Part shown: one piece after another, positions 1 to 64,000 of the stretch
Layout of the letters: the number at the start of each line of letters is the position of its first letter
Numbering within the stretch: the first letter of the stretch is position 1
Sequence record: OV696614
From: Escherichia phage Cyrano
Strand: one strand, 5' to 3'
DNA: 64,000 nucleotides
Translations under genes and position numbers: made by a program
Notes under the pieces: generated by a model
Database searches by the model: none
Seen by the model: the letters and a program-made list of their open reading frames with translations, nothing else
What the model was told of the DNA's origin: nothing

Positions 1-134
1 ATATATACGGAAGCAGGCTTAGTAAGACATGCCCAGACCTAATTAAACACCCCAGAAAACAAGTTGGTTAGAAGATGCAGTAAACAAGTTGTTTTAGAGC
101 GCATGGACGCGCTCTGTGTGTTTTAGAGGGATCT

Positions 135-767
135 ATGACGGTCGAAAAAGACGAGGTAAAAACTCGCCTGACACCAGCGGAGTGGGCCGAAGCTGAAGCC
201 AAATGGACGTCAGGCGAATATACACTCTCAAAGCTGGAGGAAGAGTACGGCATTCGTCGTGAAACACTCTCCAGACATTTCAAAAAGCGAGGATTAGAGA
301 AAGGCGCGGACTCTGTTGGGAAGATGGTTCGTGAGTCTCTTAAATCTGACGCAGAGCTTCGCGCTAAAGCCCGTGCGGAAAAGATAGAAGAACGTCGTAC
401 ACGTTATGACGGCTGGGCGTATGCGTTGGGGCAGATGGTGATGGTCGAAGTCACTACGGCCAAACGTGAGGGTAAGCCTTTAGGGGCGATTGAGGATTCT
501 CTCAAGAGCTTACAGAGAGCCAGTAATACCCTTGCAAAATGCTTTGAAGTTTCGTCCAAAGCATTGGGCATGGATCATGCGGAAAATGACGAGGAAGAAA
601 TTCCGAACCTGGTATTTGGTGAGCTTACGCCTTCCCAGGTGGCGAAATTACGTCAGGAAGACGACGAGCCTGAAATCATCGATGACGAATTGCTTGAGAC
701 GTTGGAAGAAGAAGCTCTAAGCGAATTTGATGCGACAGATGATGGAAGTGAAGGGGAGGACGAATAA
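135..767 (+). CDS. putative terminase small subunit
   Basis: 210 aa; HTH-like N-terminal region, acidic C-terminus; stop overlaps start of the large terminase gene (ATAATGG); position immediately upstream of terminase large subunit. Confidence 0.5.
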   Translation: MTVEKDEVKTRLTPAEWAEAEAKWTSGEYTLSKLEEEYGIRRETLSRHFKKRGLEKGADSVGKMVRESLKSDAELRAKARAEKIEERRTRYDGWAYALGQMVMVEVTTAKREGKPLGAIEDSLKSLQRASNTLAKCFEVSSKALGMDHAENDEEEIPNLVFGELTPSQVAKLRQEDDEPEIIDDELLETLEEEALSEFDATDDGSEGEDE

Positions 768-2023
768 TGGCAATCCCGTCCTCGCTCAGTCTTGTGCAAC
801 TGCATTCTGGACAGATGAAAGTCTTCCAGTCTCCGCATCGATTTAAAGTTGTTTGTGCTGGTCGACGCTGGGGAAAATCCCGGTTGTCGATCTCCACTAT
901 TATTCGTGCGGCGGCAAAGGAAAAAAAGCAAAGGGTCTGGTATGTCGCTCCTACTTACCAGATGGCTCGCCAGATTTTGTGGGACGATCTACAGGAAGTT
1001 CTGCCTCGTAAGTGGGTTAGGAAAAAGAACGACACCACGATGACAATCGTGTTGAAGAACGGTTCGGAGATCGCCCTCAAAGGTGCTGATAAGCCTGACA
1101 CTCTGCGCGGCGTAGCGTTGCATTTTGTAGTGCTTGATGAATTTCAAGATATGAAGGCTGACACCTGGTACAAGGTGTTACGACCTACTCTTTCATCGAC
1201 ACGCGGCGGTGCACTGATCATTGGTACGCCAAAAGGCTTCTCGGAATTTCACAAACTGTGGACTATAGGCCAGAACGTAGAGCTGCAAAGAAAGGGACAG
1301 TGGAAGAGCTGGCAGTTTGTAACTGCCGATTCTCCGTTTGTACCTACGGCGGAAATTGAAGCTGCTAAGAACGATATGGACCCGAAATCGTTCGCTCAGG
1401 AGTACCTGGCGAGCTTTGAGAACATGTCCGGGCGCGTTTACTACCCGTTCGATCGTAACGTGCATGTAAAACCGCTTCAGTTCAACCCTCGGTTGCCTAT
1501 ATGGGTAGGGCAGGACTTCAACATTGACCCGATGTCTTCAGTAATTTTGCAACCTCAGCCAAATGGTGAGCTATGGGCAATTGATGAATTGGTGCTCTTT
1601 TCCTCTAACACGGCAGAGGTTTGTGATGAGCTTGAGAGACGCTTCTGGCGCTGGAAATCACAGATAACGGTATTTCCAGATCCGGCAGGTGCTTATCGCC
1701 AACATGCTCGCGGGGAGTCTGACGTCGACATATTCAAAGAGAAGGGATTCTTACGTGTCGATTATTCGAAAAAGCACCCGCCAATTGCGGATCGTGTTAA
1801 TGCTGTTAACCGAATGCTGATGACCGCATCTGGAGATATCCGGCTGTATATCGATCCGAAGTGCAAGCATTTGATTGATTCACTGGAAAAAGTCATCTAC
1901 AAGCCTGGAACACGAGATATGGATAAGACAGGTGGCATTGAGCATAGTGCAGACGCATTGGGCTATCCAGTACATCGTAGGTATCCAGTCAAAAACCGTG
2001 TTATTCTTGGTGGTTCTCGATAG
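767..2023 (+). CDS. terminase large subunit
   Basis: 418 aa; Walker A-like VVCAGRRWGKS and Walker B-like VVLDEFQD; followed by portal gene. Confidence 0.75.
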   Translation: MAIPSSLSLVQLHSGQMKVFQSPHRFKVVCAGRRWGKSRLSISTIIRAAAKEKKQRVWYVAPTYQMARQILWDDLQEVLPRKWVRKKNDTTMTIVLKNGSEIALKGADKPDTLRGVALHFVVLDEFQDMKADTWYKVLRPTLSSTRGGALIIGTPKGFSEFHKLWTIGQNVELQRKGQWKSWQFVTADSPFVPTAEIEAAKNDMDPKSFAQEYLASFENMSGRVYYPFDRNVHVKPLQFNPRLPIWVGQDFNIDPMSSVILQPQPNGELWAIDELVLFSSNTAEVCDELERRFWRWKSQITVFPDPAGAYRQHARGESDVDIFKEKGFLRVDYSKKHPPIADRVNAVNRMLMTASGDIRLYIDPKCKHLIDSLEKVIYKPGTRDMDKTGGIEHSADALGYPVHRRYPVKNRVILGGSR

Positions 2024-2049
2024 GTAAGTAACTATCTAAGGTTATTCAA

Positions 2050-3624
2050 ATGGAATTGAACGACAAACAAATTAAGGATCTGGTGGCGCGACGCCACCCG
2101 GAATACGAAAAGAAAAAAGAACATTGGGACTTCCTCGCCAGCACTTACGCTGGCGGGCGTGGTTGGTTTACAGACAATATCTTTCGTTACTTTAAAGAGG
2201 GAGATCAGGAGTTTAAGGAGCGAGTTGAACGTGCTTATCGCTTCAACCACACTCGTGAGGTGGTAAACCTCATCAACAAATATCTCTTTAAAGAAGACAT
2301 TCATAGAAATATCGAAGAGGCACCAGAGCAGATCCGCAATTTCTGGAAACGTGCGACTCGCCAGAATGCCTCTATTGACTCATTTATGGCCGCTATTGAT
2401 TTGCAGTCGTCTATTTACGGTCGCATATGGGTTGTTGTCGATAGCACGATGAGTGGTGATGTTGAGTCAGTAGCTGACGAGAAAAAGAAAGATGCTCGCG
2501 CCTACGCCTACTGGATTTCACCTCAGCAAATGCTGGATGTGGCATGGGACGACGACGGGAATATGTTGTGGGCGTTAATTGTGGAAGTCGCTCGTGATGA
2601 CGCAGATCCTTTTACTTCTACAGGTCAGGAATACCAACGTTATCGTCTGTGGACACAAAACGAGTGGTATCTGTTCCGTGAGGAAGTGAAGAAGGGCGCT
2701 GGTGGAGCAGGTCGCCGTCAGGCAAAAGTTATTTTAGAGGATAGCGGTGAGCATAATCTCGGCGTAGTTCCTGTGTTTCCTGTTGATTGTATTGGAGAAA
2801 GTGAATCACCGTATTTCAGCCCATCGTTGATCGATGATATCGCTTATCTTGATCGTGCGGTTGCAAACTATCTGTCAAACCTTGATGCCATTATTCAGGA
2901 TCAGACATTTAGCCAGTTGGCTATACCGGTACAGTCGCTTTTACCTGGTGATGAAAACCACACTAAAGTGCTTGAAATGGGCACAAAGCGAGTCTTCACC
3001 TACGATTCTGAAGGTGGAAACCAGCCGTTTTATCTGTCACCAGACCCGAAACAAGCTCAGATGATCATCACTACGATTAAGACGGTGATTAACGAAATCT
3101 ACCATTCAGTTGGTGTAGCTGGTGAGCGAACGAAGCAGGACAACGCACAGGGAATCGATAATTCATCTGGTGCCGCAAAAATGTATGACTTCCAGCGTGT
3201 AAATAGCTTGCTTGTCACAAAAGCAGAGCGTCTGGAAAGGGCTGAACGCCAAATCATGCTACTGGTTGCGAAATGGATGGGGGTAGATCTGGACGAAGAC
3301 CACTCTTTAATTGCATATCCAGAAAGTTTCGATATTCGTGGCCTTACTGATGAATTTTCTGTTGCCGAGAAACTGTCATTACTTCAGGCACCGGACTCTG
3401 TACGTCGTCACCAGATGGAAATGCTTATTGAGAAGATTTTCCCGAACATTACTGAGGCGATGAAAAAGGAATTTGATAAAGATCTCTTGAATTTTCCTCC
3501 AAAAAATGATCTAAATACCCTTGAAAATAAGTCAGTACTTACTTATGATCGTGGTGCAGCCCAAGAAAGCGGGCAAGATCAACCCCGAGGGAATGGGGAC
3601 TCATCTACTCAAGAGAACGAGTGA
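2050..3624 (+). CDS. putative portal protein
   Basis: 524 aa, size and position between terminase and scaffold/capsid genes; RBS AAGG before ATG. Confidence 0.55.
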   Translation: MELNDKQIKDLVARRHPEYEKKKEHWDFLASTYAGGRGWFTDNIFRYFKEGDQEFKERVERAYRFNHTREVVNLINKYLFKEDIHRNIEEAPEQIRNFWKRATRQNASIDSFMAAIDLQSSIYGRIWVVVDSTMSGDVESVADEKKKDARAYAYWISPQQMLDVAWDDDGNMLWALIVEVARDDADPFTSTGQEYQRYRLWTQNEWYLFREEVKKGAGGAGRRQAKVILEDSGEHNLGVVPVFPVDCIGESESPYFSPSLIDDIAYLDRAVANYLSNLDAIIQDQTFSQLAIPVQSLLPGDENHTKVLEMGTKRVFTYDSEGGNQPFYLSPDPKQAQMIITTIKTVINEIYHSVGVAGERTKQDNAQGIDNSSGAAKMYDFQRVNSLLVTKAERLERAERQIMLLVAKWMGVDLDEDHSLIAYPESFDIRGLTDEFSVAEKLSLLQAPDSVRRHQMEMLIEKIFPNITEAMKKEFDKDLLNFPPKNDLNTLENKSVLTYDRGAAQESGQDQPRGNGDSSTQENE

Positions 3625-3645
3625 TAAGTAACAAAAGGAATTTTT

Positions 3646-4533
3646 ATGAATCTGTGGCAAATGCTTTTGGCCCGTCGTGGTCTGATGGATGTCGCTGAAG
3701 CGCATGAGCGTGGAGGCGCTGGCGGTGTAGCTGCTGATAATGAGCAGAGTACACAAGATCCTGACAAACAGGGTGAACAAAAAGAGCAGCCGAAGGGCGA
3801 TGACGAATACGCTGGCATGACTCAGGAAGAGTTACTGGCCGAACTTCGTAAAACCAAGAAAGCTGGTGCTGAACTGCTGAAGGAGAACATGAAGCGCAAA
3901 GAGAAAGAGCGCACATTGGCCGATCAGCTTGCTCAGTACGGTGATATCGATCCGGCTCGTGCTCGCCAGCTTTTAGAAGCTGAACAGGCCGCAGAAAACG
4001 CACGTCGTGAGGCGGAGCAAGCTGAACTGGAGCGTCGTGGTGAGTTCGATGCTGTTAAAAAACAGATGATCGAAGCACACCAGGCAGAGCTGGCACAGCG
4101 TGACGAACGTTATGCAGCACTGGAAAGTGAAAACGCATCACTGAAATCTCAATTAGTCGAGATGACCGTGGGCGCTTCCTTCAGTAACTCTCTCTTCCTA
4201 CGTGACAAAGTTCTGATGACCCCGGCAAAAGCCCGCGTGATCTACGGTTCTCATTTTGAAGTGGGTGAAGACGGTAGCGTAGTGGGTTATGACAAACCGG
4301 CAGGTCACAAAGAACGAGCTGTTCTGGTTGACGGTGAAGGTAAGCCGTTGCCGTTTGAATCCGCGATTGAACGCATTGTGCGGGCAGATCCGGAAGCTGA
4401 CGCATTGATGCGTAGCGAAGCCAAGCAGGGTGTAGGCTCACATTCCAAATCGACCTACACAATATCCCAACCGAAGAACAAGTCGACTATGGATAAGTTG
4501 GCCTCCGGTCTGGGGAAAATTGGACTTAAGTAA
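3646..4533 (+). CDS. putative scaffolding protein
   Basis: 295 aa, highly charged, long predicted coiled-coil (EQAAENARREAEQAELERR), located directly upstream of capsid gene. Confidence 0.5.
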   Translation: MNLWQMLLARRGLMDVAEAHERGGAGGVAADNEQSTQDPDKQGEQKEQPKGDDEYAGMTQEELLAELRKTKKAGAELLKENMKRKEKERTLADQLAQYGDIDPARARQLLEAEQAAENARREAEQAELERRGEFDAVKKQMIEAHQAELAQRDERYAALESENASLKSQLVEMTVGASFSNSLFLRDKVLMTPAKARVIYGSHFEVGEDGSVVGYDKPAGHKERAVLVDGEGKPLPFESAIERIVRADPEADALMRSEAKQGVGSHSKSTYTISQPKNKSTMDKLASGLGKIGLK

Positions 4534-4558
4534 CATCTAAATCAAAGGGAATTGATAG

Positions 4559-5434
4559 ATGCCATTACTGCGTGAAGAAGCTGAAAAGCTGTCTAACAAC
4601 GAACTTGAACAGGGTGTGATCGAAACTATCATCGATCGCGATGACCTGTTTGCCATCCTGCCTTTTATGAAAATTAATTCAAAGGCATATCTGTACAACC
4701 GTGAAAAAACGCTGAGTGAAGCTACCTTCATCGACGTTAACGACACCATCCCTGAAGGTGCAGCAACCTTCGAAGAATGCGTTGCGAAACTGCGTATTCT
4801 GGCTGGTGACGTAGACGTTGATAAATTCCTGGCGACCACTATGGCCGACACCAACAACCAGTTGGCTATTCAGGTTCGTCAGAAAGTTAAAGGTCTGGCT
4901 CGTGCGTTCCGTCGCAACCTGATTTTGGGTGACTCCAGCTCCAACAACAAGGCGTTTGACGGCATTCCACGCCTGATGCACGCAGATCAGAAGATCGATA
5001 TCGCCGGTGCATCTATGACTTTCTCTATGTTCGACGAACTGGTCGATGCGGTGAAAGATCTTGGTGCTGACTGCATCATGATGCGTTCAGAGCACCTGCG
5101 TGCTTACCGTGCGCTGCTGCGTACAGTAAACGTAGGTCCGTCTGAAATCATGATGGAGAACTTCGGTCGTCCGATGCTGTGTCATAACGGCGTTCCGTTC
5201 ATCATCAACGACTTCATCCCGACCGATTCTGGCAAAGCAAGCATCTACTGCCTGCATCTGTCAGAAGAGAACGGCGTTACTGGTCTGTATGGCGGCGACA
5301 ACGCAGGTATCGTTGTTGAAAACATTGGTACTGTACAGAACAAAGACGCAGTACGTACCCGTGTGAAGTGGTACTGCTCTCTGGCGAATAAGCACGATAA
5401 GGCTATCGCTGCACTGACCAATGTAAAAATTTAA
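4559..5434 (+). CDS. putative major capsid protein
   Basis: 291 aa; position after scaffold; followed by strong hairpin terminator; no signature I can name with certainty. Confidence 0.5.
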   Translation: MPLLREEAEKLSNNELEQGVIETIIDRDDLFAILPFMKINSKAYLYNREKTLSEATFIDVNDTIPEGAATFEECVAKLRILAGDVDVDKFLATTMADTNNQLAIQVRQKVKGLARAFRRNLILGDSSSNNKAFDGIPRLMHADQKIDIAGASMTFSMFDELVDAVKDLGADCIMMRSEHLRAYRALLRTVNVGPSEIMMENFGRPMLCHNGVPFIINDFIPTDSGKASIYCLHLSEENGVTGLYGGDNAGIVVENIGTVQNKDAVRTRVKWYCSLANKHDKAIAALTNVKI

Positions 5435-5468
5435 TCAGTGAAGTAGATAAGTAATTATCTATGTTAAA

Positions 5469-5496
5469 GGGTGGGCTATACGCCCACCCTTTTTGT
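5469..5496 (+). terminator. rho-independent terminator after capsid gene
   Basis: GGGTGGGC-tata-CGCCCACCC hairpin followed by TTTTTGT. Confidence 0.7.
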
Positions 5497-5507
5497 AGGA
5501 GCGAGAA

Positions 5508-6428
5508 ATGCCAGAACAAAAGATGAAGATTACGGAAGAGGCATTTTCGGATTTTACGGGGCATATGTGCCGTGCCGGATTTACCAATTCTATCTCCGAT
5601 GAACCTTTAACCGAGCGACAACAAAGTCAGCTATCTGCTTGTTTGCAGGCGGTTCCCTTCTCCCAATCCGTAAACATAACCCCGGCTTCACCGTCAGTTT
5701 TGGTTGGGAAAACTGTTCAACTTAGTGCAGGTATTACTATGGGTAAGAGTGCCAGTTCATTCACCTGGAAGTCAGCCAATGATCAAATTGCAACCGTCAA
5801 CGGCACTGGATTAGTAACTGGCGTAGCACCAGGCAAAGTGAAAATTACCGCAACTGATCAGGAAACCCAGCTTTCCGCGTCAGTGGAAGTCACCGTAAAT
5901 CCGGTAGCCGTTCAATCCGTAACGGTAACGCCAGACTCAACCTCTGTTGAGAAAGGGAAATCAGTCAGTCTGAAAGCGAATGTTCAGCCGTCAAATGCGA
6001 CGAATAAGGCAGTTACTTGGTCTTCCAAAAATGAAGACAAGGCAACGGTAGACCAGAGCGGGAACGTTACTGGTGTAGAAGTTGGCACTGCGACGATTGA
6101 GATCGTTTCCCAAGATGGCAGCAAAAAGGGAACTGCAACGGTGGAAGTAACTGCGCCTGTTGTGGCTGTTACCGGCGTCGAAATCGACCCAAATAGCACA
6201 ACCGTTGAGGCAAACAAAACTGTTCAGCTGACCGCAAATGTCGAGCCGGCAGGAGCAACAAATAAAACCGTTACTTGGGAATCCAAAAATACCGAGTTTG
6301 CAACGGTGGATAGCGAAACCGGTGTTGTAACTGGCGTTGCGGCTGGTACTGCCACAATCGAGGTTACTACCCAAGATGGTAGCCACAAAGCGACAGCGAC
6401 CGTAGAAGTCACTGCTGCACAGGAATAA
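5508..6428 (+). CDS. bacterial Ig-like (Big_2-type) repeat protein, possible capsid decoration protein
   Basis: 306 aa; repeated ~80 aa units (VKITATDQ.., TATIEIVSQDGSKKGTATVEVTA.., TATIEVTTQDGSHKATATVEVTA); same domain type recurs at C-terminus of major tail protein. Confidence 0.6.
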   Translation: MPEQKMKITEEAFSDFTGHMCRAGFTNSISDEPLTERQQSQLSACLQAVPFSQSVNITPASPSVLVGKTVQLSAGITMGKSASSFTWKSANDQIATVNGTGLVTGVAPGKVKITATDQETQLSASVEVTVNPVAVQSVTVTPDSTSVEKGKSVSLKANVQPSNATNKAVTWSSKNEDKATVDQSGNVTGVEVGTATIEIVSQDGSKKGTATVEVTAPVVAVTGVEIDPNSTTVEANKTVQLTANVEPAGATNKTVTWESKNTEFATVDSETGVVTGVAAGTATIEVTTQDGSHKATATVEVTAAQE

Positions 6429-6472
6429 TCAATATTGGGCGGCGAAAGCCGCCCATGTAGAGAGAATGCGTT

Positions 6473-6907
6473 ATGAAACCAGCAAAAATTGTTTTATTAG
6501 AACCGCAATTTTCCGGTTATTCGGGAATGTTGTGCGGCGTTCAGTTCGAGAACGGGGTGTCCGTAGCGGAGTTGCCTTTTATCGATCAGCAAAGGATTTG
6601 TGCCTCAATGCGAGCATCAACAGTCGAGGGCAAAAATGTTTCTCCGTCTGCCGCATACAGTGATCGTGGTGAATTGACAGCAGACCTGATTACCGAGCCA
6701 GCAGCGCCTGACATTGCGCCAATGAAACGTGGGACACCAGATGAACCGGCCAAACAGATCCAGACTTTCACACGAGAAGAACTGGAGTCAATTGCAGACA
6801 ACGAAGGTATTGCCGGTCTACGAGTTATTGGTAATCAGGTTGGTGTCAAAGCGAAAGGAATTGTCGAAATGATTGACGGCATCCTGAAAGCACAAGGTGG
6901 TGAGTAA
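6473..6907 (+). CDS. hypothetical virion-module protein
   Basis: 144 aa ORF in structural gene run, no recognisable motif. Confidence 0.4.
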   Translation: MKPAKIVLLEPQFSGYSGMLCGVQFENGVSVAELPFIDQQRICASMRASTVEGKNVSPSAAYSDRGELTADLITEPAAPDIAPMKRGTPDEPAKQIQTFTREELESIADNEGIAGLRVIGNQVGVKAKGIVEMIDGILKAQGGE

Positions 6908-7740
6908 TGGCGCAGATCGACTCGTATCGTAGCGGTGAAGCTGTTTCTCTTTCATTTGCCTTCAACGTGCTGGATATCGAATCTGCCACCTACACAGTAA
7001 AGGACAGCACCGGGGCTATTCTCGTTGATGGCGAGCCGCTAGAAATTACCAACGGTCAAATGTCGATTCCGGTTGTCGTGTCGGCTGAATATAACCAGCT
7101 CTCTGAGAAAGAGCGAGATCTGCGGTACGTCATTGTGAAGGCTGTTGCATCGGGTCTGACGCATGAAGAGCGGCAAATGTATGTTCTGCTGAATAGTTTT
7201 GAACTGTCGATACCAGAACAGTCGTTTGCAACTGTCGCTGATGCTCAAATGCAGGCGATCGATATGCTGAATGGGGACACTTTGCTGTCGGATGGTGAAG
7301 GCTTAATGCGCAAGCGTCTCATTGAGGCTACCAGACGAATTAAAACTTTACCGTTCTCAATCCGCAAAATTCTACGTATCGACTTTGACCGATACGATCG
7401 CCCTCAAAATATGCTGAATGTGTATGACATTCCGTGGGGAGCAGATGGAGCGTACCGGCATGATTTAGTCGATTGGGAAAAGATGACGCAGGAGAAGTTT
7501 GAAGAGTTCCCTGACTACTTCAAAGAAGCGTTGATGCTTGCCGTTGTCAACGAAGCGTGTGAGATCGCAAATGGCAATGATGTTGCCGCAGCACGAGAGG
7601 ATGGCATTTTGTCAGAGTCAATCGGTGAAACAACCAACATGTACCGTACCGGTAAAGCTGCAAACGTTCATGTGGCTCGCAGTACCTGGCGCTTGCTGGT
7701 CAGTTACATCAACAACCGTATGATTGTTCGCCGTGCGTAA
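6907..7740 (+). CDS. hypothetical virion-module protein
   Basis: 277 aa ORF, start overlaps previous stop (TAATGG). Confidence 0.4.
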   Translation: MAQIDSYRSGEAVSLSFAFNVLDIESATYTVKDSTGAILVDGEPLEITNGQMSIPVVVSAEYNQLSEKERDLRYVIVKAVASGLTHEERQMYVLLNSFELSIPEQSFATVADAQMQAIDMLNGDTLLSDGEGLMRKRLIEATRRIKTLPFSIRKILRIDFDRYDRPQNMLNVYDIPWGADGAYRHDLVDWEKMTQEKFEEFPDYFKEALMLAVVNEACEIANGNDVAAAREDGILSESIGETTNMYRTGKAANVHVARSTWRLLVSYINNRMIVRRA

Positions 7741-7819
7741 CGCCAGTCGCATTATTTACTTTTGGTCGAAAGGGTTTTTGGCCAGTAATGAGAGCGACCG
7801 ACAACAACAGAGAGAGAGC

Positions 7820-8164
7820 ATGAATATTTCGTGGCAAACAGAAATTGCGATCTACCGCTTTGGCGCAAAGAACGTTTACGGCGAGGCGCAATTACAATTC
7901 GTCAGGAAGACGAATGTCGGCGTGGTTAAGTTCGAACAGAGTAATGAGAAATCGTCAGTTCGTGCTGATAGCTCTGGTAGTCGTGGTAAGGCGAGTCTGG
8001 AGCTGTTTGATGCTGTGTTAGTTGTCCCTTTAGAAGCGGCTGTACAACTTGATGATGTGCTGATCCTTGAAGGTCAAAAATTAAAGGTGTCCAGTGTTCA
8101 TCGCCGCTGGGGGCTACGAGGAAGACCTGGGCATCTTGAAGTAGGGGCGAATATATGGGTCTGA
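7820..8164 (+). CDS. hypothetical head-tail joining protein
   Basis: ORF-track ORF 7724..8164 trimmed to internal ATG at 7820 to avoid overlap with upstream gene; position only. Confidence 0.3.
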   Translation: MNISWQTEIAIYRFGAKNVYGEAQLQFVRKTNVGVVKFEQSNEKSSVRADSSGSRGKASLELFDAVLVVPLEAAVQLDDVLILEGQKLKVSSVHRRWGLRGRPGHLEVGANIWV

Positions 8165-8628
8165 AATACGATGCGCATCAGTTCAAACGTGCGGGGAATC
8201 GACTCAACAACAGCCAGAAAGCATTTAAGCGATATCTTATCCGTGACATGGAAAAGCTGGCGCGTTTGGTTGAGCGTCTCAGCCGTGCAATGGCCCCGCT
8301 GGAAACCGGATCTCTGGAGACAGCCATCTTTGCCAGGGTGATTAAAGAAGGTTATTCAGGGCTGCGTATTGAGCTTTCTGTGTCTGGAGCAAAACCACGT
8401 CAGGGGCATCCGGGCGTAGAAGTAGGTGACTATGCTAAGTACATGGAGCTGGGTAAATACCGACTCGGTTATCTTTCTCGAATGAAGAGCGTGACAAACC
8501 CACCAATTGCCGGTGTTAAACCTCGTGTTGGGCCACACTTTCTGGAAAGAGCGGTGGAAATTAGCGAGAAGCAGTTCTCAGAAGCGATTCTTGAGGCTGC
8601 CAGAAAAGCCGGTTTTACGAGAGGTTAA
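8155..8628 (+). CDS. hypothetical head-tail/virion morphogenesis protein
   Basis: 157 aa, position between head and tail genes. Confidence 0.4.
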   Translation: MGLKYDAHQFKRAGNRLNNSQKAFKRYLIRDMEKLARLVERLSRAMAPLETGSLETAIFARVIKEGYSGLRIELSVSGAKPRQGHPGVEVGDYAKYMELGKYRLGYLSRMKSVTNPPIAGVKPRVGPHFLERAVEISEKQFSEAILEAARKAGFTRG

Positions 8629-8629
8629 T

Positions 8630-9013
8630 GTGTTTATTGAAGCGTTTGCAAGTTTGATGCAGAAGGCAAAGATTGGCACGGTCGGGACTGACATTTTCTG
8701 TCACTACTTGCCTGCCAATGTGAAATCTGGCGTCCTGCTTATTAACCCAAATACCGGTATCAGCATCGATCATGAGCTACAGGGCTTTTATCACGAATCA
8801 TTCACAATCATTGTGCGTGGTTCGTCAATTACTACGACGGTTGAGAAAGCCAATAAAATCATTGAGATGTTTCCAGTAGAGGAAACGGAATCTGGTGGTG
8901 TTTATTTTCGACTGGTACGACCGATGGCGATGCCAATCATTTATCCCAAAAATGATGGGGCATTAATAGAAGCAGGCATTCCTGTTGAATTTGCTGGCTA
9001 TTTATTGAATTAA
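8630..9013 (+). CDS. hypothetical tail completion protein
   Basis: ORF-track ORF 8507..9013 trimmed to GTG at 8630 preceded by GAGAGG; upstream part would overlap previous gene by >100 nt. Confidence 0.3.
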   Translation: MFIEAFASLMQKAKIGTVGTDIFCHYLPANVKSGVLLINPNTGISIDHELQGFYHESFTIIVRGSSITTTVEKANKIIEMFPVEETESGGVYFRLVRPMAMPIIYPKNDGALIEAGIPVEFAGYLLN

Positions 9014-9087
9014 GTTAATCGGTAAGTATATACTTACTATTAGCGCAATGAATGCGTAGAATTAACGGAAAAAGGAGTTTTCCATCA

Positions 9088-9834
9088 ATGTCTAATACCC
9101 ATGTAAAAAACATCAAACTTGGTGCCTGTAAGGTGTCGTTTGGTGGTGTGGATTTGGGTTACACCAAAGGTGGTGTTCAGGTTGAAGTAGCCACTGAAAC
9201 GCTGAAAGTCACCGTCGATCAGTTGGGGCAGACCGTAATTTCCGAATTAGTTCAGGGGCGCAACATTACCATCACCGCGCCTCTGGCTGAGTCTGTACTC
9301 CAAAACATGGTTGACCTGATGCCTGGTTCTACTCTGAGCGAAGATGACAACTCTGTCACGATCACATCTGCACAGGGCGTTAACCTGATTGATGTGGCGA
9401 AGGAGCTGGTTCTGACTCCGCAGGACACCACCGACTATGTGTTGACCATCCCGAAAGCGGCAACCGCGGGCAACTTCACTATGACCTACCAGTCTGATGA
9501 TGTTCGTGTGTTCTCTGTTCAGTTCAGCGCATACCCGGATGATGAAGGCGTTCTGGGCAAAATGAGCGGCCCTAAACCGGTAAAAACTGTGTCGATCTCA
9601 CCGGAATCTCCAACCGTAAAAGCTGGAGAAACTGTGCAACTGACAGCCGAAATCACTCCAGCTGATGCCGCAGACAAAACCGGTGTTTGGGAATCCGAAG
9701 ACCAGGAAAAGGCCACGGTAGATCAAACGGGTCTGGTACGTGGTGTGGCGCAGGGTTCTACAAATATCTCCTTCACCAGCAATAGCGGTGGTAAGAAGGC
9801 AACTAAGTCAGTAACGATTAATCCCGCAGATTAA
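9088..9834 (+). CDS. putative major tail protein with C-terminal Ig-like domain
   Basis: ATG at 9088 preceded by AAAGGAG; C-terminal ~85 aa is a Big_2-type Ig domain as in many siphovirus tail tube proteins; followed by hairpin terminator and G/T-like genes. Confidence 0.55.
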   Translation: MSNTHVKNIKLGACKVSFGGVDLGYTKGGVQVEVATETLKVTVDQLGQTVISELVQGRNITITAPLAESVLQNMVDLMPGSTLSEDDNSVTITSAQGVNLIDVAKELVLTPQDTTDYVLTIPKAATAGNFTMTYQSDDVRVFSVQFSAYPDDEGVLGKMSGPKPVKTVSISPESPTVKAGETVQLTAEITPADAADKTGVWESEDQEKATVDQTGLVRGVAQGSTNISFTSNSGGKKATKSVTINPAD

Positions 9835-9846
9835 TCAGTAATTAAG

Positions 9847-9875
9847 CAGAGGCTCAGGATGGGCCTCTCTTTTAA
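9847..9875 (+). terminator. putative terminator after major tail gene
   Basis: AGAGGC-tcaggatg-GCCTCT hairpin followed by CTTTTAAAA. Confidence 0.45.
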
Positions 9876-9889
9876 AAGGATTTTAACCA

Positions 9890-10207
9890 ATGACCAAATT
9901 ACTCGATCTCGATTCCATTCTGCCTCCGAAGAAAAGCATCAAATTTGGCGGTCAGGAATATCCCATCGTTGAAATGACGGTAGGTCTGTTCGTTTCCATC
10001 AAGCAGATGGAAGGTAAAGATCTCATGAACATGTCTCCTGTTGAGCAAGTGACAGCTTATGCAGATCTGGTTCGTAAGGTTATCCCTTCAGTACCTGACG
10101 AAGTTCTTGAAAAACTGACTGTTCCGCAACTCCAGCAGATCTTCACCTTCGCTATGGAAGTGATTGATGAAGAAAACGAAAAAGCGGCTGGCGAAGGGGC
10201 AAAGTAA
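9890..10207 (+). CDS. tail assembly chaperone (lambda G-like)
   Basis: 105 aa acidic protein immediately upstream of tape measure gene. Confidence 0.5.
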   Translation: MTKLLDLDSILPPKKSIKFGGQEYPIVEMTVGLFVSIKQMEGKDLMNMSPVEQVTAYADLVRKVIPSVPDEVLEKLTVPQLQQIFTFAMEVIDEENEKAAGEGAK

Positions 10208-10287
10208 TTTCCCGCGATGAATCCGGGACAAGGACCGTCTCAATAGATCTCGGATTCTATTTCAGTCGTGTAGTTGCTCACTACGCC

Positions 10288-10557
10288 GTGTCGCCATTAG
10301 AGCTACTGAACGTTCCTCTCACGATGTTCTGGATGCTCAGTCGCAATATAGACCGTCTGCGTGCGGAAGAGGATGTCCGCAACTTACAAGTCGCTCGTGC
10401 GTCCCAGGCGGATGGCGAGGCTGTGAAGGCGTTCATGGAGGGTTTGCAACTCAGGATTGGAAGACCAGTCGTAACAGATAAAGTCTACGATCCAAGCCAG
10501 GATAAGGCAGACCCTGACGCCAAAGAGCAACTGATGCAAATATTTGGCAGAGGATGA
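10288..10557 (+). CDS. probable T-like extension of the tail assembly chaperone, expressed by -1 frameshift from 9890..10207
   Basis: frame is open from 10171 (no in-frame ATG; track start is GTG 10288) and overlaps the last 37 nt of the G-like ORF in the -1 frame; ends just before tape measure start. Confidence 0.35.
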   Translation: MSPLELLNVPLTMFWMLSRNIDRLRAEEDVRNLQVARASQADGEAVKAFMEGLQLRIGRPVVTDKVYDPSQDKADPDAKEQLMQIFGRG

Positions 10558-10564
10558 CAAGGGA

Positions 10565-13500
10565 ATGTCACAAAACGTAGAGTTTATCCTGTCGCTGGAA
10601 GACAAACAGTTTACAGCGTCAATCGATCGTGCGGGGAAACTGCTTACTCGATTTGGTGAGCAGGTAACAAAGCCTGCTCAAAAAATCCAAACCTTTGAAC
10701 GCTCTTTGGGTTCGGTCGCCCGTATCATTGGCGTTCTGGAAAGCAAGCTCGATTCTACGGCAGATAAACTACAGGATGTAGCTGCCGGTTTTGAGCTTGC
10801 TTCAGATGCTACGCGTAAAATGCGTGGCAACATCACCAGCCTCAATTCTGGTCTTAAAGCCCTGATTGAGCGCGTCGATACGACAACTTCTTCAGTAGAT
10901 AAACTCACCGCGTCATTACGTAAAGTGCAATCAGAGCTAAATGATTTCTCTGATTGGGCGACCTATGCAAGCAAAAGCGCAAGCCGCTTTGGTACGGAGG
11001 TCAAAGAAGCCTCTGCGTCCGTGAGTGGCATGAATACGCGCCTTAATACCACGACGAAGCGACTCAGTAATTGGGGTGTCACAACGAGTCAGGCTGCCGA
11101 GGGACTGAAAAAGGTTCGTGAGCAGATGGACGAAGTTATCGGACGTCAGCAACTGATTAGCAAGCCGGTACGCGTTCGTACATCTGGAAGTGGCGATGGT
11201 GGTAGCGGGCGGCGTAGCGGCGCTTCTGGCCATAGCGGTAAAAGTAACGAAGGAGGTATGTTCTCTGGCCTTCGTGGCAACATTTTCCTGCTTGGCGAGA
11301 TCGGAGATGCAGCCAGAACGGTTACTGACATCATGTTTGGGTGGCAGAAGCCTATTGTTGAAGCTGCGGCCGAAATGGAACGTATGCGGGTGATGCTTCG
11401 AGGGTTGAATAAGGAGAAGTCCAACCCGGGCCAGGCTGCCGCTGATGATATGAAGTACATCGTAGACATGGCTCAAAATGCGCCGTTCGCGATGCAGGCG
11501 TTAACAGACTCCTTCGTGAAGTTTCGTTCTGCTGGCTTAGATCCAACCGATGGTTCTCTGAAGGCGCTGGTGGACTCCGTTGCTCGTTTTGGTGGTGATA
11601 GTGAGCTGTTGAAACGTGCGGCTGTGGCCGTTCAGCAGATGTCCGGTAAGGGCGTTGTGTCAATGGAAGAGCTACGTCAGCAATTAGGTGAAGCCGTTCC
11701 TAACGCGATGCAGGCAATGGCAGACGCCGCAGGCATCACTATGGGGGAACTGACTAAAGCCGTTGCCAGCGGTATGGTTGAGGCAAAACAGGCGTTGTCT
11801 CTGATGTTTGTTGGTCTGCGTGCGGAGAATGAGAACGCAGCGAAAGACATGATGCAAACCTACACAGGTGCGCTGGCGCAACTTCAGACGTCATTCTCGT
11901 TATTTGCTGATCGGGTTGGTCAGGCCGGATATCTAGATTCTCTATCGAAGGGGATGAAAGAACTGGCTTCAATCATGAATAGCGCCGAAGGGATTTCGTT
12001 TGCCAATTCTTTAGGTTCGGGGTTAACAACGGCAATCGATGGGTTGCGTCAGCTTGCTCAATGGTTAGCAAAGAACCAAGAGCTGGTGATTAATCTCGGT
12101 AAGGTCGTGGCCGCGATGGTTGCGTTCAAACTGATGCGAGCAGGGATCATGGGGGTAGTTGGCGCAGGCAGCCAGATGGTTAGCACCTTTGCCACGATGG
12201 CGACCGCCATACAGACTCCATTTAACCTCGGCGCTACAGCAGTAACTCGATTCAATCGTGCGGCACGTATGGGGCTGGCTCCGATCCCCTCTCTTATTTT
12301 CGCCATCCGTGGGGCGATTACGGGGCTTAAAGGCGCTTTTGCTGGCTTGACTGCGTTTATTGCGGCGAATCCGATAGGTTTTGTTTTCACTGCTGCAATG
12401 ACCGCTGTTGCTGGCTTAATCACGTATATGACCATGCTTCGTAGCGAAACTTCAAAGGTCGTTGACGAGATTAGGAAAATACCAGAAGCGATGACGGCGG
12501 CTAAACGTGCACAGATGGCCGAGTATAAAGCGCGTCTTGAGCAACAAATCACGCAAAAGGAACAAGAGTTAAAATCTGGCGAAAAGGTGGTTTATGGGCC
12601 GGGTATGGCCGGAACTACAGTAAAGATTAATCATGATGAACGTAAGCGAATAGAAAATGAGCTAAATGAACTTCGTAAGAAACGCGATGAAACCAATGAA
12701 ACTATTGCCAGAGGGGATTTGGCTGTAGCCAAACGTCTGGCAAAAGAGACGGCAGAATCCCAGATAGAGAAAATACTCGAAGAGAATAGAGACTTTGCGG
12801 CAACGTTCGTGAAAGCTCGTCAGGAGGCTCTGGAGAAAATCCAGAAAATCAAGGATGACGGTTCACTTTCGGATGACGAAAAGAACAAGCTATTGGCACC
12901 GTTACGTGAAACGGTAAACAAAAGCTATCTGGAGCCTGCGCAAAAACTGGTTGATTCACTTTCTTCTCGTAAGAATGCGACCGAGAAGCAAATCGCGACT
13001 CTTAATGATCAGCTTGAAAAAGCGAAAAAGGAAGGAAATACCGAGCAGATTCAGAAACTGCAAGGAAGTATTCGTGGCTATCAGGAGCATTTGGAAGTCG
13101 TTGCTCAGGAACTGACTCAGGCAGAGTTTAAGAGGGATAACGCGGCCAAAAGTGGTAATGGCTTAGTGTCAATCAATGGAGATGTTCTTGGGTTAGGTAC
13201 AACTGATAAAGCTGCTCAGAAGGCGCTGGCGCAATATATGCGCAACCAGATGGATTCTGCGACTTATCAACGTACTTTGCCTGACGGCACTCCGATGATG
13301 GACTTCGAAGGTAAGCCGATTATTGGGCCTAAACAACTCAAGACGCAGCTTAATTTGCAGAAAGCATCCAGCGCCAGCTCTCTGGAGAAAATGAGCGATG
13401 AAGAGCGTGCCGCAGCCATTGCTGCACTGACTAAAGCTCGTGAACAGGATGCAGCAGCTGCCGAGAAAGCAGCCCAACGATCAGCTAACGCCTCGCAGCG

Positions 13501-15142
13501 TGCGGCCAAGAAGGAACAGGCAGCGCAACAGAAACTGGCAGCCGGATACCAGAAGGCTCTGGACAAAGCCGATCAGCTTATGGGGCAAATGGGTGAAAGC
13601 TCTAAGGCTACGGTATCGTTTGATCAGTCTCTTCGCGATACAACGAAATCGCTGACAGATTTGGCTAATGCGGTTCCTAACGAGTTCATCACTCAAGAGA
13701 TGATCGACAAGGCGAAAAAACGTCTTGAAGACCTCAAAAATGCGACACCTGAATATCGCGAGATGTTTAATCGCCGCAATGTTGAGCAGATGATCTCCAC
13801 TTGGGCACCGAAGGCGGATTCCATTATTAGTGCTGGCTATACGCCGTCTCGCGAAGATAAAGTTGCTGATTTCGAAGACACCTACAACCGCAATCTCAAA
13901 GCGTTGATAGAACTTCGTGATAAGGCGTCTGATCCTAAAGTTGTGGCGCTTTATACAAAGAAAATCAATCAACTGATTGCTGCTGGCAATACCGCGCTTA
14001 TTAAAGAGACGGGGACTGCGACGCAGAAGTTGGCACTGGAATACGAAAACCTGGCAGAGCAGATCGAAAGCACCTGGACTGATTTGTTTAGTGGCTTAAC
14101 TGATGTCCTGACTGATTTCGTTATTAACGGGAAGATGAGCTTCTCCAGCCTGTCTCAGTCCATTTTGAAAGATATCACCAATATGGTCGTGAAGTCGCAG
14201 ATCACGCTGCCTCTAATGAACATGTTGGGGATGGGAGCCACCGCAGCTGGTAGTTCACAGAGTGGTAATTTGCTCACCGGGGTTGCTTCCGCAGTTGCCA
14301 ATCAAGGTGTGCGCATAAGCAACACTGTTAATGGCGACAAGTCGGTAGGAGAAGCCACGAAGGAGACGTCCAGTTCGGTAACTGGATTGGGGCAAACAAC
14401 ACAGCAGACCACCAGCGCAATTGGCACTGCAACAAATGCGATTGGTAGCTGGGTATCGGGGCTATTTGATAGCACCGAAGCCAAAGATGCTGAGACAAAA
14501 GCAGTGAAGGACTCCATCTTCTCGATGCAGAACCTCAGTTCTGTTACCGGCGCTCTGTCTGCCGCGTTTGCAATGCTTGGAGCTAATGCTTCCGGCTCTG
14601 GTAATAAGTGGTTGAATTTCGGCGCGACAGTTGCATCTGGTTTGGTTTCAGTATGGGCTGGTGGTGGATTCGATGGATTGATGTCCGGTTCTTCTGGCTC
14701 AACTTCCGGGTTCAACAATCTGACCAGTTCTGCTGCCGATGGCACGAATGGTATTCCTGCAATTCCGAAGTTTGCAAATGGTGGCATATTCGGAAAAGAC
14801 GGCGTGATCCCGCTCCGGGCATACCAGAAAGGCGGTATAGCCAACTCACCTCAATTGGCGTTGTTTGGGGAAGGCGATATGAATGAGGCGTATGTTCCAT
14901 TGCCTGATGGTCGAACAATCCCTGTAACGCTCAGTACCGATGGTATGAGTGGAGGAGGAAATGTTCTTTCTCCGGTATCAATTGAGATCAACGTCCATAG
15001 TGACGGTAGCACAACTGAATCCGGCGATACAGAAAGCATATGGAACAATGCCGCTCAACGGATGAAAGCAATCGCGCTTGAGACTATCGCTCAAGAGAAA
15101 CGCCCTGGCGGATCACTCAACCCAAACACTCAACGTAACTAA
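10565..15142 (+). CDS. tail tape measure protein
   Basis: about 1525 aa, long coiled-coil/helical regions, central hydrophobic Gly/Ala-rich segment, Gly/Ser-rich C-terminus; located between G/T-like genes and M-L-K-I-J genes; ATG 10565 chosen over TTG 10544. Confidence 0.85.
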   Translation: MSQNVEFILSLEDKQFTASIDRAGKLLTRFGEQVTKPAQKIQTFERSLGSVARIIGVLESKLDSTADKLQDVAAGFELASDATRKMRGNITSLNSGLKALIERVDTTTSSVDKLTASLRKVQSELNDFSDWATYASKSASRFGTEVKEASASVSGMNTRLNTTTKRLSNWGVTTSQAAEGLKKVREQMDEVIGRQQLISKPVRVRTSGSGDGGSGRRSGASGHSGKSNEGGMFSGLRGNIFLLGEIGDAARTVTDIMFGWQKPIVEAAAEMERMRVMLRGLNKEKSNPGQAAADDMKYIVDMAQNAPFAMQALTDSFVKFRSAGLDPTDGSLKALVDSVARFGGDSELLKRAAVAVQQMSGKGVVSMEELRQQLGEAVPNAMQAMADAAGITMGELTKAVASGMVEAKQALSLMFVGLRAENENAAKDMMQTYTGALAQLQTSFSLFADRVGQAGYLDSLSKGMKELASIMNSAEGISFANSLGSGLTTAIDGLRQLAQWLAKNQELVINLGKVVAAMVAFKLMRAGIMGVVGAGSQMVSTFATMATAIQTPFNLGATAVTRFNRAARMGLAPIPSLIFAIRGAITGLKGAFAGLTAFIAANPIGFVFTAAMTAVAGLITYMTMLRSETSKVVDEIRKIPEAMTAAKRAQMAEYKARLEQQITQKEQELKSGEKVVYGPGMAGTTVKINHDERKRIENELNELRKKRDETNETIARGDLAVAKRLAKETAESQIEKILEENRDFAATFVKARQEALEKIQKIKDDGSLSDDEKNKLLAPLRETVNKSYLEPAQKLVDSLSSRKNATEKQIATLNDQLEKAKKEGNTEQIQKLQGSIRGYQEHLEVVAQELTQAEFKRDNAAKSGNGLVSINGDVLGLGTTDKAAQKALAQYMRNQMDSATYQRTLPDGTPMMDFEGKPIIGPKQLKTQLNLQKASSASSLEKMSDEERAAAIAALTKAREQDAAAAEKAAQRSANASQRAAKKEQAAQQKLAAGYQKALDKADQLMGQMGESSKATVSFDQSLRDTTKSLTDLANAVPNEFITQEMIDKAKKRLEDLKNATPEYREMFNRRNVEQMISTWAPKADSIISAGYTPSREDKVADFEDTYNRNLKALIELRDKASDPKVVALYTKKINQLIAAGNTALIKETGTATQKLALEYENLAEQIESTWTDLFSGLTDVLTDFVINGKMSFSSLSQSILKDITNMVVKSQITLPLMNMLGMGATAAGSSQSGNLLTGVASAVANQGVRISNTVNGDKSVGEATKETSSSVTGLGQTTQQTTSAIGTATNAIGSWVSGLFDSTEAKDAETKAVKDSIFSMQNLSSVTGALSAAFAMLGANASGSGNKWLNFGATVASGLVSVWAGGGFDGLMSGSSGSTSGFNNLTSSAADGTNGIPAIPKFANGGIFGKDGVIPLRAYQKGGIANSPQLALFGEGDMNEAYVPLPDGRTIPVTLSTDGMSGGGNVLSPVSIEINVHSDGSTTESGDTESIWNNAAQRMKAIALETIAQEKRPGGSLNPNTQRN

Positions 15143-15184
15143 CTATCGACTGCCCCGACCGGGGCAGTCTCACAAGGATGTGAG

Positions 15185-15520
15185 ATGGAAAGACAAACGT
15201 TTAATTGGTATCCAGATTACGAATCTGAAAAAAGCGTAAAACCGAATGTAACGGTACTTAATTTTGGTGATGACTACGAGCAGCGACAGGCTCAAGGTCT
15301 TAATCGTATTAAAGAAGAATGGTCGTTAACCTTTACCAGATCATACAACGAAATTAATGCAATCGATGACTTCCTGACTGAGCGAGCAGGCGTTGAGTCG
15401 TTCTATTGGGTTAATCCAAGAGGAAAACGGATTGTAGTTGTATGTGACAGTCATACGGTCAAGCGATATCAGGGGTACTGTGTCTTAACAGCTACATTCA
15501 GACAAGTATTTGAGGCTTAA
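15185..15520 (+). CDS. minor tail protein, lambda gpM-like
   Basis: 111 aa; resembles lambda M by eye (LNFGDDYEQRQAQGLN vs lambda RFGDGYSQRAPAGLN; C-terminal ATFRQVFEA vs lambda AEFEQVVN). Confidence 0.7.
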   Translation: MERQTFNWYPDYESEKSVKPNVTVLNFGDDYEQRQAQGLNRIKEEWSLTFTRSYNEINAIDDFLTERAGVESFYWVNPRGKRIVVVCDSHTVKRYQGYCVLTATFRQVFEA

Positions 15521-15602
15521 GTATCTAGATAAGTAAGTACTAATTTACTATTATTGTGGCGCTGACAGGATGTTAGCGCCTACTTATTTCAAGGATGAAA
15601 CA

Positions 15603-16301
15603 ATGGGAATTAAAGCTGATATTCAGAGCTTATCTCCCTCTGCACTCATTGAGTTGTTCGTACTGGATATGTCGAACACAACTTCAGGGGGGAAGCTATT
15701 CTTCCACGCCGGAACAAACGAACTGATGCAACCGGTCGTCTGGCAAGGAGTGACATACGAGCCGTGGCCAATCAAAGCATCAGGCTTTGACAAAACTGGC
15801 CAGGGAACGTTGCCACGTCCAAAAATTCAGGTATCGAACTTTGCCGGAACTGTCTCTGCGGAAGTTCAGGCAAACGACGATCTTGTTGGCTGCCGCATTA
15901 TTCGCAAGATGACGCTGGCTCGCTTCCTCGATGCCGTTAATTTTAAAGACGGCAACCCAACAGCAGATCCAAACCAACATTTCCCGGATGAAATGTGGTT
16001 TATCGAACAGAAAACTCTCGAAACTCATCAGGTTGTCGAGTTTGAATTGTCCAGTGTGTTCGATTTGATGGGGGTGCAACTGCCGTATCGTCAGATCATT
16101 AAAAACACCTGCCCGTGGAAATACCGAGGGCCAGAATGCGGCTATACCGGTCCATATTTCGACAAAAATAACCAGCAGACGTCTATGTCTGGTGCGGATT
16201 ACTGCACAAAACGTTATGACGCCTGTAATGCGCGTCGGAATTATTTTGCCGACGGTGTGATCCATTTTGGCGGATTTATTGGAGCTACGCGGTATGGGTA
16301 A
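15603..16301 (+). CDS. minor tail protein, lambda gpL-like
   Basis: ATG 15603 with AAGGA RBS; clear similarity to lambda L (VVWQGVTYEPWPIKASGFD, ARFLDAVNF, NTCPWKYRGPECGYTGP, GNFGGF-type C-terminus). Confidence 0.85.
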   Translation: MGIKADIQSLSPSALIELFVLDMSNTTSGGKLFFHAGTNELMQPVVWQGVTYEPWPIKASGFDKTGQGTLPRPKIQVSNFAGTVSAEVQANDDLVGCRIIRKMTLARFLDAVNFKDGNPTADPNQHFPDEMWFIEQKTLETHQVVEFELSSVFDLMGVQLPYRQIIKNTCPWKYRGPECGYTGPYFDKNNQQTSMSGADYCTKRYDACNARRNYFADGVIHFGGFIGATRYG

Positions 16302-17091
16302 TAAAGCAATCCCTGAGCTTGGCTCTGACGTTATGCAGCAAATCTATCTCTGCGCCATAAATCGCTACCCTAATGAAGCGTGTGGCTTTCTGGTTAGAAC
16401 TAATGGCGACAAATATCGCTTTATGGAAGCGCGGAATGTTTCGGAGAACCCGCAGAACACTTTTGTAATGCACGTTGACGACATTATGGCGGCAGAGGAT
16501 GCGGGTGATGTTATCGCAATCTGGCATTCACATACTGATGAATCAGCAGAAGCATCTGATGCCGATCGTGCAGGCTGCGAAGCGACGGAAGTTCCGTGGA
16601 TGATTCTGGCTATTCGCAAGAATGTTGAGGGAGATGCCCCTTTCCATTTTAGCGAGATGAATGTGATCACACCTGATGGTTTCGAAATGCCATACCTGGG
16701 CAGACCGTATGTATTTGGCGTATTCGATTGCTGGATGTTGTGTCGGGACTATTTGAAGCGTGAGTTTAACGTCGAACTAAACCCGAACGCACACCTGCAT
16801 ATTCCATCGTGGTACACCGGCGATAACGACATTCTCGATCAGAACTACCGTAACGAGGGATTGGTGCGTCTTGCGCCCGGAACAGAGCCTCAACGTGGGG
16901 ACATCTTCTTTATCCAATACGGGAAAATGCCCGACCACTGCGCGGTTTATATCGGCGATGGAATGATTCTTCATCACCAGATCGACCGCCTTAGTTGTCG
17001 TGCTTATTACGGCGGAATGTATCAGAAACATACGACGCATCACTTGCGTCACAGAGACTTGCTCAAGGGAGATGAGACGTGTCTGAGTTAG
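16294..17091 (+). CDS. tail assembly protein, lambda gpK-like (JAB/MPN + NlpC/P60 domains)
   Basis: JAMM-type motif AIWHSHTDESAEASDAD and NlpC/P60-type Cys (GVFDCWML); gene order after L. Confidence 0.8.
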   Translation: MGNKAIPELGSDVMQQIYLCAINRYPNEACGFLVRTNGDKYRFMEARNVSENPQNTFVMHVDDIMAAEDAGDVIAIWHSHTDESAEASDADRAGCEATEVPWMILAIRKNVEGDAPFHFSEMNVITPDGFEMPYLGRPYVFGVFDCWMLCRDYLKREFNVELNPNAHLHIPSWYTGDNDILDQNYRNEGLVRLAPGTEPQRGDIFFIQYGKMPDHCAVYIGDGMILHHQIDRLSCRAYYGGMYQKHTTHHLRHRDLLKGDETCLS

Positions 17092-17672
17092 TTCATGTGC
17101 AGCTTGGCGGCCCTATGGCCAAACATTTTGGCCGCCACTGGCATCTAAAGGTGCGCAATACAAAACAGGCTCTGGATTTAATTGAGGCCAACAAGCCTGG
17201 GTTTAAAGCATGGATGAAGCGCAATATCAAAACCTATGACCGTTACCACATCCAGATCACCAATAAACAGGGCCACAAGTGGTCTGTTGACGAAAGTGAA
17301 TATCAGATGATGGGGCAGTCTGACAACATTGCCAAAATCCGCATTACACCTGTTCCGCGAGGAAGCGGTGGATCTGCTTTTGGGTGGTTTCAGACGGTAG
17401 TAGGGGCCGCTTTGTTGGTTGTATCGGCGGTAGTGATGCCTGCTTTAGCACCTCTCGGTTTGTCACTGATGATGGGCGGCATATCACAAATCATATCGCC
17501 GCAAGCCACTAACGAAAGTGTGAGACAGGCAGATAACTCGAACTCTTATTATTTCGACGGCCCTCAAAATACAGAAAACCAGGGCAACCCAGTACAACTT
17601 ATCTATGGCGAGGAAATTCTGGTTGGCTCACAGGTTGTGAGTTCTTCAATCACGATTGACCAGCTAATGTAA
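17079..17672 (+). CDS. tail assembly protein, lambda gpI-like
   Basis: 197 aa, GTG start with AAGGGAG RBS; N-terminal domain then hydrophobic segment, position between K-like and J-like genes. Confidence 0.65.
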   Translation: MSELVHVQLGGPMAKHFGRHWHLKVRNTKQALDLIEANKPGFKAWMKRNIKTYDRYHIQITNKQGHKWSVDESEYQMMGQSDNIAKIRITPVPRGSGGSAFGWFQTVVGAALLVVSAVVMPALAPLGLSLMMGGISQIISPQATNESVRQADNSNSYYFDGPQNTENQGNPVQLIYGEEILVGSQVVSSSITIDQLM

Positions 17673-17689
17673 ACAAGGATTTTTTGAAC

Positions 17690-20600
17690 ATGGAACAGTT
17701 CAAGAAGAAAAAGCTACCGCTGTTTATTGCCGGTGCGGGTGGTAAAAAAAGCAGCAAAAGCTCCAGCCGTACACCGGTTGAAGCCGACGATACCGTAAAT
17801 TCTCGTGCAATGGCCGCTATCCTCGATCTTCTTGGGGAAGGGGTAATTGGCGGCTTAGTAAATGGCGCAAGATCTATTTTTATCGACGATCTGCCGATTG
17901 TAAATGAAGACGGTTCCTCCAACTTCAGCGGAATCACATGGGATTTTCGCGACGGTTCGCAAGACCAAACTCCAATGTCTGGCTTTGATTTCGTTGAAAC
18001 GCCTAAATCCGTCAATATCCAGTTAAAAAAAACACATTATGTAACGGTTTCAATCGATAACGATGAAGCTGATCGGGTTCGTGTCATCATGAAGTTTCCT
18101 TCTTTGCGAAGCATAGATAAAAAAACTGGTGACACGAACGGTACGACTGTTGAGTACAAGTTCCAGATAGCAAATGGCGACTCAACATTTGTAGATGTGG
18201 TCGCGGAAGGTGAAAAAAGCGTTGGCATTAAGCTAACAGCAAAGAAGACCGGCGTTTATTACCGTAGCTACGAGCTGAAGCTGCCTAAGCCTGGACGCGC
18301 ATACAAGGTTCGTGTAGTCCGTATTACCGATGATAACAGTAGCCAGTATCTCTATAACGATACATGGGTGGATTCAATCGGGGAAATTGTCGATACACCG
18401 ATGAACTATCCAAACTCTGTTTTAGTTGGATTGAAGGTAAACTCTGAGCAATTCGGCAGCACCATGCCATCTCGCTCTTATCTGGTGCGTGGCCTAAAAA
18501 TTCGAGTACCTTCAAACTATAACGAGTCCAGTAACACTTACGCTGGGGTATGGGATGGCACTTTTAAGCTGTTGTCTTCTTCGAACCCCGCGTGGATTCT
18601 CTTTGATTTGCTGACCAATGCTCGATATGGCCTTGGTCAGTATGTGTCGGAATCTATGATTGACCTTGGCCAGTTGTACCAGATTGGTCGATATTGTGAC
18701 GAAGAGGTCGATGATGGCTTTGGTGGCAAAGAGAAACGCTTTGCAATCAATACGCAGATCACCAGTCGACAGGACGCATACCGACTAATTCAGGATATTG
18801 CTGGAGCATTCCGCGGCATGGTGTTTTGGGCTGGTGGGATGGTTAACATCATGCAGGATAGCCCATCAGATCCGGTAATGATGTTTACCAACTCTAACGT
18901 CAAAGATGGATTGTTTACCTATAAAGGTTCTGCGCGTAAAGATCGCCCATCCGTTGCGCTCGTAACCTACAACAACAAGGAGGACGGTTATAAGCAAAAC
19001 ATCGAGTACGTTGAAGATCAGGACGCAATGCGCCGTTATGGTGAGCGTAAGACAGAAGTCGTAGCATTTGGCTGTACAAGCCGAGGGCAGGCTCACCGAG
19101 TTGGTTTGTGGCTTTTATATACCGCCAGAATGGAGTCGGATGTAATTACATTTACTGCCGGCTTAGACGCGTCATTTCTGATGCCTGGTGAAACCGTTCT
19201 GATTCAGAACAAATATCGCGCAGGCAAACGTAACTCAGGTCGAATTGTGGCGTTTACCAAAAACAGCGTCACACTCGATGCGCCGGTGTCGTTAGCCAAA
19301 GGCGGCTGCTTTATTCGAATACTGAATCAGGAAGGCAAAATCGTTGAACGCGATGTTCTTGAAACTGGCGAAAATATAACAAAAGTTACGTTTTCAAAAT
19401 CCCTGTCTTCGGCTGAAACGCCTGTTTTGAACGGCGTCTGGACTATTACAGAACCAGACCTCGAACCTATGCGCGTTCGCATCGTTAACATCGCGCAGGG
19501 GGAAACGCCGGGTAGCTTTGACATCACCGCTGTTGAGAACAATCCGTCTAAATATGAGGCGATCGACAATGGTGCAACGCTTATCCCGCAAAATACGACG
19601 GTATTGGACCCGACTTACTCCAAGCCGTCTAATTTGCAAATCACCGAAGGGACTTATCTCTCAAGCCCTGGCAACCTGTCAGTAAAACTGACTGCAACAT
19701 GGGAAGGGAAATCTCCAGAGTATTGGATCAGTTGGCGACGTTCTGATGAAAACAATGTATCGAACTGGCAATCGGCGCGTGTAACCGAAGAGCAATACGA
19801 AATCGTTAATGTCGCGGAGAATGGACGCTACGACTTCCAACTGTATGCGGTTTCATTCAACGGTAAAAAAACAGAAATTATCAGTGCCGTTTATCAGGTG
19901 CTGGGCACAATGACACCGCCGGATGCACCAACGTCATTAACGGCCGTTGGAGACTATCGTAATGTGATACTGAATTGGGTTAATCCAGATTCGGTAGACC
20001 TTGATCACATTAATGTTTACGCATCCCAGACCAACAATCTGGATACGGCGAAACTGATCGCAGAGTCTGCAAGCACCACCTTTACACATGCTGGTCTTGG
20101 GGATAGCGAAACGTGGTATTACTGGGTTCGAGCATCGAACAAGCGAGGTATGTTAAGTCCTCCGAACTCAAACTTGGGTACAGAGGCGACAACTCGCGAT
20201 GTACTGTCGTTCCTGACTGGCAAAATTACATCTTCCGAGCTTGGTCAGGCTCTGCTTGAGGACATCAACAGCAAAGCCTCTCAAGAAGCAGTTGACGAGT
20301 TAAATGAGCATATCAACCAGAGCGTCGAATCTTTGGAGGGGTCGGTAAACGACGTTAAGGAAGATATAGCTGAATTAGATAAGCAGTTCAGCGATAACCT
20401 CGCGGATTTTGAAATAAAATTCAACGAGCGTAGCGATGCTTTGGAGAACGCACAAACCGAGCTTAAAGGTGAGGTTTCGGCAACGATCGACAAGGTCAAT
20501 GAAGCGTTTGAAAAAATTGATGCTACTGATGCTGCAATTGTTGAAATCGAAAACACCGTATCTGAACACGATAAAGCTCTCGCTAATACAGTCGAGGCAA

Positions 20601-22417
20601 TAAAGGCTGCAAGAGATGAAGCGGCGGCTCTTATTGCTAAGGAAAGCGAGGCTCGTGTTGAAGGCGATGCTGCAAACGCTAAACAACTGGAAGTGTTGCA
20701 GTCAACGGTAGAGGAAAGCTCCGCTGCCGTTGAAGAAATGAAAAAGACGGTTGCAGAGGTCGATCGTGCCAGTGCAGAACTGACTACGAACATTGAGGCG
20801 TTGGCCAAAACAAATATTGACCTGGCTCTTCGTCAAGATGAAGACCAGCACAAGCAGATGGTCAATAACGCGAAGATCGCAACAACACAGAAAACCTTTG
20901 CTGATGATATGTCTGCAATGGCCACGAAGGTTGAGGAAATTCGCGTAGAAATTGGCGAAGACATTAAGGCCAGTATTCTGGAAGAGTCCACCGCTCGTGC
21001 CGATGGCGATGAAGCGTTGGCAAAGCGTGTCACTCAGCTGCAATCTAAGTTTGAAGGAGATATCAGCGCGGCGATTAGTACAGAGCAGGAGGCTCGTACA
21101 TCTGCCGATGAAGCTCTGACGACACAGATCACTCAGCTTGAGTCGAAAGTAAGCAACGATATCGTCGCAGCTATTAAGGAAGAGCAAGAAGCCCGAGCAA
21201 CGGAAGATTCGGCTCTGGCAAGCCAGATCACACAACTTCAGGCAAAGGTTGATGATGATATTTCTGCTGCAATACGTAGTGAGCAGGAGGCCCGAGCAAG
21301 CGGGGACTCTGCGTTAGCCAAACAAATAAACCAGCTTCAGTCAAAGGTTGACGGTGATATATCCGCTGCCATCACTCAGGAGCAGGAGGCCAGGGCAAGT
21401 GCTGACCAGGCGCTCTCACGAGAAATTAACAGCCTGCGAGCACAAACCGGAACTGATATTGCCGCAGCGGTTGCTGTAGAGACAAAAGCAAGGACTGATG
21501 CCGATAGTGCATTGTCTACCCAGATTACGTCTCTTACAGCAAAAGCTAATGATCTCGAGGCGTCTCTTGCCAGAGAAACAACGGCTCGTGCAGATGGTGA
21601 TACCGCTTTAACAAAAGAGGTTTCAAGTTTAAAAGCACAGACAGCGAAAGATATTAGTGCGGCCGTTGCAGTTGAAACGCAGGCTCGAACTGATGCTGAC
21701 TCGGCGTTGTCGTCTCAGATCACCAAGCTGACCTCTCAATACAAAGAGGATATTAAAGCGGCTGTAGCAACCGAAACGAAAACGCGTACAGAGCAAGATG
21801 CTGCATTGGCGACTCAAATCACAAACTTAGAGTCTCAAACGGCAGCCAACATTTCCGCGGCGGTAACAACTGAAACGACAGCGAGAACGCAGGCAGATAA
21901 TGCTCTGAGTGGGCGAATCGATACTCTGAAAGCAGAGGTGGATGGAAATACCGCGACAATTCAACAGCAGGCAACAGCTATTGCTGATACCAACAAAAAA
22001 GTGTCAACCGCGTGGACGTTGAAAATGGAGACTTCAACGAGCGGAGGGCAGAAGTATGTTGCCGGTATTGCGCTTGGTATTGACACCACTGGGCTATCTC
22101 AGTTTTTGGTTCAGGCGGACAGGTTTGGTTTGGTCAACTCTGTTAACGGGAAGATCACAACGCCATTTGTTATCGAAAACAGTATCGCCTATATGAATGG
22201 AGCGTATATCAAGGATGGCACAATCACCAATGCAAAAGTAGGCGATCTGCAATCTACCAATTTTGTTAGCGGTAGATCTGGATGGCGGTTCGGCAAAAAT
22301 GGAACGCTTGAGATCAACGGTAATAGCGGCGGCAATGGGCGATTGGTTATAAATGGTCAGCGGATTGACGTTTATGACGATAACAACGTCTTACGAGTAA
22401 GAATTGGCCGTCTGTGA
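17690..22417 (+). CDS. central tail fibre / host specificity protein, lambda gpJ-like, with long internal tandem coiled-coil repeat insertion
   Basis: about 1575 aa; N-terminus resembles lambda J (GGKKSSKSS..); aa ~1100-1420 consist of ~10-12 tandem ~33 aa repeats (DISAAI..EQEARA..D.AL..QITQLQ.KV). Confidence 0.85.
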   Translation: MEQFKKKKLPLFIAGAGGKKSSKSSSRTPVEADDTVNSRAMAAILDLLGEGVIGGLVNGARSIFIDDLPIVNEDGSSNFSGITWDFRDGSQDQTPMSGFDFVETPKSVNIQLKKTHYVTVSIDNDEADRVRVIMKFPSLRSIDKKTGDTNGTTVEYKFQIANGDSTFVDVVAEGEKSVGIKLTAKKTGVYYRSYELKLPKPGRAYKVRVVRITDDNSSQYLYNDTWVDSIGEIVDTPMNYPNSVLVGLKVNSEQFGSTMPSRSYLVRGLKIRVPSNYNESSNTYAGVWDGTFKLLSSSNPAWILFDLLTNARYGLGQYVSESMIDLGQLYQIGRYCDEEVDDGFGGKEKRFAINTQITSRQDAYRLIQDIAGAFRGMVFWAGGMVNIMQDSPSDPVMMFTNSNVKDGLFTYKGSARKDRPSVALVTYNNKEDGYKQNIEYVEDQDAMRRYGERKTEVVAFGCTSRGQAHRVGLWLLYTARMESDVITFTAGLDASFLMPGETVLIQNKYRAGKRNSGRIVAFTKNSVTLDAPVSLAKGGCFIRILNQEGKIVERDVLETGENITKVTFSKSLSSAETPVLNGVWTITEPDLEPMRVRIVNIAQGETPGSFDITAVENNPSKYEAIDNGATLIPQNTTVLDPTYSKPSNLQITEGTYLSSPGNLSVKLTATWEGKSPEYWISWRRSDENNVSNWQSARVTEEQYEIVNVAENGRYDFQLYAVSFNGKKTEIISAVYQVLGTMTPPDAPTSLTAVGDYRNVILNWVNPDSVDLDHINVYASQTNNLDTAKLIAESASTTFTHAGLGDSETWYYWVRASNKRGMLSPPNSNLGTEATTRDVLSFLTGKITSSELGQALLEDINSKASQEAVDELNEHINQSVESLEGSVNDVKEDIAELDKQFSDNLADFEIKFNERSDALENAQTELKGEVSATIDKVNEAFEKIDATDAAIVEIENTVSEHDKALANTVEAIKAARDEAAALIAKESEARVEGDAANAKQLEVLQSTVEESSAAVEEMKKTVAEVDRASAELTTNIEALAKTNIDLALRQDEDQHKQMVNNAKIATTQKTFADDMSAMATKVEEIRVEIGEDIKASILEESTARADGDEALAKRVTQLQSKFEGDISAAISTEQEARTSADEALTTQITQLESKVSNDIVAAIKEEQEARATEDSALASQITQLQAKVDDDISAAIRSEQEARASGDSALAKQINQLQSKVDGDISAAITQEQEARASADQALSREINSLRAQTGTDIAAAVAVETKARTDADSALSTQITSLTAKANDLEASLARETTARADGDTALTKEVSSLKAQTAKDISAAVAVETQARTDADSALSSQITKLTSQYKEDIKAAVATETKTRTEQDAALATQITNLESQTAANISAAVTTETTARTQADNALSGRIDTLKAEVDGNTATIQQQATAIADTNKKVSTAWTLKMETSTSGGQKYVAGIALGIDTTGLSQFLVQADRFGLVNSVNGKITTPFVIENSIAYMNGAYIKDGTITNAKVGDLQSTNFVSGRSGWRFGKNGTLEINGNSGGNGRLVINGQRIDVYDDNNVLRVRIGRL

Positions 22418-22510
22418 TGGTGGAAAAAAAATTTTATATCGGTAAAAATAGGTAAGTATTTACTTAATGGCGGGCAAGGATAGCCCGCCAAATCAAGGAG
22501 CATATTCAAC

Positions 22511-25500
22511 ATGTGGTACAGGGAAGGTACTATCACATTTACACAGGGTAGCAATACTCTGGTTGGGGCAGGGACAGCCTGGAACGTAACAGCTAATGGT
22601 GTGTTGCCGGGGATGATCGTCATTGGCCCCGACAATAAGCTGTATGAGATCAAGCGCGTAACAAGCGATACGAATATTGTTCTCTCAGAACCTTATACCG
22701 GCGAAACTCAGTCTGAAGTTCCGTGCCGAATCATTACGACCTATGAAGGCGACTTAACACAGTTTAGCGCGCGCTTTACTGCGCTAATGTCGCGTATGTC
22801 GGCTGATTCCAAGTCCATGCGCAGTTGGTTGACTGCGCTGGATGAGGTGACAATCGAGCGTGAAGACGGTACAGAAGTGACCGTTAAGCCGCTAATGCAG
22901 ATCGTCAACGAGCACAACGAAAACGTTGAGTGGTATAAAAATAACACTGACGCGATTGATGCTGCTGGCGACAAAGCTCGTGAGGCGGCGGCCAGTGCTG
23001 CCGCAGCAGCAAAAAGCGCCAATGCCGCTGGAGAAAAAGCATCTCAAGCGTCTCAAAGTGCATCCGCTGCGGCATCCTCACAAAGTGCCGCAAGTGCGAG
23101 TGCAACTGCTGCGAAAAAATCTGAAACGAATGCTGCAGCGTCACAAAAATCTGCAGCCACTTCTGCATCCACCGCGACCACGAAGGCGTCAGAAGCTGCC
23201 ACCTCAGCCCGGGATGCGGCGGCCTCAAAAGAGGCAGCGAAATCATCAGAAACGAGCGCAGCCTCGAGCGCCAGTAATGCCGCTTCCTCGGCAACGGCGG
23301 CAGGAAATTCCGCGAAGGCGGCAAAAACGTCCGAGACGAACGCCAGGTCTTCTGAAACGGCAGCGGGACAGAGCGCCTCGGCTGCGGCAGGCTCAAAAAC
23401 AGCGGCTGCGTCGTCTGCCAGTGCCGCGTCAACAAGTGCCGGGCAGGCCTCAGCCAGTGCCACCGCCGCCGGAAAATCGGCAGAAAGTGCCGCATCGTCT
23501 GCTTCAACAGCCACAACGAAGGCTGGCGAAGCCACTGAACAGGCCAGCGCAGCAGCGAGGTCTGCTTCCGCAGCGAAGACATCCGAAACGAACGCGAAAG
23601 CGTCGGAAACCCGTGCAGAATCCTCAAAAACGGCAGCCGCATCGTCCGCCAGTTCGGCAGCGTCATCGGCATCATCTGCGTCTGCTTCAAAAGATGAGGC
23701 GACCAGACAGGCGTCAGCAGCGAAGGGCAGCGCCACGACGGCATCCACGAAAGCAACAGAGGCGGCAGGCAGTGCGACGGCAGCATCTCAGAGCAAAACT
23801 GCTGCTGAATCCGCTGCGACCCGTGCGGAAGCTGCTGCTGATCGTGCTGAAGAGATTGCCGGTGCAGTTGCGATGGAAGACGCAAGCCTTACAACTAAAG
23901 GTGTTGTGAAACTTAGCAGTGCTGTCGACAGCACCAGTGAATCGCTGGCCGCAACGCCAAAAGCAGTTAAAGTAGTCAATGACAATGCGAACAGCAGGGT
24001 GCCATCTAACCGAAAAATTAACGGGAAAGCACTGACTGCGGATATCACATTAACGCCGAAAGATATTGGTACTTTAAATTCAATAACGATGTCTTTCTCT
24101 GGCGGGGCCGGGTGGTTCAAACTGGCTACTGTTACAATGCCACAAGCGAGTTCCATCGTTTACATCGCATTGATTGGTGGCGCTGGTTACAACGTCGGCT
24201 CCCCACATCAGGCAGGCATTTCAGAACTGGTTCTACGAGCAGGCAATGGAAACCCCAAAGGGATTACAGGTGCTTTGTGGAAGCGTACAGCTGTCGGATT
24301 AACGAATTTCGCCTGGATCAACACATCCGGCGATACATATGATATTTACGTTGAGATTGGCAATTATGCGACTCGTGTAAATATCCATTGGGATTGTACT
24401 GCAAATGCGACAGTTTCTATTTATACATCGCCAACATATTCAGCTAGTAAGCCTTCCAGCGTTACCGATGGTGTTGTTTATACGATGTATAGCACACATC
24501 AGAAACCGACGCCGTTAGATATTGGAGCACTGCCAACAACCGGAGGAACAGTTTCAGGTCCGTTGTCTGTTACTGGTGGGATCACCGGAACATTAAATGG
24601 TAATGCAAGTACAGCAACGAAATTGCAGACGGCAAGATCTATCGGTGGAGTTGGTTTCGACGGTTCTGCAAATATCAACCTTCCAGGTGTAAATACTACG
24701 GGTAATCAGAACACCACTGGTAATGCTGCAACTGCTACAAAACTTCAGACGGCAAGAACTATCGGCGGCGTGAGCTTTGATGGTACTGCGAATATTAATT
24801 TGCCAGGTGTTAATACGACTGGTAATCAGAATACAACGGGCAACGCGGCTACTGCTACGAAGTTGCAGACTGCGCGTACTATCAATGGGGTGTCGTTTGA
24901 CGGCTCGGCAAATATTTCCTTGTCGCCAACAAATATAGGTTGCCCGGCATCTCCTACTGGTTGGTTAACTACAGGAAGTAATGGCGGAGCAATAACAACA
25001 GCACAGTTAGTGACGTTATTGCAAAATAATGGTGCTTTTAATGCAAAGGCATGGATAGCGCGTTGTGCTTGGGCGTATGCAAATAGTGCATCCATACCAG
25101 ACAGCGAAACAGGATGCGGCATTATTCCACTGGCTGGCGCAGTTATTGAGGTATTTAATAACGGTAGTAGCTCAAACAATTATACGATCCGCATAACAAC
25201 GGCCACAACGACAAGTGTTTCCGGTGCTCTCACTAATGCGGAGTTTATCTATGTATTTAACGGGACGAGCTATTCACCAGGATGGCGCAGAGCGTATAAC
25301 ACTAAAAACAAGCCTACTGCGGCTGATGTCGGAGCTTTACCACTATCTGGAGGAGCGTTAACTGGCGGATTAACGTCTTCTGGTGAGATCGTTTCAAAAT
25401 ATGCAAATGGTTTCCGCATTGCTTACGGTAGCTTTGGGTTCTTTATCCGTAATGATGGATCGAACACATATTTCATGCTAACAGCATCAGGAAACACATT

Positions 25501-26536
25501 AGGTTCATGGAACGGTTTGCGACCTATTACAATTAATAATACCAGCGGTGCTGTGTCCATTGGTAATGGACTAAATGTTACTGGTGGCGTAAATGGTAGT
25601 TTGAACGGTAATGCTTCAACAGCTACGAAGTTGCAAACTGCTAGAAAAATAAGCGGCGTGTCTTTTGATGGTTCTGCTGATATAACACTAACAGCTGCAA
25701 ATGTATCTGCTTTTGCTCGACGCGCTACTGGAACTTATGCCGATACTAGTGGTGCGGTCCCGTGGAATGCCGAATCAGGTGCGTATAATGTTACACGCTC
25801 CGGGGATTCTTATATCGTTGCAAATTTTTATATAGGCGTAGGTAGTTGTCGGACTCTCCAAATCCGAGCGCATTATAAAAATGGTGGATTGTATTACCGT
25901 TCATCACGTGATGGCTATGGGTTCGAAGAGGACTGGACTCAGATATATACTAAAAAAGACAGCATCCCAGGTGTGAATGCAGATGGGAACCAGAACACTA
26001 CTGGTAATGCTGCCACCGCCACAAAATTGCAGACAGCAAGGAAAATTGCTGGTGTGGCGTTTGATGGCTCTGCCGATATTACTTTGACTGCGGCTAACCT
26101 TAATGCTTATACGAAAACAGAGGTAACGAATCTTCTAAGTTCCTATGTGAAGAGCAGTGCTCTTCCAAGCATGACTGTGCGAACTTCCTCCATTTCAGGT
26201 GGGGATATGGGCATGAGTTTGTCCACATTCATTAGCCACCTTAAATCAAATGGGGCGTTTAGCAAAAGATATTGGATTGGCTTTGGCGATGCTATGGGAT
26301 TCAATGCTGGCAGTATCAACAATATAACGGGATTTGGTGCTGTAGAATTAGCAGAATCTATAATCGAAGTTTTTAATCTACCTAACGGTGATTATACAAT
26401 TCGTTTAACAACGTCACATAAAGCTGATTACGGTGGAGTGACAAACGCAATCCTCGTTTATCACTACCGCAGTAATAGAAGTCCGTCAGGTCAATGGCTG
26501 AAATTTGCCGGTACTGTTGGGGCAACAAGTAACTGA
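22511..26536 (+). CDS. stf: side tail fibre protein, lambda Stf-like N-terminal half plus phage fibre repeats
   Basis: 1341 aa; long Ala/Ser/Thr-rich segment nearly matching my memory of lambda Stf (KSETNAAASQ.SAATSASTA.TKASEAATSARDA..SKEAAKSSET.., LAATPKAVKVV); five copies of GNAATATKLQTAR.I.GV.FDG..NI.L repeat. Confidence 0.85.
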   Translation: MWYREGTITFTQGSNTLVGAGTAWNVTANGVLPGMIVIGPDNKLYEIKRVTSDTNIVLSEPYTGETQSEVPCRIITTYEGDLTQFSARFTALMSRMSADSKSMRSWLTALDEVTIEREDGTEVTVKPLMQIVNEHNENVEWYKNNTDAIDAAGDKAREAAASAAAAAKSANAAGEKASQASQSASAAASSQSAASASATAAKKSETNAAASQKSAATSASTATTKASEAATSARDAAASKEAAKSSETSAASSASNAASSATAAGNSAKAAKTSETNARSSETAAGQSASAAAGSKTAAASSASAASTSAGQASASATAAGKSAESAASSASTATTKAGEATEQASAAARSASAAKTSETNAKASETRAESSKTAAASSASSAASSASSASASKDEATRQASAAKGSATTASTKATEAAGSATAASQSKTAAESAATRAEAAADRAEEIAGAVAMEDASLTTKGVVKLSSAVDSTSESLAATPKAVKVVNDNANSRVPSNRKINGKALTADITLTPKDIGTLNSITMSFSGGAGWFKLATVTMPQASSIVYIALIGGAGYNVGSPHQAGISELVLRAGNGNPKGITGALWKRTAVGLTNFAWINTSGDTYDIYVEIGNYATRVNIHWDCTANATVSIYTSPTYSASKPSSVTDGVVYTMYSTHQKPTPLDIGALPTTGGTVSGPLSVTGGITGTLNGNASTATKLQTARSIGGVGFDGSANINLPGVNTTGNQNTTGNAATATKLQTARTIGGVSFDGTANINLPGVNTTGNQNTTGNAATATKLQTARTINGVSFDGSANISLSPTNIGCPASPTGWLTTGSNGGAITTAQLVTLLQNNGAFNAKAWIARCAWAYANSASIPDSETGCGIIPLAGAVIEVFNNGSSSNNYTIRITTATTTSVSGALTNAEFIYVFNGTSYSPGWRRAYNTKNKPTAADVGALPLSGGALTGGLTSSGEIVSKYANGFRIAYGSFGFFIRNDGSNTYFMLTASGNTLGSWNGLRPITINNTSGAVSIGNGLNVTGGVNGSLNGNASTATKLQTARKISGVSFDGSADITLTAANVSAFARRATGTYADTSGAVPWNAESGAYNVTRSGDSYIVANFYIGVGSCRTLQIRAHYKNGGLYYRSSRDGYGFEEDWTQIYTKKDSIPGVNADGNQNTTGNAATATKLQTARKIAGVAFDGSADITLTAANLNAYTKTEVTNLLSSYVKSSALPSMTVRTSSISGGDMGMSLSTFISHLKSNGAFSKRYWIGFGDAMGFNAGSINNITGFGAVELAESIIEVFNLPNGDYTIRLTTSHKADYGGVTNAILVYHYRSNRSPSGQWLKFAGTVGATSN

Positions 26537-26738
26537 TTTAGACATTATTTATATGGCTGTGAGGTTTAAAATGCGATCTCACAGCCGCAATCATAGGGAT
26601 ATATTAGTGAGTTACTAGATACGAATTTGAACAGCCGTTAAACGGTATATACATAGATAGGTAAGTACACACCTACAACAAAAGGGTGAAATGTGATATA
26701 AATCCGCCATCCCGATTTGACTTTTCATGGAGGAAAAC

Positions 26739-27062
26739 ATGTCGAACGAGATGGCGGGCGTTACAACAGAGCAAGTTGAGCGTATTGCCGCGATCGTTGC
26801 TCGGGAGGTTGTTGGTAAATTAGGTAAAGAGCTACGTGAAGAAATTGGCCAGGAGGTCAATGATCAGCTGAAAACCTACTTTGGTGATATGACCCCGGCG
26901 CAACATAGTATTCAACACTCCAATCTGGACAAACTCCTTAACCGGTTAGATTCCATCTCCAGTGGGTTCTTTGGCGGCATTGTTTCTAAAATAACGTCGT
27001 TCATTATTACTGCACTGCTTTTGGGGTTAGCCGCGTATGGCGTAAAAAATGGACTGCAATAA
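26739..27062 (+). CDS. putative lysis-associated membrane protein (holin candidate)
   Basis: ATG 26739 preceded by GGAGGAAAAC; ~107 aa with single C-terminal hydrophobic helix; sits directly upstream of hydrolase and spanin genes; assignment by position only. Confidence 0.3.
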   Translation: MSNEMAGVTTEQVERIAAIVAREVVGKLGKELREEIGQEVNDQLKTYFGDMTPAQHSIQHSNLDKLLNRLDSISSGFFGGIVSKITSFIITALLLGLAAYGVKNGLQ

Positions 27063-27075
27063 CAGGAGATCAAGG

Positions 27076-27768
27076 ATGAAGACTCCGAGAGGCATTCGTA
27101 ATAATAACCCCGGTAATCTTGATAAAGGATCACCGTGGCAAGGTCTGGTTGCGAATCCAGACGAACCGCGCTTTTGCACGTTTAAAGACCCTGTTTGGGG
27201 GATTCGTGCGCTGGCGGTGACTCTAATTACCTACCACGATAAACGTCGCGCAAAAGACGGCACAAGTATCGATACCATTCGTGAAGTTATTGAACGCTGG
27301 GCACCGCCGAATGAAAACAATACTGACGCCTACATTAATGAGGTGTCTAAAGCCGTTGGTGTAACCGCAGACATGATCATCGATCTGCATGATTACGACA
27401 TCCTTCGACCTTTGGTTGAGGCAATCATTCGCCACGAGAATGGCCGAGGCCCGCTAAAAACGCTGAACACCTGGTATGCGGCAGAAGTTATTGAGGAAGG
27501 TCTGCGTCGAGCTGGCGTTGTTAAGCCGGTGAAAACCGTGAAGGCTGTTCCTGTAACTAAAGAAACCGCAGGCGCAACTGTTACAGCAGGTATTGGTCTG
27601 GCGCAGCTGGCCGATGTTATGCCGCAGGTTTCCGCTGCTATGGATAAAGCACAAGGTCATATCTCTAGCGGGGATACAGTACGCATCATCTTCGGTATTG
27701 CCACTATTGTTGTGGCAGGATTCATTGCCTGGTCGCAGGTAAGAAAACACCAGAAAGGGATGGTCTAA
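27076..27768 (+). CDS. putative endolysin / cell wall hydrolase with C-terminal membrane anchor
   Basis: ATG 27076 with AGGAGATCAAGG RBS; conserved-looking N-terminal motif IRNNNPGNL; C-terminal hydrophobic helix IIFGIATIVVAGFIAW; directly upstream of Rz/Rz1-like pair. Confidence 0.4.
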   Translation: MKTPRGIRNNNPGNLDKGSPWQGLVANPDEPRFCTFKDPVWGIRALAVTLITYHDKRRAKDGTSIDTIREVIERWAPPNENNTDAYINEVSKAVGVTADMIIDLHDYDILRPLVEAIIRHENGRGPLKTLNTWYAAEVIEEGLRRAGVVKPVKTVKAVPVTKETAGATVTAGIGLAQLADVMPQVSAAMDKAQGHISSGDTVRIIFGIATIVVAGFIAWSQVRKHQKGMV

Positions 27769-27769
27769 T

Positions 27770-28021
27770 ATGCTAGGCAGCCTGATGACAAAGCTAAAAG
27801 TTGCTTTGATTACGCTGGCTGCCGTTCTTTTCGTTCTTGTCGGCGCTTACACGATGGGCGGGAATGCGGCGCGACGAGCAATGGAAGAGAAGGCAAAACA
27901 GGAAGACAGAAAACGACTTCAAAACACAGTGAAAGTGGTGAATGAGACGAGCAGTAAAATACGTCAGAAAGATGCTTCTGCCGTTCATCGTGAGTTGTAT
28001 GATAAGTGGGTGCGTCATTAA
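27770..28021 (+). CDS. i-spanin (Rz-like)
   Basis: 83 aa, N-terminal TM helix then charged coiled-coil periplasmic part; contains embedded lipoprotein gene in +1 frame. Confidence 0.55.
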   Translation: MLGSLMTKLKVALITLAAVLFVLVGAYTMGGNAARRAMEEKAKQEDRKRLQNTVKVVNETSSKIRQKDASAVHRELYDKWVRH

Positions 28022-28157
28022 ACCACAAACAGCCAGCGTGTTGTTCTGCGATGGGGCTGAGCCTATCTATATCAGCAATAATGATGTAATGACTGAAGAA
28101 ACCGAACGCCAAATCCTTTTTCACAATACGATGGGAGAGAGGGTTTGTGGTTGGTGA
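27942..28157 (+). CDS. o-spanin (Rz1-like outer membrane lipoprotein), embedded/overlapping
   Basis: signal peptide with lipobox (LLPFIVSCMISGC), starts inside the Rz-like gene in a different frame, classic Rz/Rz1 architecture. Confidence 0.55.
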   Translation: MRRAVKYVRKMLLPFIVSCMISGCVIKPQTASVLFCDGAEPIYISNNDVMTEETERQILFHNTMGERVCGW

Positions 28158-28189
28158 TGTCGAAGTTCCCCTCAAATGAGGGGAACACA

Positions 28190-28711
28190 TTATTCTTCGA
28201 ACAATTTTTCGATAGATTTTGTAGGATAGAACAAAGAACGCTCGTTGTTACCAACCAGCTGGATAAAGCCTAAACTTTTATAAAACGCCTTGGCTTTGTC
28301 ATTTAACGCCTCAACGAAAAGTCCATGAATGCCTACAGCAAGAGATGCATTGTACACAACGCGCATTGCATGTGTTACAAGCATTGAGCCAAATCCTTGA
28401 CCTTGAAGGGACTTGTCCAAAGCCAGCCTACCCAAAGTAACACTTGGAACATTCCGATAAGGAACCTTCTTTTGTTTGCTTCTTGAAGGTAAGGACTCCT
28501 TTTCAAAACAACTACCTGACAAAGTGTAATATCCTAACACTTTTGGCCTTTCTTCTTGAGTGCAAAGCACATAAGCACGAAGAATTTTTCCCTCATGCTG
28601 CCTTTTTAAGTGGTTGGCTAAAAAGGCGTTTAGTGACTCTTCGCCGCAATCAAAACCGTTTAGATCATAATCTTTCTCTCCAGAGAAAATCTCTATCGTT
28701 GTATTGCTCAC
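28190..28711 (-). CDS. GNAT-family acetyltransferase toxin (TacT/AtaT/KacT-like)
   Basis: 173 aa; GNAT acetyl-CoA binding region (LGRLALDKSLQGQGFGSMLV); GTG start 4 nt after stop of upstream RHH gene. Confidence 0.7.
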   Translation of the reverse strand: MSNTTIEIFSGEKDYDLNGFDCGEESLNAFLANHLKRQHEGKILRAYVLCTQEERPKVLGYYTLSGSCFEKESLPSRSKQKKVPYRNVPSVTLGRLALDKSLQGQGFGSMLVTHAMRVVYNASLAVGIHGLFVEALNDKAKAFYKSLGFIQLVGNNERSLFYPTKSIEKLFEE

Positions 28712-28718
28712 GAGTAAA

Positions 28719-28988
28719 CTACTCCATGCTTTTCAGACGATCAGCAGCTCGTTTCAGCTTGTCGTTCGGTGCCGGAGGATTGCTTATAGCGTCCATAACC
28801 AGATTCCAGGATTCTTCATTCAGAACTAGTCTACGGTGTTGCTCTATAACTTTCACGGCACGTTCAGATGCACTGCTAACCATAAACTGAGTAATGCTCT
28901 GGTTAGACATTGCGGCAGCTTCCTCGATGATGCTTTTATCGTCATCGGTTAATCTCAAATCGATGCGCTGCTTTTTTAGTGCTGACAT
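28719..28988 (-). CDS. RHH antitoxin (DUF1778/TacA-like)
   Basis: 89 aa from ATG 28988 with CAGGAGGAATAC RBS; small protein directly upstream of GNAT gene. Confidence 0.65.
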   Translation of the reverse strand: MSALKKQRIDLRLTDDDKSIIEEAAAMSNQSITQFMVSSASERAVKVIEQHRRLVLNEESWNLVMDAISNPPAPNDKLKRAADRLKSME

Positions 28989-29306
28989 GTATTCCTCCTG
29001 ATGGCCGTGATGTAGGAAGGCCATCAATCTCCTCTGTTCAAACTGAGTTTTCGACTCAAAAATTACTTTAAAAGGCTATAGCCCATTACGTGTGCATTAT
29101 CAAATTGTGTACGGCATATCACCGTACTTGTAATATAGAGGTCATTGTTACTTTTTTCAACAGACAAATACAAGCTATGATTGCCAATTGTTAATCACAA
29201 CCTACCATTTAACCTTTACACCGCAGCCGTAGGCATTTAGGCTATATCACATATAAGAAAACAAGTTGTTTCAGACGATAATTATATACGCAAAGGGAAC
29301 TCTCCA

Positions 29307-29975
29307 ATGACCAAGATCTTTGTGGTTGGCGGCACAAAGGGCGGGCCTGGCAAATCCACCGTTGCCCAGCAAATTGCCGTTTGCCTGAAAGTCAAAAAGA
29401 AGAAGAAGGTTTATATCACTGATATAGATATTCAGCGCACGACAACAAGCTGGTGTGAAGACCGTCGACAGAACGAAGACCTTGAGCTGATTCCTTTTGC
29501 ATACGTTCAGGATGACATCATTAAGCACCTAAAATCGCTTCAGGGTAGAGCTGAGTATGTAGTGGTAGATGCTGGTGGCTTCGACTCCGAAATTCAGCGA
29601 CAAGCGATGCTGATGGCCGACGTTATCATTATCCCGCTTCGTCCTAAGCGTCGTGATTTGAAATCTCTGCGTGACATTGATCCTATTATCGACAATGTTC
29701 GTAATGTAAACGATAAAGTGAAGGTCCGCGCGGTCATGAACCAGTGCCCGGCTTTGCCATCACAAGTGTCTCGCATTCTGGCGGCTAAAGAGATTGTTGA
29801 GACGTTTGGCATCGAGTCTGCGCCAGTCAATCTATATAACCGCAACGTCTATGATGATGCGGAAGAGTCTGGTCGTTCTATCTTTGAAATGACCGGTAGC
29901 GAGCGCGACAAAAAGGCGGAAGCCGAGTTTGAAGAATTTGTAGATTATCTGTTGAGTCTGGAGGAAGAAGAATAA
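29307..29975 (+). CDS. parA: ParA-family partition ATPase (small type Ib)
   Basis: deviant Walker A GGTKGGPGKST near N-terminus, 222 aa. Confidence 0.85.
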   Translation: MTKIFVVGGTKGGPGKSTVAQQIAVCLKVKKKKKVYITDIDIQRTTTSWCEDRRQNEDLELIPFAYVQDDIIKHLKSLQGRAEYVVVDAGGFDSEIQRQAMLMADVIIIPLRPKRRDLKSLRDIDPIIDNVRNVNDKVKVRAVMNQCPALPSQVSRILAAKEIVETFGIESAPVNLYNRNVYDDAEESGRSIFEMTGSERDKKAEAEFEEFVDYLLSLEEEE

Positions 29976-30334
29976 TGTCCATGAAAATGGGGGACCTAGC
30001 AAAGCGCAAAGAGCCTGATGCACCGGCTAAGAACACAACTCCTTTGCGCCAACCAGTCAGACCACAGGGACGCCCGACTCGTGGCAAAGAGAAAATTAAA
30101 AGCCGCACAATGTCACTGGAGGACGAATACTTCGAACTGCTGGAGATGATGAAGTTCATCCCTCGTTTCGAGAAATTCACCCGTTCAGACGTGATTCGCG
30201 CAGCCATTTTCCATCTGGCAGAGAAGTCACCGCAGGAAATCGAGGACATCGTGAAACTTAACGAGGCGATCACAGCTGCCGACGTAACGATGCGTACCGA
30301 TGAAATCAAACGCGAGTTGATGAAGAAAGGTTGA
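29975..30334 (+). CDS. putative centromere-binding partition partner (ParG-like)
   Basis: 119 aa, basic disordered N-terminus, translationally coupled to parA (ATAATG overlap). Confidence 0.45.
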   Translation: MSMKMGDLAKRKEPDAPAKNTTPLRQPVRPQGRPTRGKEKIKSRTMSLEDEYFELLEMMKFIPRFEKFTRSDVIRAAIFHLAEKSPQEIEDIVKLNEAITAADVTMRTDEIKRELMKKG

Positions 30335-30337
30335 TAA

Positions 30338-30363
30338 GAGAAGGCGTGATTAGACGCCTTCTC
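30338..30363 (+). terminator. hairpin after partition operon (terminator or attenuator)
   Basis: GAGAAGGCGT-gattag-ACGCCTTCTC inverted repeat; weak T tract. Confidence 0.3.
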
Positions 30364-30378
30364 TTAAAAGGTATATTT

Positions 30379-31134
30379 ATGCTTTACAAATATGTTGGAA
30401 GTAGCGTCCCGGAAGACACAATAAAGTATTTAAAGTATTACTTAGAAGATGGGAAAATTCGAGCAACTCGTCCGAATGATTTCAACGATCCTGCCGAGTT
30501 TAAAGTTAATTTTGATTATGATGCTGATATAGACGCCATTAAGAAAAGATTTTTTGAGCTTTGGCCTAATCATCACAATGATGAATTTGAACGCTGGTTA
30601 TTGAGTCAAACAGAACATAGTCGCAGTTTTGATAACTATATGATTAGAACAACTTTTCTGCAGTGTCGGGGAGTTATTTGTTTGACAAAAAGACCAGATA
30701 ATTATCTTATGTGGTCGCATTATGCGCATTCTCACTCTGGTTTTTGCATCGGATTTGATGATGGTTTTATAAATGCGTTTGATGATGGTTTTTTTGTTCG
30801 CGGTGAGGTCAAATATTCCTCTGATGTTCCGGTTGTAAATTTTTTTACCGACTCAGATAAAGAGATTGCAGCGGCTCTTTGCCTAAATAAAAGCGATGTC
30901 TGGGAATATGAAGAGGAGGTTAGAATCGTAACCGAGAATTGTGGCGTGAAATTATTTGATAAATCCTTAATTAAGGAAATAACAATAGGTTGTAAGGCTA
31001 GCAGTCAACTTCAAAATTATGTTCATCAACTATTTGATTCAGGTATCGAAATCTACAAAATGAAGTGCCCTCCAGGATCGTATAAGCTGGAAAAAATAAG
31101 ATTAGAGAAAGATACTGATTTTCTTGGATACTAG
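30379..31134 (+). CDS. DUF2971-like protein (function unknown)
   Basis: N-terminal LYKYVG..(28 aa)..FNDPAEF and central NYLMWSHYA.SHSGFCIGFD motifs match my recollection of the DUF2971 family; AT-rich relative to flanks; ATG 30379 chosen. Confidence 0.45.
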   Translation: MLYKYVGSSVPEDTIKYLKYYLEDGKIRATRPNDFNDPAEFKVNFDYDADIDAIKKRFFELWPNHHNDEFERWLLSQTEHSRSFDNYMIRTTFLQCRGVICLTKRPDNYLMWSHYAHSHSGFCIGFDDGFINAFDDGFFVRGEVKYSSDVPVVNFFTDSDKEIAAALCLNKSDVWEYEEEVRIVTENCGVKLFDKSLIKEITIGCKASSQLQNYVHQLFDSGIEIYKMKCPPGSYKLEKIRLEKDTDFLGY

Positions 31135-31157
31135 TATTGGTAGTGTCAACAATTATG

Positions 31158-31218
31158 ACCTGCTTCTGTATATAATAAGTAAATTAGTATTTATATATAT
31201 ACAGAAGCAGGTCTTTTA
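31158..31218 (+). terminator. long perfect inverted repeat / terminator
   Basis: 18 bp arms CCTGCTTCTGTATATATA ... TATATATACAGAAGCAGG, followed by TCTTTTAAA. Confidence 0.5.
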
Positions 31219-31327
31219 AAGACACCCACCAGAACAAGTCCCTTCCGTTTCCACTTCCAAAAACTGCCACCAGTCGCTATCATCCGCTCATTGTGATAAG
31301 TAAGTAACTACCTACCAGGTGAGCCAC

Positions 31328-32068
31328 ATGAGCCAAATCTTTTTCGATACCATCGACAACGACCAGTACGACTTCATGACAGAGTGGAATACCGCTGTTA
31401 TGGACAAGTGGGTTGCTGAAAACATTGGTTTGTCGCGCTGCAAAGACGAGGCTGAACTGTTTGAGACGAAGTGGTTTGATTACCGCGATATGCATCCTCT
31501 CATGGCCACCTGTCTGTTTACGGAGGCATACAAACGTCAGTACTCAAATATCATGCTGACGCACGGTCGTGAACACTTTGAAACAGCTCCGTTCACCACC
31601 GGGTTAAAACGCCTGCCTTATCAGGAGTTGTCGACTGCCAATAAAACGTCGCTATGGAAAGCACGCCAGTTTGCGGATCGCTATTGCTGCTCATACGACT
31701 ACTTTATCTCCACTGTTCTTTCCGCAGCTGCACGACGTCTGTGGGACAAGCTGCCTCGCCCACAGCATTTGTGGCAGCCAGAACTGATTGAGATATTTGA
31801 AGAGAAATTAGCCAGACGCGCAACAACCCGTCTGGATGACTCTGTGGTTAGCTTTAAGCATATGGGAGACATGCAGTTCAACCCGATTCAGGAAAGCTAT
31901 TTTGAGTGGATTCTGGAGCGTTTGCGCACCATCCCTCGCAGTAAGCGCATACGCGCAATTTTCTCCGCTATCTGGCTAATGGAAATCGTTCCAGAGCGCC
32001 TTATTTCCGCCCACTTTCCAGAAGAACTGGAAGAAGCACGGCGGTTTATTGATCCCCTATCTAATTAA
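31328..32068 (+). CDS. hypothetical protein
   Basis: about 246 aa ORF, ATG 31328 preceded by AGGTGA; no recognisable motif. Confidence 0.4.
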   Translation: MSQIFFDTIDNDQYDFMTEWNTAVMDKWVAENIGLSRCKDEAELFETKWFDYRDMHPLMATCLFTEAYKRQYSNIMLTHGREHFETAPFTTGLKRLPYQELSTANKTSLWKARQFADRYCCSYDYFISTVLSAAARRLWDKLPRPQHLWQPELIEIFEEKLARRATTRLDDSVVSFKHMGDMQFNPIQESYFEWILERLRTIPRSKRIRAIFSAIWLMEIVPERLISAHFPEELEEARRFIDPLSN

Positions 32069-32111
32069 CTAATACTAGAAAACAATTTGTTTAAAAAACA
32101 AAGGAAAGCAC

Positions 32112-33452
32112 ATGACCGAACTTTGCCATACAGGACGCGGGCTGTCCGAAGAGTTTGATGAAGATTTCCAGAACAGACTGACGGCATATTTTTGTCGTGA
32201 TCACGAGTTTCTTACTCGTGCGGGAGATCTGGTTGTGCCTAGCCAATTTGCCAATGCGGCCAATGCCATATTGGTTAATATGGTTTCGGGCTATTACCGT
32301 ATGTACAAGAGCGCGCCCTCTTCATCTGCAATTCTGGATATGCTTAAGCGTGCGAAACGCGATAAGACTATCCGTGAGGAACTATTCGCCGATGTTGTTG
32401 CTGCGTTTAAGCGCATTCTTGCAGAAAAATTGTCCGATACCTCGTACATGGTTGACCAGGTATCAACCTTCGCAAAAAGTGTAGCGTTTGATGATGCTCT
32501 GATTAAGGCTGCTGAACTGAAAGAGAAAGGCGACTTTCAGGGGGCGATGGCAATCATGGCCAAGGTTCAGCAGATTGGATCGAACGAAGCGACCGGAATC
32601 TATGACTACTACACCTCCGCAAGTGAGCGATTGAAAGCGCGTGAATATGAGGCTTCAGAGGAGTATGTGCCAAACAGCATTACAACTGGACTCCCTCTGC
32701 TCGATAGGTTGCTGTACCAAAAAGGCTGGGCAAAGCGCGAAATGGTGCTCTTCATGGGGTTCGCTAAATCCGGTAAATCGACCGCAATGGGTGAGTTTTC
32801 CATAAACGCAACGCTTGCTGGCTACAATGTTCTGTATCTCTCGCTGGAGGTTCACACCACCATTTTATCCGACCGTTTTGATGCAAGATTGTCGGAGACA
32901 GAAATGTCCAAGCTGGTGGAACGGCGCGATGAGGTTCATCGTAAGTTGGCAGAGTTGGGAGCCACGAAGGGGATTGGTAGTTTGTGGGTGGTTGAGCGTC
33001 CGTCAGGAAGTATGTCACCGGCAGATCTGGACCGTATGCTTAACAGCATGAAAGCCAACGGCATGGTACCTGACATGGTTGTTGTCGACTACGCAGATTT
33101 GATGCGTGCCAGTTATGACCTTCGTGATGATCGCGCCAACATTCGTAGTATCTACACCGATTTACGTGCTCTTTATGACAAGCATAACGTTGCTGGGATC
33201 ACGGCATCGCAGACAAACCGTGAAGGTGGCGCGTCAGAAGTTGCCACAATGATGCACGCTGCCGACAACATCGAAAAAGTACGTATTGCTGACCTGGTAA
33301 TAACGATCAACAAAACCGAAGAAGAAGAAGCGAAAGGAGAGGCTCGTCTCTACTTTGCTGGTTCACGTAACCAGCAGGGAGGGATCAGCATTCGCGTTAA
33401 ACAAAACCTCGAACAAATGCGCTTCATTGAGCGAATCTTAGACGTTACCTAA
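32112..33452 (+). CDS. dnaB: replicative DNA helicase, DnaB-like
   Basis: 446 aa; C-terminal RecA-fold with Walker A GFAKSGKST and Walker B VVVDYADL. Confidence 0.8.
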   Translation: MTELCHTGRGLSEEFDEDFQNRLTAYFCRDHEFLTRAGDLVVPSQFANAANAILVNMVSGYYRMYKSAPSSSAILDMLKRAKRDKTIREELFADVVAAFKRILAEKLSDTSYMVDQVSTFAKSVAFDDALIKAAELKEKGDFQGAMAIMAKVQQIGSNEATGIYDYYTSASERLKAREYEASEEYVPNSITTGLPLLDRLLYQKGWAKREMVLFMGFAKSGKSTAMGEFSINATLAGYNVLYLSLEVHTTILSDRFDARLSETEMSKLVERRDEVHRKLAELGATKGIGSLWVVERPSGSMSPADLDRMLNSMKANGMVPDMVVVDYADLMRASYDLRDDRANIRSIYTDLRALYDKHNVAGITASQTNREGGASEVATMMHAADNIEKVRIADLVITINKTEEEEAKGEARLYFAGSRNQQGGISIRVKQNLEQMRFIERILDVT

Positions 33453-33461
33453 AAAATAAGC

Positions 33462-34715
33462 GTGGAGAACACCTCCACGCTTGATTCATTGGTGAAACAA
33501 CTTTTCTTTTGCCAAACCACAAAAGAAAAACACATGAGCCTTTATGTTATATCAACATTTAGGTTGGTCACAATATTGCCTGTTAAAAGTGGAATTATCG
33601 TGAGCGAGCTGAAAGAGCTAATTACCGAATTAGATTTTGAACAATGGTTGGATACTGAAGGTATCGTTTATCGACGTGGAGGCGTGAGTACTCGCGGTCG
33701 TGAAGTGAATATCAAGGAGTGTCCGGTATGCGGCAGCTCCAACTGGAAGGTATATTTCAATCTGACCAGTGGCGTCGGTAAATGCTTCGCTGGTGATCAT
33801 CCCGAAGAGATTCAGTTCAATAAGCTGGTCTTCCTCAAGCACTACAGCGGCAAATCACGACGACAGTTCGAGGAATATGTGCAGAACGCCCTTCTTTCCC
33901 AGGGGTGGGCACCAAAGAAAGAAGAGCTAGTGCTTGCAAGCACAGTCGAGTTAGAGGGGCCAGTTGCACTCCCTCGTCATTACGAGCTTCCTATAGATGG
34001 CCGTCTTCCAGACTATCTGGTTGAACGAAACATATCGCCTGAAATGGCAAAATATTTTGACCTACGATACTGCGTCGAAGGCAAGCACGCCTATGTAGAT
34101 CCGTATACAGATCAGGTTAAAGGACAGATATTCGATATGCGAATACTGATACCGGTTTACGATCTGGATGGGGTAATGAAGACATTTCAGGGACGAGACA
34201 TTACCGGTACAGCAGAACGCCGCTACCTCTTTCCTATGCAGCTTCCAGCTTCAGGTAAGTTTCTCTACAACGGCCATAATGCAGTTGGCAAACAGACTGT
34301 AGTTGTCTGTGAGGGGGCGTTCGATGTTATGGGAGTTAAACGAGCTATTTTTGATGAAGAAACATTACGTGATTACGTGGAACCAATAGGAACGTTCGGG
34401 ATGCATCTATCTGGCAACACCACTCAGGATGCAGAAGATCAGTTGGGCGCGTTCCTGACGCTCAAGGCGCGTGGATTACGTAATGTGATCATGATGTGGG
34501 ATAGTGAAAAGCAAGCTATACGCAACACTATGGCCGCAGCCAAGCGACTGACCAGTATTGGTCTTAATGTCAAAGTAGCGTGTTTGGGCGAGGAAGGACT
34601 CGACCCAGGCGATGCAACGCCAGAACAAATTATCAAAGCCTATTATCGGGCAAAACCGTATACCAGACAGTTGGAGTTGCAAAGCAAGGTTTTAGGCATT
34701 AAGGCTCTATCGTAA
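33462..34715 (+). CDS. dnaG: DNA primase (zinc-ribbon + TOPRIM)
   Basis: CPVCGSS..(16)..CFAGDH zinc-binding motif; TOPRIM-like VVVCEGAFDVMG; true start may be ATG 33534, which carries the conserved leader. Confidence 0.75.
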   Translation: MENTSTLDSLVKQLFFCQTTKEKHMSLYVISTFRLVTILPVKSGIIVSELKELITELDFEQWLDTEGIVYRRGGVSTRGREVNIKECPVCGSSNWKVYFNLTSGVGKCFAGDHPEEIQFNKLVFLKHYSGKSRRQFEEYVQNALLSQGWAPKKEELVLASTVELEGPVALPRHYELPIDGRLPDYLVERNISPEMAKYFDLRYCVEGKHAYVDPYTDQVKGQIFDMRILIPVYDLDGVMKTFQGRDITGTAERRYLFPMQLPASGKFLYNGHNAVGKQTVVVCEGAFDVMGVKRAIFDEETLRDYVEPIGTFGMHLSGNTTQDAEDQLGAFLTLKARGLRNVIMMWDSEKQAIRNTMAAAKRLTSIGLNVKVACLGEEGLDPGDATPEQIIKAYYRAKPYTRQLELQSKVLGIKALS

Positions 34716-34790
34716 CAAGTGCCGATAAAATAAGTAGATGATTACTTATCTTTCTGTAAGAATACTTTCATCTGTTAGCTAGGAGTTTGT

Positions 34791-35573
34791 ATGAAAGACG
34801 AAATTCAGAAATTAGCCTGCGACATCATTGATAAAACTGGTTTAGAAATCAGCGAGAGCAATCGGCTAGACATCATTGAAAAAGCCGTAAAAACAGCAAT
34901 GGATCATATCGCCACTCGTTTGGTCGAGATCCCGCTACCGGGGCTACCTTATCTGAAGGTTAAGTTACACGTATGGGGTGAACCTTCTTGTGCACGGCGT
35001 TCTGCATTAGTTGTTTTTATTAGCAAAGAAAACCCGATCAGTCTTAAAGTGCAGGTTGGGGCATGGATGGATGGCAAAGCGATCTACACAAATACCGTTT
35101 TTTGTGCGTCAAATGACAGTATTATTGAAGAGGCTATTCAAGAATCACTTCTAACTATGCATAGCTTAGTTTTGCTGGAAGACAAGCAAAACTACGAAGA
35201 GTACTTACGGTCGATAAAAGGTGAGAGAACATTGTCACTTAAAGCCGATTTCGTTACCCCGACAAACCTGTTGGAAGTCTTGCTTAATAAAGGGGCTAAT
35301 GATGCTGTAAACCTAATCAGGGAGAGCGAATATTCGACTCTTTGGGACATGTGCAAAAGCCAGTTGGATCTTGTGCATATCATTGTTGATGCGGGTAAGG
35401 CGTGTGATGGCGTAATGGCGGAATTTGCTGGGAAGGTGGTCAGGATTGCTAACGAATTACCGATGATAGAGCAAGAGGCTAAATCATACGCCACCAATCA
35501 TGTCACAGAGCTTCTTGCCCCCTATCGCTTAGAAAGCAATCAGCGCAAGATGATTAGCTGGGGAAGTTGGTAA
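34791..35573 (+). CDS. hypothetical protein
   Basis: 260 aa ORF with AGGAG RBS; no recognisable motif. Confidence 0.4.
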   Translation: MKDEIQKLACDIIDKTGLEISESNRLDIIEKAVKTAMDHIATRLVEIPLPGLPYLKVKLHVWGEPSCARRSALVVFISKENPISLKVQVGAWMDGKAIYTNTVFCASNDSIIEEAIQESLLTMHSLVLLEDKQNYEEYLRSIKGERTLSLKADFVTPTNLLEVLLNKGANDAVNLIRESEYSTLWDMCKSQLDLVHIIVDAGKACDGVMAEFAGKVVRIANELPMIEQEAKSYATNHVTELLAPYRLESNQRKMISWGSW

Positions 35574-35628
35574 TCTCTCAGTGTGTCGTTTTTTACGCAA
35601 AGAATGATAGGTAAGTACAAGATTATTT

Positions 35629-36111
35629 GTGGCGGTGGTTGTGAAAGCTGATTTGTCAAAAATCCCCTCTATTTCAGGAAATAATGGTTATTCACTTCGT
35701 TGTGAGGAAGTAAAGATAAACGGTGAGTCGGCATATTGCAGCTACTCCGTTTGCCAGCACACCATTCTTGCCTTCAAAGAAAACCGTCTTCCTCGAACTT
35801 CATTCCAGTCGTGCGCAACCGCTATCAAAGCAGGCAAATGCAAGGCGTTAAAAATGATGGTTGAAGAGATTCGTAAAGGAGAATCTCTGTATTTCGAAGA
35901 TATGACCGCACTCATTAAGGAGGTTGAAGAACGGAATAAACAAGCCAGAACTATAAAACGAAAACGTGACAGTGTAACGATTAATAGCATGGTTAAGAAG
36001 AGCGCCACATCACAAACAGCGATCACTGACGTGTATGCGGCGTTGCTTGAAGAAACAACAAAAGAAACACATGAGCAAATCGATCAACATATGGAGGCAA
36101 AACAACAATGA
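35629..36111 (+). CDS. hypothetical protein (Cys-rich N-terminus)
   Basis: 160 aa, GTG start uncertain. Confidence 0.35.
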   Translation: MAVVVKADLSKIPSISGNNGYSLRCEEVKINGESAYCSYSVCQHTILAFKENRLPRTSFQSCATAIKAGKCKALKMMVEEIRKGESLYFEDMTALIKEVEERNKQARTIKRKRDSVTINSMVKKSATSQTAITDVYAALLEETTKETHEQIDQHMEAKQQ

Positions 36112-37430
36112 AAAAGTTGATCGCACTTAAGCATAAGCTGGACGAAATGAAAGCTATGGGAACCAATGCAAAAAAAGAGGCATTGGCCAACATGGATGAC
36201 TTTGAACAAAGCATGGTTTCATTGATGCTCAACCCTTTCATCCGTTTTGGGGTAAAGAAATACAAAGTGGCAGAGCCGCTTAGTGAGTCCGTCCCAAGTG
36301 ACGAAAAAGCCATTGATGTACTGAATAAGCTGGCCTCTCGCGAGCTGACGGGGAACGCAGCAATAGCAGCTGTTGAGTCTATCGTGGCGTCAATGTGCGC
36401 CGATGGGCAGGACGTGTTCCGTCGTTTCCTCTTAAAAGACCCGAAAGCAGGTGTTGGGATTAGCCTATGCAACAAGGTTTTTGAAAATCCCATTCCGAAA
36501 TTCGAGGTGCAGCTGGCGTCACCGTATAAAGAAAAAGGCGACAAATACCCCTTCAAGCCAAATCCTAAAGCAAAATGGCCGATGATTGGCAGTCTTAAGC
36601 TCGATGGTTTGCGAGTAATTTGCGAGGTTATTGTTGACGAGGAAGAGGTTAACTTCCTTTCTCGTACTGGTAATCCAATCACGTCTCTCGATCACCTAAA
36701 GCCAGCAATGCTCGAATTAGGCAAACTTTCAGGCCACAAACACATCTTCTTCGATGGTGAAGGAACAGCCGGTTCATTTAACCAGTCCGTATCTGCATTG
36801 CGCAAAAAGAACGTGCAGGCAATTGGCGCTATTTATCATGTTTTCGACTTCTTCCTACCGGAATGGCGGGCACAGGCTAAATCCAAAGAGTATGCAAAGA
36901 CAGGTATGAAGCTGAAAGAGCGCCTGGCTATTCTCGTGGCGTTGTTCAAAAACGATCGCAGTGAAGGCTACGCACAAGACATTCACCTGCATCCGTTCTA
37001 TATCATCCATAGCCACGAAGACTTCATCGAACGCTTCATGAAACGCCTGGACGATAACGAAGAAGGGGAGATGGGCAAAGATCCGAACTCTGTTTACGAG
37101 TTTAAACGTACCCGCAGCTGGTGGAAGTTAAAAGACGAAGATTCAGAAGATGGTGAAATTATCGATTTTGAGCCGGGCGATCCGGACTCTGGTTTTGCCA
37201 ACACGCTTGGAAAAATTGTTATTCGCCTTGAAAACGGTGTGATTGTTCGTGCGAGCGGCATTAAGCATAAATATCTGGACGAGATCTGGAACAACAAAGA
37301 GAAGTACCGTGGTCGTATTGTTGAGGTTCATTGTCACGAGAAAACACCGGATGGCAGCTTACGCCACCCCCGACTGAAATGGCCGCGTTGCTTACGCGAT
37401 ACAGAAGATCGAATCGGAGATAAAGAATGA
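36108..37430 (+). CDS. ATP-dependent DNA ligase
   Basis: 440 aa; nucleotidyltransferase motif I KLDGLRV (KxDGxR). Confidence 0.75.
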   Translation: MKKLIALKHKLDEMKAMGTNAKKEALANMDDFEQSMVSLMLNPFIRFGVKKYKVAEPLSESVPSDEKAIDVLNKLASRELTGNAAIAAVESIVASMCADGQDVFRRFLLKDPKAGVGISLCNKVFENPIPKFEVQLASPYKEKGDKYPFKPNPKAKWPMIGSLKLDGLRVICEVIVDEEEVNFLSRTGNPITSLDHLKPAMLELGKLSGHKHIFFDGEGTAGSFNQSVSALRKKNVQAIGAIYHVFDFFLPEWRAQAKSKEYAKTGMKLKERLAILVALFKNDRSEGYAQDIHLHPFYIIHSHEDFIERFMKRLDDNEEGEMGKDPNSVYEFKRTRSWWKLKDEDSEDGEIIDFEPGDPDSGFANTLGKIVIRLENGVIVRASGIKHKYLDEIWNNKEKYRGRIVEVHCHEKTPDGSLRHPRLKWPRCLRDTEDRIGDKE

Positions 37431-37606
37431 TGCTCGGCTGGATGATTGCATTTTTAGCAGTTGGTTTTTTCATAGGTATTGTGGTGATGTCCAGTTGCAT
37501 CAATGACTACATTAAAAGCGGTGTTATAGAAAGACGCGGTCGTATTTATCGCATTGTAGAAATAACCAACACCCTGAAGGAGATTAAGGATGATCGTATT
37601 AAGTAA
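37427..37606 (+). CDS. small single-pass membrane protein (59 aa), paralog of 37802..37954
   Basis: found by hand (below ORF-track cutoff); ATG overlaps ligase stop; TM helix then GRIYRIVEITN motif. Confidence 0.35.
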   Translation: MMLGWMIAFLAVGFFIGIVVMSSCINDYIKSGVIERRGRIYRIVEITNTLKEIKDDRIK

Positions 37607-37805
37607 ACGGGAGAAGGAAACGCTTCATGAAATCAGTAAGTGGCCGGAGTTCCCTGAGTACTGGAAGCCTAAAACGCGAGCTAAGTTAGAGCGTTTAGGG
37701 TTGGTTGCAAACGTTTCTGAAACGAAGTGTTCGGCCAACTACCAGTTAACTGATAAAGGGAAAGTATTGCTACAGCAATTAGTAGAATCAGGAGTGTTAA
37801 AATGA
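37590..37805 (+). CDS. hypothetical small protein
   Basis: 71 aa, overlaps neighbours at both ends. Confidence 0.35.
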   Translation: MIVLSKREKETLHEISKWPEFPEYWKPKTRAKLERLGLVANVSETKCSANYQLTDKGKVLLQQLVESGVLK

Positions 37806-37954
37806 TTCCATACATCTCATTAGCTTTTATGGGTGGCTTCCTTATCGGCTTCGGCATCTGTCGTGATTTAATTAAGCAGGAACTTAAAACCAAAACACTG
37901 TGCATCGGAAAGCGTGTGTATCGGGTAGTTCATGAAACAAAGGTTAGAAAATGA
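37802..37954 (+). CDS. small single-pass membrane protein (50 aa), paralog of 37427..37606
   Basis: found by hand; TM helix then KRVYRVVHETK motif; ATGA overlaps with flanking genes. Confidence 0.35.
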   Translation: MIPYISLAFMGGFLIGFGICRDLIKQELKTKTLCIGKRVYRVVHETKVRK

Positions 37955-38241
37955 GCAATTTAACTTCTTGGGACTGGTGGTTGGCCACCTATTTCTTAGC
38001 GGCCGGAGTCGCATTCGCCTTTTACGTAGGTCAGTTAGTCGTAAAACTGTTGCTGATTAAATTTGCTAGTCATAAACGTATCGATGATGGTCTGTGGCGT
38101 CTTGGCACCCTGGTGGAAACTCGCTACGGGCAACTTAAGGAGAACGAAACCATTACTATCCAGGCGAAACGATTCACTGCCACCATCACAAGAACACCTA
38201 GTCGTAGAGTGGCCTTGATCAAAAAAGTCACAACCGAATAA
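37951..38241 (+). CDS. small membrane protein
   Basis: 96 aa, N-terminal TM helix. Confidence 0.4.
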   Translation: MSNLTSWDWWLATYFLAAGVAFAFYVGQLVVKLLLIKFASHKRIDDGLWRLGTLVETRYGQLKENETITIQAKRFTATITRTPSRRVALIKKVTTE

Positions 38242-39020
38242 AAACATCATGATAAGTATTTACTTACTTATCTTTTATGTATAAGATGACTTTGTTTTCG
38301 TTGAGACGCGACTGTTTGAACTTAAATACAAGTGCAAACGAAGAAGTCTATCTGGCAGTAGCCTAATAAGCCAAACACCAGCGAGGTCAGTTTCCAGCCT
38401 CGTTACCGAAATGGGACACACTGAGCGAGTGTGATTGCAGAACGCAGGAGGGAACATTCATGTTCCCTCCGATGAAGTAACAGAATGGGCGGTTGGTATA
38501 TTTTCAACTCCATATGACTCCCGGATTCTTAGCCACTGACCGCCCATCCTGTTACGTCATTTTGTTCAATTATGTCGTTTATACTGGGTTAAAAAGCGGC
38601 GACGTAGCCCGGCTGGTATGGTTAGCCAGCACACAACGTTGAGGCCATTACATTTTTATCAATTCTAAGGTTCTATTCACAGAGATACCGGCGAGCGTTG
38701 ATATGTAACATGTTGGGCAAACATTCAATCGGAGTAGTGGCCTCAACGTTGTGAAGACGGGATTGTTGTGTAGGTTTAACCACTGTTGCCATTGGTGCCT
38801 GTTTTCACAACAAATGATTCCATACATCACATTGTATAAATTACAAAGTAGGTGCTGTCCTCAGAAACATCATCTACTTAAAGATTTTGCCTTCTACTAT
38901 TGAGCGAAGTCGAAAGCGTCTGGCACTAACGAAAAGTGCAAGTAGCGGTGCGTTTCCTGGCAGAAACTAAACCGTCGCGATTGGCACTGTTGAGTAAAAA
39001 AATACTGGCAGTGCCGAATT

Positions 39021-39095
39021 GATGGTGTAGCTCAGTGGTAGAGCAGTTGGCTGTTAACCAACTGGTCGGTGGTTCGAATCCACCCACCATCGCCA
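39021..39095 (+). tRNA. tRNA-Asn (anticodon GTT)
   Basis: manual fold: acceptor GATGGTG/CACCATC, D-arm GCTC..GAGC, anticodon loop CTGTTAA, T-arm GGTGG-TTCGAAT-CCACC, 3' GCCA. Confidence 0.85.
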
Positions 39096-39097
39096 AT

Positions 39098-39173
39098 GCC
39101 GGTTTAGCTCAGTTGGTAGAGCACCTGCCTTGTAAGCAGGATGTCAGCGGTTCGAATCCGTTAACCGGCACCA
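39098..39173 (+). tRNA. tRNA-Thr (anticodon TGT)
   Basis: manual fold: acceptor GCCGGTT/AACCGGC, anticodon stem CCTGC/GCAGG with loop CTTGTAA, T-loop TTCGAAT, 3' ACCA. Confidence 0.85.
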
Positions 39174-39181
39174 ACACAATT

Positions 39182-39268
39182 GGAGAGTAGAGAGCATGGT
39201 GCTCAAGCGGTCTTGAAAACCGTCCCATTGCGCAAGCGATGATGGTTCGATTCCATTACTCTCCGCCA
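39182..39268 (+). tRNA. tRNA-Ser (anticodon TGA), long variable arm
   Basis: 87 nt; acceptor GGAGAGT/ACTCTCC, anticodon loop CTTGAAA, long extra arm, T-loop TTCGATT, 3' GCCA. Confidence 0.8.
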
Positions 39269-39269
39269 G

Positions 39270-39349
39270 ACACAGCGTTGAGCGGTTTGGCCTTTTAATC
39301 AACTCGATTAAGACTCCGCTAACATAAACCAGACCGCTCAACGCTGTGA
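39270..39349 (+). repeat. long near-perfect inverted repeat immediately downstream of tRNA cluster
   Basis: CACAGCGTTGAGCGGTTTGG ... CCAGACCGCTCAACGCTGTG (19/20 complementary) separated by ~38 nt. Confidence 0.5.
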
Positions 39350-39424
39350 TAGACAATTACGGCAGACGTTCTTAACCATAGCTTGCTAACATCATAGCAA
39401 CACTTTTTTTTCAGCGCAAAATTC

Positions 39425-39447
39425 AAAGGGGCTTCGGCCCCTTTTTT
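39425..39447 (+). terminator. rho-independent terminator
   Basis: AAAGGGGC-ttcg-GCCCC followed by TTTTTT; a second T8 tract lies at 39403-39410. Confidence 0.6.
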
Positions 39448-39490
39448 GCAACTGAAAGAGTCAAGTCTACGAACTTTGTAGGAAGAAATA

Positions 39491-39841
39491 ATGACCAGCA
39501 AAGAGAACACACCACTAAAAGTCACCTCTGAACACATTGAACAACTCATTCAAAGTGAACATTATTTCACTGCATATGATGCCAGCCACGGGGATAACTT
39601 CATCTCTGTTTACAATTCAAAAACAGATATCGACAAAGGTCATGAGTCGTTAAAACTCTTAACGTTCTGCGTTATGGTTCTCAAAAATGGATATACCGTA
39701 ACGGGAAAATCTGCGTGCGTAAGACCAGAAATCTTCAACTTTGATGTTGGTCGCGAGTACGCTCGAAAAGATGCTGTCGATCAAATCTGGCCCCTGGAAG
39801 GCTATCTCCTGAAGCAAAAGTGGCATGAGGCAAAGCAATGA
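39491..39841 (+). CDS. hypothetical protein
   Basis: 116 aa, AGGAAG RBS. Confidence 0.4.
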   Translation: MTSKENTPLKVTSEHIEQLIQSEHYFTAYDASHGDNFISVYNSKTDIDKGHESLKLLTFCVMVLKNGYTVTGKSACVRPEIFNFDVGREYARKDAVDQIWPLEGYLLKQKWHEAKQ

Positions 39842-40083
39842 CGATCACTATCTACGGACGAGATAACTGCTCATACTGCAAACGTGCGGTCGAGCTGGCG
39901 AGGCAACTAAAGGGACATGGCTACGGTGATTATGAGTACATCGACATCACCACTGCCGGTATCGACAAGAAAAAACTAAGTGAAATTGTTGGTAAACCGG
40001 TAGAGACTATCCCCCAGGTGCTGATCGATGGCCAGCCGATTGGCGGATACACAGAGATGGCATCTTTCGTAAGTTTCTTATAA
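39838..40083 (+). CDS. glutaredoxin-like protein (NrdH/Grx family)
   Basis: 81 aa, CSYC redox motif near N-terminus. Confidence 0.7.
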   Translation: MTITIYGRDNCSYCKRAVELARQLKGHGYGDYEYIDITTAGIDKKKLSEIVGKPVETIPQVLIDGQPIGGYTEMASFVSFL

Positions 40084-40120
40084 GTAAAAGCCACATCTTT
40101 GTACATATAGTACATATAAC

Positions 40121-40145
40121 AAAAAAGGCCCATATGGGCCTTTTT
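40121..40145. terminator. bidirectional rho-independent terminator between convergent genes
   Basis: AAAAAA-GGCCCATATGGGCC-TTTTT. Confidence 0.75.
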
Positions 40146-40164
40146 CATAACTTCTAGCTAACCA

Positions 40165-40311
40165 CTACAGTGGCTTAAAGACCACTTCACCCTTGCGTTC
40201 AGCTTCAGCTTTAGCAGTCATGAATCGTTTGATCATTTCGACTTTGCTAGCATGGATAGTTTTAAAATCAATCTTCCCTTTGTTTTGGGTAGTGTTGTGT
40301 TCGTATCGCAT
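40165..40311 (-). CDS. possible small protein (48 aa)
   Basis: found by hand; GGAG RBS 6 nt upstream of ATG; overlaps 3' end of the 184 aa gene by 44 nt, so uncertain. Confidence 0.2.
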   Translation of the reverse strand: MRYEHNTTQNKGKIDFKTIHASKVEMIKRFMTAKAEAERKGEVVFKPL

Positions 40312-40822
40312 AGGAAGCTCCGTCATTTAAATAAGTTAGGCCACGCTCTTGTGTAAATCTCTTCACATATCTCTTGTATGTGGCCATCAGTTCTTCGCGT
40401 TCTGCCGCAAAGAATAAAATCTGTATGCCTTCATTGTCGGCAACTTTGAGCATTAAGTCAACTAAAGTACCGTAAAGGTATTGAAGTTCACCTAAAGTAA
40501 GATTAAAAGACCCTTCGGGTTTGGCAAATACGTTAATTGGCTCTTCCGCTCCAAGAGCGACATTCTGGAGCTGTTCTTGCTGCCTGTCAAGTTGAATCAT
40601 GTCCACAAAACTAACGACAGATACACACAACCCATAAACATCAGCACCTAACATATTATGCATAGTTTCTGCGGCAACAGGATCTAAAGAAGGAGGGCAA
40701 AAGACTAAACGGTATCTAGCCTTACGAGCTTCATTGCCAGAGAAAACAAAGTCTATATCTAAATATGACAGATCACCCGGCAATGAAGCCAAACCAGGTG
40801 TAACCAACTTATGCAAGTGCAT
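40268..40822 (-). CDS. hypothetical protein
   Basis: 184 aa, divergent from recombinase gene across an AT-rich region. Confidence 0.4.
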   Translation of the reverse strand: MHLHKLVTPGLASLPGDLSYLDIDFVFSGNEARKARYRLVFCPPSLDPVAAETMHNMLGADVYGLCVSVVSFVDMIQLDRQQEQLQNVALGAEEPINVFAKPEGSFNLTLGELQYLYGTLVDLMLKVADNEGIQILFFAAEREELMATYKRYVKRFTQERGLTYLNDGASYAIRTQHYPKQRED

Positions 40823-41089
40823 CTGTCTCGAATCCCTCTTTATTAGTATAAGTTGTCTTATTGTACCCTACCAAACGTTTATATGCATTGTTATGTATTA
40901 TTTTGATTTTCAATATTACCTCCTAGAACGAAGGGTAGATTTCAAAAAACGCATCCTCAATGATTCCATACCTACTATGTATGGAATCATTACTGAAAAT
41001 GAGTTACTTTTACTCTTGATCCTATAAGAATCTATGCCTAATATACTGTTTACTTATACAGTGCATCGGCGTAACTCGGTGATTGTCAT

Positions 41090-42193
41090 ATGAAAAATAG
41101 CTTTGACAGAGCACGCGCTGCGGAGAACACCTCAAAAGAGGCGATTGAGTATCTCGAAAGAGCATCTCAAATGCAGGCCGTTATGATCTCCCAGGTCAGC
41201 AATGACATGAGATTCTCGGACGCATTCATGTTATTCACTCGCTTATCTCTGCTGATAACAAGACGTCGGCCAGAGATCGCTGTTCATTGTATTTTGATAC
41301 ATGTTTTGCCGCACATTGCCGATGTAAAAGTAAGTGATATTAATAGGTTCATGGTGAACCAACTGGTCAACCCACTAATACTGGATGGCAAAATTGTTAT
41401 GGGTCGCCGCGTTTTCTCTCTGATGAAGCAGTTCCTCAGCTGGTGCGCCTTCCAGGGGATGATCGACGTGTCACCGTTAAACGATATGTCACTTAACAAA
41501 GTTGCCGGTGGCGCAAAGCCCACACCTCGCGAGCGGAAGCTAACCGACGCAGAGGTATGGGTGTTCTGGAATATATGGGACTACTTCAATGTGTGTGCTG
41601 GTACAAAATGGGCGGCCAGGCTATGTCTTGTATCCGCAAGACGACCTGACGAAGTACTGCGGGCTAAAAAAAGTGAGTTCAACCTCCAGCGTGGGGTTTG
41701 GAATCAAGGCAAGAGAAACAAATCAGCCCGTGAGCATTCTCTGCCTTTAAGCACATTAATGCGCACATGCATTGAAGAGTTATTCGAATATGGTAAAGGC
41801 AGCCAGTGGCTTGTGCCTTCGAATAAAAAAATCGGGAAAGATCTTCCGATGTCTAAAGTGGCAATAGCCCAGGCATTACGCCGTATCCTGGAACGACCAG
41901 AACTGATGGAGCTTGAGCCATTTACACCACGAGATTTGCGTCGTACTGCGCGTAGTTACTTCCCAGCATTAGGCATAAGCCAGGAGGTATCACGTAAAAT
42001 CATGAACCACAGTCTTGAGGGGATAGATCGGGTCTACGACCGGCACGATTATATGGACGAGATGCGAGACGCCTTAGAAAGTTTCTCGACGTACATCGCA
42101 TCAATCGTAGAGCAACCGGATTTAGACGAAATTGACCACAAATTTAAGGGAGATCGTCTATCAACAGAGCTTATTCGTGTAAATTTTTCATAG
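41090..42193 (+). CDS. tyrosine recombinase / integrase family protein
   Basis: 367 aa; C-terminal catalytic region with R..R and H....Y spacing (PRDLRRTARSY ... NHSLEGIDRVYDRH) typical of tyrosine recombinases. Confidence 0.65.
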   Translation: MKNSFDRARAAENTSKEAIEYLERASQMQAVMISQVSNDMRFSDAFMLFTRLSLLITRRRPEIAVHCILIHVLPHIADVKVSDINRFMVNQLVNPLILDGKIVMGRRVFSLMKQFLSWCAFQGMIDVSPLNDMSLNKVAGGAKPTPRERKLTDAEVWVFWNIWDYFNVCAGTKWAARLCLVSARRPDEVLRAKKSEFNLQRGVWNQGKRNKSAREHSLPLSTLMRTCIEELFEYGKGSQWLVPSNKKIGKDLPMSKVAIAQALRRILERPELMELEPFTPRDLRRTARSYFPALGISQEVSRKIMNHSLEGIDRVYDRHDYMDEMRDALESFSTYIASIVEQPDLDEIDHKFKGDRLSTELIRVNFS

Positions 42194-42574
42194 AGACTTT
42201 ATGGCCTCAACAACCTTTTGTGATGCGCCTTTCTCTTTACCGAATCGCTCGTTATATGCAGCAAGAACCTGTTTTTCGTCCTCGTTAAGAGGAGCAGTGC
42301 CTTCTTTGTATAAAAATGCTGCGAGTTCGGGTTGGCGTTCTTCCAGCACCATCATCATAAGACGACTTGGCTCAATGCCCAGTGCCAGCGCCAGCGGACG
42401 AACCTTATCGATAGGCAAAGGAATTTTGCCGCTTTTAATTAAAGAAAGGTTGTTGGCGTTTTTATACCCAATTGTTTTGGCTATCTGGGCCTGGCTCATA
42501 GGTGAGGATTCAATCAACCCTGCGATAAAAGCAGCGTAGCGACTTTCTATAAATTCAATCTTGTTATCAGACAT
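42188..42574 (-). CDS. HTH (XRE-type) transcriptional regulator, candidate prophage repressor
   Basis: 128 aa; HTH MSQAQIAKTIGYKNANNLSLIKSGK; divergent/convergent arrangement near recombinase; palindrome GGTAAGTGCTTACC 32 bp upstream of its start. Confidence 0.6.
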   Translation of the reverse strand: MSDNKIEFIESRYAAFIAGLIESSPMSQAQIAKTIGYKNANNLSLIKSGKIPLPIDKVRPLALALGIEPSRLMMMVLEERQPELAAFLYKEGTAPLNEDEKQVLAAYNERFGKEKGASQKVVEAIKSL

Positions 42575-42605
42575 GGTTACAACCTTTGCGCGTTCAATTC
42601 TCTCT

Positions 42606-42619
42606 GGTAAGTGCTTACC
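42606..42619. promoter_or_regulatory. candidate operator (perfect palindrome GGTAAGTGCTTACC)
   Basis: perfect 14 bp palindrome in the regulator promoter region; related to dispersed GTAAGTA/TACTTAC motifs elsewhere. Confidence 0.45.
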
Positions 42620-42825
42620 GATATTACATCAAAGGTTAGGGTTGTAAAGCTATTATCATTTTTTTCGATAGGCACTTAAAAGACCGGTTAAAGGCCATTG
42701 CACGGAGAAAAATTAGCCCAAAACAGGTAAGAAAATCAACTTGCATATGATATGAATGTATTCAGTATTGATATAAATTTTAGTAGTATTCCTTACCATA
42801 GTATAAGTTAGAATGGATTGATTGA

Positions 42826-43038
42826 ATGAACACCACTATTTCCAGCCTAATCGCTCTTGAGATCGGACACGTACAGAAATTAGTTGATGAGTGTGTAGCT
42901 GACATCCTCACCGATCTACCGAATGAGCAGATTCAGGTTGGTGTGAATGACACAACTGGATTTATATTCGAACTTAACAACAAACGCTTCACGCTTCTCA
43001 ATACCGGCTCCGGGTCTTTAGCCGTCAGAATCTGTTAA
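42826..43038 (+). CDS. hypothetical small protein
   Basis: 70 aa ORF followed by CTGCGCGAA..TTCGCGCAG hairpin. Confidence 0.3.
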   Translation: MNTTISSLIALEIGHVQKLVDECVADILTDLPNEQIQVGVNDTTGFIFELNNKRFTLLNTGSGSLAVRIC

Positions 43039-43136
43039 CCCCTCTTCTCCCTGCGCGAATGGCTTAGTTCCCTGTTCGCGCAGTGCTACATTAAACACAC
43101 TAGTAAATAATTTGTTTTCATAACAAAGGATTAGCC

Positions 43137-45245
43137 ATGTCTAAAAAACGTTCCATCAAAGAGGTTCAGGACTTCCGTGACAGTGTAAAACGAGTAGTCG
43201 CTCTCCTTTCAGGTAAAAACATCCCTGTTGCAGAACGAGGGGACGACGCTTATGTACGCTATAACGATGATGGAGAGCCAATTCTCGTAAACATCCCATC
43301 AATCCCGGATAACGCAACACCGGCATTGATGAATGCTGTGCGCGGATTTCTCGATCATGAGGTTGCTCACATTTTGTTTACCGATATTCGTGTGTCCAAC
43401 AAAATGAGAGAAAAAGGACGCGTTCCTTCCTGGTCGCTATGGAATGCCTTAGAAGACGTGTTCATCGAGCGAAAAATGGGTCAGGTCTTTAACGGAACAA
43501 GACGTAATCTGATGGCAACTCAGCGCCTTATTATCGAAAAAGTCTTTAAACCAAAGGCTTCAGAGGCTATTGCTTATTGTGGCAAAGATCAGCGCGCGCT
43601 TTTTCTAAACTTCTTTCTCTGTCCGGTTGTAAGAGCCTGGGATGGCCAAGCACCGTTCGTAGATTTCATGGATGAATATTGGCCTGTCATTGAGAAACCA
43701 ATTTCATTATTAAAAGAACATGGTATCGATGTGGCCGTGCGTAACATGTCTTGCACCGAGGATTGTGTAAAGGTGGCTGCGACCATAGCTAAGATCCTCA
43801 AAGACACTGAAAGTGAAAGCAACGGTAAGGAGTCAGCTCCGGGAAAAACTTCCGATCCTTCAGACGCTGACCAGACGGATGCCTCTGGAGAAAACAATGA
43901 AGATAACGAAGATCATGAGACACCCTCAGCGTTAGATAATCACAAATCTATCAAATCAGAATCACACAATAAGCACAAACATGATAATAATGACAGTGAT
44001 GATTTAGATAATTCTGAATCATCAGAAACAATATTCGATGATACAGAAAATGATAAAGAGGTATCAGATTCTGATGCTTCTGATAACGCGGCGTCAGAAT
44101 CATTAACCGCTGACCACGAAAAAAGAAAAACGACAGAAGACGGCTCTTCAGATATTCCAACTCCGTCAAAAATGAGTCTGGAAGAGGCTTTAGAGGAGCT
44201 GGATAGCATAGAAGATGAAGTCGGAGGCATGACAGAAGATGCTCTATCCGAAACGATTAAAAGCGAGTTAACAGAAAGCTCGAAAAGCGAATACAGGCCA
44301 TACAATCGCTCATACGACTTCATCGGCTCGATTGATCAGGCAGAAGCCCATATCAAACGGCTTATTAAAACATTCTCCGATATTGATTTAGGAGGATGTC
44401 CAATCAGCCGCTATCGCATCGTTCCTGAAGGCAACCAGCTCTTCGACAAATATATTGAAAAGCATCTTTCGTCAGGTGTTTCGTCGACGCTGGCAAAAGA
44501 CCTGGAGCGAGCAATAGCAAGCAGAAACAGAGTTCAGTTTATACCGGGCCAGCGTCGGGGGCGCATTCATGGTTCTAGTATCTACAGATTAGCAATGAAT
44601 GATGATCGCGTGTTTCGTAAAAAAGAAGAATCTAAAGCCGTTAACGCCTGTGTTCAACAAGTGATTGATTTATCAGGTTCAATGAGGGGTATAACGATAC
44701 AATTGGCTCTTGCAAGTGCATATACCATCGCCGATGCCCTTGATCGAATAAATGTTCCCAACATTATCACCGGCTTCACTACATTTGGTAGTCATATGGC
44801 GGCAGGAGAACTTAAGGCTGTCAAGTATGAGTTCTCTCGCTTTGAATCTTTAATGCTACCTATCATCAAAAATTGGAATGAAAAGGTAAATTCTCGCGAA
44901 GTTCGCTCACGTATGGGGTGCGTAGGCTACACATTCCCACTTCTTAATAACGTGGATGGTGAAAGCATAGCCAGCCTTGCATCGTTATTTTCCGGTCGCA
45001 TGGAGGACAGGAAGATCATGCTTGTTCTGAGCGATGGCGAGCCGTGGGCTGTTGGGAGAGGTTTTGACGCTCATTTGCGTTCGGTTGCGAAGCAAATTGA
45101 AACGCAGACTGACATTGATTTGATGGCAATTGGCATCATGACTGACGCACCGGAGAGATTTTACTCAAATCATGCCCTGGTAACGAGCGTTGATAGTCTT
45201 GGTTCATCTGTAGTTACTGAACTATCTCGTATCATTTTAAAGTGA
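43137..45245 (+). CDS. vWA-domain protein, CobT-like, with acidic low-complexity linker
   Basis: 702 aa; C-terminal von Willebrand A domain with MIDAS motif DLSGSM; central Asp/Glu/Ser-rich segment; paired with AAA+ gene downstream. Confidence 0.7.
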   Translation: MSKKRSIKEVQDFRDSVKRVVALLSGKNIPVAERGDDAYVRYNDDGEPILVNIPSIPDNATPALMNAVRGFLDHEVAHILFTDIRVSNKMREKGRVPSWSLWNALEDVFIERKMGQVFNGTRRNLMATQRLIIEKVFKPKASEAIAYCGKDQRALFLNFFLCPVVRAWDGQAPFVDFMDEYWPVIEKPISLLKEHGIDVAVRNMSCTEDCVKVAATIAKILKDTESESNGKESAPGKTSDPSDADQTDASGENNEDNEDHETPSALDNHKSIKSESHNKHKHDNNDSDDLDNSESSETIFDDTENDKEVSDSDASDNAASESLTADHEKRKTTEDGSSDIPTPSKMSLEEALEELDSIEDEVGGMTEDALSETIKSELTESSKSEYRPYNRSYDFIGSIDQAEAHIKRLIKTFSDIDLGGCPISRYRIVPEGNQLFDKYIEKHLSSGVSSTLAKDLERAIASRNRVQFIPGQRRGRIHGSSIYRLAMNDDRVFRKKEESKAVNACVQQVIDLSGSMRGITIQLALASAYTIADALDRINVPNIITGFTTFGSHMAAGELKAVKYEFSRFESLMLPIIKNWNEKVNSREVRSRMGCVGYTFPLLNNVDGESIASLASLFSGRMEDRKIMLVLSDGEPWAVGRGFDAHLRSVAKQIETQTDIDLMAIGIMTDAPERFYSNHALVTSVDSLGSSVVTELSRIILK

Positions 45246-45340
45246 ACAAAACAGCCTTAACGATAAGTAACCACTTACGATAGATAATGATATATTTATA
45301 TAAGAAGTTGAACGCTCATTAGAAAACAAAGGAAAAACGC

Positions 45341-46576
45341 ATGACTACTACTGCACTGCAAAATGAAAAAAATCCTTCTGATTACCTTGTTTGCAAGTGG
45401 TGCGGAAAATCATTTCACTATTTTAAGTCCCATGTAGCCAATGGTAATTGCGAGGGCATTCCTGAGTCAGTAAAAGATGCCGATCCTGACACCGTACTGA
45501 AAATGTACACAACACAGTTTCCAGATGAGCCAACGCTATCGAAAAAGGCACTTGATGCAATTCAAGCTAAACGTGCCGAGCAAAAAAGCGAAATGGCCAA
45601 ATCATCTGGCGTGACCAGTAGCCCAGGCTACACAGGCACAGTTGAGTACAAGACAGATCTGGTCGCAGCTCACGAACTGCTAAATGTAACGGTGAAAGAA
45701 CTCGGAACAAAACGTGGGACGCCGCTCATGGTTAGCGTCAACGTCAATACGCCGTTTCCAGAGTTCGTTCCAGAAGTGAAGAAGGGCTACGTATATGGCG
45801 ACTTCGAACTGATCAAAGACATTTTCATGATGCTTGAACTTGGCATACCTGGCTATTTGTGGGGTCATGCAGGAACAGGCAAATCGTCATTGCCTACACA
45901 ACTATGTGCTTTGCTCAATCGTCCGTTGATCCGTGCCCAACATACAGCATCAATGGAAGAGGCACATGTTACGGGGCAAATTCTGGCGCGTGATGGCTCT
46001 ACGTATTTCGAGCCTGGCTTGCTTGCGCTCGCAATGAAGCATGGCTGGGTTTACCTCGCGGATGAATACGACTTTGCGTTTCCACAGATTCTTGGCGTGT
46101 ATCAGCCAGTGCTGGAAGGTGAAGCGTTGGTCATCAAAGAGGCGACTCCAGAATGGCGTCGCATTACTCCGCATGAACGGTTTGCTTTCATTGGCACTGG
46201 CAACACGAACGGATCTGGTGATGAAACCGGCTTGTACCAGGGTACAAACATCCAGAACGCCGCGAACTTTTCGCGTTTTGGCATCGTTTCGAATGTGAAA
46301 TACATGAGCAAAGAGGCAGAGATCAACATGTTGATAAATGCCGGTATCGTGGATGAATACGCAGAAAAGATGGTTAAGTTTGCCGGTATCGTTCGCGATG
46401 GATACGAAGAACACCTTATCAGTCAGCCAATTGGCCCTCGTGAACTTTTGTTGTCGGCCAAGATTGGAATGATGCGAGGCGACTTTGTGACAGGTATTGA
46501 GCGTTCTTTCATTAACAAACTCCCTTCAGCTTCTGCACAAGCGGCTCGTGAAGTTGTTCAAAAAATATTTGGTTGA
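45341..46576 (+). CDS. AAA+ ATPase, MoxR/CobS-like
   Basis: 411 aa; Walker A GHAGTGKSS, Walker B VYLADEYD; immediately downstream of vWA gene. Confidence 0.7.
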   Translation: MTTTALQNEKNPSDYLVCKWCGKSFHYFKSHVANGNCEGIPESVKDADPDTVLKMYTTQFPDEPTLSKKALDAIQAKRAEQKSEMAKSSGVTSSPGYTGTVEYKTDLVAAHELLNVTVKELGTKRGTPLMVSVNVNTPFPEFVPEVKKGYVYGDFELIKDIFMMLELGIPGYLWGHAGTGKSSLPTQLCALLNRPLIRAQHTASMEEAHVTGQILARDGSTYFEPGLLALAMKHGWVYLADEYDFAFPQILGVYQPVLEGEALVIKEATPEWRRITPHERFAFIGTGNTNGSGDETGLYQGTNIQNAANFSRFGIVSNVKYMSKEAEINMLINAGIVDEYAEKMVKFAGIVRDGYEEHLISQPIGPRELLLSAKIGMMRGDFVTGIERSFINKLPSASAQAAREVVQKIFG

Positions 46577-46782
46577 TCGTGCGTAAAGGATGTTTCGGCT
46601 CTCTTATCGCTGCTTCTGAAACTGGTAAGGCTTGTCTGGTATGTCCAGACAAGCCCGATTGTCACCAATCAGCAAAAGAAGTTGCGATTTCGATGTATGG
46701 GAAGTTCGTAGGCTTCCCCAATGACAAAATCAAAAAAACCATAAAGGTAAAAACACATGAAAGCACTGATGGTTCGAACTGA
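46573..46782 (+). CDS. possible small Cys-rich protein
   Basis: 69 aa, CLVCPDKPDC motif, non-ATG start, overlaps dnaE start; weak. Confidence 0.2.
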   Translation: MIVRKGCFGSLIAASETGKACLVCPDKPDCHQSAKEVAISMYGKFVGFPNDKIKKTIKVKTHESTDGSN

Positions 46783-49700
46783 CTTCTCACTTGGGGAGTC
46801 GGCTCTAAAAGCAGAAAACGCGGTGAAGATTGCCAGAGAAGCTGGCTACACCGCTGTAATTTCAGCAGATAGCATGAATATTGCGAGTGTTATTCCACTA
46901 CAACGTGCCGCTGGTGACGACATGGCGGTTATTTGTGGTGTGAAACTAAATATCGTTGATGATCCCACATACGAGCACCGGGCTAAACTTGCTAAAGAAT
47001 CTATGAGATGTATGGAATCATTAGAGCGGGGACGTAACTACTCGTTTACCGCTCTAATTAAAAATGAGCAAGGATATCGCGACATCTGCGAACTAATGAC
47101 GGCGGCCAACACACGAGAACAGTTCTACTTTGTACCGCGTCTCTCGCTCGAACAGTTGGTTTCTACATATGCCAAAGGCAACATCATCCTGCTTACTTCC
47201 GACATCGGTAGCGTGTTCCAACGCAACGATTTTGCAAAAATCATAAGCACACTGATTACAGCGGGTGGAAAAGACAACTTCTATAGTGTGGTTTATCCGC
47301 ACCCTACCCCATTCTACGACCAGATTAACGTCCGGGCGATGAAAGTCGCCAGCGCATTGAAAATAGAGCCAGTGGCGTTCTATCCCGCTTATTACGAATC
47401 GATCGACGATGCAGACATTAAAGACATTGCGCACATGGTTACGAACAACATCAAAATCGACCAGCCGCATCGTCTGCGTATCCCCCACCAGCGAGATAAC
47501 GCCATCAATGGTCGTCGCCATCTCCTTGAGGCGCTTAAAGCCTTCTCCGTTCGCATGGATGTGCCGGTAACAGCTGCAATGGCCTCAACAACGCAGGACT
47601 CCATTATCGATGCCTGCACATGGCGCTGGCATGAATTGCCACCAGCACTGCCCAAGATGGCAGACGACGAACCTGCAACGCTGATGAAACTGGCTGTTGC
47701 AGGGCTGCGTAAACGTCTTACCACAAAAGAGTTTGGATACACACCACCTGCTTCTGAGAACAGGGTTTATGTTGAGCGGCTAAAGTACGAAATGGACACG
47801 CTGACTCGCCTGGGATTCTGTGGTTACTTCCTGATGGTACGCGATCTGATGAATCACAGCCGTGAAACTGGCATTCCTGTCGGGCCTGGTCGTGGTTCCT
47901 CTGCCGGTTCTCTGGTGGCGTGGTGCATAGGCATAACCAACGTCGACCCAATCCGTCACGGTCTTCTGTTTGAGCGTTTCATCAACCCTGAGCGTCTCGA
48001 CTTGCCGGATGCGGACTTGGACTTCAGCCAGGCACGTCGCCATGAGGTGATCGAGTATCTGAATGAACGCTACGGCGAAGATTACGTTGCAGGCATTCCG
48101 AACTTCACCTATCTGGGCGCGGCATCTGCACTACGTGACACCGCTCGTATTTATGGTGTGGAGTCCGCAGATATGGCGGTATCAAAAGAACTGAAGAACG
48201 TCGAGGATGATAGCCTTCCATTGGAAGAGCTGCGCGAACAACTGGCAAGTCTCGACAAATACGCAACAAAATATCCTGATGCATTCAATGCAGCCTGCAA
48301 GTTACAAAGCCTTATGCGTGGCTTTGGTAGACATGCGGCAGGGATGATCGTAGCAGGTGTTCCTCTGACAGAACGTACACCGGTTGAGCGCCGTGGTGAC
48401 GCGCGTTGTATCGCATTTGACAAGCGTTACTGCGAGGCTATGGGCCTAATTAAGCTGGACGTGCTTGGCCTGGCAACTCTCGATTTGCTCGATAGTGCAA
48501 AACGCTACATCAAAGAGAGTACCGGGGAAGACATCAATCTCGACGCTATCCCACTGGACGATCGCAAGGTTCTGGATGGGTTCGCTGCAGGGTACACGCA
48601 GGGCGTATTCCAGCTGGAGTCCGGCCCCATGCGTAAGTTGCTTAAAGATCTGGGCGGTGGCATCGAGCCAATGAGCTTCAAGACCGTTGTCGCCACGACC
48701 GCACTCTTCCGACCAGGCCCGATCCAATCCGGCATGTTGGACGACTATGTCTCCGTGGCCAAAGGCTTCATGGCTCCACATTCAATTCATCCGCGTCTTG
48801 AGGAAGTCACCCGGGAGACTAATGGTGTTTTGCTCTATCAGGAACAAATCATGCAAAGTTCCCGAGTACTTGCCGGGTTCTCTATGGCCGAAGCAGACGC
48901 TCTGCGTTCCGCTATCGGTAAAAAGAACATGGATAAGATGAAAGCGATCGGCAGCGATTTTGTAGAACGAGCACAAGCAGGCTGGGTGACACTGTCACTC
49001 AAAAATGGAGGTACTGTAGAGGTTCACAAACACGCAAAACTGGATTGCTCAGACGGTAAGCGTAGAAGCTACAGCGAGGCTATTAGTGACGGCATAGACT
49101 ACGTGGAGATCGTCTCTGAACAAGAAGGTCTCAGTAAGGAAAAAGCCCAAGAAATATGGGACGCCTTTGAGAAGTTCGGTGGATATGCCTTCAACAAATC
49201 ACACAGTGTTGCTTATTCTTTAATCAGTTATCAGTCTATGTGGCTAAAGACGCACTACCCTGCTGAGTTCTTCGCAGCTGCGCTCACCATTCTGGGCGAG
49301 GATAAGCATCAGGGGCTGGTGAAGGATGCGCTGACCTATGGCATTCGCGTATTGCCACCAGACGTTAATGTGTCATCTAACCGAATTGAGATCCGCACAC
49401 TCGAAGACGGCAGTCAGGCACTGTATGCGCCATTCTCTGCTGTGAAAGGCTGTTCTGAAAATGGTTGTCAGGCAATTATGCGTGCGCGTGAGAAAGTTGG
49501 TGGCAAATTCGAGTCAGTGGCACAATTCGATGAAGCGGTCGAGAAGCGTGCATGTAACAGTCGTGTACGCGAGTCGCTTCATAAAGTAGGGGCTTTTGCG
49601 TCAATTGAGCCAGGCAGTCTGCCAGCAACTGATCCTGAACGACTGCGCGACCAGGCTGAGCTGATGGGCAATCTCATCATTGACGCTGTTAAAGCATCAC

Positions 49701-50263
49701 GTCCGTTCGAAATGAATCCTAAGCGTTCTGCCGAAATCAACGTACTCATGACACGTATGGCGGCTGAAATGGGCTTGGGTGAGGAGTTGATACGCCCGAC
49801 TATTGGTATTAAACCCAAAATCATGATCATTCTGGACAATGCGAACGGCAATGACGCTCGTACCGGCTACTTCATGGAGAACGGATACGACGACTTTAAG
49901 GCAAAACTACTGACAGTTGGAGATCTGCGCATGGGCGATCTTTATGTCACGGGTGTTTGTAAGAAGGTTAAGGACAAAGAGAAAGACTATACCAAAGACG
50001 AGATAGGCCAGTTCACAGACTTTATGCGGGAAGAAATTAATCTTGTACGACCAACCTACATTTTGACGTGTGGTAGTCGTTCAACCGCACTATTTAACAA
50101 TAAGAGTAAACCATCAGATCTGATTGGTCGTAAGGAGTACTTCCCAGAGCTTGATGCAACCGTCTTCTACGGATTTAACCCGAATATCCTGTACTTCCGA
50201 CCGGAAGAAGGAGAGCGACTGGAGGCCATTCTGGCTGATATCGCGGAGACAATAAATAAGTAA
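46757..50263 (+). CDS. dnaE: DNA polymerase III alpha subunit (DnaE-type)
   Basis: 1168 aa; N-terminal PHP-like region, polymerase core (GRGSSAGSLVAWCIGIT, palm acidic motifs), typical length. Confidence 0.85.
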   Translation: MKALMVRTDFSLGESALKAENAVKIAREAGYTAVISADSMNIASVIPLQRAAGDDMAVICGVKLNIVDDPTYEHRAKLAKESMRCMESLERGRNYSFTALIKNEQGYRDICELMTAANTREQFYFVPRLSLEQLVSTYAKGNIILLTSDIGSVFQRNDFAKIISTLITAGGKDNFYSVVYPHPTPFYDQINVRAMKVASALKIEPVAFYPAYYESIDDADIKDIAHMVTNNIKIDQPHRLRIPHQRDNAINGRRHLLEALKAFSVRMDVPVTAAMASTTQDSIIDACTWRWHELPPALPKMADDEPATLMKLAVAGLRKRLTTKEFGYTPPASENRVYVERLKYEMDTLTRLGFCGYFLMVRDLMNHSRETGIPVGPGRGSSAGSLVAWCIGITNVDPIRHGLLFERFINPERLDLPDADLDFSQARRHEVIEYLNERYGEDYVAGIPNFTYLGAASALRDTARIYGVESADMAVSKELKNVEDDSLPLEELREQLASLDKYATKYPDAFNAACKLQSLMRGFGRHAAGMIVAGVPLTERTPVERRGDARCIAFDKRYCEAMGLIKLDVLGLATLDLLDSAKRYIKESTGEDINLDAIPLDDRKVLDGFAAGYTQGVFQLESGPMRKLLKDLGGGIEPMSFKTVVATTALFRPGPIQSGMLDDYVSVAKGFMAPHSIHPRLEEVTRETNGVLLYQEQIMQSSRVLAGFSMAEADALRSAIGKKNMDKMKAIGSDFVERAQAGWVTLSLKNGGTVEVHKHAKLDCSDGKRRSYSEAISDGIDYVEIVSEQEGLSKEKAQEIWDAFEKFGGYAFNKSHSVAYSLISYQSMWLKTHYPAEFFAAALTILGEDKHQGLVKDALTYGIRVLPPDVNVSSNRIEIRTLEDGSQALYAPFSAVKGCSENGCQAIMRAREKVGGKFESVAQFDEAVEKRACNSRVRESLHKVGAFASIEPGSLPATDPERLRDQAELMGNLIIDAVKASRPFEMNPKRSAEINVLMTRMAAEMGLGEELIRPTIGIKPKIMIILDNANGNDARTGYFMENGYDDFKAKLLTVGDLRMGDLYVTGVCKKVKDKEKDYTKDEIGQFTDFMREEINLVRPTYILTCGSRSTALFNNKSKPSDLIGRKEYFPELDATVFYGFNPNILYFRPEEGERLEAILADIAETINK

Positions 50264-50267
50264 TAAA

Positions 50268-50291
50268 GAAAACCCGCCTGTTGGCGGGTTT
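50268..50291 (+). terminator. rho-independent terminator after dnaE
   Basis: AAAACCCGCC-tgtt-GGCGGGTTT followed by ATAAAG. Confidence 0.65.
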
Positions 50292-50566
50292 ATAAAGAAT
50301 TATGGCGCTTGTTGAGGAAGTCACTCCTCTTACGCACTTTGTTTTGCCATGCCGGCAGTTAGCTTCTGCCTTTGACTATTCATGCGGCAACCCCGCATTT
50401 CGCCACAATGGGCAATTCACTTTTATGGAATAAACTGGCCGTTGTGTCGATTTAATTAGCATGGCCTTACCATGCTAATTTATTCAACTTGTACAATCCT
50501 ACAAATCTATCCACTCAGGCTTACACCGTCTTCGTTATTGTAGAAATGAGGATCATCAGCGTTGAA

Positions 50567-50782
50567 TCAGCTTAGAGCAACGACATTTGCTGCTGCTGGG
50601 CCTTTAGCACCATTCTCGATAGAGAATTCGACCTGCTGGCCTTCTTCCAAAGTGCGGAAATTATTACTCTGAATTGCCGAAAAATGTACAAAAACATCTT
50701 TACTGCCATCAGCAGGAGAAATAAAGCCAAAGCCTTTATCAGAGTTAAACCATTTTACTAAACCAGTCATTTTATTAGACAT
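50567..50782 (-). CDS. cspA: cold shock protein (CspA family)
   Basis: 71 aa from ATG 50782 with AAGAAGG RBS; RNP motifs KGFGFI and VFVHF. Confidence 0.9.
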
Positions 50783-51111
50783 AGATATTACCTTCTTAAT
50801 TTTGTGAGCCACATAGTGCGGCGAGAATTTGATCTGTATAGATTGGGACTTACTTAGGCACTTAAGGAGGAGACTCACGAAGAAGGGAAATCAGAAGATA
50901 ACACTGAACTGAGACTGCTTTACTAAAACTGCTTACATAAGGTCTGTCTTGCAAACCAACGATGCTATTAACGCATACCCCTTCTTTTCATGCAACCTTT
51001 ATTTTTCAAAGATAACTAATTTTTGTCACCATTGGTTTAGTAAACGTTAACGAACCAGACGATGCCAGACACCTTTACAGAGAACAGATGCCCGCCAATT
51101 GGCGGGCATCA

Positions 51112-51675
51112 TTATGCGCATTTCGCAATATCTTTGCGGCGTTTAATCAGTTTCTCCGCAATTTGCTCTATTTCGTTGAAATCTTTCGAGACGCTGTTTC
51201 GAAGCGCCAGATTCCATTTACTCAAAGTTCGGGCATTTTGGACAATTTGATCGCCCTCTTTAAGTCGTCCGTTATTCATGAGCCATTCAGCCACATCAGC
51301 CCAATCCCAGAGAGGAGACTGGCCTTTTATGCGTTGTACAGGGCAAGGGAAGTCGCCGCTTCCGCGCTTACCGTCTTTGAGCAACGCCACTGCCTGGCGA
51401 GACAGGTCTGTCAGTTCCGCGATATCGCTTAAGCCCACAAGAGCCGAGTCGACGGATTCAACAATTGCACCGATACCGGCTGATTCAATATTGTCGACCG
51501 CAGATGCGATAGCTGCATCAAGTGATTGTGCTTCGCGGTCAAATTCTACATAGACGGAGTTTCCATATGCGCAAATTAGCGCATCGTCACAGCCGTTTTG
51601 GTACAGCGCGTCTTCCAGTCCTTCCGTCTCATACGATACGCCTGAGAGCGTCAGAGTGAAGTTATAAAGCGCCAT
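51112..51675 (-). CDS. two-domain regulator: HicB-like N-domain (uncertain) plus AlpA/Xis-type HTH C-domain
   Basis: 188 aa from ATG 51675 (AAGGAA RBS); C-terminal DLSRQAVALLKDG..FPCP....SPLWDWADVAEWL resembles AlpA-type HTH. Confidence 0.4.
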   Translation of the reverse strand: MALYNFTLTLSGVSYETEGLEDALYQNGCDDALICAYGNSVYVEFDREAQSLDAAIASAVDNIESAGIGAIVESVDSALVGLSDIAELTDLSRQAVALLKDGKRGSGDFPCPVQRIKGQSPLWDWADVAEWLMNNGRLKEGDQIVQNARTLSKWNLALRNSVSKDFNEIEQIAEKLIKRRKDIAKCA

Positions 51676-51735
51676 AGTTTTCCTTTGAAGATAGTTGGAC
51701 AGTTTCTGCAAAAGGCGGCTAATGCCGCCTTGAAA

Positions 51736-51960
51736 TCATTTACAACGATCAACCATTCGTTTGATCTGTTTGGCATGGTTTTCGGGATTACCCGGAGTCG
51801 ACCATACGCTCATTTGGTGAGTTTTGTGTTCACCTTCTGGATTACCGCATCGCAGTCTGCAAAAACAATGTGCAGCACCACCAGCAGCTACCCAGATCCA
51901 GCCTTTACTTAATGCATAGTCAATGGCTGCTTGAATATGCTTATTCGGATGTTGCTTCAT
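51736..51960 (-). CDS. small protein, possible HicA-like toxin
   Basis: 74 aa; weak resemblance to YcfA/HicA pattern (KGW....GG.AH ... TPGNP.NHAKQIKR); immediately upstream of HTH gene. Confidence 0.3.
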   Translation of the reverse strand: MKQHPNKHIQAAIDYALSKGWIWVAAGGAAHCFCRLRCGNPEGEHKTHQMSVWSTPGNPENHAKQIKRMVDRCK

Positions 51961-51977
51961 TCGCCTCAGATAATAGT

Positions 51978-52007
51978 ATTCTATTCACAGTGTTGACATC
52001 TGTCAAC
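51978..52007 (-). promoter_or_regulatory. sigma70-like promoter with overlapping palindromic operator
   Basis: minus strand reads TTGACA-17 nt-TAGAAT then GAGG RBS and ATG at 51960; palindrome GTTGACA-tc-TGTCAAC (51992-52007) overlaps the -35. Confidence 0.5.
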
Positions 52008-52171
52008 GGCGACTGAATTTCATCCGTTCATGCCACACCCCATCCATCTCATGTATGTGACCTAAAGATGGTCAGCACAGCTTACCAAAATAAGACAACT
52101 AATTATCTTCGGTGATCTCAATATCTTCCCCTGAACAAAGTTGACATGACGCCATAAACCCGTTCTCTGTT

Positions 52172-52180
52172 TGATATAAT
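52172..52180 (+). promoter_or_regulatory. extended -10 promoter element (TGaTATAAT)
   Basis: TGATATAAT about 35 nt upstream of the 52214 start. Confidence 0.4.
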
Positions 52181-52213
52181 TGATACAGATTTTATAAGTA
52201 GGAACCTATTAGA

Positions 52214-52645
52214 GTGAACACTGATATTTTTTCTAAAATCATGGCCGATCTGGAGTTCGACCGCGACAACCTTGAGGAAGTATGGCGTAAACAGCCACGG
52301 CTTTTAATGGAGTATGGGTCAAAACTAGCGCAGGCAGATCGAGATGTCGCAGAGGCAAAACTTAACCTTGAAGCTGTTGAAGCAAAGCTATACGACACAG
52401 AGCGTAAGAACTTGAGTATGAACGGCATTAAGTTCAACGAGTCTGTACTGGACGCTAAGGTTAAAACAAACCCACAGTATCTGTCTAAACGGCAGAAGTT
52501 GGATGAAGCACGGCACATCGCAGACATATACAAACATGCTGTCGCCGCCTTTTCGCATCGCCGAGACATGATCGTTCAGGCGTCAAAGATGGCCATCGTT
52601 GAATTAGAGCGATTAGGCTCTGAACGCTTTATTACTCCCCGTTGA
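52214..52645 (+). CDS. hypothetical protein, possibly UvsY-like recombination mediator
   Basis: 143 aa helical protein directly upstream of gp32-like SSB; similarity to T4 UvsY is only a loose impression. Confidence 0.3.
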   Translation: MNTDIFSKIMADLEFDRDNLEEVWRKQPRLLMEYGSKLAQADRDVAEAKLNLEAVEAKLYDTERKNLSMNGIKFNESVLDAKVKTNPQYLSKRQKLDEARHIADIYKHAVAAFSHRRDMIVQASKMAIVELERLGSERFITPR

Positions 52646-52762
52646 TTTTTGATAGATAATAAGTAAGTACTGATCTATCATTTAACAGCTCGAAAGAGCC
52701 ACGAATGAACGAAAGCCCAACGCGCATAGCGCCATCGGCCAAATCACAACAAGGAGAAACAC

Positions 52763-53791
52763 ATGTCTAAGACATTACTTGATTTGCTTAACAAAACTCG
52801 TGAAGACATTGCCGCCAAACGTGGCAACAACGTTGATCTGACTCGCTTAAAAGACGGCGTCAACTATATCCGCATCTTCCCGAATAAAGACGACCCAAAC
52901 GGTAAGTTCTTCCAGACTTTCGGTATGCACTACGTTAAGTATCAGAACGAGGAAGGTAAAGAAGCAACCAACGCTTATATTTGTGAGCAACATACTCACG
53001 GTCGCGCTTGTCAGCTATGCGAAATGGTGATGGAAGGTCGCGCTCGTCACAAGGGTAACAAAGCAATGGAAGAACGCATCGGTCAAATGCGTGCCACTCC
53101 TCGCTACCTGGTCAACGGCATTCTTTCTGCTCGTGAGGATTTCGCAGATGCTGAGAAATGCCAGTTAATCGAGCTGCCGTCTACTGTATTCGATGATATC
53201 TGCAAAGCAATCACCGAAGACATCGCTGATGATATCGGCAATCCACTGAGCAAAGAGGAAGGCTACGCATTCCTGATTAAACGTACTGGCTCTGGTCGCG
53301 ATACCAAATATGACGTCTCGCCTAAGCGTAAAGTCTACAAAGGCGATATCGAAGATAAATTCTGGAACACCCAGCATGATCTGATCGCATACGCAAATCA
53401 GGCTGATGAAACTCGTCTTCTGTCGACAGTTCGCACTATGGGTCGTCTGATTGGCATCGCTGCACCAACTGCCGCAGCATCTGCACCAGCAATTTCCTCA
53501 ACCGCGAAAACATCGGCTGCGGCACTACCTGGATTTGGCTCTGTCACTGGTCATACAGAAGGAGCGACGGCTGTAGCAACCGCGCACACACCGGCTTCTG
53601 AACCAACCAGTCTGGTTGATGAAGAAATCCTCCGTGCCGTTGAAACTGAATTTAAACCAGAGGCAAGTTCCGCTGCCGTTGCCGTATCAGTCAAAGAGTC
53701 TGAAGCAGTCGCAGCGACATCTGTAGCAACCGCATCTGCGACGGAAGATGAAGGTCTGGATGACCTACTGAGAGAGCTGGACTCTCTGTAA
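52763..53791 (+). CDS. ssDNA-binding protein, T4 gp32-like
   Basis: 342 aa; zinc-binding-like motif HTHGRACQLCEM, Ala/Ser/Thr-rich linker and acidic C-terminal tail EDEGLDDLLRELDSL. Confidence 0.55.
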   Translation: MSKTLLDLLNKTREDIAAKRGNNVDLTRLKDGVNYIRIFPNKDDPNGKFFQTFGMHYVKYQNEEGKEATNAYICEQHTHGRACQLCEMVMEGRARHKGNKAMEERIGQMRATPRYLVNGILSAREDFADAEKCQLIELPSTVFDDICKAITEDIADDIGNPLSKEEGYAFLIKRTGSGRDTKYDVSPKRKVYKGDIEDKFWNTQHDLIAYANQADETRLLSTVRTMGRLIGIAAPTAAASAPAISSTAKTSAAALPGFGSVTGHTEGATAVATAHTPASEPTSLVDEEILRAVETEFKPEASSAAVAVSVKESEAVAATSVATASATEDEGLDDLLRELDSL

Positions 53792-53800
53792 TCCCATTAC

Positions 53801-54796
53801 GTGACCAGTAAGGCGTCTACGGACGCCTTACTTTTTGGAAGGAATGTACCGGTGAATTATCTCTTCGTAGATGGCAATAGCCTGGGTTATTACCACCAAC
53901 AATCTGACAAATTGCACAACGGCGAAATGGAAGTACAGGCTGCTTTCGGCTTTGTTAAGAACGTCCGTCGTTATGCCTCCATCCTCCATGCCCGACCTAT
54001 GATTCTTTGGGATGGATTTAGTGACAAGCGTCGCGACTTTTACCCGGACTACAAGGCAAATCGCGACGACGATCCTGATATGAAAAAGATGAAGGAAGGC
54101 TTTGCTATCCAGAAGCCATACATCCTCAAAATGATGACCGCGCTTGGAGTTACCCAACTCATTGCAAAAGATGCAGAAGCGGATGATCTGGCCGGGCTGC
54201 TGGTATCCCGCATGGCACCGCAGCCAACCGTTGAACACATCTATCTGTTAACAGGCGATAGCGACTGGCTTCAGTTAGTTCGTGAAAACGTAAGCTGGGT
54301 AAGCCTGCGTGAAGACGCCAAAAACAAGCAGGTTAATTTTGAGCAATTTGCGGAGCTGACAGGATTCGCTACTCCTCGCGCATTTTTGGAAGCAAAAGCA
54401 TTACAAGGCGATAAATCGGACAACATTAGCGGTGTTGGTGGCATTGGTGCTGGCGGTGCGAAAGAGCTGCTGCATGAATGGGGAAGTGTCGCAACGATGG
54501 TACGCGGCATCAACGACGGCTCAATCGTGGTTGACAAAGGACGCCATAAGACCGCCTTCAACAAACTAGCGAAGAATGCCTTCAACGAGAAAACAGGCTG
54601 TCGAATGCTCGAAGCGTTCAAGAGAAACATCACGCTAATGAACCTGATTGAGACGAAGTTTCCGCCTACCGAAATCGAAACAATCAAAGGCAATCGTGAC
54701 GTGAAAGCATTCGAGCAACTGTGCTACGAGCTGAATTTCCGTTCGTTCCTTGAAGACCTTGAAGTGTTTGTTCTTCCATTCGAAAGGTATTGCTAA
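53801..54796 (+). CDS. 5'-3' exonuclease / flap endonuclease (T4 RNase H / Pol I N-terminal family)
   Basis: N-terminal LFVDGNSLGYY and downstream acidic clusters typical of FEN family; true start probably GTG 53852 because 53801-53850 overlaps the terminator hairpin. Confidence 0.75.
   Translation: MTSKASTDALLFGRNVPVNYLFVDGNSLGYYHQQSDKLHNGEMEVQAAFGFVKNVRRYASILHARPMILWDGFSDKRRDFYPDYKANRDDDPDMKKMKEGFAIQKPYILKMMTALGVTQLIAKDAEADDLAGLLVSRMAPQPTVEHIYLLTGDSDWLQLVRENVSWVSLREDAKNKQVNFEQFAELTGFATPRAFLEAKALQGDKSDNISGVGGIGAGGAKELLHEWGSVATMVRGINDGSIVVDKGRHKTAFNKLAKNAFNEKTGCRMLEAFKRNITLMNLIETKFPPTEIETIKGNRDVKAFEQLCYELNFRSFLEDLEVFVLPFERYC
53808..53837 (+). terminator. hairpin terminator (GGCGTC family)
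   Basis: TAAGGCGTC-tacg-GACGCCTTA followed by CTTTTTGG. Confidence 0.6.
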
Positions 54797-55062
54797 TGCT
54801 TAAATCGATTATTAATGGCGCTACAACCACCCCCACCCAACTGGCAAAAGAGATTGTCTTTTATCACGGTGAGTACGCTGTCATCGCACTGCCGTCAATT
54901 CTAGGCGCTGCCGGAATGAAAGCGACAGATCGCGAGTTTGGATTAGTCAGCGAGCAGGTCGTAAAAATCCTCGCTCGTGTATCCAGACTCCTTAATCACG
55001 ATGCGATTGTATTCGACGAATCCGCCGCTTTAAAACGAATCAACGAAACAAAAGGAGCCTGA
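54796..55062 (+). CDS. hypothetical protein
   Basis: about 88 aa, ATG 54796 overlapping upstream stop (TAATG). Confidence 0.35.
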   Translation: MLKSIINGATTTPTQLAKEIVFYHGEYAVIALPSILGAAGMKATDREFGLVSEQVVKILARVSRLLNHDAIVFDESAALKRINETKGA

Positions 55063-55064
55063 TC

Positions 55065-57404
55065 ATGGCAAAAGGAAAATCCGCACTGGCACTTGCTCTG
55101 AAAAAGAAAATCGGTAGCAACGACGAAATTCAGAAAGTAACTCATTGGATTGACACAGGCTTTCCTCCGTTAAACAAAGCTATTTCCGGTCGTTACGATG
55201 GCGGTTTCCCATGTGGTCGTATCGTAGAAGTATTCGGGCCACCAAGCGCGGGGAAATGTGTTACCGCAGACACCATGCTGCTGACGGAGCGTGGAATGGT
55301 AACAGTGAAAGAACTGTTTGAGATTGAGGGGCACAAAGCAACATGCACTACTCGCGATGTAGAGCATAACGTTGGACTCATCAATGAAAATGGCGTGATA
55401 GAGAAGACCTCACACCTGACATGGAACAACCGTCGCAAATTCAAGCGTATTAAGCTGGCATCAGGCGGTTATATCGAGGCTACGTTCCGTCACCCAATCC
55501 GTGTGGTTGACGACTTAGGTAATGTCGTCTGGCGACATGCTGAAAAAATCAGTGTAGGCGACACGATTCCTTCAATGGTTGGCACACATCAATTCGGCGA
55601 TCAGCACCTGGATGCCAATATCGCAAAACTGATGGGCTATTTAATTGCTGACGGATACGTGGCCTCTGAAAATTCAGTGAATTTTTCTAACACAGATCCT
55701 TTCATCAAGGATGAGTACTACCGCCTCATTTCGCTGGTATCAGACAAGATGCCAGTTACGAGAAAACATAACGGCTCGGAAGACCATGTGCTGTTTAGCA
55801 AAGAGGTGCGTTCGCTGCTTTTTAAAGAGTATGGTCTGGAGTATGAGAAAGCTGCTGGCAAGCAGGTTCCGTTGAGTGTGCGTCGCGCCAATAGCGAGGC
55901 TCAAATTGCATTCCTTCGCGGCTACTTTGAGCTGGAATGCCACGTCAATGATGGTCGCTGCATTGAGGTTGTGAGCGCGAGTGGGCTGCTGCTACAGCAA
56001 ATTCGCCTCATGCTCCTGAATCTGGGGATTACGTCAACTATCTCTGAAAAACACGTCGCGGGTTATGAAAATACATATTACCGGCTGTCATTCAGTGGCT
56101 CTAATTACGACCTTTTTCTGTCAACGATTGGTTTCGAATCTCCGGCACGTTTATCAGTGGCAACCAAACGGGACATTGGTTTTGACCGCACTTACTCAGG
56201 CTATGTTCCGCACATCAGCGGCTTAGTGAAATCACTCTACGAGTCGCTCACCAAGACCACCCGTGAAGACTACGCTCTGGTAGACCACGTTATTGGCCGC
56301 GGCGATCGTGTCGGAATAGACAAACTGCGAGAAATCTATGTCTCCTTCATTGGCAGAAAGAATCGTTTTAACGAGCATCTGTTTGCACAACTGGCAGCGG
56401 TAATTGGCTCTAACTTGTTCTACGACGAAGTCGTGGCTATTGAGGAAGGTGAAGCACCAACGTTCGACGTAGCGATGCCGGAAACACACTCTTTCTGGTC
56501 TAACGGGATTATCAGCCACAACACATTCCTTGCAACAGCAGCGATGATCTCCGCTCAAAAACAAGATGGTCTGGCGGTATTCCTCGATCATGAAAACAGT
56601 TTTGACGTTGGCCTGGCTGTAGCCAATGGCCTGAACGCAGATGAGGATGACGGTCAGTGGGTATACAAGCAGCCAGATACCTTCGAAGACTCTGTAGAGT
56701 TGATCGGCACAATACTTAAATTGGTTCGTGATGAAGAGCTTATCCCCGAATCAGCACCTATCTGTATCGTGGCTGACTCTCTTGCGTCTATGGTTCCGAA
56801 CTCCAAAGCCGAGAAGTTCGAAAAGATGGCTGAAGGCACTGCCAAAGACAAAGATCAGCTAAACATGAACGACAATACGGCACTGGCTCGTGCGACGAGT
56901 GCGAACTTCCCTACTCTGGCTTTGTGGGCACGCAAATACAACGCCTGCATCATCTTCTTGAATCAGGTTCGCACAAAAATCGGTGTAATGTTTGGCGACC
57001 CTACTACGTCGCCAGGTGGAGATTCACCGAAGTTTTACGCTTCTGTGCGCATCCGTCTCGGTGCATCGGTGATGAAGGATGGGAAAGAGAAGATCGGCCA
57101 GGACGTAGGCGCAGAATGCATCAAAAACAAAGTTGCACCACCGTATGGCAAATGCACCTGGAAATTCTACTTCGATCCTACTCGTGGCCTCGACGTTATC
57201 GAGTCGCTCGTCGAGTACATGCTGGAAGAAGGATACCTGCCAAAGAACGCCAGCGGGCGAGTTGAAATTGGTGACAAGAAATACACCAAATCGCAGATCG
57301 TCGACATGTATCGGGAGAAGCCATTAGCAGAAATCATTGCTGCGTTACAGGCGATAGATGACCGACGAGAGAAGACATCACCAACAGAAGAACTAGAAGA
57401 TTAA
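55065..57404 (+). CDS. recA: RecA-family recombinase precursor interrupted by an intein
   Basis: exteins: GRIVEVFGPPSAGK / TFLATAAMISAQKQDGLAVFLDHENSFD ... KFYASVRIRLG match RecA/UvsX core; 422 aa insert between P-loop Lys and Thr. Confidence 0.85.
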   Translation: MAKGKSALALALKKKIGSNDEIQKVTHWIDTGFPPLNKAISGRYDGGFPCGRIVEVFGPPSAGKCVTADTMLLTERGMVTVKELFEIEGHKATCTTRDVEHNVGLINENGVIEKTSHLTWNNRRKFKRIKLASGGYIEATFRHPIRVVDDLGNVVWRHAEKISVGDTIPSMVGTHQFGDQHLDANIAKLMGYLIADGYVASENSVNFSNTDPFIKDEYYRLISLVSDKMPVTRKHNGSEDHVLFSKEVRSLLFKEYGLEYEKAAGKQVPLSVRRANSEAQIAFLRGYFELECHVNDGRCIEVVSASGLLLQQIRLMLLNLGITSTISEKHVAGYENTYYRLSFSGSNYDLFLSTIGFESPARLSVATKRDIGFDRTYSGYVPHISGLVKSLYESLTKTTREDYALVDHVIGRGDRVGIDKLREIYVSFIGRKNRFNEHLFAQLAAVIGSNLFYDEVVAIEEGEAPTFDVAMPETHSFWSNGIISHNTFLATAAMISAQKQDGLAVFLDHENSFDVGLAVANGLNADEDDGQWVYKQPDTFEDSVELIGTILKLVRDEELIPESAPICIVADSLASMVPNSKAEKFEKMAEGTAKDKDQLNMNDNTALARATSANFPTLALWARKYNACIIFLNQVRTKIGVMFGDPTTSPGGDSPKFYASVRIRLGASVMKDGKEKIGQDVGAECIKNKVAPPYGKCTWKFYFDPTRGLDVIESLVEYMLEEGYLPKNASGRVEIGDKKYTKSQIVDMYREKPLAEIIAALQAIDDRREKTSPTEELED
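55257..56522 (+). mobile_element. intein with LAGLIDADG homing endonuclease domain inside recA P-loop
   Basis: begins with Cys (GK|CVTADT), ends His-Asn followed by Thr (ISHN|TF); internal LMGYLIADGYV and FLRGYFELECHV blocks. Confidence 0.75.
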
Positions 57405-57408
57405 TTAT

Positions 57409-57433
57409 CAGGCGTCCAAACGGACGCCTTTAT
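57409..57433 (+). terminator. hairpin terminator (GGCGTC family)
   Basis: AGGCGTCC-aaac-GGACGCCT followed by TTATTG. Confidence 0.55.
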
Positions 57434-57497
57434 TGTATGTTGAAAATGTATAAGCACTTACTTATCATTAGCACACAATAACCACATAGGAAAACAC

Positions 57498-57698
57498 ATG
57501 TTCAAACTCTATCTTATGGCAGTAGTTACAGGTCTATCTGTAGTTTTCATCTACTGTTTGCTGGTTCCGTCGCTGATCTCTGCTAAAAGCGACATTGCCG
57601 TAATGCTTGGAATCATCGTTGCTTTTGGTGCTCCTGTGATCGGGTTTATTGCAGGTCGTAAGTTTCTAAAGTCACTCATCAATTCGAAGGAGAAGTAA
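57498..57698 (+). CDS. small two-helix membrane protein (NfeD/YqiJ-like partner of SPFH protein?)
   Basis: 66 aa, two hydrophobic helices; immediately upstream of SPFH gene. Confidence 0.4.
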   Translation: MFKLYLMAVVTGLSVVFIYCLLVPSLISAKSDIAVMLGIIVAFGAPVIGFIAGRKFLKSLINSKEK

Positions 57699-57701
57699 GT
57701 A

Positions 57702-58532
57702 ATGAAGAAAGGTTTACTTGCAGTTGCTCTGGCGGCTATTTGCACAATGGGTCTTACTGGCTGCGATCGCGTGGAGCCTGGATACGTTGGCATCAAAGTA
57801 AACAAATTAGGTGAAGACAAAGGGATTGGTGAAGTGGTTGGCGTTGGTCGCCAATGGACAGGTCTTAACACCGAACTTTACGTATTCCCGACCTTCAAAC
57901 AAATGAAGACCTACGACGAGCCGTTCACATTCCAGATGAGTGACGGTACTGCTATTGGTCACAAAATTGGCGTTGCGTATCTGGTTAATCGTGACAAGGT
58001 AACGACGGTGTTCCAGACCTATCGCAAAGGCGTAGACGATATCACCGAATCAGATCTGCGTCAGAAAATTGCCGACTCTCTAAACCGTTTGGCCAGCCGT
58101 ATGACCACTGACTCATTTATCGACGGTGGTAAGGCACAATTGCTGGACAACGCACTGAAAGATATTCAGAAAGAGATGTCTCCGGTTGGTATTGAGGTAC
58201 TGAGCCTGTCATGGGTTGGAAAGCCTGATTACCCAAAAACTGTCATTGAATCTATTAACGCCAAAGTAACGGCTAACCAGCGTACTCTGCAACGTCAGCA
58301 GGAAGTTGAACAACGTAAAGCTGAGGCGAATATGCTACGTGAACAGGCTAATGGTGAAGCTGATGCTATCCGTGCTCGTGCGCAAGCAGAAGCAGACGCC
58401 ATTCGTCTGCGCGGTGAAGCTCTGCGTCAAAACCCGAACGTTATGGAACTGGAAGCCATCAATAAATGGAATGGCCAGTTACCGCAGTACATGACTCAAG
58501 GGGCTAACACTCCTTTCATTACAGTGAAATAA
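57702..58532 (+). CDS. SPFH/band-7 (prohibitin/HflK-like) lipoprotein
   Basis: 276 aa; lipobox LTGC; SPFH-like core and C-terminal Ala/Glu/Arg-rich coiled coil (EADAIRARAQAEADAIRLRGEAL). Confidence 0.65.
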   Translation: MKKGLLAVALAAICTMGLTGCDRVEPGYVGIKVNKLGEDKGIGEVVGVGRQWTGLNTELYVFPTFKQMKTYDEPFTFQMSDGTAIGHKIGVAYLVNRDKVTTVFQTYRKGVDDITESDLRQKIADSLNRLASRMTTDSFIDGGKAQLLDNALKDIQKEMSPVGIEVLSLSWVGKPDYPKTVIESINAKVTANQRTLQRQQEVEQRKAEANMLREQANGEADAIRARAQAEADAIRLRGEALRQNPNVMELEAINKWNGQLPQYMTQGANTPFITVK

Positions 58533-58547
58533 CTCCCCTTAAAAGTT

Positions 58548-58574
58548 CAGGCGTCCAGTTGGACGCCTTTTTTA
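58548..58574 (+). terminator. hairpin terminator (GGCGTC family)
   Basis: AGGCGTCC-agtt-GGACGCC followed by TTTTTTA. Confidence 0.7.
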
Positions 58575-58746
58575 TCGCAATTATCTTATTAAGAAAACAA
58601 TTTGTTTAAAGGGTTAAGAAAATATAACAGCTATTAAGAAACTCTACGATGCCGCAAACGCGGCTCTGGATGTTATTGATGATGAAGTATCAAAAGGCTT
58701 TCCTGAACCTGATTGGGCGCATCAGCTACGAAACGCTATCGCCGAA

Positions 58747-59049
58747 ATGAATCCACCAGATCCGACCACCGAGGAGACAGACTGGCAGCGATTCATCCGT
58801 ATGTACGCTCAGGAAATAGGTCCAACGCCAACGGCAGAGCAGGCAATGCTGCTGAAATACTTCAAAGAGGCGGGAGAGGATTTACCAATTGATGACTCAG
58901 CATATTGGTTCCACTGCGCATGGCGTAAGTATGACGTGATATTCACACAAGGCATGGGAAGCAAAGATATGGTTGTGTGGCATCTACTCCATATAGACAC
59001 AGCCGTTGACAGAGTTATTGAACAGTTTTTCCCTAAACAAGAAGATTGA
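58747..59049 (+). CDS. hypothetical protein
   Basis: 100 aa; reading frame is open further upstream without a canonical start. Confidence 0.35.
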   Translation: MNPPDPTTEETDWQRFIRMYAQEIGPTPTAEQAMLLKYFKEAGEDLPIDDSAYWFHCAWRKYDVIFTQGMGSKDMVVWHLLHIDTAVDRVIEQFFPKQED

Positions 59050-59104
59050 TCGCCTATTCATAACTAACAAAATAAGTAAACACTAACCACAAAAGGAAAA
59101 ACAC

Positions 59105-59380
59105 ATGAGAGTTTTAGTTCGAATCGTTACCAGCACTGTCTATGACGTGTTTCCGGTTTTTATGGTCAAAGCCGATGGCCTTAACGACGAAGAAACTGAC
59201 GCGCTGATCCAGCGTATTCTCGTTGAATATACAGGTCATGACGCTGATTCAGTGATGGTTGATGATGATGGTGTTTGTTGGCATAACGGCAACTGTTGGT
59301 ACGTAGAAGAGACTCAACAAATCAGTGATGAAGATGCCGAACATCTTGAGCGTATTTTAAGCATCAGCACTTTTGAGTGA
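59105..59380 (+). CDS. small acidic hypothetical protein
   Basis: 91 aa, Asp/Glu-rich; conserved leader AAAAGGAAAAACACATG. Confidence 0.35.
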   Translation: MRVLVRIVTSTVYDVFPVFMVKADGLNDEETDALIQRILVEYTGHDADSVMVDDDGVCWHNGNCWYVEETQQISDEDAEHLERILSISTFE

Positions 59381-59595
59381 GTTTACAGTAAAATTTATAT
59401 AAGTTAGTATCTACCTATCATGAAGATTTTTATTGAATACTTGTTACTCATCGTTTCAATAGCTTTTGTCATCGACTGCATTTTCACTGGTGTCATTCGT
59501 AAAGTCTTTTCCCCGGTGCACGACGTAGTCATAAACGCTTTGGCTATCGTGCTCGTATTTAATTCAGCATTTGATGTAATCAAAGAGGTGGCAGC

Positions 59596-59931
59596 ATGAA
59601 GGCCATCCCATTCGCGCTGTTGTTCCTTTCTTCGATCGTTGTGGCCGACACCACTGTTTATCAGTGTGAAATGTCTGTAGCCGACGTTAAGAATGGCGCT
59701 CTTACCGACGTCATAAAAGCACCATATGGAGCGATGGTCGTAGACAGCGGCGACCAGTTCTATGTTGTGCGTGACGATCGAGTGTTGTCATCCCCATATC
59801 TCACAAATCGTAATGGCAAATTAACCGGCGTCGGAGAAGACCACTTCGTATACAACAAATACAAGGGCTTCTATGGCGTTCACGCTTCTCAGCAAAGCTA
59901 CCTTTTCGATGACTGCAAGGAGGTTGGATAA
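59596..59931 (+). CDS. small secreted protein (signal peptide)
   Basis: 111 aa, N-terminal signal peptide MKAIPFALLFLSSIVVA. Confidence 0.4.
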   Translation: MKAIPFALLFLSSIVVADTTVYQCEMSVADVKNGALTDVIKAPYGAMVVDSGDQFYVVRDDRVLSSPYLTNRNGKLTGVGEDHFVYNKYKGFYGVHASQQSYLFDDCKEVG

Positions 59932-60143
59932 TGGCATTAACACTGGCAGGTCTGGAAATCGAGAAAACAAGCGGCTACTGGCGTGCCAAGGGTTTCAAGC
60001 AACCTGGCATTCTTGAGCGTCTGGAACGTGAAGATGGGTATATCGTCCACCAGCGGCGTGAATGGCGTATGTACAATCCAGAAACAGGAAAACTGACTAC
60101 AAAAGCCGGAACACTTTGGGGTCTGTTGAAGAAAATACACTAA
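59931..60143 (+). CDS. hypothetical small protein
   Basis: 70 aa, start overlaps previous stop. Confidence 0.3.
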   Translation: MALTLAGLEIEKTSGYWRAKGFKQPGILERLEREDGYIVHQRREWRMYNPETGKLTTKAGTLWGLLKKIH

Positions 60144-60152
60144 TAGCACCAA

Positions 60153-60631
60153 CCACTGCGGTGAGTAGTCTGCTCACCGCATTCGTATCCAGCTCATTAT
60201 CCACTGTAGTCAGTAACAAAACCTTCCTACATATCTGCTAACCACTGTAGCGAGTAGACAGCCTTTCATTCGCATCAAACAACCACTATGGTGAGTATTG
60301 GAGTGAGATGTCCAGCGGGTATCCACTATGGTGAGTAAGCCTTTGCTGTTTTCAGTGGATATCCACTCGCCACAGTGGATACGCTCAAAGATGAGGGCGA
60401 CAACAACCACTATAGACAGTAAATTTTCCAAGATACCCAGTGACCACTAACCTCGCAGCCCTTGTTTCATCAGTGTTAGTGATCACTAACATTTAATTCA
60501 GTATTTGCATTCTACTGCCTACAGTGGTTATCAACAGATAACGATACTCACTATAGTGGATAGCGAATTACAGATATAAGTAAGGCTCACTACAGTGGAT
60601 AGTGAGCCTTACTACTAACTACAGTGGTTGG
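60153..60631. repeat. iteron array downstream of repA (P1 incA-like)
   Basis: at least 6 copies of CCACT(G/A)T(A/G)G..AGTA at ~40 bp spacing (60153, 60201, 60242, 60283, 60323, 60407) plus inverted ACAGTGG copies at 60519-60631. Confidence 0.7.
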
Positions 60632-60632
60632 G

Positions 60633-61688
60633 CTATTTGCGAGTCTTTGCCTTGCGCAACTCTTCGAGAAGCGCCAGTTCTTCTTTACTCAACATGACCA
60701 TTTTGCCTTCTTTTTCGTCAGGCACAACGTCGATAATGTCATCTTGATTCTCATCTGGGAGGCTATATTCCGTCTCATCATTATCGATTTTTGTTGATAT
60801 TTGTGCCTGGCGTAACTTTGGCCGCCTATAGTGGATGACGAAGTAGACCGAGTTTCCGCGCTTAACTTCCGTGTAATCGAGATATCCTATCTCTCGCAGC
60901 TGTTCCATAGCCTTTCTTACCGTCGCATTCTGAGTAATAGTGCGACTTGTCAGATTAAGTCTGGCGCGTAAACGGGCTAGTGATATTGGTGCCGGATCAG
61001 GCGGCAAACTTTCAATAAAAGTATAAAGCGCCTGAGCGGATTCTTTTCTTGAGAGTTCGTTTATAGCCCGGAGTTGCAGAAGAACCTTTTTGTCGAACTG
61101 GTAGAGTTCGAAAATCTTGGGATCTGCTTTCAGTTCGACCGTATCGTGCTTGACACTATATTTTGCCGTTTGCACAAGATGCGTTACGTAAAACTCATCA
61201 GAGCCTTTGCTACGGAACGAGATGGTATTTGTGGCAATACGGCTTAGCGAACTGTCCAGGCGTTTGCGTAACTTCGCTGATGACCTGGCGGTCGGAATGC
61301 CACACAGCCTTACAAACTCAACGAACGGCAACGTGACAGTATCGCCAACGACCTTGTGTTTGGCAAACGCGTGGATTATTCCCACCCACGTTTTAAAGTC
61401 GTTATCCATATCAAGCCGAAGGCCAGAGATCCTTATGTCTTCGTACCCTTCGGCTTTTGCCAGAGACAGCTGTTTGAGTTCAGCAGAGGCATCCATAGAG
61501 ACCATTTGCCCCTTTCTTCCTCTGGATGTCGATTTCAGCGTCGGAACGAAGAGGCCCAGACGCATCAAAGCAACAGGCTGAACAGTGTTATTAGTGTTAG
61601 GAACCAACGTAACAACTTCGCCTGTCTTTTTATCTGTTTCTGAAAATGCTTCAACGATCGCTATGTTTTTATTGCCGTTTTCGCTCAT
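60633..61688 (-). CDS. repA: replication initiator RepA (P1 / RepFIB family)
   Basis: 351 aa; strong resemblance to P1 RepA as I recall it ([60 protein letters not shown]); flanked by iterons. Confidence 0.9.
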
Positions 61689-61734
61689 TCCAAATGTCTC
61701 TTGTTATTCGACGGCTTTGGTGGCCTTTGCTGAT

Positions 61735-61852
61735 TACAGTGGATAGTAGCACTCATCACAGCGGTTATCCTACCGTCTATAGTGGTTTTTCTCCTCTCTA
61801 TAGTGGTTGCTTTGCTCCCTATAGTGGATTATTCGCTCTCTATAGTGGATAT
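61735..61852. repeat. iteron array upstream of repA (origin iterons)
   Basis: six copies of C(T/C)CTATAGTGG(A/T)T-type repeats at ~21 bp spacing. Confidence 0.7.
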
Positions 61853-61895
61853 CGATCATGTCTGAAGGCAGATGGCACAACGGTTTGAGGTGGGC

Positions 61896-62113
61896 GGGGA
61901 TCTTATTGGGTCTTTATGGGTCTCTTTGGTTCTCTTTGTGATCTGAATTACTGGATCGGGCCTGTGGATAAAAATCAGAGGATTTCAAGAACAGGTAACT
62001 CTACTCTTCTGTGGATATTTAAGGACATAAGAATCATGACTAAGAGTAGAGTTTAAAATATATCTATGTATATCAGTATGTTAATGAAGAATTAAGTCAT
62101 TAAGTTATCCATA
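61896..62113. promoter_or_regulatory. origin-like region: GATC-containing 10-11 bp repeats, DnaA boxes and AT-rich stretch
   Basis: TGTGGATAA (61963-61971, perfect DnaA box), TGTGGATAT (62010-62018), TTATCCATA (62105-62113); AT-rich 62040-62105; GGGTCT/GATCT repeats 61896-61957. Confidence 0.5.
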
Positions 62114-62132
62114 AAAGACAATGTGCTCTACT

Positions 62133-62233
62133 CTCTACAGTGGATATATACAGCTCTCCAGAGTGGTTGTTTTACTCTTCATAGCGGTTATTCAGCTCTC
62201 TACAGAGGTTTCTTTGCTCTCCATAGTGGATGG
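62133..62233. repeat. second iteron array (five copies, ~21 bp spacing)
   Basis: CTCTACAGTGGATAT, CCAGAGTGGTTG, CATAGCGGTTA, CTACAGAGGTT, CCATAGTGGATGG. Confidence 0.65.
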
Positions 62234-62272
62234 CAACACCCTTTCAGACCAGTAACCGCAACGGCTAGAGGC

Positions 62273-62330
62273 GATCGGGGATCTCTTTGGATCTTCTATT
62301 TGATCTTACTTGGGATCTCTTATTTGGATC
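62273..62330. repeat. GATC cluster (six GATC in 58 bp) in ~14 bp repeats
   Basis: GCGATCGGGGATCTCTTTGGATCTTCTATTTGATCTTACTTGGGATCTCTTATTTGGATC. Confidence 0.55.
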
Positions 62331-62431
62331 TATCCAGTGGATAACTGGGATAAGTAAAACAGGCAAATGCAGATTAAGGTATGCCTAATGAGTTATCGTA
62401 GCATCGGCCAATAACTACTGAAAAAACGATT

Positions 62432-63076
62432 ATGGATCTAAAACGCACGCGCTGGGTTCGTCGTCTTGAGGACGGCTCCTACACTATCGAATCAAATTCC
62501 AACCTGAATAAGCAGAAGTTACTTTGTGATATCTGCGGTATAGCGGCGAAGTGCCCGATCTACGAAACCAGAATTAAACTTGATAAGGCTGGTGTGAACT
62601 TTCATTTGAATAGTTGTATCAGGTACGTTCCATTGCTCGCATTTCGTAAACCGATCATCGGATTGGATGCGCCCTACTTCAACACACTCCGTTCAGGAGT
62701 AACGTGGCGAGATCGTTTAACACCAGACAAACTGATTTGCCTTGTATCCGCAGATACAGGAAAAATCATTCGTTTTGGGAAAGTAGACAAGGTTTACTCA
62801 GGCCCAGTTGACGAGATGTTGCGGAAACACAGCCGGTTTAATCACCTCTGCATGGGTGGTGAGAAAATCGAGAAGGTTGAAGAAGTGATCCGCAAATCCT
62901 ACGGACACTTCCTGACCAAAGATAGCCTGCTCACTGCAATCTACATCAGACATGTAAAACGTGAGTTCGACCTTGAATACCATAGCGAAGAAGAACTGAA
63001 CCTTGTCGATCCACGTCCTAAAGCTGGCGTCATAAGCATAAATGCAGCGCGTAAAAAGCCCACTGACGCGCTGTAA
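62432..63076 (+). CDS. hypothetical protein
   Basis: 214 aa, AT-rich, several Cys; no recognisable motif. Confidence 0.35.
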   Translation: MDLKRTRWVRRLEDGSYTIESNSNLNKQKLLCDICGIAAKCPIYETRIKLDKAGVNFHLNSCIRYVPLLAFRKPIIGLDAPYFNTLRSGVTWRDRLTPDKLICLVSADTGKIIRFGKVDKVYSGPVDEMLRKHSRFNHLCMGGEKIEKVEEVIRKSYGHFLTKDSLLTAIYIRHVKREFDLEYHSEEELNLVDPRPKAGVISINAARKKPTDAL

Positions 63077-63330
63077 CCCTCCAGATCGTATATTGGCGTA
63101 GATAGAATCTACGCCCCCTCAAAATAGCTCTCATAGCGTTCTACAGTGATCCAGTCTTATTTTTAGTCATACAGACAAGCAAAGTTGCGCCACGATAAAT
63201 AGGTATATACTTACTTATAAATTTTGTATATTAAGGCGCTCGTTTCATTCCTAACATACCGTTATGCATAGTTGTTTACCTCCTCATTGCTCTTAGAATT
63301 TGTATCAAAATAACCACAAAGGAAAAACAC

Positions 63331-64000
63331 ATGACTTTGCCATACGGCGTCATTTCTGACTGCCACTACCACAAATGGGATGCGTTCTCCACGACGAACG
63401 CTGAGGGGCTTAACTCCAGACTTGAAATACAGTTGGAAGCAACGAAAGAAGCAGCCATCGCCATGAAGAAGGCCGGTTGTAAGTACATGTTGGTTGCCGG
63501 TGATACATTTCACGTCCGAGGAACTGTGTCCCCTTCTGTTTTGCATTACGTAACTGAAACGTACAAGTGGATTATCAACGAGCTTGATCTGACAGTAGTA
63601 ATGCTGGCCGGTAATCACGATCTTGAAACCAACGATTCAGTATATAGCGCCAACGCAGCAGCATCGCTGAGTTCTATCGGCGTGGTAATCGTATGTGGCA
63701 AGCGCCCACACTCAATAAAAATTGGTGATGTGACTGTCCACCTGATTAGCTGGCGTAACAATCATGCGGAGCTTATCAGCGATCTGAAAGCATTACGTAA
63801 GAGCGTAGAAGGTGATAATCATGACGTTGTTATCCATACATCCATTAACAAAGCCATTCCAACAATGCCTGACGTCGGTATCGATGCGCAGGAGTTAAAG
63901 GATATCGGCTTTCGTCTCGTGCTTAGTGGGCATTACCACAACCACAAAGAGGTCATTCCTGGAGTTATCAGTGTCGGTGCACTGACTCATCAAAATTGGG
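63331..64000 (+). CDS. calcineurin-like metallophosphoesterase, SbcD/Mre11-like nuclease (3' partial, runs off window)
   Basis: found by hand (truncated at window end so absent from ORF track); motifs D.H (ISDCHYH), GD..H (AGDTFH), GNHD (AGNHD), GH.H (SGHYHNH); leader AAAGGAAAAACACATG. Confidence 0.6.
   Translation, partial: MTLPYGVISDCHYHKWDAFSTTNAEGLNSRLEIQLEATKEAAIAMKKAGCKYMLVAGDTFHVRGTVSPSVLHYVTETYKWIINELDLTVVMLAGNHDLETNDSVYSANAAASLSSIGVVIVCGKRPHSIKIGDVTVHLISWRNNHAELISDLKALRKSVEGDNHDVVIHTSINKAIPTMPDVGIDAQELKDIGFRLVLSGHYHNHKEVIPGVISVGALTHQNW

Follow-up and report, generated by a model that had tools for sequence, protein, structure and literature searches.

The SSU5-like phage-plasmid Cyrano/pLF82 carries a 13-base palindrome, AAACAA-N-TTGTTT, which adjoins the promoters of about 17 gene blocks and raises the question of what these sites do and which protein recognizes them. 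SSU5-like phage-plasmids are very common in E. coli, as 790 of 5426 complete E. coli genomes matched an 18-kb query (positions 28000–46000) in a megablast search; in 174 of these, the match covered most of the query. Among the relatives of these elements are S. Typhi pHCM2, Y. pestis pMT1 and Klebsiella plasmids, and resistance genes such as dfrA51 occur in some of them. To our knowledge, the silencing of SSU5-like elements in the plasmid state is essentially unstudied, and a literature search for the AAACAA-N-TTGTTT motif of these elements retrieved no paper describing it.

Bases 1–64000 of Cyrano/pLF82 were analyzed (hereafter the window, i.e., the whole stretch of 64,000 nucleotides), together with a 109.8-kb whole-element composite consisting of the window and the rest of plasmid p1444_3 (98% identical). 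Chance expectations for the motif were derived from dinucleotide shuffles (n = 100 in the window), and intergenic placement was judged by comparing the site coordinates with the ORF list and with the PGAP annotation.

Occurrence of the Palindrome in the Window and in the Whole Element

The following copies and adjoining elements were located in the window:

57..69, + strand: palindrome AAACAAGTTGGTT with one mismatch, preceded by AGA; first of a tandem pair upstream of terS
82..94, + strand: perfect palindrome AAACAAGTTGTTT; second of the terS pair
29259..29271, + strand: perfect palindrome AAACAAGTTGTTT, preceded by AGA; ends 35 nt before the parA ATG (29307)
32080..32092, + strand: perfect palindrome GAAAACAATTTGTTTAAA, followed by AACAAAGGA; ends 19 nt before the ATG of the dnaB-like helicase gene (32112)
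43084..43092, + strand: extended -10-like element TGcTACATT (hexamer TACATT at offset -18, with TG), located 12 nt before the palindrome at 43105
43105..43117, + strand: palindrome AAATAATTTGTTT with one mismatch, followed by AACAAAGGA; ends 19 nt before the ATG of the vWA/CobT-like gene (43137)
58549–58568: hairpin with T run, terminator of the SPFH gene, preceding the palindrome at 58595
58595..58607, + strand: perfect palindrome GAAAACAATTTGTTTAAA, directly after the SPFH-gene terminator; heads the DUF7238 gene block

The original prediction had named five of these palindromes, all of which are real. Its list was incomplete, since the copy at 57–69, located 25 bp upstream of the 82–94 copy, had been missed and about 17 sites exist element-wide; only five had been seen because most of them lie outside the window. 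With at most one mismatch, AAACAANTTGTTT occurs six times in the window compared to 0.46 ± 0.63 expected copies, and none of the 100 shuffles reached six. For the 15-mer with leading GA, 11 strand-matches were counted in the window (1.18 expected). The whole-element scan, which had been suggested as a check, yielded 17 sites versus 0.61 expected, with a shuffle maximum of three. The assumption of an AT-rich background proved to be wrong, the G+C content along the window being 43–51%, and chance occurrence is ruled out by this value and by the excess of copies in both the window and the composite.

All 17 composite sites are intergenic and located at the heads of transcription units, in agreement with the earlier view of one motif family heading such units. 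A single trans-acting factor addressing many loci is the natural reading of this distribution.

Position of the Sites Relative to Predicted Promoters

The full motif is asymmetric and consists of A-T-A-A, 8 nt, AGA and AAACAA-N-TTGTTT. In approximately two thirds of the sites (class A), the palindrome is located 13 bp downstream of an extended -10 element (TGnGATAAT, TATTAT or GAAAAT), the promoter often follows the T-tract of the preceding unit's terminator, and a Shine-Dalgarno sequence and a start codon follow within 11–40 nt after the palindrome. In the remaining third (class B; 16 of 54 sites), the motif is flipped and placed upstream of the same promoter type. Some promoters feature both a class A and a class B site, which are then 51 bp apart, corresponding to about five helical turns.

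The -10-like hexamer of class A sites starts at offset -19 (13 sites), -20 (four) or -18 (two), i.e., in 19 of 21 cases within this narrow range, and that of class B sites at +32 in nine of nine cases. The distance from the palindrome center to the start codon is variable, ranging from 15 to 47 nt and beyond. Hence, the register of the sites is fixed to the promoter, the promoters being predictions, and not to the start codon. Since the position is locked to the -10 element, a role in expression control rather than as a centromere is indicated. Mismatches are mirror-symmetric between the two arms of the palindrome. Furthermore, the occurrence of both orientations and the location of class B sites upstream of the predicted start fit recognition at the DNA level. 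A stable RNA hairpin was considered and ruled out, the folding energy of the motif being negligible (-0.7 kcal/mol, z about -0.9).

A two-hexamer sigma-70 scan called no promoter at the palindrome sites. Moreover, a good -10 element was not found at the expected place for the terS, parA, dnaB, nrdB and TerB-like sites; these palindromes may lie inside a longer transcript.

Conservation of the Sites in Related Elements

SSU5 possesses 20 sites and the Klebsiella plasmid pJN2-26 possesses 17. The sites of both are orthologous at terS, parA, dnaB, vWA, nrdB, the TerB-like gene and the small-ORF array, and their flanks are diverged. As judged from sequence comparison, the palindromes appear to be under purifying selection. 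The parA-upstream palindrome is kept in SSU5, in the Klebsiella relative and in two distant relatives whose ParG-like proteins are 48–62% identical, and the dnaB site has orthologues in SSU5, the Klebsiella relative, L043 and L045, in which the palindrome is retained and the flanks have diverged. Copies at the vWA locus are perfect in SSU5, the Klebsiella relative and pMT1. SSU5 and pMT1 both conserve the 57–69 copy; at terS of the Klebsiella relative there is only one copy, which looks like the outcome of a deletion of the 25 bp separating the pair.

In a distant clade, the same motif and architecture were observed, though the neighboring proteins are only 33–74% identical. In plasmid pMT1, parA and the ParG-like gene have been lost and a P1-type ParAB system takes their place; four good sites are kept. 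An Acinetobacter sister lineage retained the architecture with a different palindrome, AGTCAGTACTGACT, present in about 27 copies. Five of these abut a TATACT -10-like hexamer and thus lie upstream of the start. In the Acinetobacter relative, parA is not directly preceded by a copy of the motif of that lineage.

IMG/VR contigs with several AAACAA-N-TTGTTT sites are almost all SSU5-like. A guilt-by-association search in IMG/VR was not informative, since the non-SSU5 matches represent AT-rich chance occurrences, apart from one unexplained repeat in L127. An IMG/VR scan for the ParG-like protein recovered close relatives only, its reach falling short of the distant clade.

Transcription of Motif-Headed Units in Lysogens

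RNA-seq values for the LF82 lysogen were taken from S1 Table of PMC9928086, the coordinates of which are identical to those of the window. Compared to a median of 9.8, values of 7.1 for terS, 7.8 for vWA, 5.7 for CYRAN_58, 12.9 for nrdB and 21 for dnaB were recorded. The gene downstream of the 58595–58607 palindrome reads 5.7, and the small-ORF units, several of which have near-consensus extended -10 promoters, range from 7 to 25. The parA operon is the only motif-headed unit that is on in lysogens (50–89; parA 50, ParG-like gene 89), all others being at background level (5.7–25). Silence in lysogens is common to most phage genes and is therefore weak evidence for this particular operator.

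Proposed Repressor Regulon and Candidate Binding Proteins

Based on copy number, promoter geometry and conservation, we lean slightly towards the interpretation that the palindromes are double-stranded DNA operators through which one sequence-specific repressor controls about 17 transcription units of Cyrano/pLF82. With transcription predicted to start about 7 nt after the -10 element, class A sites would span about +7 to +19, their center near +13 being comparable to that of lac O1, and class B sites would cover the -35 region, from about -44 to -32 (center near -38). A bound dimer or dimer-of-dimers would block binding or escape of RNA polymerase, and paired sites would be bound cooperatively. 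The factor would be present in the plasmid (lysogenic) state, and the motif-headed units would be silent there. The motif would accordingly map one regulon of about 17 predicted promoters with exact operator positions, representing a compact repressible set and possible tools.

Genes relevant to the identity of the factor are the following:

29307..29975, + strand: parA, 222 aa, small ParA-type ATPase
29975..30334, + strand: CYRAN_29, ParG-like protein, 119 aa; leading candidate for the binding factor
26026–26547 of the p1444_3 record, outside the window: CYRAN_114, FljA-like protein

As the original prediction had pointed out, the copy upstream of parA stands where the operator of a partition operon is expected, and the 29259–29271 palindrome is a candidate operator of the parA/ParG-like operon. 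The ParG-like protein is the best candidate for the binding factor because it is conserved, expressed in lysogens and encoded in an operon with a site of its own; it is conserved wherever the parA site is. It features a disordered basic N-terminal tail, followed by IKSRTMSLEDEY and, further downstream, FTRSDVIRAAI, segments that are invariant across relatives and, read by eye, resemble a ribbon-helix-helix signature. The ParG-like protein would autoregulate parA and repress globally, as omega does on pSM19035. The spacing of the half-sites, 7 bp, matches the omega heptad and the MetJ spacing, and the 6-1-6 format matches that of MatP/matS. Plasmid pMT1, with its four retained sites, can be regarded as a natural deletion of the ParG-like gene, but this case is not decisive, as it depends on when the loss took place.

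HTH regulators had also been proposed as binders. For the XRE-type protein CYRAN_45 (42188–42574), named 'putative repressor' in PMC9928086, this is unlikely, as the region in front of its own gene contains another palindrome in perfect form, GGTAAGTGCTTACC, and no AAACAA site. This protein probably binds the GGTAAGTGCTTACC family, which is a second dispersed palindrome family of Cyrano/pLF82. Its gene is absent from SSU5, which may be a lytic derivative, and its recognition helix is conserved. With two palindrome families, at least two global regulators would partition the promoters of the genome, and the lysogeny/induction circuit becomes testable. An S24/UmuD-like protein was rejected as the factor, being absent from SSU5, the Klebsiella relative and pMT1. 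Likewise, a pair of ParB-like proteins was rejected as KorB analogue, as both genes are silent in lysogens (5.0 and 9.5 versus the median of 9.8); in Pfam searches, these two ParB_N proteins showed the N-terminal domain only and no HTH.

Alternative Explanations

Recognition could also take place at the RNA level, with CYRAN_114 reading the motif in 5′ mRNA leaders, blocking translation and destabilizing the message, in the way that Salmonella FljA acts on the fliC mRNA. The protein is a full-length member of the FljA family (PF03614, E-value 2e-79) with an RNA-binding fold, it has conserved counterparts in SSU5, the Klebsiella relative and pMT1, and in class A sites AGAAAACAANUUGUUU closely precedes the Shine-Dalgarno sequence within the predicted 5′ leader. 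This explanation is nevertheless unlikely, because single-strand recognition does not account for the exact dyad symmetry (the hairpin being negligible), one third of the sites are flipped and located upstream of the predicted start, and spacing is fixed to the -10 element instead of the start codon. Moreover, the motif is unchanged in the distant clade, although the FljA-like protein there shares only 36% identity and no longer contains the otherwise invariant AEVWPRDY segment, and the FljA-like gene itself has no motif in front. A likeness to the fliC leader is visible in the sequence, yet it is not significant: the best fliC match, CATCAAGTTGTAA, scores -3 with the position weight matrix, compared to at least 17 for true sites (p about 0.09). 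It is quite unlikely that the leaders are bound by the FljA-like protein as a tandem-Sm (Hfq-fold) protein, that about 20 operons are thereby checked post-transcriptionally and that Salmonella FljA, the repressor in flagellar phase variation, is a domesticated copy of this phage-plasmid regulator; if true, an SSU5-type phage-plasmid would be run by an Hfq-like repressor.

Dispersed centromere-like sites had been considered in the original prediction; on this explanation, the ParG-like protein would bind them as adaptor for ParA, and transcription would be affected only secondarily. Single palindromes act as dispersed centromeres in N15, and omega sites have a second function as centromeres; furthermore, one copy lies directly upstream of parA, and no repeat array as for a conventional centromere was found within 28700–31400. 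As the main role, this function did not hold up and appears very unlikely, given that the placement of the sites follows promoter elements and gene starts at each locus, that type Ib partition normally needs repeat arrays and here at most two palindromes occur per locus, without an array near parA, and that pMT1 still keeps four sites after exchanging its partition system for P1-type ParAB. In addition, the sites cluster in an array of small early-type ORFs with no obvious partition logic. Recruitment of a host (Enterobacterales) transcription factor at the element's promoters would agree with the invariance of the motif in E. coli, Salmonella, Klebsiella, Yersinia and the distant enterobacterial clade and with the other palindrome in the Acinetobacter lineage. 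However, about 20 operators would also freeze the specificity of a factor encoded by the element, so that invariance alone is insufficient. KdgR and PurR boxes resemble the motif but differ in spacing, we know of no E. coli regulator with an AAACAA-N-TTGTTT consensus, and a host factor is considered highly doubtful. Finally, the asymmetric conserved sequence of about 29 nt, ATAA-N8-AGAAAACAANTTGTTT, at fixed register before many genes could represent a specialized promoter for a phage-modified or phage-encoded RNA polymerase or sigma factor. This is most improbable, since the core is a perfect dyad that lies before some and after other extended -10 elements of the ordinary kind, and annotation and Pfam scans revealed no RNA polymerase or sigma-like gene.

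Comparison with Known Systems

The repressor regulon favored here would belong with regulons in the style of P1 C1, RK2 KorA/KorB and pSM19035 omega. As in a dispersed-operator regulon, the copies are in excess, intergenic and in fixed register to predicted promoters; the low transcription in the plasmid state is consistent with such a regulon rather than specific for it. P1 C1 resembles the proposed system in that a plasmid prophage uses one regulator for more than 14 operators spread across about 100 kb; every operator overlaps the promoter of a different operon, and lytic and auxiliary functions are thereby kept off in the plasmid state. The P1 operators are asymmetric 17-mers (ATTGCTCTAATAAATTT), whereas the Cyrano motif is a 6-1-6 dyad; also unlike in P1, no C1 homologue was seen in Cyrano and a second dispersed palindrome family is present.

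KorB with KorA of RK2/RP4 acts on 13-bp 6-1-6 palindromes (OB sites, TTTAGCSGCTAAA), about a dozen per plasmid, some of them centered about 39–40 bp upstream of the start, close to the -38 of Cyrano class B sites, and exerts global repression of plasmid operons tied to the partition apparatus. In contrast, the -10 element precedes most of the Cyrano sites. KorB belongs to the ParB family, and although the 13-bp format matches, the ParB_N proteins of Cyrano, at or below background in lysogens and without an HTH in Pfam, do not correspond to it.

Omega of pSM19035, a ribbon-helix-helix protein serving both as global regulator and in centromere binding, and ParG of TP228 are small partners of a small ParA; they repress their own operon as well as further promoters, and the short repeats they act on are spaced by 7 bp and oriented directly or inversely. 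These proteins need arrays of 7–10 repeats at few loci; the palindromes of Cyrano are single or paired at about 17. The type Ib layout was found, with the 29259–29271 site followed by the small parA and the gene of the 119-aa adaptor; only one palindrome is present at parA, and no motif array occurs within 28700–31400. N15 sopC is similar in that single palindromes are dispersed across the genome of a phage-plasmid, close to lytic and replication genes; it is, however, a type Ia SopAB system with four sites, and promoter-locked geometry is not described there. Class A sites resemble the fliC target of Salmonella FljA in their location in the predicted leader upstream of the ribosome-binding site, but FljA has one target, and an mRNA operator would not be expected to show dyad symmetry, to be flipped or to occur upstream of promoters.

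At the terS locus, a terminator scan detected a further element:

95..124, + strand: terminator-like hairpin, stem AGAGCGC/GCGCTCT, followed by TGTGTTTT

This hairpin sits between the palindrome pair and the terS start codon (135). Across four elements, its stem is conserved and its loop varies, and it is a possible attenuator of the late operon.

Occurrence and Conservation of the AAACAA Palindrome

All five copies of the palindrome AAACAA-N-TTGTTT named in the original prediction were recovered at their places in the window sequence, and a sixth copy overlooked there (AAACAAGTTGGTT, 57-69) was detected, preceding the 82-94 copy by 25 bp. Searching for AAACAANTTGTTT with at most one mismatch yielded 6 matches in the window versus 0.46 expected, a number reached in 0 of 100 dinucleotide shuffles; chance occurrence in an AT-rich background, the objection considered beforehand, does not hold at this frequency and at a window G+C content of 43–51%. 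All six copies are located just upstream of + strand genes:

start 135, + strand, terS, downstream gene of the copies at 57-69 and 82-94
95-116 with T-rich tail (to 124), terminator-like hairpin 3' of the palindrome pair and 5' of the terS start codon
start 29307, + strand, parA, downstream of a copy
start 32112, + strand, DnaB-like helicase gene, downstream of a copy
start 43137, + strand, vWA/CobT-like gene, downstream of a copy
+ strand, DUF7238 gene block after the SPFH-gene terminator, downstream of the palindrome at 58595

The window represents an SSU5-like phage-plasmid, featuring 98% identity to 'Escherichia phage CMS-2020a' and 81% to Salmonella phage SSU5. Of 5426 complete E. coli genomes, 790 were matched in a megablast of window 28000-46000, and in 174 the match extended across most of the query. 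The proposed whole-element motif scan, applied to a composite of the window and the rest of the near-identical plasmid p1444_3, bore out the dispersal of the motif, with 17 sites (at most one mismatch) versus 0.61 expected and a shuffle maximum of 3. All 17 are intergenic when coordinates are compared with the annotation. Furthermore, 20 AAACAA sites were found in SSU5 and 17 in the Klebsiella plasmid pJN2-26. At the orthologous terS, parA, dnaB, vWA, nrdB, TerB-like and small-ORF array sites, the 13-mer was kept and the flanks diverged; the parA and dnaB sites were retained in two relatives with ParA and DnaB only 66–80% identical. A more distant clade harbors many copies in the same architecture next to proteins of 33–74% identity, and IMG/VR contigs with several AAACAA copies are almost all SSU5-like.

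The terS hairpin keeps its stem and varies in its loop among Cyrano, SSU5, pJN2-26 and the Y. pestis plasmid pMT1, suggesting that the late operon is controlled by attenuation or antitermination. Two palindromes precede terS in Cyrano (57-94), SSU5 and pMT1 versus one in pJN2-26 (38628-38640), which differs from Cyrano by an exact 25-bp deletion between both copies, as recombination between the repeats would give. At the dnaB (window 32093-32108), vWA (43118-43133) and TerB-like (p1444_3 5196-5216) sites, AACAAAGGA follows the palindrome; there, TTTGTTT of the right arm can pair either with the left arm or, in a predicted alternative fold, with this A-rich stretch by the Shine-Dalgarno sequence. 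Moreover, the DUF7238 start codon (window 58624-58626) is ATG in p1444_3 and ATA in Cyrano, and the LF82 annotation starts this gene at 58633; translation of the first gene 3' of the 58595 palindrome may be poor in Cyrano, or the gene may be inactivated there.

Association with Predicted Promoters

Alignment of the sites on the palindrome revealed an asymmetric extension, namely AGA directly 5' and A-T-A-A in positions -15 through -12, with T at -14 invariant in 17/17 E. coli sites. Among 54 sites from three genomes, 36 (class A) are oriented like the downstream gene. Where a -10-like hexamer is recognizable in this class, it starts at -19 ± 1 (19 of 21 sites), usually with the TG of an extended -10 element (TGcGATAAT, TGgTATTAT, TGgGAAAAT) and often 3' of the preceding unit's terminator T-tract. 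A Shine-Dalgarno sequence and start codon follow 11–40 nt 3' of the class A palindrome. Class B (16/54) carries the extended motif flipped and placed upstream of a promoter of this type, with the hexamer starting at +32 in 9/9 cases. Several promoters possess one B and one A site with centers 51 bp apart. If transcription begins about 7 nt 3' of the -10 element, the palindrome centers fall near +13 in class A and near -38 in class B. The register to the -10 element is tight, that to the start codon loose (15–47 nt in 29/35 sites). No convincing -10 element was found at the expected register for the terS, parA, dnaB, nrdB and TerB-like sites, and since a two-hexamer promoter scan returned no call at any AAACAA site, all statements on promoters are predictions.

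Intrinsic terminators sharing the stem AGGCGTCC-N4-GGACGCCT and a T run are located in the window at:

30335-30366
53810-53830
57410-57430
58549-58568

Their GGACGCC-T-tract precedes many extended -10 promoters in relatives; terminator, promoter and operator thus make up a single compact cassette that is repeated. In an unrelated, AT-rich viral contig from IMG/VR (L127, 30% G+C), GGGAAAATAACC-N-AAGAAAACAnTTTGTTT occurs twice within the same flanking sequence (160-172 and 3152-3164). This repeat closely resembles the SSU5 class A cassette GGGAAAATAACACCAACAAGAAAACAATTTGTTT; the likeness may be fortuitous, or another phage group may possess a related cassette.

Proposed Operator Function

Symmetry within the dyad is exact, with C3/G9 mirrored as well, and mismatches are mirror-symmetric in the two arms. 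Sites are found in either orientation, both upstream and downstream of the predicted start. Together with the fixed -10 register, these features favor a symmetric protein recognizing duplex DNA. The folding energy of the isolated motif is only -0.7 kcal/mol (z about -0.9), and folding of the site leaders revealed no significant RNA structure. On balance, we lean towards the AAACAA sites being the DNA-operator regulon of a single global repressor acting in the plasmid state, which would be present in that state and occupy operators at the motif-headed units. The regulon would join the kind of P1 C1 operators, RK2 KorA/KorB, pSM19035 omega and N15 sopC, the closest known systems; no description of the AAACAA motif was found in the literature searched.

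Candidate Binding Proteins and Alternative Explanations

Two of the candidates considered, both encoded in the window:

29975-30334, ParG-like protein gene, after parA
42188-42574, XRE-type HTH protein (CYRAN_45), 'putative repressor' in PMC9928086

The XRE protein, with a value of 96 in lysogens (PMC9928086), has a conserved recognition helix and accompanies the integrase in 864 plasmids; it is absent from SSU5. Its upstream region contains a perfect GGTAAGTGCTTACC and no AAACAA site, for which reason it was judged unlikely to be the AAACAA factor and assigned to ATAGGTAAGnnCTTACCTAT, another palindrome, whose about 11 dispersed sites make up a family of their own. These are probably the XRE repressor's operators, and probably the 'first' palindrome family of the original prediction. 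They precede tail-fibre, lysis/holin, CYRAN_34, nrdA, thyX, methylase and helicase/ParB-like units:

window 22451-22464
window 26660-26673
window 34733-34746
window 42606-42619
about 7 further sites beyond the window (composite 67886, 72593, 77432, 79647, 84626, 106553)

Two ParB_N proteins, both silent in lysogens and with only the N-terminal domain in Pfam, were dismissed, as was an S24/UmuD-like gene, which SSU5, the Klebsiella relative and pMT1 all lack. The ParG-like protein is the leading, still tentative candidate. It is conserved wherever the parA site occurs and well expressed in lysogens, and its IKSRTMS and FTRSDVIRAAI segments are invariant across 47–100% identity. Ribbon-helix-helix dimers such as omega and MetJ suit half-sites 7 bp apart, and MatP reads a 6-1-6 site; the AAACAA half-sites are 7 bp apart, and the ribbon-helix-helix fold of the ParG-like protein is putative. 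pMT1 lacks a ParG-like gene, yet features four good AAACAA sites, which is not decisive.

The most intriguing alternative is an FljA-family protein encoded outside the window, a full-length PF03614 member 40% identical to chromosomal FljA and modeled with good confidence as two tandem Sm/Hfq-like barrels without an HTH. The binding target of FljA is the leader of the fliC mRNA, and class A sites fall in predicted leaders. However, the match of the fliC leader (CATCAAGTTGTAA) to the motif is not significant, class B sites do not suit an mRNA operator, and the distant clade keeps the motif with an FljA-like protein only 36% identical that has lost conserved segments; an RNA-level regulon of the FljA-like protein appears improbable. 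Centromere-like sites, as envisaged in the original prediction, and sites of a host factor are each more doubtful still, and a special promoter element is considered very improbable.

The reading as operators is supported by a sister lineage, which does not single out a factor. Acinetobacter baumannii plasmid NZ_CP035046.1 is a syntenic SSU5-like phage-plasmid of the same gene order in which the AAACAA motif is absent. Instead, another palindrome, (TC)AGTCAGTACTGACT(GA), is present between genes in about 27 copies, 5 of which directly adjoin a TATACT -10-like hexamer, indicating that a dispersed promoter-linked palindrome is a conserved superfamily design with lineage-specific sequence. FljA-like and ParG-like homologues were not detected in this plasmid by tblastn; its XRE homologue is diverged, an Hfq gene lies just upstream of the DnaB-like helicase gene, and parA is followed by a different small protein of strand-helix-helix appearance.

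Expression in Lysogens

Per-gene lysogen RNA-seq values were taken from S1 Table of PMC9928086, in which the gene coordinates of Cyrano (pLF82 of E. coli LF82) are identical to the window ORFs; the window thus corresponds to Cyrano 1-64000. Against a median of 9.8, LF82 lysogens showed 7.1 for terS, 7.8 for vWA, 5.7 for CYRAN_58, 12.9 for nrdB and 21 for dnaB, and 7–25 for the small-ORF units (PMC9928086), several of which have predicted near-consensus extended -10 promoters despite low values. The exception is the parA operon (parA 50, ParG-like 89; PMC9928086). Background-level motif-headed units fit a repressor present in the plasmid state, although most phage genes are silent anyway.

The element also encodes host-like apbC (mrp) and metG (methionyl-tRNA synthetase) genes (p1444_3 14395-17686; CYRAN_99, CYRAN_100), with a value of 92 for apbC in LF82 lysogens (median 9.8; PMC9928086 S1 Table). 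CYRAN_43 (window 40268-40822, minus strand, 184 aa), for which neither a Pfam match nor a counterpart at this locus in the SSU5 annotation was found, is by far the highest-expressed element gene in LF82 lysogens (7084 versus a median of 9.8; PMC9928086 S1 Table).

Follow-up and report, generated by a model that had tools for sequence, protein, structure and literature searches.

In the 64,000 nucleotides analyzed here (the window), the SSU5-like E. coli LF82 phage-plasmid Cyrano (pLF82), a 108-kb element, carries about 20 copies (17-20 sites; 20 site clusters) of a palindromic motif placed in short intergenic gaps of all modules, early and late, structural genes included. About 29 sites were counted for the whole element on a 99.4% identical plasmid. 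The explanation we favor, and to which we give an even chance of being right, is that these would be the sites of one element-encoded dimeric DNA-binding protein acting at the starts of lytic units, most likely CYRAN_45 in the role of a repressor. No description of this motif family was found in the literature that could be searched.

The consensus, TARGTAAGTA-NN-TAYYTAYC, is a palindrome with a TA each 4 bp and, from 5' to 3', the sites consist of an A-rich stretch, a left arm (TARG TAAG TA), two free bases and a right arm (TA CTTA C). They score on both strands at a 2-bp offset, which marks them as palindromic; all lie on the coding strand just 5' of ribosome-binding sites, and a -10-like hexamer adjoining the right arm is their only directional feature. 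Exact TAAGTA-N(2-6)-TACTTA was observed 4 times against 0.01 expected and GGTAAGTA 6 times against 1.0, and a Gibbs sampler run on intergenic DNA returned the same motif from 12 of 12 seeds. The weight matrix gave 44 matches of at least 13 bits against 0.6 in shuffled sequence, an upper view because the matrix was trained on the same sites. All 15 positions listed in an earlier note on this DNA contain a motif instance. Of the 20 site clusters, 18 fall in the 11.7% of non-coding DNA of the published Cyrano gene map (binomial p = 2.6e-15). The placement 20-70 bp upstream of gene starts proved too narrow, the motif end lying 0-111 bp from the next start codon (median about 40), and one site precedes a tRNA cluster. 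Position 35604-35620, listed among the full sites, is essentially a left half-site; absent from that list were a strong site inside the portal gene (3524-3547), a half-site at 59069-59088 and a weak motif-like sequence in a terminator loop (31178-31199).

In genome order, all on the plus strand, the first site (GATAGGTAAGTAACTATCTAAG, 2019..2040) overlaps the stop codon of the terminase gene, its end being 9 bp 5' of the portal ATG (2050); the SSU5 ortholog is at 2028-2051. The site in the 3' end of the portal gene (3524..3547) forms the spacer of TTGAAA-17-TATGAT (3521..3549) and is identical in SSU5 at 3541-3564. TAGATAAGTAATTATCTATG (5442..5463) lies 3' of the major capsid gene and has downstream of it a G+C hairpin plus T run (5469-5490), TCGGTAAGTATATACTTACTAT (9019..9040) is within TTGAAT-18-TATACT, and TAGATAAGTAAGTACTAATTTACT (15526..15549) has TATTAT next to it and then a hairpin (15558-15580). 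The tail fibre gene is preceded by AAAATAGGTAAGTATTTACTTAATGG (22445..22470), the holin/lysis genes by GATAGGTAAGTACACACCTACA (26656..26677), and CYRAN_31 by GATAAGTAAGTAACTACCTACCAG (31295..31318), at 9 bp and downstream of the expressed parA operon. Unusual N6 spacing (TAAGTA-GATGAT-TACTTA) distinguishes the site at 34727..34752, which is followed by the conserved TGTAAGAAT and has CYRAN_34 downstream; between CYRAN_34 and CYRAN_35, where a terminator is not obvious, lies the left half-site ATGATAGGTAAGTACAAGATTATT (35604..35627). Upstream of the tRNA cluster (39021-39268), ATGATAAGTATTTACTTACTTATCTT (38249..38274) is followed by TATAAGAT. Further sites occur 5' of genes for a MoxR/CobS-like ATPase (ACGATAAGTAACCACTTACG, 45260..45279) and a gp32-like SSB (GATAGATAATAAGTAAGTACTGATCTATCAT, 52651..52681). 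Directly 3' of a terminator (57410-57429), the promoter-like TTGAAA-17-TATCAT (57440..57468) has the motif TATAAGCACTTACTTATC as its spacer. The left half-site AAAATAAGTAAACACTAACC (59069..59088) precedes CYRAN_59, TATATAAGTTAGTATCTACCTATCAT (59396..59421; TTTATA-16-TATCAT) precedes CYRAN_60, and GATAAATAGGTATATACTTACTTATA (63194..63219), between CYRAN_64 and CYRAN_65, precedes an SbcD-like gene (63331). Beyond the window genes, sites are also found before nrdA, thymidylate synthase, methylase and parB. Sites are absent from the promoters of the lysogeny-expressed genes, i.e. toxin-antitoxin pairs, parA, repA and int.

The sites are best read as putative operators embedded in lytic promoters. 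The last TA of the right arm is the first TA of the -10-like hexamer (TAYNAT), 11 of 17 sites have T as the sixth hexamer base (p = 6e-4), and no mirror hexamer is present on the other strand of the sites. Between 1 and 60 kb the plus strand has 15 sigma-70-like matches, of which seven overlap motif sites. Paired -35 and -10 elements 16-18 bp apart occur at 3521, 9005, 15526, 52653, 57440 and 59382/59394, and about half of the Cyrano sites are without a pair at this spacing. In several lineages the palindrome is itself the 17-18 bp spacer of a sigma-70-type promoter, in Acinetobacter within TTGAAA-18-TATACT and CTGAAA-18-TATAAT. A conserved -10 is located 12-25 bp downstream of sites 34727, 38249, 45260 and 63194. 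Sites 2019, 31295, 35604 and 59396 end 0-9 bp from a start codon and so would be unable to give a normal leader. In Cyrano and SSU5 alike, the -35 of most sites agrees with the consensus at only 2-3 of 6 positions and a TG extension is missing, a signature of activator-dependent promoters that counts against a repressor. The earlier note offered either operators under a single dimeric regulator or a family of promoters specific to the element; the evidence favors a mix, a lineage-specific word built into promoter-like sequence.

Conservation in related elements, which the earlier note proposed to check, is seen in SSU5 and in two lineages from Klebsiella (pJN2-26 and pRHBSTW-00636_4), all with motif sites at the orthologous places, and the sites appear as conserved islands in alignments. 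The site 5' of the SSB gene is kept in Cyrano, SSU5 and Klebsiella pJN2-26, and the one 5' of the ATPase gene, together with a downstream TATAAG, in four lineages. The same architecture occurs with other words, TCAGTCAGTACTGAC in one A. baumannii lineage, AGTAAGCGCTTACT in a second and TATGTATGTA in one E. coli lineage; in the E. coli lineage with the changed genome-wide word the change is mostly in the left arm. Gene order is colinear between lineages. Since the word differs between lineages of one host species, its reader should be encoded by the element and not be a host factor. On these comparisons the palindrome is a predicted element-specific word for protein binding, and we infer that a protein does bind it.

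CYRAN_45 (42188..42574, minus strand), a 128-aa XRE-type HTH protein, is the candidate repressor and a plausible reader of the motif. It matches Pfam HTH_19 at E = 7.8e-4 (19.7 bits, under the 30.2-bit cut-off) and PHROG 8 'transcriptional regulator' at E = 1.3e-11, and a sequence search of the PDB gave no match. Its AlphaFold model (pLDDT 79, residues 12-80 helical) has the five-helix XRE fold, the best structural matches being C.BclI, C.AhdI, HigA, the 434 repressor N-domain, SinR and Stl, with E-values of only 5e-3 to 8e-2 over about 70 residues. CYRAN_45 and its integrase are conserved in every plasmid-form relative, Acinetobacter included; the free phage SSU5 is missing both and keeps all motif sites. 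In a protein whose remainder falls to 55% identity, the recognition helix (GYKN(A/P)NNLSLIKSGK) hardly varies, matching the unchanged TAAG word, and in four lineages a helix residue tracks the word: N with TAAG (two distant lineages), Y with TATG and R with TCAG. The integrase gene converges on and overlaps the candidate repressor gene. A LexA-box-like TACTGTTTACTTATACAGT (41044..41062, plus strand), 28 bp 5' of the integrase gene, is outside the motif family and belongs to the context of induction.

The promoter of the HTH gene is predicted as a sigma-70-type TTTACA-16-TAATAT (42621..42648, minus strand), and about its +1 lies a shorter related palindrome, GGTAAG-TG-CTTACC (42606..42619, minus strand). 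This sequence (GGTAAGTGCTTACC), previously called a perfect palindrome, has 6-bp arms flanking a non-symmetric TG, and these stand 4 bp nearer each other than those of the main family. It is kept as GGTAA-N4-TTACC in Klebsiella and the P0032 lineage, and stays so where the genome-wide word has changed, with no co-variation. Divergent from the candidate repressor gene, CYRAN_46 (42826..43038, plus strand) encodes a 70-aa protein in a Cro-like position, and the pair is kept in Klebsiella and Acinetobacter relatives. A second conserved regulator, the FljA-like CYRAN_114, lies outside the window and is present in SSU5 and all enterobacterial relatives (66-80% identity). The proposal that the protein at 42188..42574 is the cognate regulator draws support from its XRE-type HTH, expression in the lysogen, conservation and helix residue tracking, and is weakened by the differing palindrome in its own promoter, by the lack of the gene in SSU5 and by CYRAN_114, which may be the reader instead. 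The palindromic form of the sites, the helix residue that tracks a motif base and the expression in the lysogen would fit, indirectly, a dimer that binds a dyad-symmetric operator and represses.

Expression was taken from published RNA-seq of lysogen and macrophage conditions. In the lysogen, lytic genes show background expression only and CYRAN_45 a level 10-fold higher; CYRAN_34, downstream of the odd-spaced 34727 site, is leaky (43.7 versus a background of 9.8). Macrophage step-ups are located exactly at sites 9019, 57447 and 59400. CYRAN_12, downstream of the site at 9019..9040, is up in macrophages and the upstream CYRAN_11 is not; CYRAN_56 is ~12-fold up over CYRAN_55, CYRAN_60 is up over CYRAN_59, and CYRAN_46 rises ~90-fold. 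Expression drops 5- to 20-fold from CYRAN_34 to CYRAN_35, across half-site 35604, and 4- to 12-fold from CYRAN_64 to CYRAN_65, across site 63194, with further drops at the junctions of CYRAN_30 with 31, 5 with 6 and 16 with 17. Over all junctions, the expression change at motif junctions was not significantly different from that at other intergenic junctions (p = 0.06-0.8).

Among known systems, P1 C1 is alike in belonging to a plasmid prophage with one repressor, whose many operators, scattered along about 100 kb, overlap promoters of separate operons. This part of the C1-like logic suggested earlier agrees with the dispersed operator-like sites of Cyrano (17-20 in the window, 29 in the element, 7 of them overlapping sigma-70-like matches), but a C1-type operator (ATTGCTCTAATAAATTT) had no match in Cyrano at up to 3 mismatches. 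The P1 C1 operator is an asymmetric 17-mer. The Cyrano candidate is an XRE HTH protein and not C1-like, and Cyrano also has sites 5' of structural and lysis genes, whose P1 counterparts are under Lpa control. Lpa-dependent late promoters of P1 have a -10 without a -35 and an inverted repeat just upstream, before several phage-plasmid operons. In Cyrano, 11 of 17 sites have the -10-like hexamer directly against the right arm and the -35 is mostly poor, but some sites have a good -35 and others a -10 further downstream. The dyad centre is at about -18 in Cyrano and at -22 in P1. Nor are the sites restricted to late operons, since they also precede SSB, ATPase, nrdA, thymidylate synthase, methylase and tRNA genes. 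In the Streptomyces phage phiC31, a 17-bp inverted repeat at many promoter-adjacent loci is bound by the c lysogeny repressor, but those repeats are confined to early-region promoters, and protein, motif and host are unrelated to Cyrano.

Cluster A mycobacteriophages such as L5, with gp71, also have 20-30 sites in each genome, in the short gaps between genes of early and late modules alike, through which the whole prophage is silenced, and immunity groups are defined by variants of the repressor and its sites (PMC9283540, PMC6550527). As with SSU5, a lytic relative without the repressor still has the sites; this is D29, described as derived by deletion from a temperate parent (PMC5712189). The 13-bp sites of L5 are asymmetric, oriented and bound by a monomer with two DNA-binding domains, whereas those of Cyrano are palindromic, score on both strands and are fused to -10-like hexamers, and the candidate protein is of a small XRE type. 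Coliphage T1 and Citrobacter phage Stevie, which are siphophages, carry 16 to 20 copies of a 22-bp intergenic repeat likened by the authors to stoperators (PMC4319613), another many-copy intergenic repeat in enterobacterial phages, although asymmetric, unrelated in sequence and found in strictly lytic phages.

The poor -35 elements and missing TG would also fit activator-dependent lytic promoters, in which the palindrome replaces the -35 and an element-encoded activator recruits host RNA polymerase as P1 Lpa does; the binder would be a protein also present in SSU5, such as the FljA-like CYRAN_114 or an unannotated small protein. The geometry to the hexamer is fixed in many sites, the working lytic phage SSU5 keeps every site without CYRAN_45 while retaining the FljA-like regulator, and step-ups occur at sites under stress. 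We nevertheless hold this to be unlikely, if worth serious thought: several sites lie in near-consensus sigma-70 promoters, in Cyrano and in Acinetobacter, the position relative to the best -10 varies between sites, with the conserved -10 further downstream at 34727, 38249, 45260 and 63194, and activators, MerR types apart, are not known to act at a dyad centre of about -18. Early genes, not just late ones, are preceded by sites, and no FljA-like homolog was found in the Acinetobacter plasmids that share the architecture. Leaky expression is seen at the aberrantly spaced site, which lost repression would explain better than lost activation, and we infer repression for this family. An improbable main role, compatible with repression by CYRAN_45, is that of stoperator-like roadblocks, where the bound protein would mainly halt elongating polymerases in a co-directional array, as L5 gp71 does. 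Sites in the gaps of all modules, several too near the next start codon to be promoters, the expression drops at CYRAN_34/35 and CYRAN_64/65 without a canonical terminator and at the three further junctions, and retention of sites in SSU5 after repressor loss, in parallel with lytic D29 (PMC5712189), would all agree with it. But L5 stoperators are asymmetric and oriented (PMC9283540), hairpins or terminators stand beside several of the drops, the junction statistics are not significant, and a directional -10 hexamer with promoter-like spacing would be unnecessary.

It is very improbable that the palindrome works in RNA, as a hairpin in polycistronic mRNA governing processing, stability or translation. 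The coding-strand position just 5' of ribosome-binding sites would suit such a signal, and some sites (5440, 9015, 38245) fold better than shuffles (z = -3.1 to -5.7), yet folding is weak (-3 to -8 kcal/mol), the pairing register differs so that the conserved TAAGTA is in the stem at some sites and in the loop at others, orthologs preserve sequence and not compensatory changes, half-sites exist, and the start-codon distance ranges over 0-111 bp. Slighter still is the chance that the sites serve recombination or module exchange, as core sites of the adjacent tyrosine recombinase or as mobile promoter cassettes. Their arms-plus-spacer layout resembles recombinase core sites and the integrase is always beside the HTH gene, but ~29 direct copies would delete the genome, the lineages are colinear, and SSU5 keeps the sites with no integrase.

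With CYRAN_45 as lysogeny repressor, the bound protein would cover the spacer of the promoter and the edge of the -10 (about -28 to -11), given the TA shared by right arm and hexamer; at some sites it would lie shortly before or after a -10. A rigid dimer does not account for the 4-bp periodicity or for the N2 and N6 variants in spacing. CYRAN_45 would block RNA polymerase at about 29 promoters together, and at a few sites may also stop polymerases coming from upstream. Replication, nucleotide-metabolism, structural and lysis genes would be kept silent, and plasmid-maintenance genes, which have no site, would remain on. If this is true, one small phage repressor silences the whole 108-kb element.

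The palindromic motif reported in the earlier note was present at all 15 positions listed there. Each of the two natures proposed for it is supported in part, the best-supported reading being that of a putative element-specific operator which is fused to the core of lytic promoters. The exact core pattern occurs 4 times against 0.01 expected, and all 12 runs of a Gibbs sampler applied to intergenic DNA only ended in the same 20-mer (consensus T-A-R-G-T-A-A-G-T-A-N-N-T-A-Y-Y-T-A-Y-C). A weight matrix built from the sites themselves yields 17-20 clusters in the window, and 18 of 20 clusters fall in the 11.7% of the DNA that is non-coding (p = 2.6e-15; published gene map). The original list lacked a strong site (3524-3547), which lies within the portal gene, and a half-site (59069-59088).

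Since both strands score, the motif is a palindrome, with TA at each fourth base (TARG TAAG TA nn TA CTTA CYTA), and this recurrence of TAG/TAA gives a full site stop codons in three frames on both strands. The stop codon of the terminase gene (2019-2023) belongs to the motif. The arms are separated by two bases in every strong site except 34727 (N6), a form shorter by 4 bp also occurs (e.g. TATAAGCACTTACTTATC), and the left arm is more conserved than the right. A long hairpin follows the parA operon (31150-31210; 18-bp arms GACCTGCTTCTGTATATA and TATATACAGAAGCAGGTC plus a T run), the loop of which is the motif-like ATAAGTAAATTAGTATTTA.

The gene map used was that of phage-plasmid Cyrano (pLF82, from adherent-invasive E. 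coli LF82) in the S1 Table of Misson et al. 2023 (PMC9928086), the coordinates of which are identical to those of the window ORFs (e.g. 135-767; 2050-3624; the integrase, 41090-42193; and, on the minus strand, CYRAN_45, 42574-42188, the 'putative repressor' of that paper). The window is 97-99% identical to E. coli plasmids of the SSU5 phage-plasmid family, and nearly all its genes lie on the plus strand, in modules for terminase/head/tail (1-26.5 kb), lysis, toxin-antitoxin and parA, replication, tRNAs, integrase with the helix-turn-helix gene, CobT/MoxR/DnaE, HicAB, recombination and repA. The RecA-like gene (55065-57404) encodes 779 aa because of an intein with a LAGLIDADG endonuclease domain, its homologs in SSU5 and the E03 plasmid being intein-free (~358 aa).

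Sigma-70-like matches on the plus strand are rare in the Cyrano genome, and motif sites overlap 7 of the 15 located between 1 and 60 kb (3521, 9005, 15526, 52653, 57440, 59382/59394). When sites are aligned by the left arm, positions 17-22 read TAYNAT, the last hexamer position being T in 11 of 17 sites (p = 6e-4; 9 of 17, p = 0.013, without register choice). No T excess was seen at the mirror position on the opposite strand; this gives the sites a direction, their right arm leading into a rightward -10. At two Cyrano sites the palindrome forms the spacer of a complete predicted promoter (TTGAAA-17-TATGAT and TTGAAA-17-TATCAT), an arrangement common in the Acinetobacter lineages (TTGAAA-18-TATACT, TTTAAA-18-TATCTT, CTGAAA-18-TATAAT). 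Roughly half the sites in Cyrano and SSU5 lack a recognisable -35, four sites have a conserved -10-like element (TGTAAGAAT, TATAAGAT or TATAAG) 12-25 bp further downstream, and at four the start codon lies only 0-9 bp past the site end, so that the geometry is not uniform. At several sites a G+C-rich hairpin comes within 5-10 bp after the motif (5469-5490, 15558-15580, 22469-22489, 52688-52700), and a transcript from the adjoining -10 would begin inside it or at its 5' arm; such a hairpin could therefore terminate upstream read-through while sparing transcripts started at the site. No phage RNA polymerase or sigma factor is annotated in a 110-kb relative, nor did Pfam or PHROG detect one in the proteins scanned. 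In the Acinetobacter phage-plasmids, a gene for a sigma factor of the sigma-70 family lies between those of the MoxR-like ATPase and dnaE (15101-15766 in locus L012; 14900-15583 in locus L010); no homolog of this factor was detected in SSU5 or in the E. coli element, and the latter has only a 69-aa ORF at that place (46573-46782).

Conservation of the motif extends to SSU5 and two Klebsiella elements. A complete plasmid 99.4% identical to the window contains 29 sites, the extra ones preceding nrdA, thymidylate synthase, adenine methylase, parB and others. Salmonella phage SSU5 (~80% identity) has ~28 sites at the same junctions, the palindrome being kept with different central bases (matrix scan of all but the last 3.3 kb, which is annotated with ParB/ABC-type genes only), and Klebsiella phage pJN2-26 and plasmid pRHBSTW-00636_4 use the same word as Cyrano. 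In alignments of four junctions, the motif and the nearby -10-like element form conserved islands amid diverged spacers. Other lineages use their own words: (A)TCAGTCAGTACTGAC in the A. baumannii phage-plasmid NZ_CP143349, ATTAGTAAGCGCTTACT in NZ_CP096726 from the same species, and, in the E. coli lineage of contig ABZCOC010000014, TATGTATGTA, which replaces TAAGTAAGTA at five orthologous junctions. A host factor acting through a Fur-like or LexA-like box was ruled out as the reader of the motif, since two words occur in A. baumannii and two in E. coli.

The regulator proposed in the earlier note, CYRAN_45, probably binds the motif and silences the prophage, as suggested by its fold, its co-variation with the word and its expression in lysogens. 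The 128-aa protein has a weak Pfam HTH_19 match and a PHROG 8 match, and its confident predicted model is of XRE type, the nearest structures being dimeric controller proteins, HigA antitoxins, the 434 repressor N-domain, SinR and Stl. Its gene converges on that of the tyrosine recombinase, with a 6 bp overlap, and diverges from the 70-aa gene CYRAN_46, a layout that the Klebsiella and Acinetobacter relatives share. A homolog is present in 994 plasmid records, among them pHCM2, pMT1 and Acinetobacter phage-plasmids. The integrase/HTH block is missing in its entirety from SSU5, which was isolated as a free phage, and this excludes CYRAN_45 as a factor required in lytic growth. Enterobacterial homologs down to 55% identity hardly differ in the recognition helix, GYKN(A/P)NNLSLIKSGK, which fits their shared TAAG word, and the exceptions co-vary with the word. 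Helices starting with KN, EN or -N go with TAAG units (Cyrano, two Klebsiella lineages and Acinetobacter NZ_CP096726), KY with TATG (the P0032 lineage) and KR with TCAG (Acinetobacter NZ_CP143349); we infer that the change from Asn-adenine to Arg-guanine is chemically sensible.

The palindrome at the promoter of CYRAN_45 itself counts against this assignment. A predicted promoter (TTTACA-16-TAATAT) carries GGTAAG-TG-CTTACC at about +1, likewise in Klebsiella, but this palindrome (42606-42619), described as perfect, has a non-symmetric centre and arms 4 bp closer than the family, and is still GGTAA-N4-TTACC in the P0032 lineage, where chiefly the left arms of the motif have changed. The region between CYRAN_45 and CYRAN_46 also holds GGTAAG-N8-CTTGC (42720-42745), the matching position in the TATG-word lineage being CATGTA-N6-TACATAG (L013 intergenic region 9732-10000); the switch region may thus contain another operator, one that co-varies with the word. 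The role of reader could alternatively fall to a second regulator encoded outside the window, the FljA-like CYRAN_114 (PHROG 1444, 'transcriptional repressor'), which is present in SSU5 and all enterobacterial relatives, but no homolog was detected in the Acinetobacter plasmids. A complete P0032-lineage plasmid, sought to see if other regulators had changed, was found in neither the plasmid nor the E. coli collections. Another HTH gene (51112..51711) was rejected as immunity repressor, being a HicB antitoxin beside HicA (Misson et al., PMC9928086) and absent from Klebsiella pJN2-26.

Published RNA-seq data (values per gene; LB lysogens and macrophages at 6 h) illustrate the repressor model without proving it, individual junctions alone being informative. 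Lytic genes are at background in LB lysogens (~5-12 vs a median of 9.8), while the toxin-antitoxin genes, the parA operon, repA, the integrase (49.5) and CYRAN_45 (95.8) are on. In macrophages, expression (log2) steps up exactly at site 9019 between CYRAN_11 and 12 (5.9 to 8.4), at 57447 between CYRAN_55 and 56 (4.1 to 7.7) and at 59400 between CYRAN_59 and 60 (5.0 to 8.6). Already in LB, the gene that follows the odd N6 site, CYRAN_34, is leaky (43.7); past site 35604, the next one, expression is back at background with no evident terminator, and comparable falls occur at 30/31 and 64/65. Some sites possibly act as roadblocks in addition, at which the bound protein would halt passing polymerase. 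Over all junctions, those with the motif did not differ significantly in expression from other intergenic ones (p = 0.06-0.8). The most expressed gene of the element by far is CYRAN_43 (40268-40822, minus strand; 184 aa, PHROG 28788, no Pfam match), ~720-fold above prophage background in lysogens.

The operator reading has as its main rival activator dependence, with promoters like the late ones of P1; the many missing -35 elements and the retention of sites in SSU5 speak for it. Against it, some sites make up complete predicted sigma-70 promoters, the geometry differs from site to site, early as well as late genes have sites, and the leaky site is the mis-spaced one. That the motif acts instead as an RNA hairpin is unlikely, the folds being weak and the pairing register inconsistent across sites.

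Regarding induction of the prophage, a LexA-box-like TACTGTTTACTTATACAGT (41044-41062) precedes the integrase gene by 28 bp, and two other lineages have kept it at that place. As this gene converges on and overlaps that of the repressor, SOS-induced read-through could act antisense on the latter. Integrase expression rises from log2 5.6 to 10.3 in macrophages, and ciprofloxacin induces Cyrano 39-fold (PMC9928086). A second palindromic family, GAAAACAAnTTGTTT, has 11 matches against 1.2 expected (among them 55-69, 80-96, 29257-29273, 32078-32094, 43103-43119 and 58593-58609), with copies 34-55 bp upstream of the terS, parA, DnaB-like helicase, CobT-like and CYRAN_58 start codons. It also occurs in Klebsiella pRHBSTW-00636_4 and in L013, and may either bind a second global regulator or act at the RNA level.

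The likeness to the C1 operators of P1 drawn in the earlier note holds for the logic, in which the P1 network and the L5 operator/stoperator system are the closest known; the Cyrano system belongs to neither. The P1 operator word has no match in the window at up to 3 mismatches, the candidate protein is of XRE type, unlike those systems, and L5 stoperators are asymmetric and oriented (PMC9283540), whereas Cyrano sites are palindromic. The lytic mycobacteriophage D29, which has no repressor, parallels SSU5 without its integrase/HTH block. The Cyrano system would be a new form of the scheme in which a single repressor acts at many dispersed operators, and no description of the motif was found in the searchable literature. 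Taken as a whole, a fuller reading is tentative and rather improbable: the XRE repressor would silence a 108-kb phage-plasmid via ~29 operators doubling as lytic-promoter spacers, single recognition-helix residue changes with matching 4-bp unit changes (TAAG, TATG, TCAG) would set the immunity groups within both the SSU5 supergroup and the Acinetobacter phage-plasmids, and induction would rest on transcription of the convergent integrase gene, under LexA control, that continues antisense through the gene of the repressor.

Among clinical isolates of E. coli, Klebsiella, Salmonella, Enterobacter and Yersinia pestis, a sizeable share harbours SSU5-like phage-plasmids, and resistance genes can ride on these (PMC9600943, PMC12217456). 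Their lysis-lysogeny control has hardly been studied; with the operator word defined, a repressor proposed and ~29 putatively regulated promoters mapped, it becomes directly testable. Word and candidate repressor also provide a sequence-based prediction of immunity groups, and the lineage-specific words offer a compact natural series for studying how repressor specificity and a whole operator set change jointly.

What the first reader, a model, noticed from the sequence alone, without database searches (positions are those of the whole stretch)
30379..32068. AT-rich cargo pair (DUF2971-like protein plus unknown 246 aa protein) between partition and replication operons
The gene at 30379..31134 encodes a protein with LYKY..FNDPAEF and NYLMWSHYA..GFCIGFD motifs that I associate with the uncharacterised DUF2971 family; it is visibly more AT-rich than its neighbours and is bracketed by hairpins (30338-30363 and the 18 bp-arm inverted repeat at 31158-31218), followed by an unassigned 246 aa gene. 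The composition and bracketing suggest horizontally acquired cargo, a typical location for defence or anti-defence genes in plasmids.
Basis: partly seen in the sequence, partly recalled or inferred. Interest (0 to 1): 0.45.

Follow-up and report, generated by a model that had tools for sequence, protein, structure and literature searches.

The report
Phage-plasmid defence slot with DUF2971 gene
One AT-rich gene in a swappable slot of an SSU5-type phage-plasmid encodes a DUF2971 protein, a predicted ADP-ribosyltransferase of a family already shown to block phages in Lactococcus; the 246-aa gene after it is ordinary conserved backbone, not cargo.

Summary
The window is an SSU5-like phage-plasmid of E. 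coli. Gene 1 (30379-31134) is a real DUF2971 protein. It matches Pfam above threshold and PADLOC candidate PDC-S31 over its full length (E 1e-40). It is the most AT-rich stretch of the whole 64 kb (GC 0.356 against 0.466). Both hairpins exist.

The "pair" does not hold. In relatives, homology breaks at the stop codon of the 119-aa ParA partner gene (30334) and resumes at the 18-bp-arm inverted repeat (31157). So the cassette is about 30336-31150 and holds one gene. The inverted repeat and the 246-aa gene (31328-32068, GC 0.486) are conserved backbone. They are identical in elements that carry different cargo.

In relatives the same slot holds PD-T4-3 (GIY-YIG), PD-T7-5, a KAP NTPase (PDC-S49), other DUF2971 alleles only 41-51% identical, or unknown genes. 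This makes it a defence hotspot.

Verdict: a new member of a known kind, sitting in a hotspot I did not find described in the literature I searched. Interest is moderate to low.

The parts
29307..29975 (+). ParA-type partition ATPase; conserved left flank of the slot
   Evidence: Pfam AAA_31, MipZ, CbiA and ParA. 98% nt identity to E. coli relatives. Promoter-like sites lie at 29154-29208.
29975..30334 (+). 119-aa ParA partner gene (phrog_5111); possibly a ribbon-helix-helix centromere binder. Its stop codon is the left edge of the variable slot.
   Evidence: phrog_5111, E 4.5e-80. No Pfam match. Only a weak, sub-threshold hit to an RHH family. Homology with relatives ends at 30332-30336.
30336..31150 (+). 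Exchangeable cassette: the hairpin plus one gene
   Evidence: Absent from or replaced in L001-L012, while the flanks stay 80-98% nt identical. The identical cassette occurs in 21 of 5426 complete E. coli genomes, always on 105-115 kb plasmids. Slot GC (parB-like stop to ATG 31328, 993 nt) is 0.363 against 0.48 in the flanks.
30335..30366 (+). GC-rich hairpin directly after the partner-gene stop codon. It has no U-tract and is probably an attenuator or RNA-end structure between parAB and the cargo.
   Evidence: 13-bp perfect arms, -21.9 kcal/mol, z -6.5. Not scored as a terminator. Most cassette types carry a different hairpin at this same position.
30379..31134 (+). DUF2971 / PDC-S31 protein (251 aa): predicted ADP-ribosyltransferase-like single-gene anti-phage candidate
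31157..31213 (+). Conserved backbone palindrome (18-bp arms, AT-rich centre) followed by TTTT. It is terminator-like and forms the right edge of the slot.
   Evidence: Present in all 13 loci from six genera. Arm variants form U-G wobbles on the + strand only, and one position shows T-A, T-G and C-G.
31328..32068 (+). 246-aa backbone gene (phrog_2500), first gene of the dnaB-primase module; function unknown. It is not cargo.
32112..33452 (+). DnaB-like replicative helicase; conserved right context
   Evidence: Pfam DnaB_C, E 4e-13. 93-100% aa identity to relatives.
33462..34715 (+). Primase (DnaG_N / Toprim); conserved right context
   Evidence: Pfam DNAG_N and Toprim_2. Annotated as DNA primase in relatives.

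Best explanation
The window is an SSU5-type phage-plasmid. It has a recombination-exchanged accessory slot between the end of the parA/119-aa partition operon and a conserved palindrome that precedes the replication module (246-aa gene, dnaB, primase).

In this element the slot holds one low-GC gene for a DUF2971 / PADLOC PDC-S31 protein. I propose it is a single-gene, abortive-infection-like anti-phage effector of the Aristaios type. It would be an NAD+-dependent ADP-ribosyltransferase-like enzyme whose conserved Tyr and YExE motifs form the active site. On infection by a competing phage it would modify a nucleic acid or the transcription apparatus and stop phage gene expression, protecting the lysogen and the resident phage-plasmid.

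The gene is probably transcribed by read-through from the parAB promoter across a U-tract-less hairpin. Transcription probably ends at the conserved palindrome.

Shown here: family membership, cassette boundaries, slot variability, the defence identity of the alternative occupants, and the composition anomaly. Inferred: the defence phenotype of this allele, ART catalysis, the target, the trigger and the transcription pattern.

The 246-aa gene is not part of the cassette. It is a lineage-specific backbone gene, possibly an accessory replication or helicase-loading factor. That suggestion rests on position only.
For: Identity of the element:
- 97-98% nt identity to Escherichia phages CMS-2020a and PhiR41_1, and 80-86% to Salmonella phage SSU5.

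Family membership:
- Pfam DUF2971 above the gathering score.
- PADLOC PDC-S31, E 1e-40, full length. All 60 aligned homologues also match PDC-S31.

Cassette and hotspot:
- Homology breaks at 30332-30336 and resumes at 31149-31157.
- The same slot elsewhere holds PD-T4-3 (E 2e-23), a KAP NTPase PDC-S49 (E 3e-22), DUF2971 plus PD-T7-5 (E 1e-139), and several unknown genes or gene pairs.
- Against L007, ParA, the partner protein, the 246-aa protein and DnaB are 100% identical, while DUF2971 is 41% identical.
- 713 PLSDB plasmids share the backbone, with many different slot lengths.

Composition:
- This is the lowest-GC stretch of the window.

Context of homologues:
- The same slot in another SSU5-like contig.
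- A P2-like prophage, between the tail-fibre assembly gene and the sheath gene.
- An integrase island carrying CbtA/CbeA and an anti-restriction gene.
- Next to the CI-type repressor of a lambdoid prophage.

Fold and motifs:
- AF2 pLDDT 95.2.
- Invariant Y115 and E178, with E180 at >=90%. This matches the Tyr and ExE motifs described for DUF2971 in PMC12522546.

Literature:
- The DUF2971 protein Aristaios is a single-gene Abi-like system that blocks phage transcription and protein production (PMC11381338, PMC13064643, PMC12967558).
- DefenseFinder found PD-T4-3 and PD-T7-5 in SSU5-group elements (bioRxiv 10.1101/2025.09.12.675607).
Against: - No experiment exists for this allele or, as far as I could find, for any PDC-S31 member. 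A search for 'PDC-S31' returned 0 papers.
- I could not superpose residues, so the active-site assignment rests on conservation plus a published description.
- I did not compare the protein directly with Aristaios, which is 316 aa from a Gram-positive host. The two share only the Pfam family.
- A lone toxic ART without an antitoxin needs some control mechanism, and none is visible.
- No promoter or canonical terminator was detected inside the cassette, so expression is inferred.
- One of 21 genomes has the gene interrupted by IS1, and one relative has a frameshifted KAP NTPase in the slot. Slot contents are therefore dispensable.
Confidence: 0.6

Rival explanations
1. The DUF2971 protein works for the phage-plasmid's own lytic or establishment programme. 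It would be a host-takeover or anti-defence ADP-ribosyltransferase, comparable to the T4 Alt/ModA/ModB enzymes, rather than a defence against other phages.
For: - The element is a functional-looking phage, with tail fibre, lysis and replication genes.
- The gene lies beside the replication module.
- ART-fold resemblance.
- That phages use ARTs for takeover is my own background knowledge.
Against: - The alternative occupants of the same slot match PD-T4-3 and PD-T7-5, models of systems named as phage defences.
- Homologues occur in non-phage chromosomal islands and next to a prophage repressor, a lysogeny-expressed position.
- The one tested family member, Aristaios, is plasmid-borne and defensive.
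- The gene is dispensable and absent from many otherwise identical elements.
Confidence: 0.12
2. The gene is a plasmid-addiction or competition toxin that stabilises the phage-plasmid or excludes related plasmids. Any anti-phage effect would be incidental.
For: - It sits in the plasmid-maintenance region next to parAB.
- A TacA/TacT-type toxin-antitoxin pair lies just upstream, at 28190-29027.
- A Klebsiella SSU5-like plasmid reduced both phage plating and plasmid uptake (PMC8969562).
Against: - There is no antitoxin partner. The cassette has room for one gene only, holds no other ORF of 50 aa or more, and gives no Rfam match above threshold.
- There is no macrodomain neighbour of the kind seen in DarTG.
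- Allele diversity of 41-58% identity on identical backbones fits an arms race with external partners better than self-stabilisation.
Confidence: 0.08
3. [not shown]
For: - Foldseek finds no significant PDB match.
- No HMMER link to any ART family.
- Other strongly conserved motifs (N36-D37-P38, W112-S113-H114, K171, W175, R182) are not classical ART motifs.
Against: - Two independent published analyses reached the same fold assignment (PMC12522546 and PMC11381338).
- A conserved Tyr and YExE are present.
Confidence: 0.2

Closest known systems
Aristaios (Lactococcus plasmid pUCCL641_199; Grafakou et al. 2024, PMC11381338)
   Same: - A single-gene system carried on a mobile replicon.
- The Pfam DUF2971 domain covers the core of the protein.
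   Different: - 316 aa against 251 aa, and a Gram-positive host.
- Aristaios has a measured Abi-like phenotype (a block of phage transcription and protein production). This allele has none.
PADLOC phage defence candidate PDC-S31
   Same: Full-length match to four of the PDC-S31 profiles, best E 1e-40. All 60 homologues in alignment A1 match as well.
   Different: PDC-S31 is only a computational candidate. I found no paper that names or tests it. This allele is at most 58% identical to any other cluster in the 5.8-billion-protein collection.
DarT of DarTG toxin-antitoxin systems (ssDNA thymidine ADP-ribosyltransferase)
   Different: - No sequence-level match.
- No DarG macrodomain antitoxin next to it.
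- Published analysis of DUF2971 describes large helical inserts between core strands (PMC12522546); I could not map them on my model.
- The target is unknown.
[quoted passage not shown] 2022, PMC9122126; PMC13586616)
   Same: - Conserved core genes flank a short locus.
- Unrelated anti-phage genes are swapped in that locus among near-identical elements.
- The cargo is low in GC.
- A DUF2971 homologue sits in a P2-like prophage accessory locus.
   Different: - A different element type (SSU5 phage-plasmid) and a different position (between the partition and replication modules).
- The slot is bounded by a conserved palindrome.
- I did not find this slot described in the papers searched.

Membership tests
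Pfam DUF2971 (PF11185) | Score above the curated gathering threshold | tested here: met
   42.2 bits against a cut-off of 22, residues 111-183, profile positions 1-89 of 89. 60 of 60 homologues match.
PADLOC PDC-S31 | Full-length match to the PDC-S31 profile as a stand-alone gene | tested here: met
   PDLC04990, E 9.9e-41, protein residues 1-239 against profile positions 8-255 of 259. No partner gene in the cassette.
PADLOC PDC-S31 | Demonstrated anti-phage activity | not testable with these tools
   This is a candidate class only. Zero papers mention PDC-S31.
ADP-ribosyltransferase superfamily (H-Y-E-like clade, as proposed for DUF2971) | ART core fold | tested here: inconclusive
   [not shown]
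ADP-ribosyltransferase superfamily (H-Y-E-like clade, as proposed for DUF2971) | Conserved motif II Tyr and motif III ExE (PMC12522546) | tested here: met
   Y115 and E178 are invariant and E180 is at >=90% across 60 sequences of 23-59% identity. The placement in the active site was not verified by superposition.
ADP-ribosyltransferase superfamily (H-Y-E-like clade, as proposed for DUF2971) | NAD+-dependent ADP-ribosyl transfer | not testable with these tools
   A biochemical assay is needed.
DarTG toxin-antitoxin | Sequence membership in the DarT family | tested here: not met
   No DarT hit in Pfam or PADLOC at E <= 10 for any of 60 homologues, and none in PDB sequences.
DarTG toxin-antitoxin | Adjacent DarG macrodomain antitoxin | tested here: not met
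   The neighbours are the 119-aa ParA partner and the 246-aa backbone gene. Neither has a macrodomain, and there is no other ORF.
Aristaios | Single gene with a DUF2971 domain on a mobile replicon | tested here: met
   compared with Table 1 of PMC11381338.
Aristaios | Direct homology to pUCCL641_199 and an Abi-like phenotype | not tested
   The Aristaios sequence was not retrievable with the tools. The phenotype needs experiments.
Mobile-element defence hotspot | Conserved flanks with unrelated, swapped contents among close relatives | tested here: met
   At least eight slot configurations occur across 13 loci with sharp common boundaries. Flank proteins are 100% identical while the cargo is 41% identical.
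Mobile-element defence hotspot | Alternative occupants are recognised defence genes | tested here: met
   PD-T4-3 E 1.6e-23, PD-T7-5 E 1.4e-139 and PDC-S49 E 2.8e-22. Four other configurations have no PADLOC match above noise.

The most novel reading that the evidence does not exclude
The conserved palindrome at 31157-31213, together with the partner-gene stop codon, might be more than a terminator. It could be a dedicated cassette-exchange site, for example a hairpin- or cruciform-forming recombination site. SSU5-type phage-plasmids would then have an integron-like platform for defence genes. The sharp common boundaries, and the fact that the palindrome's centre is inverted in this window and in L009 relative to L001-type loci, do not exclude this.
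Probability: 0.07. Interest if true: 0.65.

Novelty: new member of a known kind. Interest (0 to 1): 0.35.

Why it matters
SSU5-type phage-plasmids are common in E. coli, Shigella, Salmonella Typhi and Klebsiella. 713 PLSDB plasmids share this backbone.

Knowing that one fixed slot between the partition and replication modules carries interchangeable anti-phage genes has three uses:
- It gives a simple way to mine new defence genes. Several occupants have no annotation at all: a 357-aa gene, a 250+140-aa pair and a 214+136-aa membrane pair.
- It helps predict phage-therapy resistance carried by these plasmids.
- It supplies an enterobacterial DUF2971 allele for testing whether this large family is truly an ADP-ribosylating defence. 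A published survey counts the family in 5981 species (PMC12522546).

The finding itself extends known ideas rather than overturning them.

Tried and rejected
- **Cargo pair.** Rejected. The second gene has backbone composition and is conserved independently of the cargo.
- **Right inverted repeat as part of the cassette.** Rejected. It is present in all 13 loci whatever the cargo.
- **Sequence-level link to a solved structure or an ART family.** None found, either for the DUF2971 profile or for the 246-aa protein.
- **Foldseek on the DUF2971 model.** Nothing significant. The afdb50 library was not available.
- **Hidden partner gene or RNA.** There are no other ORFs of 50 aa or more in the cassette. 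Rfam gives only sub-threshold miRNA-like hits on the palindrome, which I take as chance hits to a hairpin shape.
- **Canonical promoter or terminator scan.** No site inside the cassette, and neither hairpin is scored as a terminator.
- **Site-specific exchange at the palindrome.** Considered unlikely. In L007 the imported tract runs through the palindrome and about 60 nt beyond it, with SSU5-type sequence. That fits homologous recombination between related phage-plasmids.
- **Retrieving the Aristaios sequence for a direct comparison.** Failed. The paper gives only a BioProject number.
- **Literature search for a description of this hotspot.** Found only DefenseFinder tallies for SSU5 elements, with no locus-level description.
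Full report
**1. What the window is**

The region around the finding matches Escherichia phages CMS-2020a and PhiR41_1 at 97-98% nt identity. It matches Salmonella phage SSU5 at 80-86%. It also matches 713 PLSDB plasmids, mostly about 105-115 kb and non-mobilizable, from Klebsiella, Escherichia, Enterobacter, Salmonella, Citrobacter and Cronobacter. The window is therefore an SSU5-type phage-plasmid.

Upstream of the finding lie a tail-fibre gene, lysis-region genes, a TacA/TacT-like pair, a ParA ATPase gene (29307-29975) and a 119-aa partner gene (29975-30334). Downstream lie a DnaB-like helicase gene (32112-33452) and a primase gene (33462-34715).

**2. Checking the observation**

Gene 1.
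- It runs from 30379 to 31134 (251 aa) and carries the quoted motifs.
- It matches Pfam DUF2971 at 42.2 bits against a cut-off of 22.
- Its GC is 0.356 and its GC3 is 0.298, against a window mean of 0.466 (sd 0.034).
- Every 756-bp window with GC <= 0.38 in the 64 kb falls on this gene.

The two hairpins.
- Left hairpin: 30335-30366, 13-bp arms, -21.9 kcal/mol, z -6.5.
- Right inverted repeat: 31157-31213, 18-bp perfect arms, -34.7 kcal/mol, z -10.2.
- Both fold far better than shuffled sequence.

Gene 2.
- It has no Pfam, NCBIfam, PADLOC or PDB sequence match.
- Its GC is 0.486 and its GC3 is 0.551, the same as its neighbours.

It does not hold for an "AT-rich pair".

**3. Where the cargo begins and ends**

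I aligned the window with 12 related loci (L001-L012). Homology stops at 30332-30336, which is the stop codon of the 119-aa gene. It resumes at 31149-31157, which is the left arm of the inverted repeat. The exchangeable unit is therefore about 30336-31150. It contains the left hairpin and a single gene. It holds no other ORF of 50 aa or more and no Rfam match above threshold.

The right inverted repeat is backbone.
- It is present with the same arms (CCTGCTTCTGTATATA) in all 13 loci from six genera, whatever the cargo.
- It is followed by TTTT or TTTTT.
- Variant arm positions form U-G wobbles when read as + strand RNA. They would be C-A mismatches on the other strand.
- One position shows T-A, T-G and C-G.
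- This fits a + strand terminator-like hairpin that insulates the replication module. The simple terminator scan did not score it.

Most cassette types carry a different GC hairpin immediately after the 119-aa gene stop codon. The window's hairpin is visibly related to the one in the Enterobacter and Klebsiella DUF2971 cassettes.

**4. The slot is a defence hotspot**

The same interval holds the following in relatives.

| Locus or element | Slot contents | Match |
|---|---|---|
| PhiR41_1 and CMS-2020a SCU-107 | 255-aa GIY-YIG protein | PADLOC PD-T4-3, E 1.6e-23 |
| CMS-2020a SCU-175 | 567-aa KAP-family NTPase | PDC-S49, E 2.8e-22 |
| L006 | The same KAP NTPase, frameshifted | - |
| L007 | A different DUF2971 allele plus PD-T7-5 | PD-T7-5, E 1.4e-139 |
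| L005 | 357-aa unknown gene on the minus strand | no PADLOC or Pfam match |
| L008 | 250-aa + 140-aa unknown pair | only borderline PADLOC hits (E about 1e-3) on the 250-aa protein |
| L009 | 214-aa + 136-aa pair, the first gene probably membrane-embedded | no PADLOC match |
| SSU5 | The L009-type pair upstream of a DUF2971 gene | - |
| L010 | 259-aa + 136-aa pair | no match |
| Enterobacter (L011), Klebsiella (L012) | DUF2971 alone | PDC-S31 (L012) |

Against L007, the ParA, partner, 246-aa and DnaB proteins are all 100% identical, while the DUF2971 proteins are 41% identical. Against SSU5, Enterobacter and Klebsiella, the flank proteins are 83-93% identical and DUF2971 is 51%. This is allele replacement by recombination, not gradual divergence.

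In L007 the imported tract continues through the palindrome and about 60 nt beyond it, with SSU5-type sequence. That points to homologous recombination between related phage-plasmids.

The exact cassette of the window occurs at >=99.3% identity in 21 of 5426 complete E. coli genomes. It is always on 105-115 kb plasmids and never on a chromosome. In one genome it is interrupted by IS1. It also occurs in about 25 PLSDB plasmids. In the 5.8-billion-protein collection the next closest cluster is only 58% identical.

**5. Context of more distant homologues**

- A 55%-identical homologue sits in the same slot of another SSU5-like contig.
- A 36%-identical E. coli homologue lies in P2-like prophages, between the tail-fibre assembly gene and the sheath gene. 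From my own knowledge this is the position of the P2 Z/fun accessory gene.
- A Serratia homologue lies in an integrase island with CbtA/CbeA, RadC and an anti-restriction gene.
- A Shewanella homologue lies next to the CI-type repressor of a lambdoid prophage.
- One chromosomal locus has two DUF2971 paralogues side by side.

None of these is a housekeeping context.

**6. What the protein probably does**

PADLOC classifies it as PDC-S31, a single-gene phage defence candidate (E 1e-40, full length). All 60 aligned homologues match PDC-S31 as well.

Foldseek finds nothing significant, although Tpt1 and DarT recur among its weak hits. HMMER finds no ART family. The fold link is therefore remote.

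Two published analyses agree with the assignment.
- A survey of ART families places DUF2971 in a modified H-Y-E clade near DarT, AbiGi and Tox-ART-HYD1. It describes a strictly conserved Tyr and an ExE motif (PMC12522546).
- In my alignment Y115 and E178 are invariant and E180 is at >=90%.
- The Lactococcus plasmid protein Aristaios (316 aa, DUF2971) is an experimentally shown single-gene Abi-like system. It blocks phage transcription and protein production, and it was likewise assigned an ART fold (PMC11381338, PMC13064643, PMC12967558).

My best-supported mechanism is this. The gene is expressed in the lysogen, probably by read-through from the parAB promoter (promoter-like sites at 29154-29208) across the U-tract-less hairpin. 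The protein uses NAD+ to ADP-ribosylate a nucleic acid or the transcription machinery once a competing phage infects, and this aborts the infection. The trigger, the target and the means by which self-toxicity is avoided without an antitoxin are all unknown.

**7. The 246-aa gene**

- It belongs to phrog_2500.
- Its family has only 33 clusters in the large protein collection. They are named from Escherichia, Enterobacter, Klebsiella, Raoultella, Morganella and Xenorhabdus, and the longest contigs are about 100-112 kb.
- It precedes dnaB in all 13 loci.
- Its model is all-alpha (pLDDT 76) with no informative structural match.
- It is a lineage-specific backbone gene. A role in helicase loading or replication control is a guess from position only.

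**8. Comparison with what is known**

The gene is a member of Pfam DUF2971 and of PADLOC PDC-S31. It works most like Aristaios. It is not a DarTG system, because it has neither a DarT sequence match nor a DarG neighbour.

The slot behaves like the P2/P4 defence hotspots (PMC9122126, PMC13586616), but in a different element and at a different position. A recent survey recorded PD-T4-3 and PD-T7-5 in SSU5-group elements without locating them. I found no description of this locus as a hotspot. That literature search covers open-access papers only.

**9. Verdict**

It is wrong for gene 2 and for the right hairpin.

This is a new member of a known kind, in a hotspot that is useful but conceptually familiar. 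I score interest at 0.35. My confidence in family membership, cassette boundaries and slot variability is about 0.9. It is about 0.65 for a defence role and about 0.5 for ART chemistry.

Noticed in passing
window 28155-29199 (genes 28190-28711 and 28719-29027, minus strand): There is a second variable slot, just upstream of the parA promoter. The window and the two CMS-2020a records carry a TacA-like antitoxin (Pfam TacA1, E 9e-26) and a GNAT TacT-like toxin here. PhiR41_1, SSU5 and a Klebsiella plasmid have two unrelated hypothetical genes of about 400 and 780 bp instead. Homology breaks at 28154 and resumes at 29200.
   Followed up: partly
window 31175-31195, compared with L001, L007, L009 and L010-L012: The AT-rich centre of the conserved palindrome is inverted in the window and in L009 relative to the SSU5-type loci. 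A 16-nt stretch, AAGTAACTTAGTATTT, matches only as the reverse complement. This suggests flipping between the arms. The centre is itself partly palindromic, so the call is not clean for every locus.
   Followed up: partly
window 30738-30785: Inside the DUF2971 gene there is a 24-nt tandem direct repeat (71% identity) that encodes GFCIGFDD / GFINAFDD. It lies immediately after the conserved strand, in the one lower-confidence patch of the model (pLDDT 87). It looks like an allele-specific internal duplication.
   Followed up: no
L005 1296-2369 (-); L008 1287-2454 (+); L009 1234-2278 (+); L010 1310-2492 (+): Four other slot occupants have no Pfam match and no PADLOC match above noise: a 357-aa protein, a 250+140-aa pair, a 214+136-aa probable membrane pair also present in SSU5 (genes 035/036), and a 259+136-aa pair. 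Given where they sit, they are candidates for unrecognised defence systems.
   Followed up: partly
L006 1287-2982; hit H136 (NZ_JBQRBK010000004.1): There is decay of slot contents. The KAP NTPase is split into three ORFs in pSCU-306-2, and the window's DUF2971 allele is interrupted by IS1A in one of 21 complete genomes.
   Followed up: no
L022 3186-5762: A chromosomal locus next to proBA carries two DUF2971 paralogues (269 aa and 253 aa), separated by a 205-aa unknown gene.
   Followed up: no
window 22511-26536: A 1341-aa tail-fibre-like ORF has a long Ala/Ser/Thr-rich low-complexity region (about residues 150-480) and repeated 'NQNTTGNAATATKLQTAR' units.
   Followed up: no
window 31240-31300: A stretch between the palindrome and the 246-aa gene, TCCCTTCCGTTTCCACTTCCAAAA...CAGTCGCTAT, is nearly invariant across six genera. 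It scored as no sigma-70 promoter. It may be a regulatory or origin-related site of the replication module.
   Followed up: no
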